IMG/VR virus record: IMGVR_UViG_3300022173_000056
Coordinates: 1-46,665 of that record
Length of the DNA: 46,665 nucleotides
Source of the DNA: a virus
Lineage: Duplodnaviria > Caudoviricetes
Direction: 5' to 3' (one strand)
Below, in pieces: positions 1 through 46,665 of this stretch. The position numbers and the translations under genes were made by a program. The first letter of the stretch is position 1; every line of letters begins with the position of its first letter. The notes below the pieces were generated by a model. The model was not told where the DNA came from. It was given only the letters and a program-made list of their open reading frames with translations, and made no database searches.

Positions 1-1020
1 GGACGCACTGCCGAAGCACTTAAAGCTGATCTTATCACTATCATCCCGCTCAAGAACGAGATCGGTCAGGACACTGGCGATATCTCGATCTATGACAAGT
101 CAAACCCTGCGGCTGGTGCCCAGATCATCCGACAGGATAAAAGAGGCGCTCCTCCTTCTGCAGTTCCGCTTCCCGGCTCTACGCCTGAAACTGGGGCGGC
201 TACTGGTGTTCTGCCTGCGGCTCCTGCTGCGTCAGATGGTACAGCCAAGCCCGGAGCGAATGGTATTCCGCAGCAGAACCCGAAATACTTCGGCAACAAG
301 GCGAGTATGTTCCTCGGTTCTGGTGTTGTGCCGTCTGCTCTCTCCGCTGCGTCAGCAGTTGGCGAACAGATCAGCCCGAAGATGGTTATCCCCGAAGGCG
401 CACAGGCTAATGACCGACAAACCATGATCGACACTCTTCGCAGCAACCTTGCCGCGATGGGACAGCTCGGCGGCGGCATTGGTGTGAATAAGGGAGTGCT
501 GGAAGGCTATCTTAAGCTCGCTCCGACTGGTGGTCCCGGTGAAAGTCCGCATGGTGCTATTCAGAAGGGCATTCGCTTATTCGAACATATCGATCAAGAG
601 ATACAAGCCGAAGAGAGCAAGTATCACAACGCTGGCTTGCCCATTGAAGAGCGTAAAGCGTCTCAGGCTCGTGCAGAAGGCTGGCGGCGTGTCCAGCGGT
701 CGATGCCGACGTATGACGAGATGCAGAAGATGGAAGAGAGCATTCGAAAGGGCACTTCTGGTGCCCCAACTGTCGCTGGCGGTGTGAAAACGCTCATGGA
801 TGCGGGCTCAAAGATACTGCGAGAGGGCAAACAGCAGGCGGAAGAGGTCACTACAGCCGCTCCCGGTGCCCTTAAACCAATGAATTTCGACACCATGAGT
901 ACGCCAGAATTGCTCGCAGTAGACCCTCGTTCTCTCAAACGAGACGACAAGATCAAGTATCTGCGTAAGCTCGATGCACTGAGAAAAGGAGTAACCGTTG
1001 GCCCAGCCGTCACTCGATGA
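1..1020 (+). CDS. Internal virion/ejection protein, C-terminal part
   Basis: Frame 1 is open from the window start to the TGA at 1020; continuation of the 45897 ORF. Confidence 0.7.
   Translation, partial: GRTAEALKADLITIIPLKNEIGQDTGDISIYDKSNPAAGAQIIRQDKRGAPPSAVPLPGSTPETGAATGVLPAAPAASDGTAKPGANGIPQQNPKYFGNKASMFLGSGVVPSALSAASAVGEQISPKMVIPEGAQANDRQTMIDTLRSNLAAMGQLGGGIGVNKGVLEGYLKLAPTGGPGESPHGAIQKGIRLFEHIDQEIQAEESKYHNAGLPIEERKASQARAEGWRRVQRSMPTYDEMQKMEESIRKGTSGAPTVAGGVKTLMDAGSKILREGKQQAEEVTTAAPGALKPMNFDTMSTPELLAVDPRSLKRDDKIKYLRKLDALRKGVTVGPAVTR
4..129. repeat. Terminal direct repeat (126 bp), copy 1; circular assembly overlap
   Basis: 4-129 is identical to 46539-46664, lies inside a CDS and preserves its frame across the join. 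Confidence 0.95.
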
Positions 1021-3781
1021 TCGAATTGATGCTTTAAAGGCTCAACTACAGCCGGTAGAAGATACGCAGGCTCCCATCTCTACTGACAACAGTCAGGGAC
1101 AGGGGCCGAAGCGTATTTACATCTATCCGCCCGCAGATAATGTGCCAACGGCTCAGCCCGGCCAAGTGCCGAACGCTGGCGGCAGCACTGACCCTAATGC
1201 GATCCCGGCAACCCCGGAAAACGTGGCTAATTCTGGTAGTGTAGTAGGTCCGAGTACCGGTAATGATGTTGTTTCTCCGCAAGGAAGCGACAATCCTAAT
1301 GCTCTGCCAGAGGCTACTCCGATAGACAATACGGCACAGCTTATCGAGCAGAAGCGGCAGCAGGCACTAGAAGGACTGAAAGCTGACGGCTTCACAGGCT
1401 ACACTCCGGATGTGAAGGCTGCAGATCACTCTCCTGATGATCAGAACGCCATTGGCTCTGCTGTGCAGGACATTGCGGCAGGTTTCAACGTCTCTCTTGC
1501 CAAAACTCTCTCGCTTCCTCGTGAAGCTGTTGATCAGGCAATGGGCCTGCTCGGCCTCGACTACATGCAACACGGTGGTCCGCAGCAGCAGACTATTGAT
1601 GCCATGAACCGCATGGGCATCCCTGCTTATGAGGTGGAAAACCTCGCTAATAAGATCGGAAGAGGAGCCCTTCCAGCTCTCGCTACGTGGGCTGCAATGC
1701 AGCTCGCAGCACCTTCTATGGCAGCAAATACAGGCATGGGAGCTGTCTCCTACATCGGTCGAAACATCGGTGAGTGGGCGATGAAGCACCCTATCGTCGG
1801 TATGTGGCTTGGACAGACCTCTTCTGCCGGTGGCGAGATCGCAGCCGACAGTTTTGGAGATAACGGCTTCTCTCGGCTCGGCGGTGAACTCGCTGGCGGT
1901 ATCGCTCCGGGTCTGATTAAGGGTGCCGCAGCTCTTCCGCTCAAGCTCATTCCGGGCAGTGGTCCTGCGCTCAAAGCTGGGGCGAATATGGTAGGAAAGC
2001 TTGCCAATGAACTCTCCGATAACCTCCCGACAGAGCTTGGCAATGCGATTAAGAAGTACAATCCGTTCTATCAGCAGCCCGTTCATACGGCTCCGAAGAC
2101 GCCTCTTATTGATGATAATCTGGATGCGAATAGGATACAGACTTTCGCGAAGGACCAAATCTACGCCGCTCAGACGTATCAGGACAAGGCGATAGAGAAC
2201 GCTATCAACTCGATCCCTACCTCTGGCACTGTCACGCAAGTACAGGCTCGGACGCATGACCTTCTGCTGAGCGCTGAGAAGATCAGCAAGCGGATCGTAA
2301 GTGGGTTCTGGGACCGTGTTCCGCTGCGTACTCGGATCAACGTCAGCGATTTGAACCGCGATGTACATGCGATCCAGCGTGAGCTGGTGGACAGCGATAA
2401 CGTGCGGCCTGATGCAATGATTGACAAGATCATCGCGACTGTAGCTCCGAAGCGTGACCCGGCGACGGGGCAGATGCTCAAAGCTCCGCAGCCGACGATC
2501 CAGAAGCTGCGTGATCTGCAGTCTCAGATCGGCACTGCGATAACAGAAGAGCGGGCTCGTGATGCTCCGCGTGAAGGACAGGTGCGTAACCTTGTGCGGC
2601 TCTCCGAAGCGATTGACGATAACATCGCCAAGCAGCTCCCCAACAACACCTCTATCGCCCAAGCTCGTGAAATGTCGAAGCGGCACAACGATCTGTTTTC
2701 CCGTGGTCCGATTAACGATATCCTTTCCAAGCGACGGACTGGTGACTTCCGTGTCCCGACTGGTGAGAGCGTTGATAGTCTCATGCAAAAGACTGATGGG
2801 TTGGCTGCGTTAAAGGCTGTGCAGGAAGGTGTCAGCAGCTATCCGCGTATCCCGACCACTCGCTTTCAAACTCGTGCTATCATGTCCAACCCCTTCGCTG
2901 TTACCCCAGCGGAGAAGCAACAGCTTGACGACATGGTAAAGTCAGCGCAGGACAGTATCCGCACTTCCTTCCGTGAAGCGAGTGAGGCAGGGCCGCAGAA
3001 GGCCGTTGCGTTCTCGCAGAAGAACCATGATGAAATCTCAGCGCTGGGCAACGTCGCAGGCGAATTGCAGTTCGCAGCGTCGAAGATTGCAGGGGCTCTG
3101 GCAGAGAAGAAATCTCTCCAAGCTTCTGCTCTCGCTCGGTTCGCAGAGACCAGCCCTGATAAGGCGGTAGCAAACATCTTCGCTCAGCGTGATCCTGCGG
3201 GCGTAGCTCGACAGCTCATGCTCACTTTCCGTGGTGATCCGGACGCATTGGAAGGTCTACGCAACGCAGTGCTTAACGAGTTCGTGTACAAGCAGGGTAA
3301 AACGAACCCGGTGCTTATGCAACGCATGATGCAGTCACCTCGCTACGGCAACCTGCTTGAAGCGGTACTCGACAGTGATCAGTTCCATCGGCTCTCCCGC
3401 ATGGTGAACACCGCAGTGAAGGTTGGTGCCGAAGATGAAACCGGTATCAAGTCAGCCTTTCGTGCCCCGTTCAAGACTGCGGGTCGTATCGCTGGTGCCG
3501 CGATTGGCCGCAAGGTTACGAACAACCTGCAAGGTCCTGCGATCTTCTCGAAAGCAGTTGGCAGTTGGGCAGAGCGTACACTGGGCGGAACGGAACCTTC
3601 CGATTTGCTTGCACAAGCGGTACTTGATCCGCACTGGGAGCAACTGCTATACTCCCGTATTCCACAGACAACGAGAGATATGAAAGCTGCAGAGACCCTT
3701 TATCGCCGTATCTTCGCAACGATCAACACCGGCCAACAGGTCGTTCTCAACCGCTTGTCCAAGGAAAAGGATAATGATTGA
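998..3781 (+). CDS. Large internal virion / DNA transfer (ejection) protein, 927 aa
   Basis: TTG start after AGGAG; Ala/Gly/Gln-rich helical composition; last structural gene before the lysis cassette, as in podoviruses. Confidence 0.65.
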   Translation: MAQPSLDDRIDALKAQLQPVEDTQAPISTDNSQGQGPKRIYIYPPADNVPTAQPGQVPNAGGSTDPNAIPATPENVANSGSVVGPSTGNDVVSPQGSDNPNALPEATPIDNTAQLIEQKRQQALEGLKADGFTGYTPDVKAADHSPDDQNAIGSAVQDIAAGFNVSLAKTLSLPREAVDQAMGLLGLDYMQHGGPQQQTIDAMNRMGIPAYEVENLANKIGRGALPALATWAAMQLAAPSMAANTGMGAVSYIGRNIGEWAMKHPIVGMWLGQTSSAGGEIAADSFGDNGFSRLGGELAGGIAPGLIKGAAALPLKLIPGSGPALKAGANMVGKLANELSDNLPTELGNAIKKYNPFYQQPVHTAPKTPLIDDNLDANRIQTFAKDQIYAAQTYQDKAIENAINSIPTSGTVTQVQARTHDLLLSAEKISKRIVSGFWDRVPLRTRINVSDLNRDVHAIQRELVDSDNVRPDAMIDKIIATVAPKRDPATGQMLKAPQPTIQKLRDLQSQIGTAITEERARDAPREGQVRNLVRLSEAIDDNIAKQLPNNTSIAQAREMSKRHNDLFSRGPINDILSKRRTGDFRVPTGESVDSLMQKTDGLAALKAVQEGVSSYPRIPTTRFQTRAIMSNPFAVTPAEKQQLDDMVKSAQDSIRTSFREASEAGPQKAVAFSQKNHDEISALGNVAGELQFAASKIAGALAEKKSLQASALARFAETSPDKAVANIFAQRDPAGVARQLMLTFRGDPDALEGLRNAVLNEFVYKQGKTNPVLMQRMMQSPRYGNLLEAVLDSDQFHRLSRMVNTAVKVGAEDETGIKSAFRAPFKTAGRIAGAAIGRKVTNNLQGPAIFSKAVGSWAERTLGGTEPSDLLAQAVLDPHWEQLLYSRIPQTTRDMKAAETLYRRIFATINTGQQVVLNRLSKEKDND

Positions 3782-3956
3782 GTTTTTCTATCGGGTTGGG
3801 GATGCCGTTTCATTGACTGTGTTGTTAGGTTATTTCGTCGCTGGGCTTCCGGTTATAGCCACGATGTTGACTGTCATCTGGACCGGCATTCGTATCTATC
3901 AGGAGCCAACGATCCAACGCTGGCTCGGTAAGGATAAAGATGGCTCTATTAGCTGA
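3774..3956 (+). CDS. Putative holin (60 aa)
   Basis: Hydrophobic segments, WTGIRIYQ motif, charged C-terminus; immediately upstream of the lysin. Confidence 0.65.
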   Translation: MIEFFYRVGDAVSLTVLLGYFVAGLPVIATMLTVIWTGIRIYQEPTIQRWLGKDKDGSIS

Positions 3957-4734
3957 GAACACTCGACGCTGGAAGACGATGGTAGTGAAGCCCGAAGCAC
4001 GGAGGCAAGCACTGCACTTCGCTGCGCGGGCTCTTGTGTATAAGGATAAGTACGTTGACCTCGTTGCACAGATCAAACGGATATACAATCTGGACATTCC
4101 ATGGTGGTTCGTTCCTCTGGTTCATGAGAGGGAGTGTACACGAGGAGTAGACAACTGGAGCTGTAACATCGCCCAAGGCACTCCGTTCTCTCAGCACTCG
4201 CGGATCAAGCCCTATAATGGGCCATTCTCGTCTTGGCGTGTCGCTGCGATACAGGCACTGGTGAACGAAGCTCCAAAGGCTGCTCGGAACACGAACTGGT
4301 CTGGCGGCGGCACTATGACGATAGGTGAGCAGTACAACGGGCTCGGCTATGCTCGTATGGGCAAGCCCTCTCCATACATCTGGTCTGGCACTCAGCACTA
4401 CGTCTCAGGGAAGTATGTTCGTGATGGAAAGTACAGTGCGAAGTGCGTAGACACGCAGCTCGGCATGGCAGTGGCGTTGAAGGCTCTCATGGAGCTGGAC
4501 CCTACTATCCAACTCGACGGTGATCTGCCTGCACAGGATAAGACAGCTCGGAAGAGTGAGACCGCAGTCGGCACCGGCATCTTCGCAAGCATACTGGCCT
4601 TCATCAATACTAATCCGTGGTTCACGTTCACATGGCTGGATATCACTGGTATCCTCGTCGGCACCTCGATCCTCGTCGGCGTGATCGTCTATCAGATCAT
4701 CAAGCACAAGAGGAGTGCCGTCGATGTTCACTAA
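3940..4734 (+). CDS. Endolysin, lysozyme-like family (COG5526-like) with C-terminal hydrophobic segments
   Basis: IPWWFVPLVHERE, EQYNGLGY, PSPYIWSGT, GKYVRDG and VDTQLG motifs; lysis cassette context. Confidence 0.75.
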   Translation: MALLAENTRRWKTMVVKPEARRQALHFAARALVYKDKYVDLVAQIKRIYNLDIPWWFVPLVHERECTRGVDNWSCNIAQGTPFSQHSRIKPYNGPFSSWRVAAIQALVNEAPKAARNTNWSGGGTMTIGEQYNGLGYARMGKPSPYIWSGTQHYVSGKYVRDGKYSAKCVDTQLGMAVALKALMELDPTIQLDGDLPAQDKTARKSETAVGTGIFASILAFINTNPWFTFTWLDITGILVGTSILVGVIVYQIIKHKRSAVDVH

Positions 4735-5077
4735 GATCGCTGCATGGTGGAACTACAGTAGGATCATATTCCTACAAGTAGTCGGCTTCCTCGTCCTGAT
4801 CATAAACGAGCTGCTTCCCATGTTGATGGGCTTCGACTTCGAAGCTTTCTTCACCCATGAGATCAGCGTCATGATCATACTGGGCATCCAAGTCGCCACA
4901 GCCGTTCTGCGTTTAAACACGTTTGCCCCGGTCGGGGCGACGGCTGAGGACAAGGAAGCGCTCAGCTCTGTGATTAACTCCTCTGTCATCACCGGCAGCT
5001 CGGGCCGAGACTATGACGTAGGGGACAACATCAAGCAGGTTGACGAGCCCAGCCAGCGCTCACCGAAAGCAGAATGA
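4724..5077 (+). CDS. Membrane protein of the lysis cassette (holin/antiholin-like)
   Basis: Two predicted TM helices; GAGGAG RBS; follows the lysin. Confidence 0.55.
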   Translation: MFTKIAAWWNYSRIIFLQVVGFLVLIINELLPMLMGFDFEAFFTHEISVMIILGIQVATAVLRLNTFAPVGATAEDKEALSSVINSSVITGSSGRDYDVGDNIKQVDEPSQRSPKAE

Positions 5078-5078
5078 C

Positions 5079-5495
5079 ATGTGGGCCACTCTTGTATCGA
5101 TAATCACTGGACCCCTGCTTAAAACAGCACTGGGGGCCTATGTAGAGAAGCTCAAAGCCAGCGGGCAACATGAGAATAAGGTGGTCGAGCTGGCGGCTCG
5201 GACGCTGGAACTCGATGCGCAGGAAGCGCGTTTAAACGCAGATACCAAGCGCAATATCCTTGGGCACTGGTATGCCCCGGAGAACCTGTTCGCCTACTTC
5301 ATCGCCTTCCCGTACTGGTTCAAGGCGGTGACGGTGGACAACGTGATAGGCTCGATCTGGGAGCTGGGCTGGTCTACGCCAGCTCTGCAGGGCGCTACAG
5401 CCGAGATTATGATGATGGTCATGGTGTTCTGGTTCGGCAAGCGCAGTATCACCACGGTCGCCACGATACTGGCCAGCGCATTTGGGAAGCGTTGA
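5079..5495 (+). CDS. Membrane protein, 3-TM holin-like
   Basis: Amphipathic N-terminus, coiled segment, two TM helices, FWFGKRS motif near the C-terminus. Confidence 0.55.
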   Translation: MWATLVSIITGPLLKTALGAYVEKLKASGQHENKVVELAARTLELDAQEARLNADTKRNILGHWYAPENLFAYFIAFPYWFKAVTVDNVIGSIWELGWSTPALQGATAEIMMMVMVFWFGKRSITTVATILASAFGKR

Positions 5496-5520
5496 CAATA
5501 GGAACTCTCTCCTATATAGT
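5492..5520 (+). promoter_or_regulatory. Sigma70-type promoter TTGACA-N17-TATAGT
   Basis: Near-consensus -35 (5492-5497) and -10 (5515-5520) with a 17 bp spacer. Confidence 0.7.
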
Positions 5521-5526
5521 ATCTTC

Positions 5527-5591
5527 TGGTGATCCCTCACCACTTCTCCACAAAGTTAGACCCCGGCTTGCTCCTCCGGGGTCTTTCTTTT
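5527..5591 (+). ncRNA. Candidate small RNA (about 65 nt) with C/U-rich anti-SD-like motifs
   Basis: Lies between the promoter and the terminator with no ORF; hairpin TGGTGA-TCCC-TCACCA, CTTCTCCA linker, CTCCTCC in the terminator hairpin. Confidence 0.5.
5558..5591 (+). terminator. Rho-independent terminator at the convergence of the late and replication blocks
   Basis: AGACCCCGG/CCGGGGTCT stem followed by TTCTTTT. Confidence 0.85.
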
Positions 5592-5592
5592 G

Positions 5593-6021
5593 TCAGCCCT
5601 CACCGCGAGATGCGTTGACGAGCTTGAAGCCTATGGCTCCATCATGCGGACGCCAGCCGAAATAGAACTCGCAGACGCCGTAGTATGAGATGAAAGGTAG
5701 ATACAGCCACCCAATTCTGGTAACTGCCCACTTCCATCCGCGTTGCGGAGGCGTGGTGTCGGCATAGGTGACGGCCAGAGCTGGGGCTGGGCCGGTGACA
5801 CTGCGAACAACACCTTGCACTCCGATTACCTGTCCGAAGAAATTCCCCAGTGGATTACGCAGCCACCAGAGAATGTTCCTCAGTGTTTGGTTCTTCACGT
5901 TCGGTCGATACGGAAAGCCGTTGTTGGATACCGGAGCGCTGTAGTCATCTCCTGACATGAGCCACCAGTACCAACGGTCTCGCTTAACAGGCGTTCCCTG
6001 TACGACAACAGTCTCAATCAC
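5593..6021 (-). CDS. Hypothetical Trp-rich phage protein
   Basis: WWLRNP and FYFGWRP motifs; ATGA-type coupling to the upstream gene. Confidence 0.7.
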   Translation of the reverse strand: MIETVVVQGTPVKRDRWYWWLMSGDDYSAPVSNNGFPYRPNVKNQTLRNILWWLRNPLGNFFGQVIGVQGVVRSVTGPAPALAVTYADTTPPQRGWKWAVTRIGWLYLPFISYYGVCEFYFGWRPHDGAIGFKLVNASRGEG

Positions 6022-6248
6022 TGCGCAACTACCCTCTTCGCAGCACGGGCACGAGCGGCCTTGGCTGCGTCCAAGCGGTTTTCCAGTACGGTCACTCGAC
6101 CGTCGAGAGACTGCAGCGTCGGCACCGACATGGGAGCCTTGTACTCAATCTTCTCTGTCTTCACTACCTTCGGCTTGTCCTTGCGCTCACACGCAGCAAC
6201 CGACACGGCCAACAGCATCACCATTGCAATGGATGCGATCTTTTTCAT
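6018..6248 (-). CDS. Putative lipoprotein
   Basis: MKKIASIAMVMLLAVSVAAC signal peptide with lipobox Cys. Confidence 0.7.
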   Translation of the reverse strand: MKKIASIAMVMLLAVSVAACERKDKPKVVKTEKIEYKAPMSVPTLQSLDGRVTVLENRLDAAKAARARAAKRVVAQ

Positions 6249-6259
6249 TCTGGGGTTCC

Positions 6260-6475
6260 TTAGTCTGCGATCCACGGAGGACCTTCATGTTCACGACGAT
6301 TAAGCTCTCGCTCAATCTCTTTGACGATTGTAGCACTAATGTCGTATGAATGTGAAGAGGTGTAAAAGTGCGGGCGCAACTGGTTATTCCAGAAGTCCCG
6401 CTCTTTCATAAGCTCCTCGTCCGTCATCTCGGAGATCGACTTCTCGTCTCCGGTTCCGCACGTAGCGATGGTCAT
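6260..6475 (-). CDS. Hypothetical protein
   Basis: ATG overlaps the stop of the upstream gene (ATGA); GGAG RBS. Confidence 0.6.
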   Translation of the reverse strand: MTIATCGTGDEKSISEMTDEELMKERDFWNNQLRPHFYTSSHSYDISATIVKEIERELNRREHEGPPWIAD

Positions 6476-7197
6476 TTCTTCTCCATCTTCTCGATGATCA
6501 ACTCTAGTCTGGCGAGTGCGTTCCAAGCAACGGCAGTTGCGTGAAGTACATTTGCTGGGTACTTGGGATCGTTGACCACTTCCATGTCCCATAGTCCCTC
6601 AATCGCTTCCTTGGCAGCATGGCGACCGAGAGCATCGCCATAACGTCCGATACCGTCAGGGACTGTTCGCCAGCCTTCCCAAGTGTATTTGTTTGCACCG
6701 TAGAGGCTGAGCCCGCCGACTGCGAGAACGGCTCGGGGAAAGTATTGGAGAACTCCCCGAAAAACAGGGCTCTTTCCAGCATCAAGCTTAGCTCCCGGCT
6801 GGCCCGCTCCGAGGCCATTAGGGTCAGTTTCGAGTTTGGGAGCGGCTCCGGGTGCAAACTGAATGTCCAGTCCGAGTGCGTCTGCGAGAGCCTTTTCTGC
6901 ACGAGCCCCTTTCGAGTTCTCCCAGCCGGGAAGAAGGTAAATTCCTTCGGCGTTGAGTGCGATCCAACTAGTGTCGTCTTTAAGAGCTTCTCGAAGAGAG
7001 AACCCTTTCTGTGCAGCGGCGACTTCATCGCCAGTGGTATTTCCATCTGCGAAGCCGACCCCATGAGCCTCTTCATCTCTGCGGGCTGGATTGAATACGG
7101 TGTGGCCATCTGCTTTCAGAAGCTCCTCTGCTGCGAAGAAGGCGGGGAAGTTGAACTCAGCGATCCCACGCATTGGTCCTGCGATGTAAATCTTCAT
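6472..7197 (-). CDS. Fusion of a DUF4406/nucleoside 2-deoxyribosyltransferase-like domain and a DUF5664 dATP/dGTP diphosphohydrolase-like domain
   Basis: N-terminal IYIAGPMRG..FNFPAF..VFNPA..LPGWENSKGARAE; C-terminal GAKLDAGK..YGANKY..W..RYGDALGRH..HATAVAWNAL. Confidence 0.8.
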   Translation of the reverse strand: MKIYIAGPMRGIAEFNFPAFFAAEELLKADGHTVFNPARRDEEAHGVGFADGNTTGDEVAAAQKGFSLREALKDDTSWIALNAEGIYLLPGWENSKGARAEKALADALGLDIQFAPGAAPKLETDPNGLGAGQPGAKLDAGKSPVFRGVLQYFPRAVLAVGGLSLYGANKYTWEGWRTVPDGIGRYGDALGRHAAKEAIEGLWDMEVVNDPKYPANVLHATAVAWNALARLELIIEKMEKK

Positions 7198-7271
7198 GGC
7201 GTTCCTCCGAAGATAACGACAACGACGACGATAGCGATGATAACCCAGACAAAATTAAGCTCCGGTTGCAT
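7194..7271 (-). CDS. 25-aa single-TM micropeptide (MQPELNFVWVIIAIVVVVVIFGGTP)
   Basis: GGAG RBS; fills the gap; its stop overlaps the next ATG; not in the ORF track. Confidence 0.5.
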   Translation of the reverse strand: MQPELNFVWVIIAIVVVVVIFGGTP

Positions 7272-7527
7272 ATACATCTCCATTCTCTACAATCTTCTTG
7301 TCCTCGTATGGTGCCATGACCCGACGATAGAACTCCAACTTCGCACCTTCCAACGCTCCGAGAACATCGTTGAGGTCTTGATAGCGATAGATGCCAACGT
7401 TCGCGAGATAGAGCTGCACCATGCCTGCTATAACGTACTGCAGCTCCCCAGCGTTTGCTGGGAAGCCATCTGCGAACTCAAACATGGTATCAAGTGACTT
7501 GCGCTGCTCCTGTTTAATATACGGCAT
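7255..7527 (-). CDS. Conserved phage protein (DUF6899-like)
   Basis: MPYI..R, GELQY, GALEGAKLEFYRRVMAPYEDKKIVENGDV signature. Confidence 0.75.
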   Translation of the reverse strand: MPYIKQEQRKSLDTMFEFADGFPANAGELQYVIAGMVQLYLANVGIYRYQDLNDVLGALEGAKLEFYRRVMAPYEDKKIVENGDVYATGA

Positions 7528-7563
7528 CAGTATGCTCCTCGATATGGAATACGATCTAGCACA

Positions 7564-8697
7564 TCAGCCGGTTCGCTGTTTGAAACCGGGGCCTGCGATT
7601 GTGACAGTGTGCCGGAAGCGCTCTCCGGTGTCACGGTGATGTGTGATAGCAACCATGCTTCGACCGCTGCTATAACCTGACTGGGAAGCCCATGCGTCTT
7701 TTCCTGCGAGAGTGCGGAAAGTTTCCCATGTAGCTCCAAAACGCTCGCCCCCACCGATACTTTTATGATGAACGTGTCCGAGGTAGACATATCTATGCTC
7801 CGTTTCTCCCCAGTCCTTGGCAGCGTAAGCCGCCATGACCGAGGGCATGTCTGTCGCCTTAATCATATCGCCGTGTGTTGCTCCGACGAGGACTTTTCCA
7901 AATCGCCAGAAGTAAAACGGGCTTGGGTCTCTGCTGATATGAACCCGAGGGTTGTTCCGAAACGCCATACGGATAGAGGAATTGAGCGCAATAGTCGCGT
8001 AAGGATCGTGGTTTCCGGGCAGGTTTCGTACTTCAACGCACTCGTGCTTGGTGAGGGCAAGCTCAATTGCAGAGAGTTGGAGATCGACCCCGATCTCAAG
8101 GATTTTGGCGTATCGTCCATCTGCGTCGAGAACGTTTCCGCTTCGCTCGGTGCGATTGCGATTGTTGTCGGAATGGAAGAAGTCTCCAATGTTGAGGATG
8201 ACTGCTCGGGTTGAGGCAGGGGCTTGCTCAACAAGTTCGTTGAGACTTTCTCGGAGGATTTTTTGGGCAATCGAGAGATCATAGTTTGCTCCTGTTTCAG
8301 GCTCCCAGCTATACAAGCCGAGATGGTGATCGATGATCGGATAGAACGTGGCAAGATCATCGTTAGTGGGTTTGAGAACGCGGTTGATGACGGGAATAAT
8401 TCCCTCGTGGTGTTTCATCGCTGCGTCGATTGCTTCCACTGTAGCGTCATAGGTCTCAGCGTCGGGCCGAAGCCTTGTCCACTCGTCCGCAATTTCTCCC
8501 TTGTGTCGATGGACCGTAACGCGCTCAATGTTGTATCCCGGAGCTATGCCACTTTCCGGCGTCTCTGTCAAGCCCTTTCGAGCTGACTGCCCCAGATGCC
8601 ATCGGACAGTCGAACGGGACAGCCCCAGCTCCTTAGCCGTAGCGGTAGCGTTGCGGTCCAGTCGCTCGTATACTGCTAGAACGTCTGCATTCGTCAT
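7564..8697 (-). CDS. Calcineurin-like metallophosphoesterase with N-terminal HTH
   Basis: DHH, GDFFH, GNHD, HGD and GHVHH metal motifs; ATAKELGLSRSTV HTH. Confidence 0.85.
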   Translation of the reverse strand: MTNADVLAVYERLDRNATATAKELGLSRSTVRWHLGQSARKGLTETPESGIAPGYNIERVTVHRHKGEIADEWTRLRPDAETYDATVEAIDAAMKHHEGIIPVINRVLKPTNDDLATFYPIIDHHLGLYSWEPETGANYDLSIAQKILRESLNELVEQAPASTRAVILNIGDFFHSDNNRNRTERSGNVLDADGRYAKILEIGVDLQLSAIELALTKHECVEVRNLPGNHDPYATIALNSSIRMAFRNNPRVHISRDPSPFYFWRFGKVLVGATHGDMIKATDMPSVMAAYAAKDWGETEHRYVYLGHVHHKSIGGGERFGATWETFRTLAGKDAWASQSGYSSGRSMVAITHHRDTGERFRHTVTIAGPGFKQRTG

Positions 8698-10308
8698 TCA
8701 ATTAAACTCCGGGGGTTCGTACATGCCGCGAGGATTGTCGTCGGTTTTCTTGCCCCAATTGTACCCGATTGCCATCTCCGCTTCAATCTGCATACGCCGG
8801 GTGATACCGTCTGCGCCCTTGACAGGGATTGGTATTTGAAGTAAGCGGATCGTGTTGTGTAGGACAGTAGTCCTATCTGCGGAAACTTGTCCTAAGATAG
8901 CATCGTGTATCTGCGCGAGCAACTCTACTTCGTCGTTGTCACCTCCGGTTGGGTCTTGCTCTCTCCACACCCTGTACATCCCGAGATCAAGTATATCCGC
9001 CACTGAGCTTTGAGGTCCAAAGGCAAGACCCTGCTTGATTGTATGTGGTTCCCAAGGCCGACCAAATAGCGTGATTTCTCTGCCGAGGACATTGGTGAGT
9101 GGCAGATGGTCCTTAATGCGTGCTGCAACTCCTTGTTGCCACGCGCGGATGTACGGAAACTCATGGAAGTAGTTCTCCTGTGCGCGATACGCCGCCTTCA
9201 TTGGAATGCGGGCGATCATGGAAATGCCGGGCGGTGTCAGACCAAAGTTACTTCCATGTTGTATTCGTTTGGCTTGAAAACGAAAATCATGACCTTCAAC
9301 ATTGTCCCAGTCGGGTAATCGCTTTGCAATTGCCTTATCTTTCTTAAGGTCTCCGTTCCAAGGCAACTCCGGCCAGACCAACCTAGCAACATAGGTGTGA
9401 ACATCGCCCGAGGCGTGTGCCTCAATATACACTTTGTCTCCTGCAAGGTGAGCGACAACGTTACTCTCTGCTTGTTTAAGATCGGCGTAGAAGAGGAGCT
9501 TGCCGGGGTCGGCGGTGAATATTCGTCGATGACGCGGAGCAACGTTTTGAGCGTTACCCCCCTCTCCGTAAGGGTTTTTAGAACTGCTCTGTCTTCCGGT
9601 CCAAGCCGCGCCGATATTGAAGGAAGAAGGGTATCTTCCATCCTTTGATAGTCGAGCTTGAAGACTTCCGAGTTGTTTCTTTTTGTCTCGGATAGCGAGG
9701 ATGCCGTCGAGGATGGGTCTGTGTTCTTCGAACTTGTTGGCGATGCGCTCAAGGATATCTCCCCCTGCTGATCTCTTTCCTACCTTGTTAGTATGTACAG
9801 GAATACCCAGAAGATCGTAAATAAGATGATCAACATGGTCGCTGCTGTTGGCATTGAAGGGGTCAGGAATAAGACGGTCAGCGCCGCAAGCAACGCAATG
9901 CCTGCCATGCTCATCGCGGCCCTTCTCCCATTTCTCCCACTTATGCTTTCCATCTTTGCGTTGCGGGACCGGGCAGCTTCCAGTATTCTTTGTGGTGTAA
10001 TCCCAACGGGATCGTATGGTATCGGCTTTTGCCAAGCCCGAAATGTCTTTTGCCAACTCACGTTTCAACTCCGTGATCATCTTCTGCTTTTGAATACCGT
10101 CGATGTTGATGCCTCGTTGCATCATGGCCATGGCGGGACCCTGCAGCGCTCGCTCAAATGCGTAGGTGCGAGCCTGAGCCTCGTTTAAACGCGGAAGCAA
10201 TACGTCGGCAATCTCGCGAGTGCCGGTATTGTCCAACGCATTATAGAGCCAGTCTTTCAACTGGCCCTTGGGCATGTCTTTGGCTTGTTGGAGTGTGTAG
10301 ATTGGCAT
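8698..10308 (-). CDS. DNA polymerase family A, polymerase half (starts with the ExoIII motif)
   Basis: YNALD (ExoIII), TGRQSSSKNP, motif A DLKQAE, motif B RFQAKRIQHGSNFG, motif C QIHDAIL; TAATG coupling at 10308. Confidence 0.92.
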   Translation of the reverse strand: MPIYTLQQAKDMPKGQLKDWLYNALDNTGTREIADVLLPRLNEAQARTYAFERALQGPAMAMMQRGINIDGIQKQKMITELKRELAKDISGLAKADTIRSRWDYTTKNTGSCPVPQRKDGKHKWEKWEKGRDEHGRHCVACGADRLIPDPFNANSSDHVDHLIYDLLGIPVHTNKVGKRSAGGDILERIANKFEEHRPILDGILAIRDKKKQLGSLQARLSKDGRYPSSFNIGAAWTGRQSSSKNPYGEGGNAQNVAPRHRRIFTADPGKLLFYADLKQAESNVVAHLAGDKVYIEAHASGDVHTYVARLVWPELPWNGDLKKDKAIAKRLPDWDNVEGHDFRFQAKRIQHGSNFGLTPPGISMIARIPMKAAYRAQENYFHEFPYIRAWQQGVAARIKDHLPLTNVLGREITLFGRPWEPHTIKQGLAFGPQSSVADILDLGMYRVWREQDPTGGDNDEVELLAQIHDAILGQVSADRTTVLHNTIRLLQIPIPVKGADGITRRMQIEAEMAIGYNWGKKTDDNPRGMYEPPEFN

Positions 10309-10565
10309 TAGTACACGTACACCGGACGCCATTCAGTATTGATGATCTCCCCAGCGTGGACACGTTCCCACTGCTCTTCGAGCGTGTGCTTGTACACTGG
10401 CTCGTTCCAGTATGTACCGAAAAAGCCACTGTAGTATCCAGCCTCGACCACTTCCTTGTGGAAGCGAAGGTTCGTAGGAAACACCTTGCGCCACTTAGGT
10501 ACATTGTTCCCGGATCGAGCATCTGGCAGCGGCAGATAGGCTGCACTAAAATCTTTCAACGTCAT
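10308..10565 (-). CDS. Hypothetical 85-aa protein inserted between the two polymerase halves
   Basis: ATG at 10565 after a GAGGGAG RBS; stop overlaps the polymerase ATG. Confidence 0.65.
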   Translation of the reverse strand: MTLKDFSAAYLPLPDARSGNNVPKWRKVFPTNLRFHKEVVEAGYYSGFFGTYWNEPVYKHTLEEQWERVHAGEIINTEWRPVYVY

Positions 10566-10566
10566 A

Positions 10567-11553
10567 TTAACTCTCCCTCTTCTCTTGGGACTTGCGGCCC
10601 CAACTCTTCCATGCACCTTGCTCTGTATAACTTGCACCCATGAACTCAAGGTCCTTGGGCAATTCAGGATACAGCGCGTGGTGGATCAATCTAGTATCGT
10701 GCGTGAACGCCCGAGGAGCGATCCCCATATGGTCAATAAACCAGTAAGCGTCATATCCTCCAAAATTTTGTCCGAGTTTTGGTACTTCACTTTCCATGAT
10801 CTCCTTTATCAGTTTCCACGCTTCGACTTCATCCGCCACGCTATAGAAACTCTTGTTTGGTTTGCGTATATCCACAAGTGGGACATTGATAGCGTGTTCT
10901 CGATCTGGTGCAAAACCAATGTTGGTAACGAGCCCCCATCCAGTTTCAATATCAACCGAAAGCAGTTCTGAATTATATATGCGAGGAAGGTAATCGCGAA
11001 TTTCCTGTATGGTTGGCTCGATGAAAAGCTCTCGATGAGGGAGCCTAATATCACGGTACGAGCTTTCGCGGTAGGCTCTGATGATATCTGCGGTGACGAC
11101 TGAGAAGAACTTCCACTGTTTCTGTACGAAGCGCGGTTCGTAAGTGGGGAGGAGCTTCGCACCCGGAATGACAAACTCCGCTGGCTGAATGCTACCACGC
11201 TGACTATCAATGCCACGGCTCCCAGTAAAAGCCCATAGAGCAGTAGCCCCAAGAGGAACGATGATATTAGGAGCAACGTCAAGAAGCTCTCCACGAAGAC
11301 GCTCAAGGCTATCAGCGGCACTTTCACGAGTGACCAGTTTAATATCGTCAAGACTTTTTGGAGTATCGAAGACGTGCCCAATGAAGAACTCCCTGCGATC
11401 AAGGTTTGCGGTACGCATCATAGCGTTAAAGACGTTACCCACTGTGCCTGAAAGCGGGTAACCACGTTCGGTGTCAGTCTGCCCCGGAGCTTCGCCAACG
11501 AACGCGATACGAGCTGGAAACTCTCGGGGGTACTGTGGTGGTACGCTGATCAC
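10567..11553 (-). CDS. Uracil-DNA glycosylase (family 4)-like domain plus 3'-5' exonuclease (N-terminal half of the split PolA)
   Basis: FVGEAPG, IVPLGATAL, PTYEP; ExoI VDIET, ExoII QNFGGYD, HDTRLIHH. Confidence 0.85.
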   Translation of the reverse strand: MISVPPQYPREFPARIAFVGEAPGQTDTERGYPLSGTVGNVFNAMMRTANLDRREFFIGHVFDTPKSLDDIKLVTRESAADSLERLRGELLDVAPNIIVPLGATALWAFTGSRGIDSQRGSIQPAEFVIPGAKLLPTYEPRFVQKQWKFFSVVTADIIRAYRESSYRDIRLPHRELFIEPTIQEIRDYLPRIYNSELLSVDIETGWGLVTNIGFAPDREHAINVPLVDIRKPNKSFYSVADEVEAWKLIKEIMESEVPKLGQNFGGYDAYWFIDHMGIAPRAFTHDTRLIHHALYPELPKDLEFMGASYTEQGAWKSWGRKSQEKRES

Positions 11554-11870
11554 TGTAGCGGCGAACTGATTGATACGTTATCTACAACTTCAATTTCAGC
11601 GGCGCTGTTAAAGTCGGAATAGATTATCCCTGTAGCCAATAAAACAACTGCTCTGCCAAGAGAGTGATTTGTTACCATGTAGACGTTCTGATCATTACTG
11701 CCTTTGGGATAACGAAACATCTGCCCAACTTTAAGATCAGTAATCCGAGGCAGTGGCGGAATGTTCTTATCGATAACTGTAATCTGATTGCGCATCTTTT
11801 GCTCCTTCTGTTTTTTAAATCGATCATAAGGGTCGAGATAGTTTACCCCATCCCAGTGCCAAATCTCCAT
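11550..11870 (-). CDS. Hypothetical protein
   Basis: ORF in operon orientation, coupled to the downstream gene; start uncertain. Confidence 0.6.
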   Translation of the reverse strand: MEIWHWDGVNYLDPYDRFKKQKEQKMRNQITVIDKNIPPLPRITDLKVGQMFRYPKGSNDQNVYMVTNHSLGRAVVLLATGIIYSDFNSAAEIEVVDNVSISSPLQ

Positions 11871-11890
11871 AGCAATCCCTCGTTTAAACG

Positions 11891-11953
11891 AATAGGAGAG
11901 GAGCCGTAGCTCCCCTCCCAGTATCGAAAATAGCCGCTCTTTCGAAAGCTATT
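11891..11953 (-). terminator. Tandem hairpins / terminator after the SSB-like gene
   Basis: On the - strand, AATAGC..GCTATTTT and GGAGGGGAGC-TACG-GCTCCTCTCC-TATT. Confidence 0.6.
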
Positions 11954-12404
11954 ACTCGACGGGTGCGAACTCCGTGACGTTGTTCGCGATGCCCTGAGTG
12001 TTGTCCTTGCGCTGGAACGCGCGCTGGTTCAGGTAGCCGATGACTTCGGAACCCTTCGCAGCTTTCAGGGTCTCCTCGATCTTGCCCTTGGCTTCGACGC
12101 CATGTTTGGCGAGCAGCTTACGAACCTGATCCCAAGAGGCACCGTCCTCGATATAGATACGGGTGAACAGCTTGTTCTCCGTGATATCGTAATCGGGACC
12201 CAGAGCTTCCAGCTCGGAGGTGTCCACATCGTCCATCGCTTCCTTGGCGACGTGAACGAACATCACAACCGGGCTCTTGCCATCTTCCTTCGACGGCTGG
12301 AACACGGCGTTGCTGAGCCGCAGGAGATAGGAACCTACCGGCAGAACCTTCGGCTCCTGAATGTTATCCCAGCTAAGATCAGCGATATCTGCATAATTAC
12401 TCAT
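11952..12404 (-). CDS. Putative ssDNA-binding protein (DUF669-like)
   Basis: LPVGSYLLRL N-terminal motif; acidic; directly downstream of a Sak4-like ATPase. Confidence 0.6.
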   Translation of the reverse strand: MSNYADIADLSWDNIQEPKVLPVGSYLLRLSNAVFQPSKEDGKSPVVMFVHVAKEAMDDVDTSELEALGPDYDITENKLFTRIYIEDGASWDQVRKLLAKHGVEAKGKIEETLKAAKGSEVIGYLNQRAFQRKDNTQGIANNVTEFAPVE

Positions 12405-13321
12405 ATTTTCTTCTCCTCAATTGCGGGTTGTACAACCGCGTTACTTCCGCAGGTAGCCAATGGTGGGGCCAGTTCTGCGAAAATTCTTGCTAGGCCGTCT
12501 GATACGTCGGCCTTATCGAAGCTTACCTTAGATGGAAGTTTCAAATCCAACTCAGGTCGAGGGACCGTTCTAAGTACCCTCGCTTTTAACCGATCCCCAG
12601 TGAACTCGTTCTCTGCAAGAATGAGCGTGGGGAAGTGTCCGCCAATAGTCGGCGGCAGTCCTTGTCCGAGGGCGCTGGGGAAGAGCCGAGTAGCGATGAT
12701 ATCCGCCGCCCTGTTCTTCAACTCCTTAGTCACGTCCTCGTCACCTTTTTGAATATCCTTCGGCCCGATCATTTTCAGATGGGACAGAACGACTACGTGG
12801 AAGTGGTTCGCTTCCGAGGTGAGCTTCTCGATGAAAGCATTCTGCTGCTCCATCGCAAGGCCCCAGACTTGCTGGGTAGTATCCAGCGGTGTCTTGTTGG
12901 AAAGCGAACGCTGGCGGCGGAAACTAGCTTCGCCCATTGAGGTAAGGCTGTCAAGGACGACAACAGTATCACAGCCCCACTCTTTGGATTTGCCAAGGTT
13001 CACCTCCGTGCCATCATCCTCCTTGTACTTCCACTCGTCCATCATGTTAAGCGCACTGGCGAACGCTGTAGGGACGCCAGTGGTCTCGATGAAACGCTGC
13101 CCGTTTCGCATCTTGTCCTCGAACGTAGCGATATCGAGGTTCTGCAGCTTGTCCTTGTCGGTGTAGGTCAGTAGAGACTGACTGTTACCGTCGAAGTCGA
13201 GCAGTCGAACCTTATACCCTGCGTTGAGGAGAGATGCAATAGAGCCCGTCTTTGCTGTGCCGGGATAGCCGACAATCATCATGCGAACAGGCTGGCGAAG
13301 GGCTATCTTATCGGCTCGCAT
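12401..13321 (-). CDS. AAA_24 / Sak4-like recombination ATPase
   Basis: Walker A GYPGTAKT, LLDFDG, Walker B VVVLDSLT, VVLSH; lies between the nuclease and SSB. Confidence 0.8.
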   Translation of the reverse strand: MRADKIALRQPVRMMIVGYPGTAKTGSIASLLNAGYKVRLLDFDGNSQSLLTYTDKDKLQNLDIATFEDKMRNGQRFIETTGVPTAFASALNMMDEWKYKEDDGTEVNLGKSKEWGCDTVVVLDSLTSMGEASFRRQRSLSNKTPLDTTQQVWGLAMEQQNAFIEKLTSEANHFHVVVLSHLKMIGPKDIQKGDEDVTKELKNRAADIIATRLFPSALGQGLPPTIGGHFPTLILAENEFTGDRLKARVLRTVPRPELDLKLPSKVSFDKADVSDGLARIFAELAPPLATCGSNAVVQPAIEEKKI

Positions 13322-13322
13322 G

Positions 13323-13598
13323 TTAGCCCCGTCCCTGCGGCAGAGTATCGTCAAGGCTCGGAGTGCGATACTTGGGCTCAGCAGTGCCATTGCCTTCCGC
13401 TTGCAGCTCTTTCCGTACCTCATCGAGGAACATGGAGACTTCCATCAGTTTCATCGGGCAGCCGCCAACCTCTTCGAAGAGAACGGACAGCATGATCTCA
13501 GCCATCTCCCGCCGACCTTCCGGGGTCTGGAGAGTGAACCCGGCAATCATCTTACTGAAAGCACGAGCAACGATTTTTGCAATTTCACGATCTGACAT
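13323..13598 (-). CDS. Hypothetical protein
   Basis: AGGAG RBS; operon orientation. Confidence 0.65.
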   Translation of the reverse strand: MSDREIAKIVARAFSKMIAGFTLQTPEGRREMAEIMLSVLFEEVGGCPMKLMEVSMFLDEVRKELQAEGNGTAEPKYRTPSLDDTLPQGRG

Positions 13599-13626
13599 AT
13601 TTGCTCCTGTTTGCTAAGCGCGAAAC

Positions 13627-14079
13627 TTAGTGGAAAGTTCGCGGCTTGTCAACTGACGGGGTTCCGTCAAGGTTGTTTGTTTGTTCGCGGCTTTCTTTCA
13701 CCGCTGCTGACAACTCCTTGACTGCCTTGTAGTTCTTGCTGCCATTGAGAAGAGCGTCACTGGCGGCGTCTGCGTACATACGACCAGCCTCACTGTCGAG
13801 GCTGAGCGTCTGCTTAACATCGGGGAAGCGAATTTCCTCCCCCTTCCACAGTCGAGCGGTGAAGTCCTGCATGTGAACCATGAAGTGAATTTGATGCTCG
13901 ATAGGAATAATTCCCTCAAGCATAAACTGGATCACTGCAGCGTTCGCAGCCATTGTGAAGGTTGCGATCTTCTTCTCTTCTTCACTCAGCTCTCGGGTCG
14001 GTGGAACGCGGCCATAGTCCACCGCTCCCGTCATGAAGTCCTCACGCTTCTTGTCATCATCCTTGCTGTCGGCGCTCAT
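13627..14079 (-). CDS. Hypothetical protein
   Basis: ATGA coupling; operon orientation. Confidence 0.7.
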   Translation of the reverse strand: MSADSKDDDKKREDFMTGAVDYGRVPPTRELSEEEKKIATFTMAANAAVIQFMLEGIIPIEHQIHFMVHMQDFTARLWKGEEIRFPDVKQTLSLDSEAGRMYADAASDALLNGSKNYKAVKELSAAVKESREQTNNLDGTPSVDKPRTFH

Positions 14080-14336
14080 GCGTTCGGGTATCCCTGTTTG
14101 GTAGCGTTGCGATGTGCCTCGATCTCGTCGAAGATTGCTCCATCTTCTGCGAAGTCAAGCAACTTCTTCCCACGGACAGTTTCTCCCATCAAGAGAGTGC
14201 CGACATAGGAGCCAGACAAAGAAGAGAGTTTGCTTGCGGCGGCATCTGAGATCACACCTTCCTCGACCAACTGGTCAAGCGCTTCGGTCCAACCAAGAGC
14301 TTCGGCAATAGCGGTATCGTGTTTAAACAACGGCAT
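14076..14336 (-). CDS. Hypothetical protein
   Basis: GGAGG RBS; tight packing. Confidence 0.7.
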   Translation of the reverse strand: MPLFKHDTAIAEALGWTEALDQLVEEGVISDAAASKLSSLSGSYVGTLLMGETVRGKKLLDFAEDGAIFDEIEAHRNATKQGYPNA

Positions 14337-14338
14337 AG

Positions 14339-14536
14339 TTAACCCTCCATACTTGCGGTGATCAATTCACCGACCACATCATAACCTGCAGCTTGCACTT
14401 CCGGCATATCTGCAGTCGCTTCATCGAACAGCTCTCGATGTTTCATCGCCATCTCTGGCGTTCCGCCGCCGACAGCTTCCCGCATCGTGGCGAGAAGAAT
14501 TTTCGCAGCAGCGTACTTGTTTTCAACAGTGCTCAT
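14339..14536 (-). CDS. Hypothetical protein
   Basis: GAGGAG RBS; tight packing. Confidence 0.7.
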   Translation of the reverse strand: MSTVENKYAAAKILLATMREAVGGGTPEMAMKHRELFDEATADMPEVQAAGYDVVGELITASMEG

Positions 14537-14537
14537 A

Positions 14538-15671
14538 TTATCGCTCCTCTAGTGGGTTCCAACGTTTCTGCACAAAGTCTGCCTTGAGAAATCGCTCCCG
14601 CTGCGCAGGGTCCTTGGAGCAAATCCCGTTGAAGTTACACATCTTACAATTCGTCTTGTTCATCGGCCAGTAGTTGTCTGCAGCGAACCGCTCCGCTTGC
14701 TTGATCCACCATCCGATCTCGTGTAGCGTCTCCTCCCGTTGCGCTTCCGTCCTGTAGAATACCTGAGTGGCGAACTTCGCTCCTCCAACGAGCGTTTGAG
14801 CCGCCTCAATAGCCACGCCTTTGAGGCCAAGGTCAGGGAATAGAAGTGACCCTGCGAGGTCATACAGATCAACCTGAATGTTAGGGCTGTACTGTTTCCA
14901 ATAGAGCGGACCAAGGAAACTCTTCGTCGTTTTGTTATCAGTGATAAAAGTTTCGATAGTCCCAAACGTTTTGATGGCGTCCATATGTCCAGCCATGACA
15001 TACGGCTGACCGTCAGGCGTCTGGAAAGGAAGCGGGAGCTTAAAGGAAAGCTCCACTGCTGGCGTTCCATCAGGGAAGGCAAATGGGGATAAGCCTGCAC
15101 CACCAGAAGCGTCGGGCTGTTCTTCACAGTACCACTCCACTAGCCGAACGAGGCTTTCTCGATTTTTAACTTTATCGTAAGGCGCATATCTTCGCTCTGA
15201 TTGCGTGGGACTATGGCAGACACCGCAAGTGTCGGGTCCCCCTCCGGGAAACCATTTTCCTTTATGAGAGTAAGGACATTTTGCAGCATTGCCTTTAGCG
15301 TTTCGATATTTCTCTGTGCCTGTGCATCGCCATTGGGGCTCGTACTCTCCTCCCCATCCTTTGCCAGCGTTAACTCCGTATCCATGATCTTGTCCATCGT
15401 TCTCAGAGGTCCAGCTATCCTCGACAACTCGCTGTACAGCAGCCAGAGTTGCTTCATATTTTGTTCGTCCCATAAGACGTGCTTTTGCATAGACCTCAGT
15501 AGCGGAAGCAAAGTAGATACCGTACTCAAGATCAACCGCTGAGCCTCTCCAGCCGTTAAGGATACCATATTCATAACTCCTTGGGCAGAACATGAGGGCA
15601 CGAAGGGACGTGCTGTCCCAGACAACTTGAAGATTGGGGATTGTGGGCGAGTAGGGGGACGGTGCGGTCAT
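14538..15671 (-). CDS. PD-(D/E)XK exonuclease (RecB/Cas4-like)
   Basis: STSL..FCPR, AVELSF, GHMDAI, TDNKTT, QVDLY, C-terminal CKMCNFNGIC. Confidence 0.85.
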   Translation of the reverse strand: MTAPSPYSPTIPNLQVVWDSTSLRALMFCPRSYEYGILNGWRGSAVDLEYGIYFASATEVYAKARLMGRTKYEATLAAVQRVVEDSWTSENDGQDHGYGVNAGKGWGGEYEPQWRCTGTEKYRNAKGNAAKCPYSHKGKWFPGGGPDTCGVCHSPTQSERRYAPYDKVKNRESLVRLVEWYCEEQPDASGGAGLSPFAFPDGTPAVELSFKLPLPFQTPDGQPYVMAGHMDAIKTFGTIETFITDNKTTKSFLGPLYWKQYSPNIQVDLYDLAGSLLFPDLGLKGVAIEAAQTLVGGAKFATQVFYRTEAQREETLHEIGWWIKQAERFAADNYWPMNKTNCKMCNFNGICSKDPAQRERFLKADFVQKRWNPLEER

Positions 15672-16081
15672 GCTATTCCTCGATTGGCCCATTGTCTTGC
15701 TGTTTTAAACTCACCAGAGCGAACAGCGTGAAAAAGATTAACACGCTCGTCGCGAGTTTTAATATGAAGTTCCGTAGCTATGTCGGTCGCGAGCTTTGTC
15801 AAGTCGAAAAACTTTTGGCTCGTTGTCACCACAATGTTCACCCCATTCTTACGATACGACGCGACAGGAGTGTGGCCCTCTGCTGCATCGTAGGTAGCAC
15901 TGTCCCAAGGATCAGCCACATAGCCATTTCGTTCAAGCAGATCGGTTAGGCCCATCTCGTACATCACCACCCAGTCATCGTCAGAAGCTTCTGGCGGCTT
16001 GGAGCAAATCGCTCGGGAGCCAGTGTGGAAGAGCTTGTATCCTTCCGCTTGTAGCAGTTGGATCATAAGTGGCATCTTCAT
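15668..16081 (-). CDS. Minimal nucleotidyltransferase-fold protein
   Basis: TGSR..C..PP..SDDDWVV resembles the Pol-beta-type GS..DxD motif. Confidence 0.5.
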   Translation of the reverse strand: MKMPLMIQLLQAEGYKLFHTGSRAICSKPPEASDDDWVVMYEMGLTDLLERNGYVADPWDSATYDAAEGHTPVASYRKNGVNIVVTTSQKFFDLTKLATDIATELHIKTRDERVNLFHAVRSGEFKTARQWANRGIA

Positions 16082-16254
16082 TTGTACTTCTCCTTCCTTG
16101 TTTTACATAGTGCTTTGCGCACGAGATTGATTGCATATTTTGATGGAGCAAGCCCATGAACTCGTTTAAACGCTCGAAGATTACGAAGCTCTTGGAGATA
16201 CCAGTGCCGCTCGATTTCATACACCGGTATCGCTGGCAGTCCGCCGCCGCTCAT
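16078..16254 (-). CDS. Hypothetical basic protein
   Basis: ATGA overlaps at both ends. Confidence 0.55.
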   Translation of the reverse strand: MSGGGLPAIPVYEIERHWYLQELRNLRAFKRVHGLAPSKYAINLVRKALCKTRKEKYK

Positions 16255-16481
16255 GCGTTTCTCCATACACAGGCTCGAAGATTGCCGTACTCGGCATAGG
16301 TGAGCCATTGACAGATATCAACTTCGCCACCAGTTGCCTGATGGATCGTCTGGGTCTCGTGGTTGAAGAACACGGCGACCGCTCGGTTCGTGCCAGTGAT
16401 CCTACCCAGAAACGTCCCCTCTTTTGGTACGAGGGAGATATCGGTCTGCCAATTCTTGAACGTTCGGCTGTAATCGGGCAT
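16251..16481 (-). CDS. Hypothetical protein
   Basis: Operon orientation; GGAG RBS. Confidence 0.55.
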   Translation of the reverse strand: MPDYSRTFKNWQTDISLVPKEGTFLGRITGTNRAVAVFFNHETQTIHQATGGEVDICQWLTYAEYGNLRACVWRNA

Positions 16482-16507
16482 TACGGTCTTTCTCCAATAC
16501 TTTGCCA

Positions 16508-16675
16508 TTATTTCTCCACTGGGTCATCTGCGAAGCTAACATAACCCTTATATGGGCCTCCTGCGATGCACTGGCCCCGAACCGCACAACCGAAGCGACC
16601 TTTAACAATAAGTCTGCATCTACAGTCAACGCCGCAGGACCATGGGATCGTTTCATATTCAGCTTCCTTTGGCAT
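16508..16675 (-). CDS. Small Cys-rich hypothetical protein
   Basis: CGVDCRC..GC..QC; start uncertain. Confidence 0.4.
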   Translation of the reverse strand: MPKEAEYETIPWSCGVDCRCRLIVKGRFGCAVRGQCIAGGPYKGYVSFADDPVEK

Positions 16676-16835
16676 CGTTGTCCCGATACTGCAGAAGCAC
16701 ATCTGTGTTCGTATCGTCATCGTGCGTCAGATTGGCCAGCTCGTCGGCCAGCAGCTTAAACACGAGGTCCTGTCCCTTGGGCATCTGCGAAGCAGCGCGA
16801 CGGACAGCGAGTTCAATTCGGTTAACAACGTTCAT
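16659..16835 (-). CDS. Hypothetical protein
   Basis: ATGA coupling; GGAG RBS. Confidence 0.5.
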   Translation of the reverse strand: MNVVNRIELAVRRAASQMPKGQDLVFKLLADELANLTHDDDTNTDVLLQYRDNDAKGS

Positions 16836-16978
16836 GCGTAAATTCTCCAAATCACACAGCACTGAGCTGCGCCATAGCTGAGATACATCACCGCGTCGGG
16901 ATAGTTCTTGTGGAAGATAAATATCCCTGCCGACACCACATAGCAGAGAGCTGGCAGCAGCAGGGATATAAACAGCAT
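16832..16978 (-). CDS. Small membrane protein
   Basis: MLFISLLLPALCYVVSAGIFIF hydrophobic stretch; starts right after the upstream stop. Confidence 0.5.
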   Translation of the reverse strand: MLFISLLLPALCYVVSAGIFIFHKNYPDAVMYLSYGAAQCCVIWRIYA

Positions 16979-16980
16979 GG

Positions 16981-17334
16981 TTAGGCCGTCGCCGTTGCGG
17001 AAGGAGCCGGTACTTCCGGCTGAGTTACATGCGCCCACGGATTGCCGCGACGGTTGATGAAGTTCTGCAGCGCCCAAGCATACTCGTCCTGCGAGGGCCA
17101 GCGAACAGTGCCACTGTCCTGCGAAACTCCCTGCGGGATTGCGAAGAGCTTAGCGAAACGGCGGAACGTCTGCGGGTTGAAGTTCTCGGTGTTGAATGCG
17201 TCAACGTCAAAGCCGAAAGCCTGAGCGACTACGTTGCGCAGTTGGCCATTGGCGACAATCGTGCGACCGTTGCGAACGTCAGAGCGCAGGGCCGAGAGCG
17301 TCAGCTTGATATCTTCGTTGGTATAGCGGCTCAT
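16981..17334 (-). CDS. Hypothetical protein
   Basis: TAATG coupling; AGGAG RBS. Confidence 0.75.
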   Translation of the reverse strand: MSRYTNEDIKLTLSALRSDVRNGRTIVANGQLRNVVAQAFGFDVDAFNTENFNPQTFRRFAKLFAIPQGVSQDSGTVRWPSQDEYAWALQNFINRRGNPWAHVTQPEVPAPSATATA

Positions 17335-17750
17335 TAGAGTTTCTCCTTCATTTTCGCATAGGCAGCTTTCATGGCTGCGAGACGGCGAGTGTTAGCTTGT
17401 TTTCGGATGTTGTCAATATAGCCCATGTCATCAGCGTGGTGTCCACGTTTTCCGTTCGACCAATGCTGTTTAGCGTCGGCTATGGAGTAGAACACCCGGC
17501 AACCAGCCGTGAGGTAGACTTCCTTTCCGCGTTTAAACGCCGCGAACTCATAGCCGTCCCGCTTAACAACTGCGGTGGTGAAGTCCTTACCCTTCACACG
17601 GGTCAAATCTTCCGGTTGCTGAAATGAGGTGCGATTTGCTTCCAGATCGAACAATTTTACATCATTGTCGATGTCTGGCTTAGTAGTCAGGGCGACAAAC
17701 ACATCACCATCACTGTTAAGATAGACACCACCTCTCTTAATCCGCTTCAT
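17334..17750 (-). CDS. Hypothetical protein
   Basis: AGCRVF..A..HW motif; operon orientation. Confidence 0.7.
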   Translation of the reverse strand: MKRIKRGGVYLNSDGDVFVALTTKPDIDNDVKLFDLEANRTSFQQPEDLTRVKGKDFTTAVVKRDGYEFAAFKRGKEVYLTAGCRVFYSIADAKQHWSNGKRGHHADDMGYIDNIRKQANTRRLAAMKAAYAKMKEKL

Positions 17751-18045
17751 CTTCTGTTTTCTCCTCTGGTTTCACGCCAGCCTTTTTGTTGGCTTCGGCG
17801 GTGATGAATAGTTCACGTTTACGCTGTAACAGTGCAACCATCGCTGGGTAGTCTACTGGTGCCCCCAGCTTCGGGCTGCGGTCGAGATAGATATCAATCG
17901 TTGGCTCCGCAGCAGCCTCAGCCAACAACTCAGCCCCTTCCTTCCCTGTCGGTGTGTACGTGTTTGTATCCACGTTCAAGGTACCGACTACGGGGAGAGC
18001 TTCGAGGGCTTCTGTCACTGCCCCTTTCTTTTTCGTGCTAATCAC
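17737..18045 (-). CDS. Hypothetical protein
   Basis: AGGAGG RBS; coupled. Confidence 0.7.
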   Translation of the reverse strand: MISTKKKGAVTEALEALPVVGTLNVDTNTYTPTGKEGAELLAEAAAEPTIDIYLDRSPKLGAPVDYPAMVALLQRKRELFITAEANKKAGVKPEEKTEDEAD

Positions 18046-18329
18046 CAGCGCCCTCCTGTATCCCCAGCTCGTCGCTTCATGGCGATATACTGGTATTGGT
18101 TATCGTGGATTTTGCGCTGGAAGAGATGCACCCGACCGGAAACGAACGCGTCGATTGCAATGTTAGCGAGGTCATCGATATCCCCATTGGGTTCAATAAT
18201 AGCCTCTCCACTGTCAGCATAGTCAACGATACGGCCCCGATCACGAGCGAGATAGCCAGAATGATAGATATAAATCTTACCAGTGCGACTACGCTCGATC
18301 CAATCACGAAACTTCTCCACTCGCGTCAT
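18042..18329 (-). CDS. Conserved hypothetical protein
   Basis: YHSGYLARDR..GRVHLFQRK..YQYIA motif pattern. Confidence 0.7.
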   Translation of the reverse strand: MTRVEKFRDWIERSRTGKIYIYHSGYLARDRGRIVDYADSGEAIIEPNGDIDDLANIAIDAFVSGRVHLFQRKIHDNQYQYIAMKRRAGDTGGRW

Positions 18330-18331
18330 AT

Positions 18332-18730
18332 TTAAATCTTCCTTCCAAGTCCCTGCTCCACAAACTTCTCGAACGCCTCAGTCGGCAGCTTGCCATAGCC
18401 AACGAGACAGCCGTTCGGGTCGAAATAGCCGAGATTAACAACGGGATTGTCTTTCGTAGGAAGCACGGCGACGAAACTGCCGATATCGAACGGGGCCGGG
18501 CCGACATGCTCTGAGATTACATCCACCACATGCTTGGCAGCTTCACCGGTGAAGTAGATATAGTGCCCGCCTTGGGCTTCAAGCTGGTCCCGCATCTGCT
18601 GGGTGAAAGCGACTTCGTAAGTCTGGCAGATGGTTTCAACCTTGTCGGTCTCTTGCGCCGACGCGTAAAGCGTCGTAGCACCTACAAACAAGGTTGTCAA
18701 GAGGAACAGCGCGATTAGGAATTTCTTCAT
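18332..18730 (-). CDS. Secreted/periplasmic protein
   Basis: MKKFLIALFLLTTLFVGATTLYASA Sec signal; two Cys; AAGGAG RBS. Confidence 0.75.
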   Translation of the reverse strand: MKKFLIALFLLTTLFVGATTLYASAQETDKVETICQTYEVAFTQQMRDQLEAQGGHYIYFTGEAAKHVVDVISEHVGPAPFDIGSFVAVLPTKDNPVVNLGYFDPNGCLVGYGKLPTEAFEKFVEQGLGRKI

Positions 18731-18833
18731 TGACTTGGCACTCCTTTAGGCATATAGTCCAGAGATGTCACTTCTGTCTGATTACCGCATTCGTATTCAC
18801 GATCTGCTCGCTGCGGATGATATCGAGCAAACG

Positions 18834-19019
18834 CTAGTTTCCGAAGGTGTCGCCCCTGCCGTCGCCAGTCGTATCGCTGGAAGCAGGGCAGTTGTCGCCC
18901 AAGCAAGCGTTATCAGGCGGAAACAATTTGTCAAGCCCCCATTTGGCGAATGTGAACCAGCCGAAAGCGAAGAGACCCCAGCCGAGAACGAATAGGATTA
19001 CGATCCCATTCTCGGTCAC
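18834..19019 (-). CDS. Small membrane protein
   Basis: GTG overlapping the upstream TGA; one TM helix. Confidence 0.45.
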   Translation of the reverse strand: MTENGIVILFVLGWGLFAFGWFTFAKWGLDKLFPPDNACLGDNCPASSDTTGDGRGDTFGN

Positions 19020-19198
19020 GATATCGGCGCTCCCATCATAAGCCAAATCCCGAAGAGAATGCAGGCGACCGCAGCTTGAATTGCAACGACATAGCCGAAA
19101 GCTTTCGCAAATCCTTTGACAGTGAACTCATCGCCTACCATATAGCAGAAGCTAGCAAACGCTGCTGTGGCGATAAGCCATCCGATAAACCCAATCAT
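19016..19198 (-). CDS. Small 2-TM membrane protein
   Basis: Hydrophobic; ATGA coupling. Confidence 0.55.
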   Translation of the reverse strand: MIGFIGWLIATAAFASFCYMVGDEFTVKGFAKAFGYVVAIQAAVACILFGIWLMMGAPIS

Positions 19199-19443
19199 TT
19201 CCCACTCCCTTCGATCTGCCAAATGATCCGATTGATCCGGGCAGATGTGCCGACTACATTCGCAAGGTTCTCGCCATTGTCAATGATAGAGAACCGCGTT
19301 TTCGCTTTGATATAAGCCTCGTGGACTTCATCCAGCTCTTGCTTCTGCGCATCGTTTGCGTTTAAACGCACTGCATAGATACGGTGCCGCATAGCGGCGA
19401 ATTGTTCTTCACGCAACGTCGATCCTCCTCGGGTCCAGAGCAT
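19195..19443 (-). CDS. Hypothetical protein
   Basis: Operon orientation. Confidence 0.55.
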   Translation of the reverse strand: MLWTRGGSTLREEQFAAMRHRIYAVRLNANDAQKQELDEVHEAYIKAKTRFSIIDNGENLANVVGTSARINRIIWQIEGSGK

Positions 19444-19774
19444 TACGGAGAGATTGAAGGAAGGCTTTGGTAGTGTTAAGAATTTCAGTTAAGTCTTTGG
19501 AGTTAGCTACAAGCCCATTCCAACGATCCATACGAGCAAGCTGTCCCTCTACTCGCGCAAGGTAATACATCTGATCCTGTAAGGAGGACTGTCCTGCCAG
19601 TGCCCGTTCACCACGGAGCCAGCTAGCTCTCTGCTCTTCCAAAACCTTTTCCTGTTCTTCGTTTGTGAGAGCATTGAACGCTACTGTGGCAGTATGGATA
19701 AGGTCTTGTAGTGGGGTGTGGCCCAGACATTTACCTTCGAGGTTCTTACTGGTGCAAGACATTTCTCTCTCCAT
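19409..19774 (-). CDS. Hypothetical protein, first gene of the leftward operon
   Basis: ORF adjacent to the divergent intergenic region. Confidence 0.6.
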   Translation of the reverse strand: MEREMSCTSKNLEGKCLGHTPLQDLIHTATVAFNALTNEEQEKVLEEQRASWLRGERALAGQSSLQDQMYYLARVEGQLARMDRWNGLVANSKDLTEILNTTKAFLQSLRNALDPRRIDVA

Positions 19775-19887
19775 GAATTAGTGAGGTTCCACCGCGTTTA
19801 AACGATAGCGCGTCACCTCTTTACAGCCTCTAGAAAGCTGGAACCGCTTTCGCCCGCCTAACTTAGCGTTTTCAACGGCTTACGGAA

Positions 19888-19904
19888 TGCGGCAAAATGT
19901 CGCA
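19888..19904. promoter_or_regulatory. RegR/RegA/ActR-type box (GCGGC-N5-GTCGC) in the divergent promoter region
   Basis: TGCGGCAAAATGTCGCA matches the RegR box consensus; intergenic between divergent operons. Confidence 0.5.
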
Positions 19905-19983
19905 CTTGTATTGCAGCGCAAACCGCTCATTTTTGCCAAGCGGCGATAGTGCTTGCGCAAAATCTCACAGTTGGAGCTACACG

Positions 19984-20469
19984 ATGAAAGAGGCTAGGAT
20001 CATATTCCCGGTCAATGGTGCTTTGAATGCTGCGACGGTGGAAGCAATCCACAACATTACCCACGCATTCGGCGGCGCTACTGAGTTCACCGGGACAGGC
20101 ATTTGGAAACACCCAAATGGTATGTTCGTGCAAGAGAATGTGCGTATCTGTGACATTGCTTATGAGCAGAACACAGAGAATGATCTGATACTCTTCGGCA
20201 TCGCGAAAGCGTTTCGTGACGTGACGAATGAGGTGGAGGTGTATCTGCGATATGGCAATGGCCAAGTGCAGATGATATCGGAAAAGGCCGACATGATGGA
20301 CAATGGACGGCCTAACTGTTGGTACTCGCCCGACTATGCAGGTATCGTCGATGCAATCAATTCGCTTATTGACGACGGCCAGACACCGGGAACGCGGATC
20401 GGGGCGTTTGAGTTCTTGTTTAAACGCATGAAGGACGGCAGCAAGGGAAATCACAATGTCAACAAGTGA
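19984..20469 (+). CDS. Hypothetical protein, DUF3574/PII-like fold candidate
   Basis: AFGGAT..GTGIW..NG..VQE..EVEVY pattern; GGAG RBS; first gene of the rightward early operon. Confidence 0.5.
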   Translation: MKEARIIFPVNGALNAATVEAIHNITHAFGGATEFTGTGIWKHPNGMFVQENVRICDIAYEQNTENDLILFGIAKAFRDVTNEVEVYLRYGNGQVQMISEKADMMDNGRPNCWYSPDYAGIVDAINSLIDDGQTPGTRIGAFEFLFKRMKDGSKGNHNVNK

Positions 20470-20638
20470 AGCGATTAGCATTGTCAAAGGTGATACGCCA
20501 GACTGCAGCAAGCACGAAACGCTTGCGGCGTGGCAGCATCTCGTTGACAATGGCACGATCTGGAACATGGGATATCGTTACTCCGCACTCGCGGCCTGCA
20601 TGATCGAGGCAGGCACTCTGGAAAGGAACCCGGCGTGA
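20456..20638 (+). CDS. Hypothetical protein
   Basis: AWQHLVDNG.IW..GYRY..A..MIEAG conserved-looking phage pattern. Confidence 0.65.
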   Translation: MSTSEAISIVKGDTPDCSKHETLAAWQHLVDNGTIWNMGYRYSALAACMIEAGTLERNPA

Positions 20639-20847
20639 AGATTACTATTCACAAACCCAAGGTGCATGTCAAGCCTGAGCATGTGAAGCACTCTGCTTCT
20701 CTGTTCACGATTGGCGGCACCGTATTCGAAGCGGCTCATTTGTTCTATCCGTCTGGGCTGATACTGATCTGTATCGGCGCAATGGTTGCGATCTATGAGC
20801 CCTATTTTGTCCATGAGCTAGCCGACGTTGAGGTGAACCATGATTGA
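20635..20847 (+). CDS. Small membrane protein
   Basis: GTGA coupling; hydrophobic segments. Confidence 0.6.
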
Positions 20848-21301
20848 GGCACTTGTCCTATTCCTAGCCCGGTTCGTACTGGGCTTTTTCTTTGTGAGCT
20901 ATCGCTTTCGCTGGTTCTATGATCCGACGCCGGTTGACGGAGTGCCGATCTGCTCACCGTTTCGTCATCTCAATCTGAGGAGGAAGCTATGTCACTGTGG
21001 ATGGGGAATGAGCGAGAAGTTGGCGGCTTTTGTCGCGACTGCGGAAGTTCTAGCTGGCTTGGGAGTGATATTTGGGCTCCTGACTACGCTATCAGCTCTA
21101 GGACTTCTTGGTATTCTACTGGTTGCTACTCTCTGTACTGCGAAAGACAAGACGCTGAGACAGAACCCGGTAGATAAGATTGACGTTGTGAATTGCTATC
21201 TGTGGAACCCCGAACCTGTCTATATCGTGCTTGCGATTGTAGTCGCAACCTTCGGTGGTGGCTGGTTCTCCCTCGATACTCTATGGAGGAGCCTACTATG
21301 A
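20840..21301 (+). CDS. DoxX family membrane protein
   Basis: [33 protein letters not shown] pattern; 4 TM helices. Confidence 0.75.
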
Positions 21302-21441
21302 GCTATCATATCAACGGTAAGACAGGGCTGAGTAAGAAAGAGTGGAAGCGTGAGGGGCGAAACACGCTTGACCGGCTGACGATTTATTTCGCCGTGCCCT
21401 TGCTAATCGCGTTAACGTGGCTATCCTATCGAATGCAGTAA
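21298..21441 (+). CDS. Small membrane protein
   Basis: GGAGGAG RBS; ATGA coupling; C-terminal TM helix. Confidence 0.55.
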
Positions 21442-21549
21442 CGCGTTGGGCCATGTTGCTGCATTCGCCGCCATAGTATCTCTGATAGCTTTGAGACGGA
21501 GCCCAGAGATACTTTTTATAATCTGTCTCCTGTTATATGGACAAGCACA

Positions 21550-21897
21550 ATGAGCAAGACAAAAGGTCACAAGGAAGCCGTGCGTTTAAACAAGATCGCG
21601 GCTGAGCTTGATCGGAAACATCCCGAGCCGATGAGCCTCATGCACAAGCGGGAGAAGCAGGGAGAAATCCCCAGCGCTCCGATGAAAAAGCCCGAACACG
21701 CTAAGGGTGTGGTCGAGCGAGCTGCGACCGCATGGGCCGAATGGGAAAACTCCGATCCGTTCGCGTATGGACGGACTGCCCTTCATGTCCGTCAGGGCTA
21801 TCTCGATCCGAAGGAAGTTGAGCGGGAGATGGGGCAACGGACGATTGCTCGTCGCGTGGCCAAGGCAAGGGAAGTCGAACATGCGAAGCGTAGCTGA
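21550..21897 (+). CDS. Hypothetical basic protein
   Basis: Operon orientation. Confidence 0.6.
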   Translation: MSKTKGHKEAVRLNKIAAELDRKHPEPMSLMHKREKQGEIPSAPMKKPEHAKGVVERAATAWAEWENSDPFAYGRTALHVRQGYLDPKEVEREMGQRTIARRVAKAREVEHAKRS

Positions 21898-22093
21898 ATT
21901 TGTGAAGGCCGAACGTGCTTGGCCGAGGGGAACCCGGATCAAGTATGCCAAGGCGATGGCAAAGAAAGAGCCCGATAGCAAGGAGTTCTGGAATGCCGTT
22001 CTGATTGCGTATGGTGTGAATGTGGCCACTGGTCGCGTCCTCCCGTCAACTTCATGGACCTTAGAGAGGAGCCTAGCAGATGTCAAGCGGTAA
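21881..22093 (+). CDS. Hypothetical protein
   Basis: Short overlaps with both neighbours. Confidence 0.5.
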   Translation: MRSVAEFVKAERAWPRGTRIKYAKAMAKKEPDSKEFWNAVLIAYGVNVATGRVLPSTSWTLERSLADVKR

Positions 22094-22274
22094 AAGGGAG
22101 CCACGGAGCCCATGGCAGCGATACGGTAAGAAAAAGTGGATGTATTCCACAACGTATCAGTTATGGCGTGAAGCAGTGAAAGTGCATGGTGCAATGAGCG
22201 AAAAAGCTATTGCGCTTTCGTGCCAACATGCTAAGACCATGAGCGTTAAAAATTCGGCGTGTGTGACTGCTTAA
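22080..22274 (+). CDS. Hypothetical basic protein
   Basis: GAGGAG RBS. Confidence 0.55.
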   Translation: MSSGKREPRSPWQRYGKKKWMYSTTYQLWREAVKVHGAMSEKAIALSCQHAKTMSVKNSACVTA

Positions 22275-22287
22275 CAAGGACTGTGCT

Positions 22288-22911
22288 ATGTATCAGGATC
22301 ATGTTTCTATATTGAACGCTGCTATGAGGCATGATCCTGATATCTTCGTGCGTGGTGTGACGTTTGCGTTTCTGAGTATTCGAGTGCAGTTTATCCGTGT
22401 CTCTGCCCAGATGGCAGAGGTAGACAATGCAGGAGTGAAGGCGAGGGCGTTGTGGGGACACAAGCGGGGCGCTTATGATTATCTTCGTTTAAACAAGATG
22501 GCTTTGCACAAGCAAGTATGTGCCGCGAATGACAGCGAAACCGCGATAAGAGCTGTTGCAACCATACCGGGAATGGGCATCGTGAAAGCCGCGTTCGTGT
22601 GTCAGATGATGGGGCACGACGTTGGCTGTTTGGATAGCCGCAACCTTGAACGGCTAGGCATCCCGCCCAGAGAGTGGGAAGGCAGAAAAGGCACTTACTC
22701 GTTTAAACGCAAGGTGGAACGCTATGTGCAATTTACCGGTGGACAAGCGGAAACGCTGTGGAATGACTGGTGTGAGGACGTGGCTAAGGTCTATGCCATC
22801 TCGGCTGAGAGCATTAGCAGGGAACATCTTGTTATCGTGCCTAAAGGTATGCGTGGCCGTTTTAGTAATTGTGGCCCTGTCCCGGTAGTGAGTAATTCAA
22901 TCCCGTTTTAG
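22288..22911 (+). CDS. Helix-hairpin-helix DNA glycosylase-like protein
   Basis: IPGMGIVKAAF HhH with Lys, followed by GCLDSRN with the catalytic-position Asp, as in OGG-type enzymes. Confidence 0.65.
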   Translation: MYQDHVSILNAAMRHDPDIFVRGVTFAFLSIRVQFIRVSAQMAEVDNAGVKARALWGHKRGAYDYLRLNKMALHKQVCAANDSETAIRAVATIPGMGIVKAAFVCQMMGHDVGCLDSRNLERLGIPPREWEGRKGTYSFKRKVERYVQFTGGQAETLWNDWCEDVAKVYAISAESISREHLVIVPKGMRGRFSNCGPVPVVSNSIPF

Positions 22912-22926
22912 AAAAAGGCTAGAACG

Positions 22927-23757
22927 ATGCTTATGCAGAAGATGACTAGAGATGAATACGTGATTAAGCTCTATAGAAAGGGCTATGAGCATATCGGGGC
23001 TGGGGTGTACTCGGCTGTGCTAAGCAAGCCCGGTTCTGATACTTGCATCAAGGTTGGGCGCAACGATAATTGGCCCATGTACATTGCATGGGCAGCACAG
23101 AGGGGATATCTCGGCACCTTTGCGCCCATGGTATTCGCGTTTAAACAATATCCCAACTTCTACGTGGCAAAGATGGAGCTGCTGGTAGAAACGCTATCGC
23201 GGATCGAGAACCAAATCTATCGTTGCGAGCTTTTGGATATGGTTAACACCGCGCGGAATATGTTTAATCCGTGGATGTCACCAGAGGCAAAGGGCAAGCT
23301 TCCAATAGGCCCATGGAGAGAGTTTCTCTCTAAGCTTCACTTGGACAATCTGCTAGATGACGCGCATCTCGGAAACTGGATGGTGAGGAAAGATGGACAG
23401 ATAGTGCTTATCGATCCTACTGCTAGGGAGAAGCAAGGAAACGATCCGATCCGGATTAAAAGCGGGCAGTTGACAAGCACAGCGCGGCGTGACACAAGCA
23501 CTAAGGCAAGCGAAGAACCTTCTCGTTTAAACGCAAAGCAGGAGCATGGACAATGGACAGCACGTTTATTCTTAGAGCAGGAGAGAGGGCAAATTCCGTC
23601 AGCAGTGGGCGTTATGCCGCTGAAAGAGGTAATCCCTCAAAGGAATACAAACCCGCCCATGGAGGGCAACCTACGCCGGTTCTCTCCTCATTTCGCCCGA
23701 TGGAAAGCGGCAATGGAATGGCTCAACTTTCCTCCGCAGCAGATCAAGGACGAATAG
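22927..23757 (+). CDS. Ser/Thr protein kinase, T7 gp0.7-like
   Basis: IGAGVYSAV Gly-loop, CIKVG, DAHLGNWM catalytic loop, LIDP. Confidence 0.8.
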   Translation: MLMQKMTRDEYVIKLYRKGYEHIGAGVYSAVLSKPGSDTCIKVGRNDNWPMYIAWAAQRGYLGTFAPMVFAFKQYPNFYVAKMELLVETLSRIENQIYRCELLDMVNTARNMFNPWMSPEAKGKLPIGPWREFLSKLHLDNLLDDAHLGNWMVRKDGQIVLIDPTAREKQGNDPIRIKSGQLTSTARRDTSTKASEEPSRLNAKQEHGQWTARLFLEQERGQIPSAVGVMPLKEVIPQRNTNPPMEGNLRRFSPHFARWKAAMEWLNFPPQQIKDE

Positions 23758-24248
23758 AACCTGACACCTATTCGCCCCGCCCCATGGAGCGGAAGGGGAT
23801 GCAATCTCTGATTGCGGCTGAGATTGCACTGTCTGACAGCCCAAGGAAACAGGGCTTCAACTACGGGATCGGCTGGGGCAAGGAAATGCCGCTCCCTGCA
23901 GTGTATTTCGACGCTGTGCGTTTAAACGCAACGCTTCGGAGCCTTGCCCATGACGCCACGGCGGCTAACTGGCAAATGGAAACTGCAGTTCGCAACGTCA
24001 GGTTGGCCGAGACACACTCGGAAAAGGAGATGGCAGTCGCGGCTCTTACCATGATCGTAAAGAGCTATGACGATAACAAGGAGGTTCAAGTCGCTCTTAT
24101 GGTAGATGAGCTTGCCTCTGCCATTGACGGCATCGCCCCTCCCGATCCGCGCGGCTACACTCCCAATATGGGACTGCACTATGCAGTGAAGCCCCTGCGC
24201 AACATTGTCGAGCGGATCAAGGCATACTTTGCCAGCGTTGACGGCTAG
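23553..24248 (+). CDS. Hypothetical protein (start uncertain; 23799 is possible)
   Basis: Long ORF in operon orientation; its 5' part overlaps the kinase tail. Confidence 0.55.
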   Translation: MDSTFILRAGERANSVSSGRYAAERGNPSKEYKPAHGGQPTPVLSSFRPMESGNGMAQLSSAADQGRIEPDTYSPRPMERKGMQSLIAAEIALSDSPRKQGFNYGIGWGKEMPLPAVYFDAVRLNATLRSLAHDATAANWQMETAVRNVRLAETHSEKEMAVAALTMIVKSYDDNKEVQVALMVDELASAIDGIAPPDPRGYTPNMGLHYAVKPLRNIVERIKAYFASVDG

Positions 24249-24271
24249 CTCGTTTAAACACACAAGGCCCA

Positions 24272-24288
24272 TGCGACAACTTGTCACA
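24272..24288. promoter_or_regulatory. Second RegR-like box
   Basis: TGCGACAACTTGTCACA within the palindrome CATGCGACAACTTGTCACATG; intergenic. Confidence 0.4.
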
Positions 24289-24381
24289 TGGTAGTACCTC
24301 CAAATAGTGTACATGTTGACTACAGGCAATAACGCCGCAAGCACTCTGCAAGGTGCTTCACTACTGAGAGAGGTTACTCCG

Positions 24382-24645
24382 ATGGCTACCAAAACTCCTG
24401 CTGCTCCTGCTCCTGCCCCGTATACCGGCGTTGACACTTCGGCGTGGAAGTCGGCTGGGCGCAACCTGAAATACACCACGCTTGACGGAATGCTTTTCAT
24501 CGCGGTCCCGATCACGAATGATGTGATCAACGCCAGCCCGGTCAGTGCGAGCGGCAAAAGCAAGTCGGTCGGCAGTACGCTGGGGAACGTCGGCATTGAC
24601 GGCTTTCCTATCAAGTTCGGTGTGAACGTTTACAGCCCGGTTTAG
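24382..24645 (+). CDS. Conserved small beta-rich hypothetical protein
   Basis: SASGKS..VGSTLGN..FGVNVY signature; GAGG RBS. Confidence 0.75.
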   Translation: MATKTPAAPAPAPYTGVDTSAWKSAGRNLKYTTLDGMLFIAVPITNDVINASPVSASGKSKSVGSTLGNVGIDGFPIKFGVNVYSPV

Positions 24646-24668
24646 TCCTCCTCGGCTGTATCTAAGGG

Positions 24669-24746
24669 ATGGGGCGGGATGCCTGATAGGGTCCTGCCCC
24701 ATTTGCTTGTTTATCGCTTCCCTCGTTTAAACGAGCGACGACTGTT
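24669..24746 (+). repeat. Hairpin plus GTTTAAAC module, copy 1
   Basis: ATGGGGCGGG..CCTGCCCCATTT..TCGTTTAAACG..CTGTT; similar to 25782-25855. Confidence 0.7.
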
Positions 24747-24750
24747 AGAG

Positions 24751-25095
24751 CTAGTGCGTAGTTTGTCCGGGACTTTCGAACGTAAATCCCGTCGCCGTAG
24801 AACGTTTTCGCGGCGAAAAACGTGCCATAGCACTTTCCAACTCATGAATAATAGTATCGCGCATAAGTGCCAAATCATCGCCGTTGCACTCATAGTTTGG
24901 GTTGGCGAGATTGCCGAGCAATTGAATTTGGCGGATAGCCGCGTTCATTCGCTTGGCACCGATCCGCTTGAAGCGGTCGGCCCTGCTTTCGTTTTCCGGC
25001 ACCGGCTTGCGGCCCATGCGTCGCGCGACACTTTTTGTCCTGGGGTTTGCTGGGCTAGCTGCAACCGCCCCGCCTTTCTTTACTGATTTCGCCAT
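24751..25095 (-). CDS. Conserved basic helical hypothetical protein (possible DNA-binding protein)
   Basis: ESRADRFKRIGAKRMN..LLGNLAN.NY pattern; AAGGAG RBS; only - strand gene in the early block. Confidence 0.75.
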   Translation of the reverse strand: MAKSVKKGGAVAASPANPRTKSVARRMGRKPVPENESRADRFKRIGAKRMNAAIRQIQLLGNLANPNYECNGDDLALMRDTIIHELESAMARFSPRKRSTATGFTFESPGQTTH

Positions 25096-25327
25096 GACTG
25101 GAAACTCCTTTGCGTTTTTCAGTGGCGTCACCATAACACGGAAAATGGGGCAAGGTTGCGGCAGTCACGAACATGTGATGGGATGGAACCCCGATACCGC
25201 TTGACGCGACGCAAAAAGTCAGAACGGGCAACAGTGCTTACATATTCTCTGTTAGTAATTCATTAAGCACTATGATATAGGCTGGTTCGGCTCACTACTG
25301 AGCTACGTGCAACAAAGGGGAATAGCT

Positions 25328-25522
25328 ATGATCGACACTGCCATGAGCACAAATGAGGTTGCGGCTTTCGTGGTGCGGCTTAAGCTGCAGGGCTATAAGG
25401 TCAGTCAATTTGAAGCGGGCTGGGCTTGTGAGGTAGACGGCGCGCAACTCTTCCGTGCCACTATGATGGGGAACGAACGCTTCATGGTCCGGTTTAACGA
25501 AAGGGTGTTTCCCGATGTCTAG
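25328..25522 (+). CDS. Hypothetical protein
   Basis: AAGGGG RBS. Confidence 0.6.
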   Translation: MIDTAMSTNEVAAFVVRLKLQGYKVSQFEAGWACEVDGAQLFRATMMGNERFMVRFNERVFPDV

Positions 25523-25754
25523 AGATACCGATTTAGAAGATGTAAGCTTCGGGGCTTGTCACCGGTCAGTGATAGTGGTGCGGGGCAAATCGCGGCGTGA
25601 GATACGCAAGGAGGTCAAGCTTCGTAATTGGAAGATAGAGGGCGAAAATCCGGGCGGTGTCTATGCAAGCGACTGCAAAGCATTGCGAGTGCTACGGACT
25701 GACGGCGGCTTATGGGAAGCGATCTGCTTGCGAAACGTCTATTGGGACGTTTAG
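25515..25754 (+). CDS. Hypothetical protein
   Basis: Coupled to the upstream gene. Confidence 0.55.
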   Translation: MSRDTDLEDVSFGACHRSVIVVRGKSRREIRKEVKLRNWKIEGENPGGVYASDCKALRVLRTDGGLWEAICLRNVYWDV

Positions 25755-25781
25755 CGTTTAAACGCTAAGGTTGTATTGAGC

Positions 25782-25855
25782 ATGGGGCAGGGTGCCATAA
25801 TCCTGCCCCATTTCTATTGCTATCTGCTAACGTCGTTTAAACGCGGCGGGCTGTT
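25782..25855 (+). repeat. Hairpin plus GTTTAAAC module, copy 2
   Basis: ATGGGGCAGG..CCTGCCCCATTT..TCGTTTAAACG..CTGTT. Confidence 0.7.
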
Positions 25856-25876
25856 TCTCATTCAAAGGACTAGAAG

Positions 25877-26551
25877 ATGAAAACTCAAACTCATGAGACC
25901 TATATCCGCGCGGTTGCTGCACTCGCAATTAAGATGGGTGACTTGAACCCAACTGAGCGGATGGAATTGCAAAGCATCAAGCTTGTATATGGTGCGGGAC
26001 CGGCAGGAACGCGGGGCGTGACTTACTACAATCGTTGGAAGCCAAACGCCGATAAGGTTGTTCCGTTTGTTGAGGTTTGTGCGTTCGGGCAGGAAAGCCT
26101 CGTTCAAGTATGCGGCACCACGATACATGAACTAGGTCACGTTCTGGCGGGTTGGGACGCGGGACACGGCAAAGGTTGGTCCGATGCCTGCAAGCGTCTG
26201 GGGCTTAGCAATATCCAAGCGGCTGGCACTGAATACGCTTGGGAGTGCTTCGCACCTAAGCTCCGGGCAAAGCTCGAAGCGCTTCCTGCCCCTATCGATG
26301 GCAACCCTAACGGCAAACCATTGGCAGGGCTTCCCGGTCTAGGTGTAACCCGGTTCGGCGGCTTGATCGGTACTCTCAAACCGTGCGGGGCTGGCGTCGG
26401 GACAAGGGGCGGAAAGAGCAGGGGCGTTGGCAGCGGATCGCGGTTGCGGTTGTTCCAATGCGGTTGCGAACGCCCGGTGAAAGTGCGGATCGCCGCCGAC
26501 ACTTTCGACGCAACGCACAACGTTTGCGCCAAACTCTTCCAGCGGGCTTAG
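25877..26551 (+). CDS. SprT-like zinc metalloprotease
   Basis: TIHELGH (HExxH), GHGKGW..C.RLG, C-terminal CGC..HNVC putative zinc site. Confidence 0.75.
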   Translation: MKTQTHETYIRAVAALAIKMGDLNPTERMELQSIKLVYGAGPAGTRGVTYYNRWKPNADKVVPFVEVCAFGQESLVQVCGTTIHELGHVLAGWDAGHGKGWSDACKRLGLSNIQAAGTEYAWECFAPKLRAKLEALPAPIDGNPNGKPLAGLPGLGVTRFGGLIGTLKPCGAGVGTRGGKSRGVGSGSRLRLFQCGCERPVKVRIAADTFDATHNVCAKLFQRA

Positions 26552-26570
26552 ATCGGCCCAACGGACAATA

Positions 26571-26593
26571 GCCGCCCTACGGGGCGGTTTTTT
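26571..26593 (+). terminator. Rho-independent terminator
   Basis: GCCGCCC-TACG-GGGCGGT followed by a T run. Confidence 0.85.
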
Positions 26594-27557
26594 GTTGCCT
26601 ATTCAATGGCTTAGCCGCCGTTCGGATCGACCGGGAACAAAAGGCGAAAACCGCGCCAGTGCGTTATTTTGCGCGATCCGATACCAAGGTCCGGAAAAGG
26701 GCCAAACGCGCCAGCGGGCTTCTAATTCGCTTTAAATGGCATTGCGCCCAGCGCATAGCTCACCGCGCTGCAGCGGGAACCAAGCTATGAACCGCGCCAA
26801 TTCCGCTTGCGGCGATACCGTGTTTAAACGCGCAGATAGGAGTGAACCGGCAGTGCGATCTTTCCAAGGAATGAATTGCTATTACAACTCAATACGGCCC
26901 TATTCGGATTATCCGAATATGTATCAAATCGGCCCTGTCAAGTCTTTTGTGAGGGGTGCGGCGTTTAGGCGCAGACGCATTTAGCGCTTGACAGGAATAT
27001 AATCCTCAACCTTGTTGATATGCAGATAGGAGCGCATTCCTATGTCAAGTCACAATCGCGTGATGTTGCATGGCACAATCACACTTCCGCCACAATTTCG
27101 ACACGAAAGCACCACAATTCGGCCTCAAAAAGGTCGATTTCCCCATGGGGCGGCCCGGCGCGGTGGCGGGAGCTTGGGGGACCCATGTGTTGTTCGTGGA
27201 GGTATTCGGGTATGATCGCGCTTTGTTAAGTAATTGAAAACAAAAGAGAAATCGCGATGTTCTCCCTTTGTCTTAGAGAGAAATATATAAAAAAAAATAG
27301 AAAACAAACAAACAACCTTGACAAGGAAGGAAGGATGTTTGTCGATTTATGTATCTAACGACCGCTTGCGGCTGCTGGGAAAACGCGGAAACAAACAAAC
27401 AACCTTGAAAGCGCAATTGTTCGTTTAAACGCGAAGGAAAAGCAGATCGCCGCGCCCTCGCTCCGCTCGGGCTGAGGTGGTATCAGCTTACCGAACTTGA
27501 CAAATGTGGCGCAAGTAGGGCATAACAGGGGCGGAAGTTAGCGCAGGAGCAAAAAAT
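26594..27557. other. About 1 kb non-coding control region (candidate origin and/or packaging terminus)
   Basis: No convincing ORF; several TTGACA hexamers on both strands, palindromes, a GC-rich tract, an A-rich tract and direct repeats. Confidence 0.55.
27302..27408 (+). repeat. 20-bp direct repeat AAACAAACAAACAACCTTGA x2
   Basis: Copies at 27302-27321 and 27389-27408, after an A-rich tract. Confidence 0.85.
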
Positions 27558-28661
27558 ATGGCCGAAACGGACCTATCGGGACCAAAGCTGTCTCGAAAGC
27601 CGAACAAGTTTAAGTTTCGCACGAGTGGAGAAGAAGAGTTGAAGCCACGGACAGGGCCGATCAGCATGGCAGACGTGGTGGAGACGAAGATCACATACCT
27701 CTGGCATCCGTATATCCCGTTCGGACGGGTCACTCTGCTTGGTGGCGACCCCGGAGCTGGGAAGACATTCATTACTGCGTATCTTGCAGCCACGCTCAGT
27801 AGAGGAGATACACTGCCGGGAGAGGACAGCACTGACAGAGAGCCGATGAACACGCTGCTGATCAGTGCTGAGGACGATATGGGAGATACACTTAAGCCCC
27901 GTTTGCGAAATCTGCGCGCTGATATGCGGAGAGTGTTCGTTGAGCCGAGAGCGATTGTACTAGATGACGATGGCATGGTCGCGATTGAGCAGATGATACG
28001 AGCGACGAAGGCTAAGCTGCTGGTGATTGATCCGATTGTCGCCTACTTCGGCAGCGGTAAGGACATGAACCGTGCGAATGATGTACGACCGGTGATGCAA
28101 GCGTTGAAAAACATGGCAGAGAAGCTGCAGATCGCGGTTGTAGTCGTCAGACACAACAGAAAGGCGAGTGCTGGCAGTCCAGAGGGGAAAAAAATCTACG
28201 CTGGCTATGGAAGTATCGACTTCACCGCAGCAGTTCGCAGTGAACTCGCAGTAGAAAAGGGAAGCGGCGACCGAAACTTCTTCTACCACATCAAAATGAA
28301 CAGCGGACCACTCGGCCAAGGGATAAAATACTACATCGAGAACATGCACGACGACACCGGGCTCTTCCACTGGGACGGCTTCATTGAAGTAAAGATGAAG
28401 AGCAACGGTAAAGGGATATCGATGAAGTTTAAGAACGAAGATGCGATACGCGGATGGCTCTTCGACCATCTTAAAGCATTCCCGGAAGGCGATCTGGTGA
28501 AGAATGTGTTCGCTGCGGGGATGTTAGCAGGTTATTCCCAGACCAAGCTCGAACATGTGAAGAAAGGTCTCGTGCAGTCGGTGAAGGTTGGCAAGGAGTG
28601 GATGTGGAAGCTGTCTCCGACAGCGCAGGTTGCTCACGATGATGACGGTGTGGTAGAGTAA
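27558..28661 (+). CDS. RepA-like / AAA_25 RecA-family helicase-ATPase
   Basis: GDPGAGKT, ISAEDD, LLVIDP, VRHNRK, GSIDFTAAVRS. Confidence 0.85.
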   Translation: MAETDLSGPKLSRKPNKFKFRTSGEEELKPRTGPISMADVVETKITYLWHPYIPFGRVTLLGGDPGAGKTFITAYLAATLSRGDTLPGEDSTDREPMNTLLISAEDDMGDTLKPRLRNLRADMRRVFVEPRAIVLDDDGMVAIEQMIRATKAKLLVIDPIVAYFGSGKDMNRANDVRPVMQALKNMAEKLQIAVVVVRHNRKASAGSPEGKKIYAGYGSIDFTAAVRSELAVEKGSGDRNFFYHIKMNSGPLGQGIKYYIENMHDDTGLFHWDGFIEVKMKSNGKGISMKFKNEDAIRGWLFDHLKAFPEGDLVKNVFAAGMLAGYSQTKLEHVKKGLVQSVKVGKEWMWKLSPTAQVAHDDDGVVE

Positions 28662-28665
28662 GCTC

Positions 28666-29439
28666 ATGGCAGACAGACCCAACAGAGAACGAGAGATGAA
28701 GCTCCCCGCCGTCGAGGTGAAAGGGCGCTGGTTCACGAAGTATGATCCCAGCATCGCACTAGATATCGTGGAGCGGATCGCAGATGGCGAGCTGTTGATC
28801 AAGATCACGGCGAAGGACGCGGTGCCAAAGACAATCACCAAGCAGACCTTCCTCCGCTGGGTCGCGACCGTGCCTGAGTTGTCCACCGCCTACTCAGCCG
28901 CCATGCAAATATCCGCCCACGCATTCGAGGAGAAGGCAATTGCGAAAGCAGAGAGTACGGCGGCGACCCCCGGCAGTCCACAGAACGTATCAGCAGCGAG
29001 CTTACTTATATCACAGTATCGATGGTCGGCGGCTCGTCGTAATCCAACACGGTACTCTGACAAAGGAAACACTCAGATTGTTGTCCCAATCAATATCAAC
29101 ACGACCCTCGATCTAGGTAATTCCAAACAGACCATCGACGTTGAGGTCCCCGACATCTACACGTTCTCGATCCCGGCTAAGGAGACTGCTGTTGAAGGAG
29201 AGTTCGAAGAAGTGGGCGCTGTACATGGAGAGCCAACTCCCGAAGCTCAACCGCTCGATACGGAGGCGAGCCAAGCAAAGCTTGCAGCGACTAAAGAACA
29301 GTTCAGAGCTATGCTCAAGCCCGACGAGCCTGTTATCGGCACCCAGCGGCAACCGCTCTTACACTCAGGCAACAAGGGTGGAGCCCCTAAAGGACCAAGG
29401 AAGCGAGTGCTAACACCCCGCACTCCAAAGGAAAAATAA
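28666..29439 (+). CDS. Terminase small subunit
   Basis: IVERIADGE HTH, TFLRWV, RWSAARRNPTRYSDK resemble Sf6/P22-type small terminases; upstream of the large subunit. Confidence 0.75.
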   Translation: MADRPNREREMKLPAVEVKGRWFTKYDPSIALDIVERIADGELLIKITAKDAVPKTITKQTFLRWVATVPELSTAYSAAMQISAHAFEEKAIAKAESTAATPGSPQNVSAASLLISQYRWSAARRNPTRYSDKGNTQIVVPININTTLDLGNSKQTIDVEVPDIYTFSIPAKETAVEGEFEEVGAVHGEPTPEAQPLDTEASQAKLAATKEQFRAMLKPDEPVIGTQRQPLLHSGNKGGAPKGPRKRVLTPRTPKEK

Positions 29440-29440
29440 C

Positions 29441-30226
29441 ATGGACAGTTTCTTCGATACGATCCAGCGCTTGTTGAGCGGCGGCAAAGACAGTACCACC
29501 GACGATCCCGGCTTTAATGTGGATCGCGGGCTGGATAAGAAACCAGAGCAAGGCACTCTCTCCGGTCTGCTCATGCACCCCGACACACTCATGCAGCGTC
29601 TCATGGGCGGGCAGAACAACAAGGACCCCGCCAACGTCACTGACGAGCAGGGGAACATCGTTGACTATCGCCCCGGAGGTAAGGACCCGCTGCCGCCATT
29701 AGGGCAAGAGGGTGTCAACCCCTTCGAGAGCTTGCTGTCAGGTAAGGGCAACGGTCCCGGCACTATCTCAGGCTTCATCGCCCGCATGTTATCGCCTCAG
29801 CGTGAGAGAGATGTGACGGAGCCAAGTTTCTCTGGCACTCCTACTGTCGGCGGTGGTGATAAGAATGCTGGCACACCCGGCACCGGAGTTGATCCTGCTC
29901 TCAACCCTGTGCGTACAAAGAACCAGCGCGTCCCCGGATTAGCCAGTACGGAAGTACAAGGCCCTCCTCCGCCTCCCGACTACGGAATGCCGAACGCTCT
30001 CGACCCTCAGCAGATCGAAGAGCTTCGCAAGAGCTTGCTTACACAGGCAGGACAGATGGACCCGAACAACCCGAACGGTCTCGCCGGTCGCATGGGCTCT
30101 CCCAATGCACCATCTGACATGGGCCGACAGGGACAGGAAGCGGTTGGCATAGCCGATAGCATCCGTGGCTTCGACGGTGTGAAGAAAGCAAAGATCAAGG
30201 CGACGGTAAATGACCCGAACCGTTAA
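29441..30226 (+). CDS. Hypothetical Gly/Pro-rich protein
   Basis: Low-complexity ORF; AAGGA RBS. Confidence 0.7.
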   Translation: MDSFFDTIQRLLSGGKDSTTDDPGFNVDRGLDKKPEQGTLSGLLMHPDTLMQRLMGGQNNKDPANVTDEQGNIVDYRPGGKDPLPPLGQEGVNPFESLLSGKGNGPGTISGFIARMLSPQRERDVTEPSFSGTPTVGGGDKNAGTPGTGVDPALNPVRTKNQRVPGLASTEVQGPPPPPDYGMPNALDPQQIEELRKSLLTQAGQMDPNNPNGLAGRMGSPNAPSDMGRQGQEAVGIADSIRGFDGVKKAKIKATVNDPNR

Positions 30227-30554
30227 GCGCAAGCTCCCACACGAGCGCTTCGTGGAAGTAGTCTGGAACGATGCAGCAAGCAATGAAGGCTGGGTCGAGC
30301 TAGACGCTGACACTGAGCCGATGCAGATCATCACGCGCGGCTGGCTGATAAAGGAGAACACCTCCTACCTCGTCCTCGCAGGCTCTCTCCAACTTGACAA
30401 CGCTAACACAGTAGGCTCTACTCAAATCATCCCCCTCGGCATGATTGTCTCGCGCCGTGAATTGAAAGTGACCAATGCCAGCAGCAAGCTTCGACATAAA
30501 CTTCATCCCGAACCCAGTGCAAAAGAAGTTCATCGAGAGCCGGGCAAAGGCTGA
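30210..30554 (+). CDS. Conserved hypothetical phage protein
   Basis: V.WNDA..GW..TRGWL..IIPLGMI motif pattern. Confidence 0.7.
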   Translation: MTRTVKRKLPHERFVEVVWNDAASNEGWVELDADTEPMQIITRGWLIKENTSYLVLAGSLQLDNANTVGSTQIIPLGMIVSRRELKVTNASSKLRHKLHPEPSAKEVHREPGKG

Positions 30555-31902
30555 CCTCTTCTCTTCGCGCATGGGTGAAGGCAAGTCTGCAGCTCTCGCA
30601 TGGTCTGCGTTCTACCACACTCGCCACAACCCCGGAGCGGAGTGGGCGCTCATCCGCGACACATGGGAGAACATGCAGGCGACCACGATGAAGACATTCT
30701 TCGAATGGTTTCCGCCCGGCCAAGCAGGAGAGTTTCATGCGACGAAGAAAGTATTCAAATGGGCAAGCGGACTTGCTCAAGGAGAAGTACAGTTCCTTGG
30801 TATGGATGATCCGCAAGATGCGTCCAAACTTATGTCGCGATCTCTCGCTGGCTTTGGCATCGACGAACCCGCCCCCGCCATCGGTAGTGGCGGCGTTGAC
30901 GAACTTATCTTTACTATTGGAATGTCCCGCCTTCGACAGAGCGGAATGAAGTGGTACAGTGCTAAGCTAGCGGAGAACAATCCTGATGAAAACCATTGGA
31001 CGTACAAGCAATTCGTTTCAGAGCGAAAAGATGGTTTCGTTACATGGCAGCCATCTAACCCAGAAAATTCCCTACATCTCCCTGCGAACTATTACGAAGG
31101 GCTTCGCCAAACATTCTCTCATCGTCCCGACTTGCTCCGAAGATTTGTGGATGGCGAATTTGGCTTCCAGCAACTGGGTAAGGCGGTCACACCCCAATGG
31201 AATGACAAGCTTCACTTGGCAACTGGCCTCGCGGTACTCCCCCGATCCGAAGTAGCCATCCTTTGGGACTTCGGGCACAACCCCACTGCTATCTTCACGC
31301 AGAAGACACCTCTCGGCCAATGGCTGATCCTCGACGCACTGGTCGGAGAGGGCATCGGAGCGGAAGAGCTGATCATCGACGCAGTGAAGCCGCTAGTAGC
31401 CGAACGATATAAACTCAACGCCCTTCGTCACATAGGCGATAACCAAGGAAACCAACGTGAGCAAACAAGCACTGCACGAAGCGCTGTCCAGTATATTAAA
31501 AAAGAACTTGGAGGATCGTGGCGATCTGGACCGATTGCAACTCACCTTAGAGTGGACCCCCTACAGGCAGTCCTTTCCCGGACAATTGGCGGACGTGGGC
31601 TCGTACAAGTTGACCGTGAACGGGCGAACAAGGTCTGGCAAGCGCTTCGAGGCGGCTGGCATTATCACATCGCGAGGAGTGGACTTATCGGGACTGAGCC
31701 AGTAAAGAACGAACACTCCCATCCCGGCGATGCTATGGGCTACGGTGCTGCGATCATCTTCCCGCTTGGCAAGATTAATGCGCCAAAATCCGGCCTCGGC
31801 GGGCAGGAGCCGAAGATTGCTGGCTACGGTAGCGGACGCCCATCCTTGCAAATAGGACGGGGACCCGGTAAGATGCCCCCGAAACATGGAGACCCATTAT
31901 GA
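30475..31902 (+). CDS. terL: Terminase large subunit
   Basis: PNPVQ, RMGEGKS Walker A, IDEP Walker B, NNP coupling motif, WDFG nuclease motif, HPGDAMGY. Confidence 0.92.
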   Translation: MPAASFDINFIPNPVQKKFIESRAKADLFSSRMGEGKSAALAWSAFYHTRHNPGAEWALIRDTWENMQATTMKTFFEWFPPGQAGEFHATKKVFKWASGLAQGEVQFLGMDDPQDASKLMSRSLAGFGIDEPAPAIGSGGVDELIFTIGMSRLRQSGMKWYSAKLAENNPDENHWTYKQFVSERKDGFVTWQPSNPENSLHLPANYYEGLRQTFSHRPDLLRRFVDGEFGFQQLGKAVTPQWNDKLHLATGLAVLPRSEVAILWDFGHNPTAIFTQKTPLGQWLILDALVGEGIGAEELIIDAVKPLVAERYKLNALRHIGDNQGNQREQTSTARSAVQYIKKELGGSWRSGPIATHLRVDPLQAVLSRTIGGRGLVQVDRERANKVWQALRGGWHYHIARSGLIGTEPVKNEHSHPGDAMGYGAAIIFPLGKINAPKSGLGGQEPKIAGYGSGRPSLQIGRGPGKMPPKHGDPL

Positions 31903-32042
31903 GCCCGCGAGAAGTCGATCTGCTCAGTGAAGATGGGGCAAAGGATTATCTCCGAGCCCTTATAGATGTATTAGATGAACTAGACGAAGAGGATTTCTTC
32001 GGTCCCGAAGGCTGGCGGCACCGGCTAAGATTGGAAGATTAA
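31899..32042 (+). CDS. 47-aa acidic hypothetical protein
   Basis: ATGA overlap with terL; DELDEEDFFGPEGW; not in the ORF track. Confidence 0.6.
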   Translation: MSPREVDLLSEDGAKDYLRALIDVLDELDEEDFFGPEGWRHRLRLED

Positions 32043-32043
32043 C

Positions 32044-32394
32044 ATGGCGAACCGAAACGTATCCTCATACTTTGGTGAAGATGGCTCTGTGAACCAGAGC
32101 TGGGCCGGTCTGCTTAACGGCGACAGCGGCAACCCGGCTGCGGTCCTCACTCGCGGCATCGGCTACACAATTCAAGCAACCGGCACCTTCGGCGCTGGCG
32201 GCTCCGTAGCACTCCACGGCTCCAACGACGGCGTGAACTATCTCGCGATGGATGATGCTGGTGGCACGACTATCGCAATGACCACCACGAAGATTTGGCG
32301 GATGGCGAACATGCCGAAGTTTGTTAAGCCCGTCGTAACTGCTGGTGATGGCACCACTGTCCTCGCCGTCGCAATGTTCGGGCACACTCGGTAA
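32044..32394 (+). CDS. Putative virion structural protein
   Basis: Beta-rich GTFGAGGSV.LHGSNDG pattern; precedes the portal. Confidence 0.55.
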   Translation: MANRNVSSYFGEDGSVNQSWAGLLNGDSGNPAAVLTRGIGYTIQATGTFGAGGSVALHGSNDGVNYLAMDDAGGTTIAMTTTKIWRMANMPKFVKPVVTAGDGTTVLAVAMFGHTR

Positions 32395-34259
32395 TGGAAA
32401 AGGACCGTGAGAGCGTTGCCAACGAGGCGACACAAGACAGTCAGGGCGGGGTAGACTTCGGCCAGCCGGTTAAGGAAGAGCCGAACGTAGACAAGCGGCT
32501 CGAAATCGTGTCGGCGCTGCAGGGATACTGGCAGGAAGCGAACGAGAACCGCCGCAGCGGTCTCAACCCTCGCGATGATAAGTGGCAGCAGAACCTCGAC
32601 CTTTACTGGAACCGCTATGACTTCTCGAATAAGGCGGCGTGGCAGGCACAAGAGAGTATGCCAGAGGTCCCCGGCTTCGTGGATCGCTTCGCGGCAGCGT
32701 TGAAAGAGGCACTTATCCAAACACCAACCGGCTTTTTCTCCGTCACAGACCCTGCTGATAAAGAAAACGACATGGCTCAGGCTATCAAACGTGTCATGGA
32801 CGTGTGGTTATCCACTGCTGGCCGCAACCAAGTCGGCCAAACCCTCCCATTCTCTGCTGTCTTCGAAGATCAGATGAAGATGGGAGCGCTTATGTCATCC
32901 GCTTCCATCACAACTTGGAAGAATGACGTAGAAGGTGGCCGTGTTGCGGTCGAAAGTATCGATCCGCGCATGGTTTGGCTCGATCATACTGGGCGAAATC
33001 TCTATCGCGTCCGTCGTATTGAACTCGACCGGCATGAACTTGCTGGTATGAAGGCGATGAAAGACGGTCGTGGAAAGGAAATCTTTGATGAATACGAACT
33101 CGCGAAGCTCGAAAGCTCGTTCTTCGACAAGCGTCTCGCAGACGAACAGCGTACTGGCACTGGTCAGAACGTTGCTTCGAACCGTCGCATCGTACAGCTT
33201 GACGAGTATATCGCTACTGTTATTGGGAACGACGGAACTGTACTGGCTGACCGCGCCCTTATGGTACTTGCCAATGGTCAGTACCTTATTCGCGGACCAG
33301 AAAAGAACCCGTTTTGGCATGGTAAGGATTGGCTCACCTATACGCCGCTGATCACCGCGCCGCTCTCCGTCTACGGACGCAGCTACATGGAGGATTTCGG
33401 TAGCGTAGCGAAAGCCTTCAACGATCTGACGAACATGATCTTAGATGCAGTACACACCTCGTCCCTCAACATGTTCGCGATGGTGCCTGAGATGCTGCTC
33501 AACCCGAACCAGATCGCAGAGGGCGCAACACCGAATAAAATCTTCCTACTCGAAGGCGGATATAAGGCGCAAGACTTTGCTTCCGAGATCACTCTCGGAA
33601 CTCTATCTGCTGACAGCGTGAAAGTTTGGCAGTCTATGAAAACGGAGCTTACGGAAGCTGCGAAGATGAATGAGGTTGGCCTTGGACAGTTTGCACCTAA
33701 TAGTCGAACATCTGCTACAGAGATCACTGAAACGCAGCAAAGCTCGTCCGCTCTTATTCGATCTGTGGCTCAAACGGTGGAGACGCGGCTCCTCGATCCG
33801 CAACTCGACCTTATCTGGAAAACGGGGATGCAACACGCCAGCCTCGACAACAAAATGCTAGCCGCCGCCGCAGGTGAAGAAATGTGGGGAGCGATGATTT
33901 CCAATCGTAAGGAAATGATCCGCCGACCGCTGACCTTCCAAGCTCGTGGTATCTCTTCCCTTATCGCTCGCAGTGCGCAGATGAAAGCACTTATGGGCGT
34001 ACTCGGCATCATGGCTCAGTCCGAAGTTCTCATGCAGGAGTTTCTGAAAAAAGCAGACCTTGATAAAGTCATCAATCTTATCTTCCAGCTCTCGGGCATC
34101 GACATTACCAAAGTCACAATGTCTGAGCGCGAGCGGATGATCAAGTCTCTCGCACAGCCGATGCAGCAAGCGGCTGGACCGGGCGGCGCTCCTGCTCCTG
34201 CAGACGCAGGCCAGCAGATGGTCGATCAGTCAGTGCAATCATTAGGGATTGGCAAATGA
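32394..34259 (+). CDS. Portal protein (podovirus type)
   Basis: 621 aa after terL; KNPFWHG, YGRS, RTSATEI motifs. Confidence 0.85.
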   Translation: MEKDRESVANEATQDSQGGVDFGQPVKEEPNVDKRLEIVSALQGYWQEANENRRSGLNPRDDKWQQNLDLYWNRYDFSNKAAWQAQESMPEVPGFVDRFAAALKEALIQTPTGFFSVTDPADKENDMAQAIKRVMDVWLSTAGRNQVGQTLPFSAVFEDQMKMGALMSSASITTWKNDVEGGRVAVESIDPRMVWLDHTGRNLYRVRRIELDRHELAGMKAMKDGRGKEIFDEYELAKLESSFFDKRLADEQRTGTGQNVASNRRIVQLDEYIATVIGNDGTVLADRALMVLANGQYLIRGPEKNPFWHGKDWLTYTPLITAPLSVYGRSYMEDFGSVAKAFNDLTNMILDAVHTSSLNMFAMVPEMLLNPNQIAEGATPNKIFLLEGGYKAQDFASEITLGTLSADSVKVWQSMKTELTEAAKMNEVGLGQFAPNSRTSATEITETQQSSSALIRSVAQTVETRLLDPQLDLIWKTGMQHASLDNKMLAAAAGEEMWGAMISNRKEMIRRPLTFQARGISSLIARSAQMKALMGVLGIMAQSEVLMQEFLKKADLDKVINLIFQLSGIDITKVTMSERERMIKSLAQPMQQAAGPGGAPAPADAGQQMVDQSVQSLGIGK

Positions 34260-34525
34260 AGGTAGAAGATTTAGCCGCGATGCGGATCGGTGTCGAGATG
34301 GACACCATCCGTCCTTACGTTGAAGCGGAAGTGAACGAGATGCAGAAGTTCGTTGTTAACACTGTCACCTCTCTCGTCAACGCGGGCACACTCACTCCTG
34401 AAATCGCTCTCGCCAAATGGATGGAGTACATCGCCTACCGCAAGCTCCTACAACGTTTCGATCACAAAATCAAGCATGGTGCGAGCTTAGGCGGGCACCA
34501 GAACATTGACATGAGTAAGCAATAG
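34256..34525 (+). CDS. Hypothetical protein (portal-scaffold intergene)
   Basis: ATGA coupling to the portal. Confidence 0.7.
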   Translation: MKVEDLAAMRIGVEMDTIRPYVEAEVNEMQKFVVNTVTSLVNAGTLTPEIALAKWMEYIAYRKLLQRFDHKIKHGASLGGHQNIDMSKQ

Positions 34526-34562
34526 TGCTAGGACTAAACTCTATCAACCGAGGAGAAGATTA

Positions 34563-35402
34563 ATGCCGATCTCAAAGAAACGCCGTAGCGAAGATACGCT
34601 TTTTGGCGATCAGCCCATGGCTCAGGTATTCCCTGATGTGGATGGTGAAGACAATCCGATTAAGGAAGCAGACCGTGTAGCAGAGCTTGAACAGGCTCTC
34701 AAAGATTTGCGTGACCAGCGTGAAGCTGATCGCGAGATGGACGCACTTCGCGGAAGCGGCCCGACGTTCCAGTCTCAGGTTACGCCGACCTATCAGGAAG
34801 TAGACCCCAACTCTATCGAGCTGCCCGATCCGGCTCTCGATCCGCAGGGATACGATGCGGCTGTTGGCAAGCGGACTGAAATCCGCATGGACAACAAGAC
34901 GAAGAAAGATGACTTCGAGCGCAAGCAAGCGGAAGATATCAAAAACAAAGTCAACTCGCTCTGGACGAACTTCGAAGATCAGTATCCGGAGTACGTTGGC
35001 GATGCTACGCTCAAAGAGCGAACAGAGATTGCTGCGAACTTCGTAATCAAAGCTGCTGTCGCAAAGGGAGTTGATGCTCAGAAGTATATGTTCGGCACAC
35101 AGAACCGTTTCCTCAAAGACGTTGCGAAGAAGTACGACGAAATCTTCGGCGCTCCGGAGGCTCTTGATGATGGTTACGAAGATGATCTCCCTGCTCGCAG
35201 TCGCACGGCTCGTGCTTCTGCTGCTCGCAATTCCAGCCGTCGCCAGCGGACGGAGGACGACGATGTGGCAAGAACGGGCGGGATATTCGGAGGCGATGCA
35301 GGCAGCGGACGGCGATCCAAACCAAAAGACGAAGATGAAAATGGACCCGGCGACATGATCGCAGATATCCAAAAGCTGCAGCGTAGCAGTGGTTTCTTCT
35401 GA
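34563..35402 (+). CDS. Capsid scaffolding protein
   Basis: Highly charged and helical; between portal and major capsid. Confidence 0.7.
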   Translation: MPISKKRRSEDTLFGDQPMAQVFPDVDGEDNPIKEADRVAELEQALKDLRDQREADREMDALRGSGPTFQSQVTPTYQEVDPNSIELPDPALDPQGYDAAVGKRTEIRMDNKTKKDDFERKQAEDIKNKVNSLWTNFEDQYPEYVGDATLKERTEIAANFVIKAAVAKGVDAQKYMFGTQNRFLKDVAKKYDEIFGAPEALDDGYEDDLPARSRTARASAARNSSRRQRTEDDDVARTGGIFGGDAGSGRRSKPKDEDENGPGDMIADIQKLQRSSGFF

Positions 35403-35455
35403 TGTTAGAATTTCTAATCTTCATCTTTATACTGTGGCTGGTGTTTGGCCACTAG
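35402..35455 (+). CDS. 17-aa hydrophobic micropeptide (MLEFLIFIFILWLVFGH)
   Basis: TGATG coupling to the scaffold stop. Confidence 0.35.
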   Translation: MLEFLIFIFILWLVFGH

Positions 35456-35480
35456 CGCGATCTGTGGAGCCGGTGAGGGG

Positions 35481-35510
35481 TTGACTTTATTCCTAGCGAT
35501 AGGATAATAT
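35481..35510 (+). promoter_or_regulatory. Putative sigma70 promoter for the capsid gene
   Basis: TTGACT followed 16-18 bp later by GATAAT/TAATAT. Confidence 0.45.
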
Positions 35511-35550
35511 GCAACATCGAGTTTCAACCCTTAAGAGGTAAACAAAAACT

Positions 35551-36474
35551 ATGTCTTGGAAATATGACGCCCCCACCGGCACCTATCGCAACTTCACGCT
35601 GAGCAATGAGCTTCGGCGCGAGAGCTTGCAGGATACGCAGTTCATGAAGTTTGCTCGTGCAGAACCGGGCTTCGGTAAGCAGAAGGGTGAAAGCGTTACG
35701 ATCACTCGTATTCTGCAGTTGCCGCTTGCGGGTCGCGTCGGAGAGACTGATCGGCTTCCGTCTGGCCGCCCCTCCATCGAAACCAAGCAGGTTTCTGTCA
35801 GCCAGTGGGGTTTCAAAATCCCCATGACTGAGTTCGAACAGAACCTCGGCAAGTTTAACATCATGAACCCGTTTCAGGCATCGCTCCGCGATCAGATCAC
35901 TCTGACCATGGACAAGATGGTTGCCGATGCGTTCAAGCTTACTCCCGTCAAGTATGTCTCTACTGCCACTGGCGGCACCTTCTCAACGAACGGTACTCCT
36001 GCTGCGACTTCGGATCGCAACCTTGGTGTGCAGGACCTTCGCCGCATCTATGATCGTCTGTCTGACGATTTGAAAGTGCCGAAGTATCGTAACGGCAAGT
36101 ACGTTGGTATTCTCTCCACGAAAGCTGCTCGCGGTCTTAAGAATGACCCTGAGTATAAGGACTGGATTGCACCGACCTCTTCCGAGCCGCTTATGTCCGG
36201 TCGCTTGAAGGATATCGAAGGCTTTGCGCTCTTCGAAAGCAACCATCACAACGCGCTGTCTCAGCTCGCTGGTACTTCCACCACCACCGGTGAAGCGGTG
36301 TTCTTCGGTGCCGATAGTGCTGGTCTCGTTCGCATTCAGGACCCTGAAATTCGTGCTGGTCAGCCCGAAGAGCTGGGTACTTTCCGTGAAGTTGGCTGGG
36401 TAGGCACCATTGAAGCGTTCCTTGTTTGGGAGCGTCCGTCACTGGCTCGCGTTATTCACCTTAGCTCCACGTAA
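35551..36474 (+). CDS. Major capsid protein
   Basis: 307 aa after the scaffold; GESVTI, V.QWG, G..EGF..FES pattern of HK97-fold podovirus capsids; GAGGT RBS. Confidence 0.85.
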   Translation: MSWKYDAPTGTYRNFTLSNELRRESLQDTQFMKFARAEPGFGKQKGESVTITRILQLPLAGRVGETDRLPSGRPSIETKQVSVSQWGFKIPMTEFEQNLGKFNIMNPFQASLRDQITLTMDKMVADAFKLTPVKYVSTATGGTFSTNGTPAATSDRNLGVQDLRRIYDRLSDDLKVPKYRNGKYVGILSTKAARGLKNDPEYKDWIAPTSSEPLMSGRLKDIEGFALFESNHHNALSQLAGTSTTTGEAVFFGADSAGLVRIQDPEIRAGQPEELGTFREVGWVGTIEAFLVWERPSLARVIHLSST

Positions 36475-36482
36475 TAGGAGAA

Positions 36483-37025
36483 ATGTCAATGCACCAGTTT
36501 CTTAAAGACGCCGCTGTAGTCTCGACCACCCCGATCAGTTCTTCGGGTACGCCGGGTGTTGTGGTGTTCACCGCTACCGTTGCGGACGTGAAGTTTATCT
36601 TCACTCCCGCTCGACCCATCGATGTTATCCGCTGGGGTGTCATCTTCACCGTTGCCAAGGATGCTTCGTCCATGGCACTTACCCTGTCACGGCGACCCAT
36701 TGCGGGCCTCGCTGCGAATAAGGTGGTGATCTCGACGCTGACTGATACTGCCGCTCGCGCTGCGGGTACGGTTATCTATCAGGAACCCGGCTCACTCACT
36801 ACTGCCGCTGCTACTCAGTCCACCGCCGAAGATGGCTCTCTGCGAAACGTAGACCCGGTTGGGCCTTACCATGTCGCAATGGGTCAGGAACTCAGCGTTG
36901 AGCTGACTGACGTGGCTGACAGTTCTGGACAGGGCTACATCTTCATCGAGTATCAGGAATATCCGTTCAATGCTGCGGATGTTGGTGCTGCTACTGCTGC
37001 AGTGAAGATCGCTGCTTCCACGTAA
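36483..37025 (+). CDS. Putative capsid decoration / structural protein
   Basis: Ala/Thr/Val-rich; directly after the major capsid gene. Confidence 0.55.
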   Translation: MSMHQFLKDAAVVSTTPISSSGTPGVVVFTATVADVKFIFTPARPIDVIRWGVIFTVAKDASSMALTLSRRPIAGLAANKVVISTLTDTAARAAGTVIYQEPGSLTTAAATQSTAEDGSLRNVDPVGPYHVAMGQELSVELTDVADSSGQGYIFIEYQEYPFNAADVGAATAAVKIAAST

Positions 37026-37034
37026 GGAGTAACA

Positions 37035-37376
37035 ATGTCACTCTTCAACTCGTTTGATCGCTATCGCCATCTGGACGAATTGAATGAGCCGCTCGAAACT
37101 CAGGGCTCCGGGGTTCTTACCCCGGCAGCTCGTCGGGCTCTCATGCAAGCTAATCTAGTTGGTGCCTCGTATGATGCTACGGCAATCGTACAGGGCAAAG
37201 CTTCACCGGCAATCGGTGATAAGCTCGTCGTCGTCCCTACTGTTGCCTCGGGCGGCGTTCTCGCTGTGCATGTGACTGATGCTATGACCCACTCGGTTCG
37301 TATCAAGTCGCTTGCTGGCACTGTCTACTATCTCATGGCAACGACCACGATTACCAACCGAACTGGTGGAGCGTAA
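37035..37376 (+). CDS. Putative structural protein
   Basis: AAGGAG RBS; structural block. Confidence 0.55.
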   Translation: MSLFNSFDRYRHLDELNEPLETQGSGVLTPAARRALMQANLVGASYDATAIVQGKASPAIGDKLVVVPTVASGGVLAVHVTDAMTHSVRIKSLAGTVYYLMATTTITNRTGGA

Positions 37377-37377
37377 T

Positions 37378-37761
37378 ATGCAGGTTACGAAGGAGCTAAT
37401 CGATCAGGATATCAAGGGCATGGAAGCCCAGCAGAAGTCATTGGAGGTCTCGCTAGCTCAAACTAGCGGGGCCTTAACTACTCTGCGAGCAATTCGAGAT
37501 TTTCTGGATCGCCCTGAGCCGGAAGTCGCGAAGAAAGCAGAAGTGGAAGTAGAAGTGGAAGCGGAGGATTATACGAAAATTTCAGATGCGAACCAAGAAG
37601 TGCAGGACCGTGTTGCAGCTCAGCAGGCGGCTCGTGCCGATGCTCTCTCCGAGAGTGAACTTGCCGAACTCGTCGCAGGCTCCGGCGCTGTAGTTGAAGC
37701 AATCGAGCCGCTTAAGGTTGTGAACGCCAGCGGACGTTATGAAGAGAAGGAAGCAGTCTGA
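37378..37761 (+). CDS. Hypothetical coiled-coil acidic protein
   Basis: GGAG RBS; heptad-like N-terminus. Confidence 0.65.
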   Translation: MQVTKELIDQDIKGMEAQQKSLEVSLAQTSGALTTLRAIRDFLDRPEPEVAKKAEVEVEVEAEDYTKISDANQEVQDRVAAQQAARADALSESELAELVAGSGAVVEAIEPLKVVNASGRYEEKEAV

Positions 37762-38228
37762 TGGTAGGTGATCGTGTAATCGACTATGATCGCGGCGTGA
37801 TTATCAACGTGCATCCCGGCACTGGCATGGACGTGTTTATGTACGTGGAACAGCCCGGCCAGTTCATGACTGCGCATGGCACCACAGTCCCCGACCAGAT
37901 CGCTCGTGAAGCGGGTTACGATGTGGACAAGCTCTCGAAAGATCGGCTGCGGATGGAACGTAAGGCACAGGCCAGCGCTCTGATCGACCAAGAACTCAAC
38001 GATGATGCAAGCACAGTCGAGCAGGTTGTGAAGGAAATCGGCGGCTTCTCGATGGTGAGCATCGGACTTGGGCGTTTCAACGTTAAAGACCCTGATGGGA
38101 ATAAGCTCAACGCAAATCCTATGGCAGAAGCCTCGGCTGAGAAGCTGATGAACGCAATGGCTGGCGTTGTGGTTGATCTCGACGCGGAAGCTAACGAGAA
38201 GGTTAAGACTAAGGGCAGCGCCAAGTAA
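37761..38228 (+). CDS. Hypothetical protein
   Basis: TGATG coupling. Confidence 0.7.
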   Translation: MVGDRVIDYDRGVIINVHPGTGMDVFMYVEQPGQFMTAHGTTVPDQIAREAGYDVDKLSKDRLRMERKAQASALIDQELNDDASTVEQVVKEIGGFSMVSIGLGRFNVKDPDGNKLNANPMAEASAEKLMNAMAGVVVDLDAEANEKVKTKGSAK

Positions 38229-38255
38229 TCTGCTTCGTAATACTCAGTTAATCTT

Positions 38256-38286
38256 GGGGGCTAGCTTGTATCGCTGGCCCCCTTTT
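38256..38286 (+). terminator. Rho-independent terminator after the head genes
   Basis: GGGGGCTAGC/GCTGGCCCCC stem followed by TTTT. Confidence 0.8.
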
Positions 38287-38303
38287 GTTAGAATAGGGAC
38301 ATA

Positions 38304-39005
38304 ATGACCACATTTGCAGAACTCCGCACCGACGTACAGAACCTAATCATCGATCTGCCGCCCACAGTGCTTGCGGCGGTGCCTAGTCTCGTGAATGAAG
38401 CGATCCGTAGTATGCAGCGAGCCTATAACTATCGCGCAATGGAGGTTTCCACCTCATTCACGACCACAGTGGGCTCTCTTGCATTGGGCACCATTGCCAA
38501 TTTCAAAGAGTATCGCGACAAAGGCCCGTATATGCTACGGCAGTACGCCAAAGCTCGCAAGCTGCTCACCGTTCTTGATACTGACGTGGATCAAGCGGTG
38601 CTGTCGGACGTACTTTACCCGAAAGAGCCTGAGTTTATCCTCAACTCGGTGAACCAATCGAGTGGTGTGTGGACGTTTACGCTCGCCCCGTACCCGGATG
38701 ACCTCTCGGACTGGAGCGATGGCAACTATCGCATCGTGATCCCGACGTACAACTACACCGCAGCGCTCGTCGCAGACGGCGATAGCAACTGGTTTACGAA
38801 CAATGCCAACGACTACATCGTCTACAAGGCCACGGCTGAGGGATTTGGCCGTGACTGGGACTATGACAGCATGGCGTTGTGGCTGCAGCGAGCGAAAGAG
38901 AAGCTCGACGAGATTAAGAAGGCCGATAAGATGAACCGCTTGTCCTCGGTCGATACACTTGTACCTATGTGGCAAGGAGCCAATCAACCGCAGGTGAGAC
39001 GCTAA
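38304..39005 (+). CDS. Head-tail adaptor (tail tubular A-like)
   Basis: MTTFAELR..VNEAIR, LAPYPD, SNWFT..YKAT pattern. Confidence 0.7.
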   Translation: MTTFAELRTDVQNLIIDLPPTVLAAVPSLVNEAIRSMQRAYNYRAMEVSTSFTTTVGSLALGTIANFKEYRDKGPYMLRQYAKARKLLTVLDTDVDQAVLSDVLYPKEPEFILNSVNQSSGVWTFTLAPYPDDLSDWSDGNYRIVIPTYNYTAALVADGDSNWFTNNANDYIVYKATAEGFGRDWDYDSMALWLQRAKEKLDEIKKADKMNRLSSVDTLVPMWQGANQPQVRR

Positions 39006-39844
39006 TGGCAAGTCCTCCGTTTAATATCAATCAGGCTCTTCCGGGCGATACAGATATCGTCTCGCAGCATCCGGCGAACGCTAGGACGTTCCGCGATGTA
39101 GTCGAGAGCTGGCTGTTGGTCAATCACGATACGAATGGCTATCATTCTCGTGTCGATATCCCGCGCACCGCGTCTCCGACTACGCCAGCAGCGACGACTG
39201 ACGTGCTGTATACGACCACGACTGGTCGGCTCAAGATCAAACATCCTGACGCGACGGAAGAGTACGTCGGGCTTCCGCCCGGTGTGATCGTATTCGGAGC
39301 TGGGGCTCTCGATACTGGCTATCTTGAAGCAGATGGCTCCGCAGTTAGCCGCTCTACCTTCGCTGACCTCTATGCGAAGATCGGCACGACGTATGGTATT
39401 GGCGATGGCGTCACCACGTTCAATCTGCCCGACCTCAAAGGCCGTGTTATCGCTGGTATTGACGCCAGCAGCACTCGACTGAGCACTGCGTACTTCGGCA
39501 CAACGCCGATTATGGCTGCGACCGGTGGTTTCGAAGCGTTCTCGATTGCTATTCTCAATCTGCCTGCCCATCATCACTCTGTATTCTTAAACGATCCGGG
39601 GCACACTCACACTCTCAACAATGCCAATGGGCTTCTGACCACAAGTGTGTTTGGGTCTACATGGTCTGGTGGTAGTCCCGGCGGAATTGTGACCATCACG
39701 GAAAATAGTGCAACGACCGGCATTACTGTTCGTGATACAGCAGGCGGCGCTGGTACTGCAAACCAAACCGCAGATACTGGCGGCGCTACGCCGATCCCTC
39801 GTACACAGCCGACCATCATTCAGCGCGCAATGATTAAGTATTGA
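39005..39844 (+). CDS. Tail collar domain fibre protein
   Basis: GYLEADGSAVSRSTFADLYAKIGTTYG.GDG.TTFNLPDLKGR; LPAHHH, DPGHTH. Confidence 0.85.
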   Translation: MASPPFNINQALPGDTDIVSQHPANARTFRDVVESWLLVNHDTNGYHSRVDIPRTASPTTPAATTDVLYTTTTGRLKIKHPDATEEYVGLPPGVIVFGAGALDTGYLEADGSAVSRSTFADLYAKIGTTYGIGDGVTTFNLPDLKGRVIAGIDASSTRLSTAYFGTTPIMAATGGFEAFSIAILNLPAHHHSVFLNDPGHTHTLNNANGLLTTSVFGSTWSGGSPGGIVTITENSATTGITVRDTAGGAGTANQTADTGGATPIPRTQPTIIQRAMIKY

Positions 39845-39848
39845 TCCT

Positions 39849-41660
39849 ATGGCAAGCAAGAAATCTACAGCGGTAGTCCTCCCGAACCTCGGTATCTACT
39901 ATGACCGGGGACGGCTGGCGCTTAACCCTCGTATGCTTGCTGATGGAAATAACTTTCGTGTTAAGCTTGGTACGCTTACAAACCTCAATATGGGCTGGAC
40001 CCGTTTCGGCAGTTTCCAGCTTAATGGCCCGGTGACACTGATCCGCAACTTCTTGAAACGAGATGCGACGGAACAACTCGTGTTTGCTTCGCTCACCGAT
40101 ATCTATAAGTTCGTGAACGACACTACGGTCACGTATCTCACGCCTCGCTATGAAGTTGGTACTGCGGCTCGGGCTGGCAGCACTGTCACCGGAGCTGGCG
40201 GTGCGAACTTCACCACTGGTGCAATCGCTATCGGCGATGAAATCACCTTCGGCACTGCTGGCGTAGTGAGTACGAGTGCGACGTGGCATCTGATCACTGG
40301 CGTCGGGGGAAGCACCACGCTTACTACGGCCACCTCTGGCACTGTAGTCGCTGGCCCATACACGATCCGTAAGAAATTTACTGGCCGTATCTCCGACGTG
40401 TGGCAGACAGCGGTCTTTGTGAATGCAAGTCCCAGCAACAGCGACGAACTCTGGCTCACGAATGGTGTGGATAACATCGTGCGCTGGAACGGCACTGATA
40501 CGCAGGTAGAGGAGATGTCAGCACTTGGCTTCACGGCGAAGGCGATTGGCGTTTACTCTAACATGATGATCTTCGGCAACCTCGTGCAGAGTGGTACTGC
40601 GAAGCCAACTGATATGATTAACAGCAATCCCGGTGAGCCGCAGAACGTAACGACAGGGCTGAGTGAACAGTTCAAGGTTCATGGTAACGTCGATCCGATC
40701 CTCCGTGTCGAGGTGTTGGGCGATAACCTTGTTTTCTACTCCAACGCTTCGGATGGAGCGATCACGATTGCCCAGTTTGTTGGCGATCCACTCGTATTCG
40801 CATTCCGTCAAATCTCCAAAGGCGTCGGCCCGGTTGCAGCGAAGGCAGTCGCCAACTTCGGTAACTACCACGAGATCATCGCAGCCGACAGTGAGTATTT
40901 CTTCGACGGCGCTACTGTGAAAGCGGTGAACAAGCACGTATGGCGAGAAGCTCTTCGCCAGCAAGACCCGTCTCGTATCTCCTTTACCTACGCACATTTC
41001 GATGAAGAGAACGGCGATCTGATCTGGGTGCTTCCGTCTACCAGCGATCCAAATGCAGCAACAACCGGTGGCCCGAACTCCGCGTTCGTGGAACACTATC
41101 TTGAGGACCCCGGTAACGGACTTCCTTCTCCCTACTCGCGACGAACCTTTCCGTTCACTGCGACAGGCTACTTTAAACGCCAGACTGGCCTAACATGGGA
41201 TCAGCTTACGAACACATGGGACACGTACAACTTCCGCTGGAACGACAGGTTCTTCTTCTCTGCATTTCCGCTTAATGTAGGCGGCGATGATACGGGCAAG
41301 CTCTACACCTTTAACGTATCGCAGGATGCGAATGGTGCAGCTCTTCCCAGCTTCGTCCGTTTCGGTCGTCGTGCAATCGCTGACGGTCGTATGCGTGGAA
41401 TGCTCTCTCGTGTGTATCCGTTCGTGACGCAATTGACTAATCCACTGAACGTTACTGTTCGCATGGCAGATAGCGGCGAAGGTGAGCCAATGATTGTCGA
41501 TACGCAGAGCTTCGATCAGACGCAGCCGGAAGGTGGGCACTTTACCGTCCACTATCGCCGGGGTCGCTTCTACGAAGTACAGTTTGGCTCAGATGGTCCC
41601 GCTCAGCCGTGGATCATCACTGGCTATGACACTGATATCAAACGAGGGGGCCGCAGATGA
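39849..41660 (+). CDS. Tail nozzle / packaged-DNA stabilisation protein
   Basis: 603 aa, beta-rich, after the adaptor; RGRFYEVQF near the C-terminus. Confidence 0.65.
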   Translation: MASKKSTAVVLPNLGIYYDRGRLALNPRMLADGNNFRVKLGTLTNLNMGWTRFGSFQLNGPVTLIRNFLKRDATEQLVFASLTDIYKFVNDTTVTYLTPRYEVGTAARAGSTVTGAGGANFTTGAIAIGDEITFGTAGVVSTSATWHLITGVGGSTTLTTATSGTVVAGPYTIRKKFTGRISDVWQTAVFVNASPSNSDELWLTNGVDNIVRWNGTDTQVEEMSALGFTAKAIGVYSNMMIFGNLVQSGTAKPTDMINSNPGEPQNVTTGLSEQFKVHGNVDPILRVEVLGDNLVFYSNASDGAITIAQFVGDPLVFAFRQISKGVGPVAAKAVANFGNYHEIIAADSEYFFDGATVKAVNKHVWREALRQQDPSRISFTYAHFDEENGDLIWVLPSTSDPNAATTGGPNSAFVEHYLEDPGNGLPSPYSRRTFPFTATGYFKRQTGLTWDQLTNTWDTYNFRWNDRFFFSAFPLNVGGDDTGKLYTFNVSQDANGAALPSFVRFGRRAIADGRMRGMLSRVYPFVTQLTNPLNVTVRMADSGEGEPMIVDTQSFDQTQPEGGHFTVHYRRGRFYEVQFGSDGPAQPWIITGYDTDIKRGGRR

Positions 41661-41812
41661 TCAAGAGTGTTGTGAAGGTCGATGAGGAAGCCGTGAAGGC
41701 ATTCAACGAGGAGCAGAAAGACTGGACGGCGACGTGTAGGGTTTGCGGTGTGAAGCTCATCGGGACATTAGGCGAAATCCGTAAGCATGGAGAATTGTGC
41801 CATGGCAAATAA
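41657..41812 (+). CDS. 51-aa protein with CxxC..H..C motif
   Basis: ATGA coupling; CRVCG..H..C; not in the ORF track. Confidence 0.5.
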   Translation: MIKSVVKVDEEAVKAFNEEQKDWTATCRVCGVKLIGTLGEIRKHGELCHGK

Positions 41813-42137
41813 AGTCAATCGCTCTCCGCTTATTCCGCAGCCGATTAACCTCTCTAACTTCGCTGGCATCTCAGACTGGGCGACGAGTTTAGTGTCGAGT
41901 GTTATCTCCGAACTTCGCGACCATGCTCTGCGTTTAAACACGGCAGGGATGGCGGATGGCAGTGAAGCTGCGGCTGGTCCGGTTGTGTTAAAAACGTATA
42001 CGAAGACAACTCTGCCGAGTGCTGCGACCTACATCAACGGCATGATCATTGTGTCGAACGACGTTGGCGGGCTCACTCCCGCATTCTCTGATGGCACAAA
42101 CTGGCGGCGAACGGCGGATAGGAACATCATCTCGTGA
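41802..42137 (+). CDS. Small tail-associated protein
   Basis: LPSA..G..I.VS..PAFSDGTNWRR motif. Confidence 0.6.
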   Translation: MANKVNRSPLIPQPINLSNFAGISDWATSLVSSVISELRDHALRLNTAGMADGSEAAAGPVVLKTYTKTTLPSAATYINGMIIVSNDVGGLTPAFSDGTNWRRTADRNIIS

Positions 42138-42565
42138 GCATGGACAAAGAGCGGCGGCTACAGCCGAGTGGTTTCTCTGATCTGGGCGTAATCTTTCCAT
42201 ACGGGGTCTCGCACATCATCATGCGCGATCTGGATGATAACTCTCGATGGGCTATCTCGTGGTCTACGGCGGTCGCCAGCTCTGACGGCTACGGCTACAT
42301 CTCCATCACGGACAATCTGCGAATTGCGCACCGGGAAGGCTATGTCGAATACGAGCAGAACTCTGGCCCTCTTTTACATAATGGAGAGTTTATGCTAATC
42401 TTACGCGGCAGAAGGCTTGGTATTGCTGAGGCCCCTCTTCCAATTGGAGAGACACTGGCCACATCAACGAAGCCCTACGCAAAGAACGAGTTTCAACAGC
42501 CCCGTCTGATATACATGCTCGATGACCAACACTATGTCAGATGGACACCCGAGTTTCGCTCATGA
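42134..42565 (+). CDS. Hypothetical protein
   Basis: Coupled to both neighbours in the tail block. Confidence 0.65.
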
Positions 42566-44340
42566 CTGAATTTCTCTTCGCCCGACTTGATGACGTAGCG
42601 GCCAGCGATGCAATTCTGCAGGCGCAGGTTACTGCGAACACTCTCGCAATTCTGCAGATCAATACAGTCGATCTGCCGGGCAAGCAACCGCTCGATAATA
42701 CGCTGACTGCTCTGGCTGGGCTCGACGCAACCGCTGGTATCGTTGTCGAGACTGCGGCTGACACCTTTGTCAAACGAATTATGGCAGCACCGGCTGCGGG
42801 ACTTTCGATCACAAACCCTGCAGGTACGGCGGGTAACTTCACATTTGCACTGGCAAACGATCTGGCCGCACTAGAAGGACTTGGCTCTACTGGTATCGCG
42901 GTTCGCTCTGCGTCTGATACGTGGGTGCAGCGATCTATCGCTGGTACTGCGAACGAGATCACAGCGACGAATGGTGATGGTGTAGCTGGCAATCCGACGC
43001 TTTCGCTTCCGACTAACCTGACGTTCACTGGTAAAGCGATTACCGGAGGTACGTTCACTAGTCCGACACTCGTAACCCCAGCGCTCGGCACTCCTACTTC
43101 CGGCAATCTTTCGAACACGACGAACTATCCGCTGGCTCAGCTTACCGGAGCGGGCACTGGTGTGCTTACGGCGCTTGCAATTAACATTGGCTCCGCTGGT
43201 GCTGTTGTTCTCTTCAACGGAGCGTTAGGCACTCCCTCGTCTGGTGTTGCAACGAACTTGACCGGTACTGCGTCTGGGCTAACCGCAGGCAACGTGACCA
43301 CGAATGCGAACCTCACTGGCGAAGTGACCAGCGTGGGCAACGCAACAACTGTGACTAACGCTGCGGTGATTGCTAAGGTACTGACTGGCTACGTCTCCGG
43401 AGCTGGTACTATCGCCGCGACCGATACTATCCTCCAAGCGATCCAGAAGCTCAATGGCAATAACGCGACGAATGCGAACTTAACCGGGCCGATTACCTCA
43501 GTCGGTAACGCAACCTCCATCGCTTCGCAGACCGGCACCGGCACTACCTTCGCTATGTCAGTCAGTCCCGCATTTACTGGTACACCAACGTTCGCAGGAC
43601 TGGCAACGTTCAACGCAGGTTTATCTGCTACAAGTACATTTACGCCTTCTTCCGTAGACGGGGCAGCTTTACTCGCTACCGGTTCGTATGGTGGCGGTTT
43701 AACATTTGTAGACGGCGCTAACCGTGGAGCGATCTGGACACAGAGCGGCGACATGGCACTGGGTATTGGCCCCGGTGCTGGTTCTGTTGCGATTAAATTG
43801 TTGCTAGATGATGCTAATGCTCATGCTCTTACGGGCAGTCTTACGATTAGTAGCAATCTCACTGTTACAGGTGGTCAGATTGCCTTTCCGGCAACACAAA
43901 TTCCATCTGCGAATGCGAACACGCTGGACGATTACGAAGAGGGCACGTTTACGCCGACCTTCTCCTTCGTGACGCCGGGCAATCTTGCGCTCACTTATAA
44001 TACGCAGTCGGGGTTCTATACGAAGATCGGACGAGAAGTGTTCTTCGTTATCGACGTTGCTTTGGCTACGTTCACCCACACCACTGCATCAGGCATTGCT
44101 CGTATCTCTGGTCTTCCCTTCACATCTGCAAACAGTGGACAAACGAGCCGTGGTGGATTATTGTGGCAGGGCGTTACGAAAGCTCTCTACACCGATATGG
44201 CCATGTCGATTGCACCTAACACTGCGTACATTCAGCTTCGTCTTTCGGGTTCAGGCCAAGCACCTATCGACGTACAGCACACAGAAATGCCTTCGGGAGG
44301 CACCCCACGGTTTAGCGGCAGTCTGCCGTACCCAACGTAA
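42562..44340 (+). CDS. Tail fibre / receptor-binding protein
   Basis: [13 protein letters not shown], Gly/Thr/Ala repeats ([15 protein letters not shown] x2), [25 protein letters not shown] head. Confidence 0.85.
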
Positions 44341-44351
44341 GGAGAAAGAAT

Positions 44352-44705
44352 ATGATCGAGAAGAAATCTATCGTTGATCAGATCGAAATCACTCGGGACG
44401 GCTCAATTCAAATCCGCATTGCTTTACTTCTTGTCGAAGATGGTGTAGAGCTTGATAGTAAATGGCATCGTACTCGTGTTGAGCCGGGGGCGAGTGTTGA
44501 AGATCAGATGGCGGCAGTGAACCAGCATCTAGTCTCGATGGGGAAAGCCCCGGTAGATACTGCTGCGCTCCTTCCCGTCAAACGAGTAGCAGCTCTTATT
44601 CAAACGCCTGATGTTGTGCAAGCGTATGTAGAGAAAATGGAGATCGCAGCCAGTGATGAAGCAACTATTTCTACGCGGCCTACGTCCGTTTTTTCCAGCA
44701 AGTGA
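44352..44705 (+). CDS. Tail fibre-associated protein
   Basis: VDQIEI..G.IQIR..EDG.E...WHR pattern; follows the fibre gene. Confidence 0.55.
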   Translation: MIEKKSIVDQIEITRDGSIQIRIALLLVEDGVELDSKWHRTRVEPGASVEDQMAAVNQHLVSMGKAPVDTAALLPVKRVAALIQTPDVVQAYVEKMEIAASDEATISTRPTSVFSSK

Positions 44706-45042
44706 CGCAGCGATCCTCGCAGAAGTCGTCAAACACATTGGCCGGGGCGGCGTTTTCATGGCCTACTCTGCCGGTGCCCCTGTCGGCTTCGCCATTGTCG
44801 CTTGGCCCGAGAATGCGCTAGAAACTCCCCAAGTCCTTCACTTCTACTCAGAAGGTCCTGCAGCTAAGACCCATGAGCTGCGGGGCTATGTCCTTGATGC
44901 GGTGAAGAAAAGGGGATACAATAAGCTCCGTGCAATCAATGGCTCTGGCGCACCTGACGAGGTGTGGACTAGGGCTTTCCGCCATGAGGGCTGGGAGATT
45001 AAACCGGTGAAGACAGTGTTCGAATTTGAGGTAGTGAAATGA
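44653..45042 (+). CDS. GNAT-like virion assembly protein
   Basis: PVGFAIV..L..Y..VKKRGY pattern; position before the internal proteins as in podoviruses. Confidence 0.45.
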   Translation: MMKQLFLRGLRPFFPASDAAILAEVVKHIGRGGVFMAYSAGAPVGFAIVAWPENALETPQVLHFYSEGPAAKTHELRGYVLDAVKKRGYNKLRAINGSGAPDEVWTRAFRHEGWEIKPVKTVFEFEVVK

Positions 45043-45893
45043 CAGACGTACTTAAATCAGTGTTTGGAGGTAGTTCGTCTGAAAGCCAGACCCAATCGAC
45101 CAGCACTCCGATCAACTTTACCGACAAGAACCTGCAGGGCTTGGCCCCAGACCTTGCGGCCTCGCTTAAACAGCTCCTCGGGAGCTACGGACAGCAGACG
45201 ACTAACGCCGGTACTGGCGGAACAGGCACTACTACGCCGCAGGCTGGTGTGACTGGGCAAGAGCAGAGTTTGCTCGACACCCTTAAGACACAGGTTGGCC
45301 CCGGCACGGATAGTGCTGGATACATAAAGGATGTGCTTGGTGGTAAATATTTGCCCGGTCAACCGGGAGCCAATCCGTTTTTCGACGCTGCCGTTCGAGC
45401 TGCACAACGTCCTACACTTGAAGGTCTCACGGAAACTCTCTCTCGCGCTCTGCCCGGTCGCTTCACTGCAAACGGACAACTAATTCAGAGCAACGAAGGT
45501 GGACAGGGCGGTAGCTCTGCGTTCGACCGTGCTGCGGCTATTGCAACTCGTGGTGCGAGTAATGCTGTGGGCGATATCGCGACGAACATGGGCAACACTG
45601 CGTATGGCAGTGAGCGGACCAATCAGAACGTAGCGGCTGGGCTCGATCAGGCTCAGGTCGATCAGACGATTAAAGGCTTGCAGGCTTCGGCTCTGCCTCG
45701 GCTCATTCAACAGAACGGTCTCGATCAGGGACTTGCACTCTTCCAGCAGCAGACTTCGAACCTGCTCGATCTGCTTAAGACCATTGGTGGCATTCAGGCT
45801 CCGAAGATTGCTAACGCTTCGCAAAGCACTGGCACTTCTTCCTCGTCTACCGAGAAGGGTATCGTCCCCGGACTTTTCCCGAAAGGAATTTAA
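45039..45893 (+). CDS. Internal virion/ejection protein
   Basis: FGGSSS..QSTST N-terminus, GKYL..NPFF, Gln/Ala/Gly-rich. Confidence 0.7.
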   Translation: MTDVLKSVFGGSSSESQTQSTSTPINFTDKNLQGLAPDLAASLKQLLGSYGQQTTNAGTGGTGTTTPQAGVTGQEQSLLDTLKTQVGPGTDSAGYIKDVLGGKYLPGQPGANPFFDAAVRAAQRPTLEGLTETLSRALPGRFTANGQLIQSNEGGQGGSSAFDRAAAIATRGASNAVGDIATNMGNTAYGSERTNQNVAAGLDQAQVDQTIKGLQASALPRLIQQNGLDQGLALFQQQTSNLLDLLKTIGGIQAPKIANASQSTGTSSSSTEKGIVPGLFPKGI

Positions 45894-45896
45894 GCT

Positions 45897-46665
45897 ATGG
45901 CCGAAGATAATCCGTTTGGTCGCACGTATAATGCGATGCTCGATCCGAGTAAGCAGGGAACTATCACAGGCTTTATCGGAGGGCTCATGGGCTCTCCGAC
46001 ACAAAGTCAGGCTGCGGGTTCTGCGACTGGGGCGGCGCTGAAAGAACTATCAGCGCTTCGTGCTCAGGGACTTCCAGCACAAGATGCGATTATGCAGTGG
46101 TTTCAGACCCCGAGTGGTCAGGACTTCTTTTCGAACGCTGGCCCCGAAGGGATGAAGTCTCTTGCGGATGGCTTGTCAACTATGCAGGCTCCGACGCCGA
46201 CGCTTAACAACGTCGCAGAAGGTGGACGGCTGTTTAGCACGAGCAACGGACAGACCACGATGGTTGGCGACAACCCGAAGCGATATCCGAACGCGACACT
46301 TGGTCCGCAAGATCAGCTCGTGGATGCACAGGGAAATAAACTTGCAGAGAACACGAACGTTAAGGGTGATGAACCGGCTGATGTGCGTAGTTTCAAGTTC
46401 TTCGCGAACATCGCCAAGTTGCCTCGTGCTGAGATCGAGCGGATCGCGAAGCTGAAAGCTGATCCGACCAGCAAGGACCCGAACAGCGTGAAGGCTGCGG
46501 CGATTGAAGAGCTTGCAAGTAAGTATGGGCTCGATCCCCGCACTGCCGAAGCACTTAAAGCTGATCTTATCACTATCATCCCGCTCAAGAACGAGATCGG
46601 TCAGGACACTGGCGATATCTCGATCTATGACAAGTCAAACCCTGCGGCTGGTGCCCAGATCATCT
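45897..46665 (+). CDS. Internal virion/ejection protein, N-terminal part (continues at 1..1020; about 552 aa in total)
   Basis: ATG at 45897 directly after the TAA of the previous gene; open to the end and in frame with ORF 307..1020 through the overlap; lies among putative ejection proteins. Confidence 0.7.
   Translation, partial: MAEDNPFGRTYNAMLDPSKQGTITGFIGGLMGSPTQSQAAGSATGAALKELSALRAQGLPAQDAIMQWFQTPSGQDFFSNAGPEGMKSLADGLSTMQAPTPTLNNVAEGGRLFSTSNGQTTMVGDNPKRYPNATLGPQDQLVDAQGNKLAENTNVKGDEPADVRSFKFFANIAKLPRAEIERIAKLKADPTSKDPNSVKAAAIEELASKYGLDPRTAEALKADLITIIPLKNEIGQDTGDISIYDKSNPAAGAQII
46539..46664. repeat. Terminal direct repeat, copy 2
   Basis: Identical to 4-129; implies a circular unit of about 46,535 bp. 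Confidence 0.95.

Follow-up and report, generated by a model that had tools for sequence, protein, structure and literature searches.

A palindromic word arrayed in a phage genome travels with the gene of a SprT-like protein, its candidate reader

Introduction

Short, often palindromic DNA words that are tolerated in coding DNA are known from parS/ParB, matS/MatP, ram/RacA, SBS/SlmA, HIP1 and the uptake sequences. In ImmA/ImmR, IrrE(PprI)/DdrO and CapP/CapH, a zinc peptidase cuts a separate HTH repressor that acts at one or a few operators. SPRTN and Wss1 recognise the structure of DNA and not its sequence, and the self-cleavage of SPRTN is triggered by DNA.

The stoperators of Cluster A phages, exemplified by those of L5 gp71 and the TipsytheTRex repressor, are presented in the accessible part of the account as asymmetric 13-mers that follow the direction of transcription and occupy short gaps between genes, and their reader as a monomer with an HTH and a stoperator domain (PMC9283540). 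Cluster AZ phages form immune lysogens for which the available portion of the report identifies no repressor (PMC8758107). Here we describe a dense array of a palindromic word in a stretch of viral DNA of 46,665 nt, analysed whole and referred to as the window, together with a SprT-like protein that may read it.

Results

A palindromic word is selected at the DNA level

The window, with a GC content of 53%, contains 23 GTTTAAAC cores (Table 1), while 0.33 are expected under an order-2 and 0.89 under an order-3 Markov model. Fourteen of the 23 are perfect 12-mers (CGTTTAAACG), so that our recount agrees with the initial annotation, including its claim of an excess over chance. Every core is flanked exactly as K-Y-core-R-M, as had been noted; specifically, over the 46 arms position -1 is C in 36 and T in 10, and position -2 is G in 28 and T in 18. 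The consensus of the array is YGTTTAAACR, a word of 8–12 bp without spacer.

By a gene model curated by hand, 15 sites fall within genes and 8 between them, the same split as before, and the intragenic sites are read as R-L-N in 8 cases and x-F-K in 7, with both strands used. The intergenic sites are over-represented (8/23, P 0.001 if non-coding DNA is assumed to make up 10%). The codons involved had been called disfavoured, which applies to TTA (58/1105 Leu codons), TTT (168/525) and AAA (277/742), all minor here, but not to CGT and AAC, which are the commonest codons for Arg and Asn in the window. Synonymous-codon shuffling, repeated 2000 times, left on average 0.36 cores in the coding DNA and never more than 4, against 15 observed. 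The two arms match in 15/23 sites, close to the value of ~15.7 for independent arms, and the word is thus not a hairpin. The 23 copies of the word are selected at the DNA level, as the initial annotation had proposed, and the word behaves like a protein-binding site. A few intergenic sites do adjoin hairpins or can fold (25750–25769, 25831–25848), as an origin by chance, codon bias or an RNA or single-stranded DNA hairpin would have it; the shuffle, the independence of the arms and the spread over both strands and two frames rule out the hairpin and codon-bias readings and leave this origin with a negligible probability.

The sites had been described as spread genome-wide, which does not hold: 15 of the 23 lie within 19.3–27.5 kb, a block with 7 of the 8 intergenic sites, and a single one lies in the helicase/packaging/structural block of 23.8 kb (P ~2e-6; gap CV2 2.7). 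As a separate observation, 22 hexamer palindromes are absent from the window, as under restriction pressure.

Table 1. Sites of the array and features of the SprT-like gene in the window.
Feature	Coordinates	Strand	Remarks
Core starts, first 12			4911, 5230, 10183, 11882, 14321, 16164, 17531, 19360, 19796, 20418, 21584, 22487
Core starts, last 11			22701, 23139, 23525, 23920, 24252, 24725, 25756, 25835, 26822, 27423, 41932
Two sites (cores 4911, 5230)	4909..5239		In two small membrane-type genes after a putative endolysin, both R-L-N; gene roles read from sequence, sole family match a PHROG of unknown function
Five sites (cores 10183, 11882, 14321, 16164, 17531)	10181..17540		Minus-strand replication/recombination arm; core 10183 inside PolA, core 11882 intergenic and adjoining a terminator-like hairpin
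Dense block of 15 sites	19358..27432		Small-gene (presumed early) region and non-coding stretch ahead of the helicase
Two operator-like sites (cores 25756, 25835)	25754..25844		114 and 35 bp before the SprT-like start codon
SprT-like gene, 224 aa	25877..26551	+	Candidate reader of the array
Zinc metalloprotease domain, N-terminal	25877..26302	+	H84-E85-x-x-H88, H97; SPRTN/Wss1 fold
Flexible Gly/Arg-rich segment (RGGKSRG-x-GSGS), then Cys/His zinc ribbon	26369..26548	+	
Lone site of the structural block	41930..41941		Within gene 41805–42137, reading R-L-N

The word co-travels with a SprT-like gene

By tblastn, the SprT-like gene is common to 13 of 24 array-bearing genomes outside the clade of the window and the next real gene to 4; it is the only window gene widely shared with such genomes. 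From gene to word, GTTTAAAC occurs in 41 of the 58 loci, near-duplicates included, that were fetched by the SprT protein alone, with 0.00–0.35 copies expected per locus, and most of these loci have no other gene in common with the window. Whole records contain the word in 32 of 45 cases, and many of the word-free ones have GTTTACAC, GTTTAGAC or GTGTACAC instead (e.g. 7 copies vs 0.09 expected). The five word-free records nearest to the window form one branch of its clade and were therefore counted as one event.

From word to gene, we took 35 loci, none shorter than 8 kb, that had been selected by the motif only and showed enrichment over the seed pair. Of these, 20 contain a SprT-like protein or ribbon and 3 more have one elsewhere in the record, compared with 4 of 20 non-enriched motif-picked loci; the 12 enriched loci without a match are mostly fragments. 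Additionally, a site precedes the SprT gene in 17 of 50 class-A loci, where 2 are expected, and in 9 of 15 cultured records. The initial annotation had found the array less like classical operators, and this frequent, operator-like position upstream of the gene speaks against that view.

The hosts of the pair range over Actinomycetota and Alpha-, Beta- and Gammaproteobacteria, with cultured examples in hosts that are easy to work with (Arthrobacter globiformis, Streptomyces griseus and E. coli K-12). The pair is also found on plasmids, on two of which the SprT gene stands directly before a ParA/MipZ-family gene. A literature search, mostly outside subscription journals, yielded no paper that pairs the word with SprT.

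The SprT-like protein is a candidate reader

The structure model of the SprT-like protein has pLDDT values mostly above 90 in the protease domain, which superimposes on SPRTN (6mdx; VIA Z 9.0, rmsd 2.6 over 99 residues) and Wss1 (5xbn; VIA Z 7.7). The catalytic residues, HExxH and a third His, are invariant in 120 class-A homologs, of which 48 match PF10263 at E<=0.05, the window protein itself being unmatched. The zinc ribbon begins at Arg189, invariant among homologs, and is predicted, in part from its covariation with the word, to be the DNA-reading module. The two classes of SprT-like protein are homologous (hhalign 96.6%, E 5e-10). Further structural searches gave little: no solved structure was returned by sequence, Foldseek against the PDB yielded only weak SPRTN/selecase rows, the isolated ribbon reached no Z above 2.5 against solved folds and showed no match to the zinc-binding domain of SPRTN, and comparison with the Atlas produced nothing beyond unnamed clusters below 0.9.

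Among the 77 window proteins, neither a ParB nor a MatP family was found, and the analogy with parS/ParB, matS and ram drawn earlier is not supported; ParA and integrase likewise had no match, and no repressor family appeared among the PHROGs and Pfam profiles. The lone minus-strand gene 24751–25134 was dropped as a candidate reader, since none of 19 relatives has a homolog of it. Megablast and one tblastn for cultured relatives of the window were empty, all capsid and terminase matches lie below 30% identity, the best match of PolA is Caulobacter phage Kuura (30%), and a PolA-based locus search found nothing.

Array state in relation to the ribbon

Arrays of 19–34 sites are kept in loci that have lost HExxH (L212/229, L231, L250/270/277), and two loci with only a ribbon match, L220 and L228, have 23 and 18 sites. 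A degenerate ribbon, present in CN1, Epa5, Coltrane and Dismas, goes with 0–2 sites, and SpecialK and Squircle have neither SprT nor array. Caron differs in its array from Coltrane and Dismas in line with the ribbon state, although all three infect the same host genus. Near-normal ribbons without an array occur in G055, G044 and L152.

The ribbon also relates to the word itself. A His after the conserved Arg goes with GTGTACAC in three cases: G034 (3 copies vs 0.16 expected), pRI-2 (2 vs 0.35, one of them 56 bp upstream) and the motif-picked G107 (16 vs 0.23, with zero GTTTAAAC), where the Arg-His link was predicted first and then found. The five most enriched GTGTACAC records include two with SprT, one of them cut before the ribbon, and a reverse scan with GTGTACAC gave 0 of 22 with SprT within the locus, mostly chance pairs. 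In the actinophage relatives the word is almost strictly asymmetric, with an orientation bias that varies between phages. No ribbon residue was found to account for the asymmetric GTTTACAC, and either palindrome avoidance or asymmetric reading may explain it.

Arrays also occur where neither SprT nor its ribbon was detected, namely in SWEP2 (20 sites; without the gp46–49 block of Liebe), the phi29-like G084 (81% complete; 25 sites with stricter flanks), G096 (70% complete; 36 sites) and Kuura (3 sites vs 0.06 expected). Of the 8 sites that fall in long aligned blocks, SWEP2 retains 6, where the background is 0.23. Such arrays speak for a reader encoded by the host or by a different phage gene, with SprT as a co-regulated partner or an enzyme acting on that reader, or with the sites as bait for a PmeI-type nuclease. 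The word also varies between host groups, being GTTTACAC in actinophages, and no ribbon residue clearly matches this variation, which points the same way. We consider a different reader improbable, because the pair spans such diverse hosts, no other window gene co-travels, phages of one host genus differ with ribbon state and the Arg-His switch had been predicted before it was seen in G107.

Spacing, restriction and partition

In 6 of 22 sets the spacing of sites is more regular than chance would give (P<0.05), which suits coverage better than promoters. Regular spacing is seen in Bogota, Liebe, R5C, VroomVroom, Caron and G084, with P from <0.0001 to 0.04, and the window and G035 have strong regional clustering. 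In GC-rich bacterial assemblies with such loci, a motif scan found 0–8 copies per 2.8–4.4 Mb in 8 of 13, a rarity from which no host depletion is claimed, since the reversed-pattern control has other TA content.

Even spacing, rarity in bacterial assemblies and the mostly intragenic placement, together with the invariant catalytic residues and the SPRTN/Wss1 fold, would fit another job for the same reader, in which the sites would tag the DNA of the element and anchor an active protease, which removes proteins from it such as host defence motors, silencers or DNA-protein crosslinks; the CN1 homolog is moreover labelled 'antirestriction protein' in GenBank. We regard this role as unlikely. An inactivated HExxH or a ribbon on its own still goes with dense arrays, CN1 itself has neither ribbon nor array, the window still lacks its missing hexamer palindromes, and Bas97, which has SprT and 6 sites, is very sensitive to restriction-modification systems according to the accessible text (10.1101/2024.09.12.612763). 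The last two points also weaken a general anti-restriction shield.

Dispersed sites could also serve the same reader as a titration sink that counts copies for an autoregulated protein, or as a scaffold for DNA organisation or partition with a ParA-type partner. Consistent with this are the position independence of intragenic sites, the ParA/MipZ-family neighbour on plasmids and the AZ4 phages, whose plaques are turbid without an integrase as far as the available description goes. Against it stand the lack of a ParA/ParB match in the window, the concentration of sites in certain regions of the window and G035, and the single orientation of Liebe sites before gene starts, so that we judge a sink or scaffold quite unlikely.

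Arrays in Cluster AZ/EH actinophages

Cultured Cluster AZ/EH phages have 17–24 copies of GTTTACAC, one ahead of the SprT gene; Liebe, VroomVroom, Elezi and Caron have 17–24 sites each and Bogota 40. In Liebe, six intergenic sites precede a gene start by 15–132 bp and share a single orientation. Liebe has a truncated SprT and forms clear plaques, and the near-identical Maureen, which differs by three further bases besides the truncation, forms turbid ones, according to the accessible part of the account (10.1101/2025.05.26.655371). This plaque difference and the AZ immunity without a known repressor support silencing. Counted against it are the 15/23 intragenic sites, the missing integrase match in the window, a CI-like repressor in Bas97 in addition to SprT, an integrase in SpecialK without SprT or array, and the presence of the pair on plasmids.

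Discussion

Our preferred reading, to which we assign a probability of roughly 0.5, is that the window array and the SprT-like protein constitute a self-regulating, stoperator-like silencer. First, the ribbon would bind YGTTTAAACR, and direct binding of the word is very probable. Second, the protein would shut its own promoter through the upstream site, and such self-repression is probable. Third, protein at further sites, in and between genes, would block or damp transcription in stoperator fashion, and for silencing through many dispersed sites the odds are about even. In the window the early block would be shut down and the late genes left free; in temperate relatives the silencer may help to set up or hold lysogeny. 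Fourth, as a weak suggestion by analogy with SPRTN, the protease may act as an off-switch or helper, for example by DNA-triggered self-cleavage in the flexible linker, and would be dispensable for upkeep of the array.

More tentatively, the family could be a wide class of sequence-specific DNA-binding proteases in phages and plasmids of several phyla, with an 8–10-bp tag, ribbon docking, one-residue specificity and a tethered protease as local switch or guard, in which the SprT-like protein of Cluster AZ/EH might be the long-missing immunity repressor. With the proposal, a family common in phages and plasmids, whose only annotations are 'SprT-like protease' and 'transcription elongation protein', acquires a target sequence and a specificity rule of one residue, and the published question of repressor-less AZ/EH lysogeny becomes directly testable. 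If the silencer is real, it is a candidate for the repressor missing in well-studied temperate phages, and a module of roughly 40–60 residues that reads an 8–10-bp word rare in GC-rich genomes could be a useful tool.

In the window, as with the Cluster A stoperators, a single word recurs over 20 times, here in 23 clustered copies of which some stand before genes, relatives show a link to lysogeny, and one phage protein would be the reader. Unlike them, the word is an 8–12-bp palindrome and not an asymmetric, oriented 13-mer, two thirds of the sites lie inside genes and not in promoters or short spacers, a SprT protease that ends in a zinc ribbon is the candidate reader, and the pair is also found on plasmids and in phages without an integrase match. 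Compared with the AZ/EH SprT proteins (Lizalica gp46, Liebe/Maureen gp49), the window protein has a Gly/Arg-rich segment and falls into a class of its own at some distance (aligned identity 19%); their word is GTTTACAC and that of the window GTTTAAAC, and the accessible part of the published account names no binding site. With SPRTN and Wss1 it shares the protease fold, HExxH and a zinc module behind the catalytic domain, though its ribbon did not match that of SPRTN. The window lacks a reader of the parS/ParB, matS/MatP, ram/RacA or SBS/SlmA kind and, unlike parS/ParB, a cluster of 16-bp parS sites; its word, rare in the bacterial assemblies examined, belongs to the mobile element. As in ImmA/ImmR, IrrE/DdrO and CapP/CapH, a zinc peptidase is tied to the control of a DNA-binding regulator, but here the protease and the predicted reader are one polypeptide, with an array on the scale of a genome.

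The word array in the window

In the window (46,665 bp, 53% GC, a whole IMG/VR virus record), the word GTTTAAAC is over-represented, as the initial annotation had claimed, with 23 copies against 0.33–0.89 expected. The K-Y...R-M flanks described there are indeed found on all 23 sites, 14 of which read CGTTTAAACG, and 15 sites are intragenic, using both strands and two frames. In a codon-preserving control (2000 synonymous shuffles), coding sites averaged 0.36 and never exceeded 4, against the 15 observed. The array had also been described as genome-wide; instead it is regional: 15 sites fall within 19.3–27.5 kb, and the 23.8-kb structural block contains a single one. The left and right arms agree in 15 of the 23 sites, no more than independent arms would, which indicates a protein-type site and rules out a hairpin.

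The window phage is podovirus-like, encoding a Sak4-like annealase, a PD-(D/E)XK nuclease, an AAA_25 helicase, Sf6-type TerS, TerL, portal and capsid. Homologs of both PolA parts are present in the window's clade and in the Caulobacter phage Kuura, and homologs of the 207-aa protein in two unrelated SprT/array phages (G039 and G045). The kinase has no counterpart among 19 relatives, and the lone minus-strand gene has neither a homolog in relatives nor a family match. Additionally, 22 hexameric palindromes are wholly missing from the window (e.g. CGATCG, 0 vs 26 expected, GAGCTC, CTCGAG, CAGCTG). Avoidance of restriction sites on this scale is unusual; its relatives lack 2–15.

Features of the window discussed in the text
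Feature	Position	Strand	Description
Split PolA	8698-11553	-	UDG-plus-exonuclease-like gene (UDG N-terminal) and polymerase gene, small ORF between
207-aa protein	22288-22911	+	Helix-hairpin-helix-like IPGMG motif (our own reading of the sequence); no family match
T7-0.7-like kinase	22927-23757	+	Related to T7 gp0.7 PHROG family, E 1e-10
Lone minus-strand gene, neighbours being plus-strand early genes	24751-25134	-	Basic, helical; site 19 bp past stop
SprT gene	25877-26551	+	224 aa; metalloprotease domain and C-terminal zinc ribbon
Non-coding stretch, ~1 kb, before helicase	26551-27557	.	Candidate replication origin; two AAACAAACAAACAACCTTG copies, A-rich tract, two array sites

A SprT-like gene accompanies the word

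A capsid search retrieved 53 loci, of which 36, picked mostly by length, were examined as whole records. The word is present in 13 of these 36, reaching 16–35 copies in four of the six near-complete ones, while the complete relative G012 has zero copies. Comparison of 75 window proteins across 19 relatives left the SprT gene as the sole non-core gene tracking the word: it is found at 47–54% identity in all six word-rich records covering the region, at only 31% in G034, and is missing from G012 and G005. The nearest five word-free records, several of them fragments, form a single branch of the capsid tree and were thus counted as one event. Some records carry further words: L155 (20.7 kb, a relative of the window's clade) has 7 GTTTAAAC and 3 GTGTACAC, but a single Arg-Leu SprT was all that was found in the locus, and G020 and G018 (L065–L067, L094–L095) hold second iterated words besides GTTTAAAC, namely GACTAGTC/ACTAGTCG (6–12 copies) and GATTATCAA/TTATCAAA (7–12 copies).

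The SprT protein alone retrieved 58 loci (near-duplicates counted, most without any other window gene), and the word occurs in 41 of them, with 0.00–0.35 expected per locus; by whole records the count is 32/45. In a 4.2-Mb bacterial assembly, the sole copy lies 300 bp before the SprT gene. Outside the clade, the SprT gene has a tblastn match in 13 of 24 array genomes, the next real gene in 4. SprT records without GTTTAAAC mostly hold a sister word, GTTTACAC (7 vs 0.09, 4 vs 0.10, 4 vs 0.09, 4 vs 0.03 and 4 vs 0.04 expected), GTTTAGAC (3 vs 0.02 in one record) or GTGTACAC; the array is absent from G055, G044 and L152. After de-duplication, 17 of 50 loci have a site 10–160 bp upstream of the SprT gene, where 2 would be expected; such a site often overlaps a TTGACA-type promoter. 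In GC-rich genes, F-K-R near the 3' end is spelled TTT AAA CG, TTC and AAG being preferred elsewhere.

In the opposite direction, a motif scan for two close copies yielded 123 loci, of which 55 span 8 kb or more. In 35 of the 55 the word is enriched even when the seed pair is set aside, reaching as many as 34 sites within 20 kb. A SprT-like protein or ribbon lies inside 20 of these 35 and elsewhere in the record for 3 more, compared with 4 of 20 non-enriched loci. The proteins nearly all belong to a second class, B, with the ribbon motif KKQxTRML-Cys, homologous to the window's class A though distant. HExxH has been lost in three lineages that still carry 19–34 sites, and in two loci with 18–23 sites a ribbon match alone was found. 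No SprT or ribbon match was found in the other twelve of the 35. These are mostly fragments, with G084 and G096 (70% complete) as more substantial exceptions. G084 (L389, 1–17948) is phi29-like and 81% complete, and has inverted terminal repeats. Its 25 WCCGTTTAAACGGW 14-mers are evenly spaced and have stricter flanks (WCC...GGW); no SprT was found, and the same core may be read there by an independent protein.

Structure of the SprT-like protein

The AlphaFold model of the window protein (mean pLDDT 86) consists of a confident N-terminal domain and a confident small beta ribbon, connected by a linker and Gly/Arg segment (about residues 141–190) of low confidence. Structural comparison of the N-terminal domain gave matches to SPRTN (Z 9.0) and Wss1 (Z 7.7), and the isolated ribbon gave nothing above Z 2.5 against solved folds. 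The catalytic residues and those of the ribbon do not vary among 120 homologs.

Ribbon state and word choice in cultured phages and plasmids

Class B covers SprT-like proteases of Arthrobacter AZ, Microbacterium, Streptomyces, Dinoroseobacter, Escherichia, Burkholderia, Pseudomonas and Bordetella phages (162 records) and of 74 plasmids, mostly sphingomonad. Among 15 cultured records selected for host spread, 11 carry 4–40 sites (reversed-pattern control, 0–2), and nine have a site 23–139 bp before the annotated SprT start. Four records are array-free: the ribbon cysteines are missing in CN1 and Epa5 and the QxTR motif in Coltrane, and plasmid pRI-2 has an Arg-His ribbon with GTGTACAC upstream of the gene. 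G034 also combines an Arg-His ribbon with three GTGTACAC near its SprT gene. We next predicted, ahead of a GTGTACAC scan, that GTGTACAC arrays accompany Arg-His ribbons. The scan yielded 22 loci, and none of them contains SprT; among the five records with the strongest enrichment, two encode it outside the locus. One, G107 (16 GTGTACAC vs 0.23 expected, no GTTTAAAC), has the ribbon N-R-H-L, one successful Arg-His prediction; in the other, G108, the SprT sequence ends before the ribbon.

A blind set of four actinophages gave three for the SprT-array link and one against. SpecialK and Squircle have neither SprT nor array, and Dismas has a degenerate ribbon and no array; in SWEP2 there are 20 sites, but no SprT was found. 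SWEP2 shares 79% identity over 27 kb with the Cluster AZ phage Liebe but is missing the gp46-49 block. Of the 8 sites in long aligned blocks, 6 are retained (background 0.23); recent gene loss or another reader would each explain this array. In Kuura, which has 3 sites, no SprT was found. As separate observations, a ParA/MipZ-family gene lies directly downstream of SprT on plasmids pRI-2 (L334) and pNIBR24542 (L335), and other words are strongly over-represented in Epa5 (L345–L347; CCCTGGGC, 53 vs 9) and Liebe (L351–L353; CCCGCAGG, 38 vs 5).

Together, the gene-to-word, word-to-gene and cultured-phage comparisons make direct reading of the word by the zinc ribbon the simplest account, and on these sequence data it is very probable (about 0.85).

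Possible function of the array

The site upstream of the SprT gene implies autorepression, in which the protein would repress its own promoter. For the other sites we favour silencing overall, at about even odds: the early block, covered by sites in the window, would be silenced through them, and the late genes, which are spared by the array, would be spared silencing. In Liebe, six intergenic sites lie in one orientation throughout, just before gene starts. Its truncated SprT accompanies clear plaques, with Maureen turbid, and three other bases differ too, according to a preprint (10.1101/2025.05.26.655371). The AZ phages form immune lysogens for which no repressor has been identified (PMC8758107), and the SprT array may tie to this missing repressor. 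Against silencing, the window gave no integrase match, Bas97 carries a CI gene, SpecialK has an integrase yet neither SprT gene nor array, and the sites are mostly intragenic and, in 6 of the 22 sets compared, evenly spaced. This even spacing, like the conserved active site, suits a different use of the same sites, by an active protease acting for the element and clearing proteins off its DNA. Such a guard fits less well with arrays whose protease is dead, with the 22 hexamer palindromes missing from the window, and with Bas97 being reported as RM-sensitive (10.1101/2024.09.12.612763).

Comparison with known systems

PmeI, parS/matS, HIP1, ImmA/IrrE/CapP and SPRTN self-cleavage form the background for comparison, and no paper in the literature searched pairs this word with SprT. 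Closest in working to the silencing we favour are the Cluster A stoperators, defined by asymmetry and intergenic placement (PMC9283540); the window array, palindromic and mostly intragenic, does not share these features, and is therefore not a member of the stoperator system.
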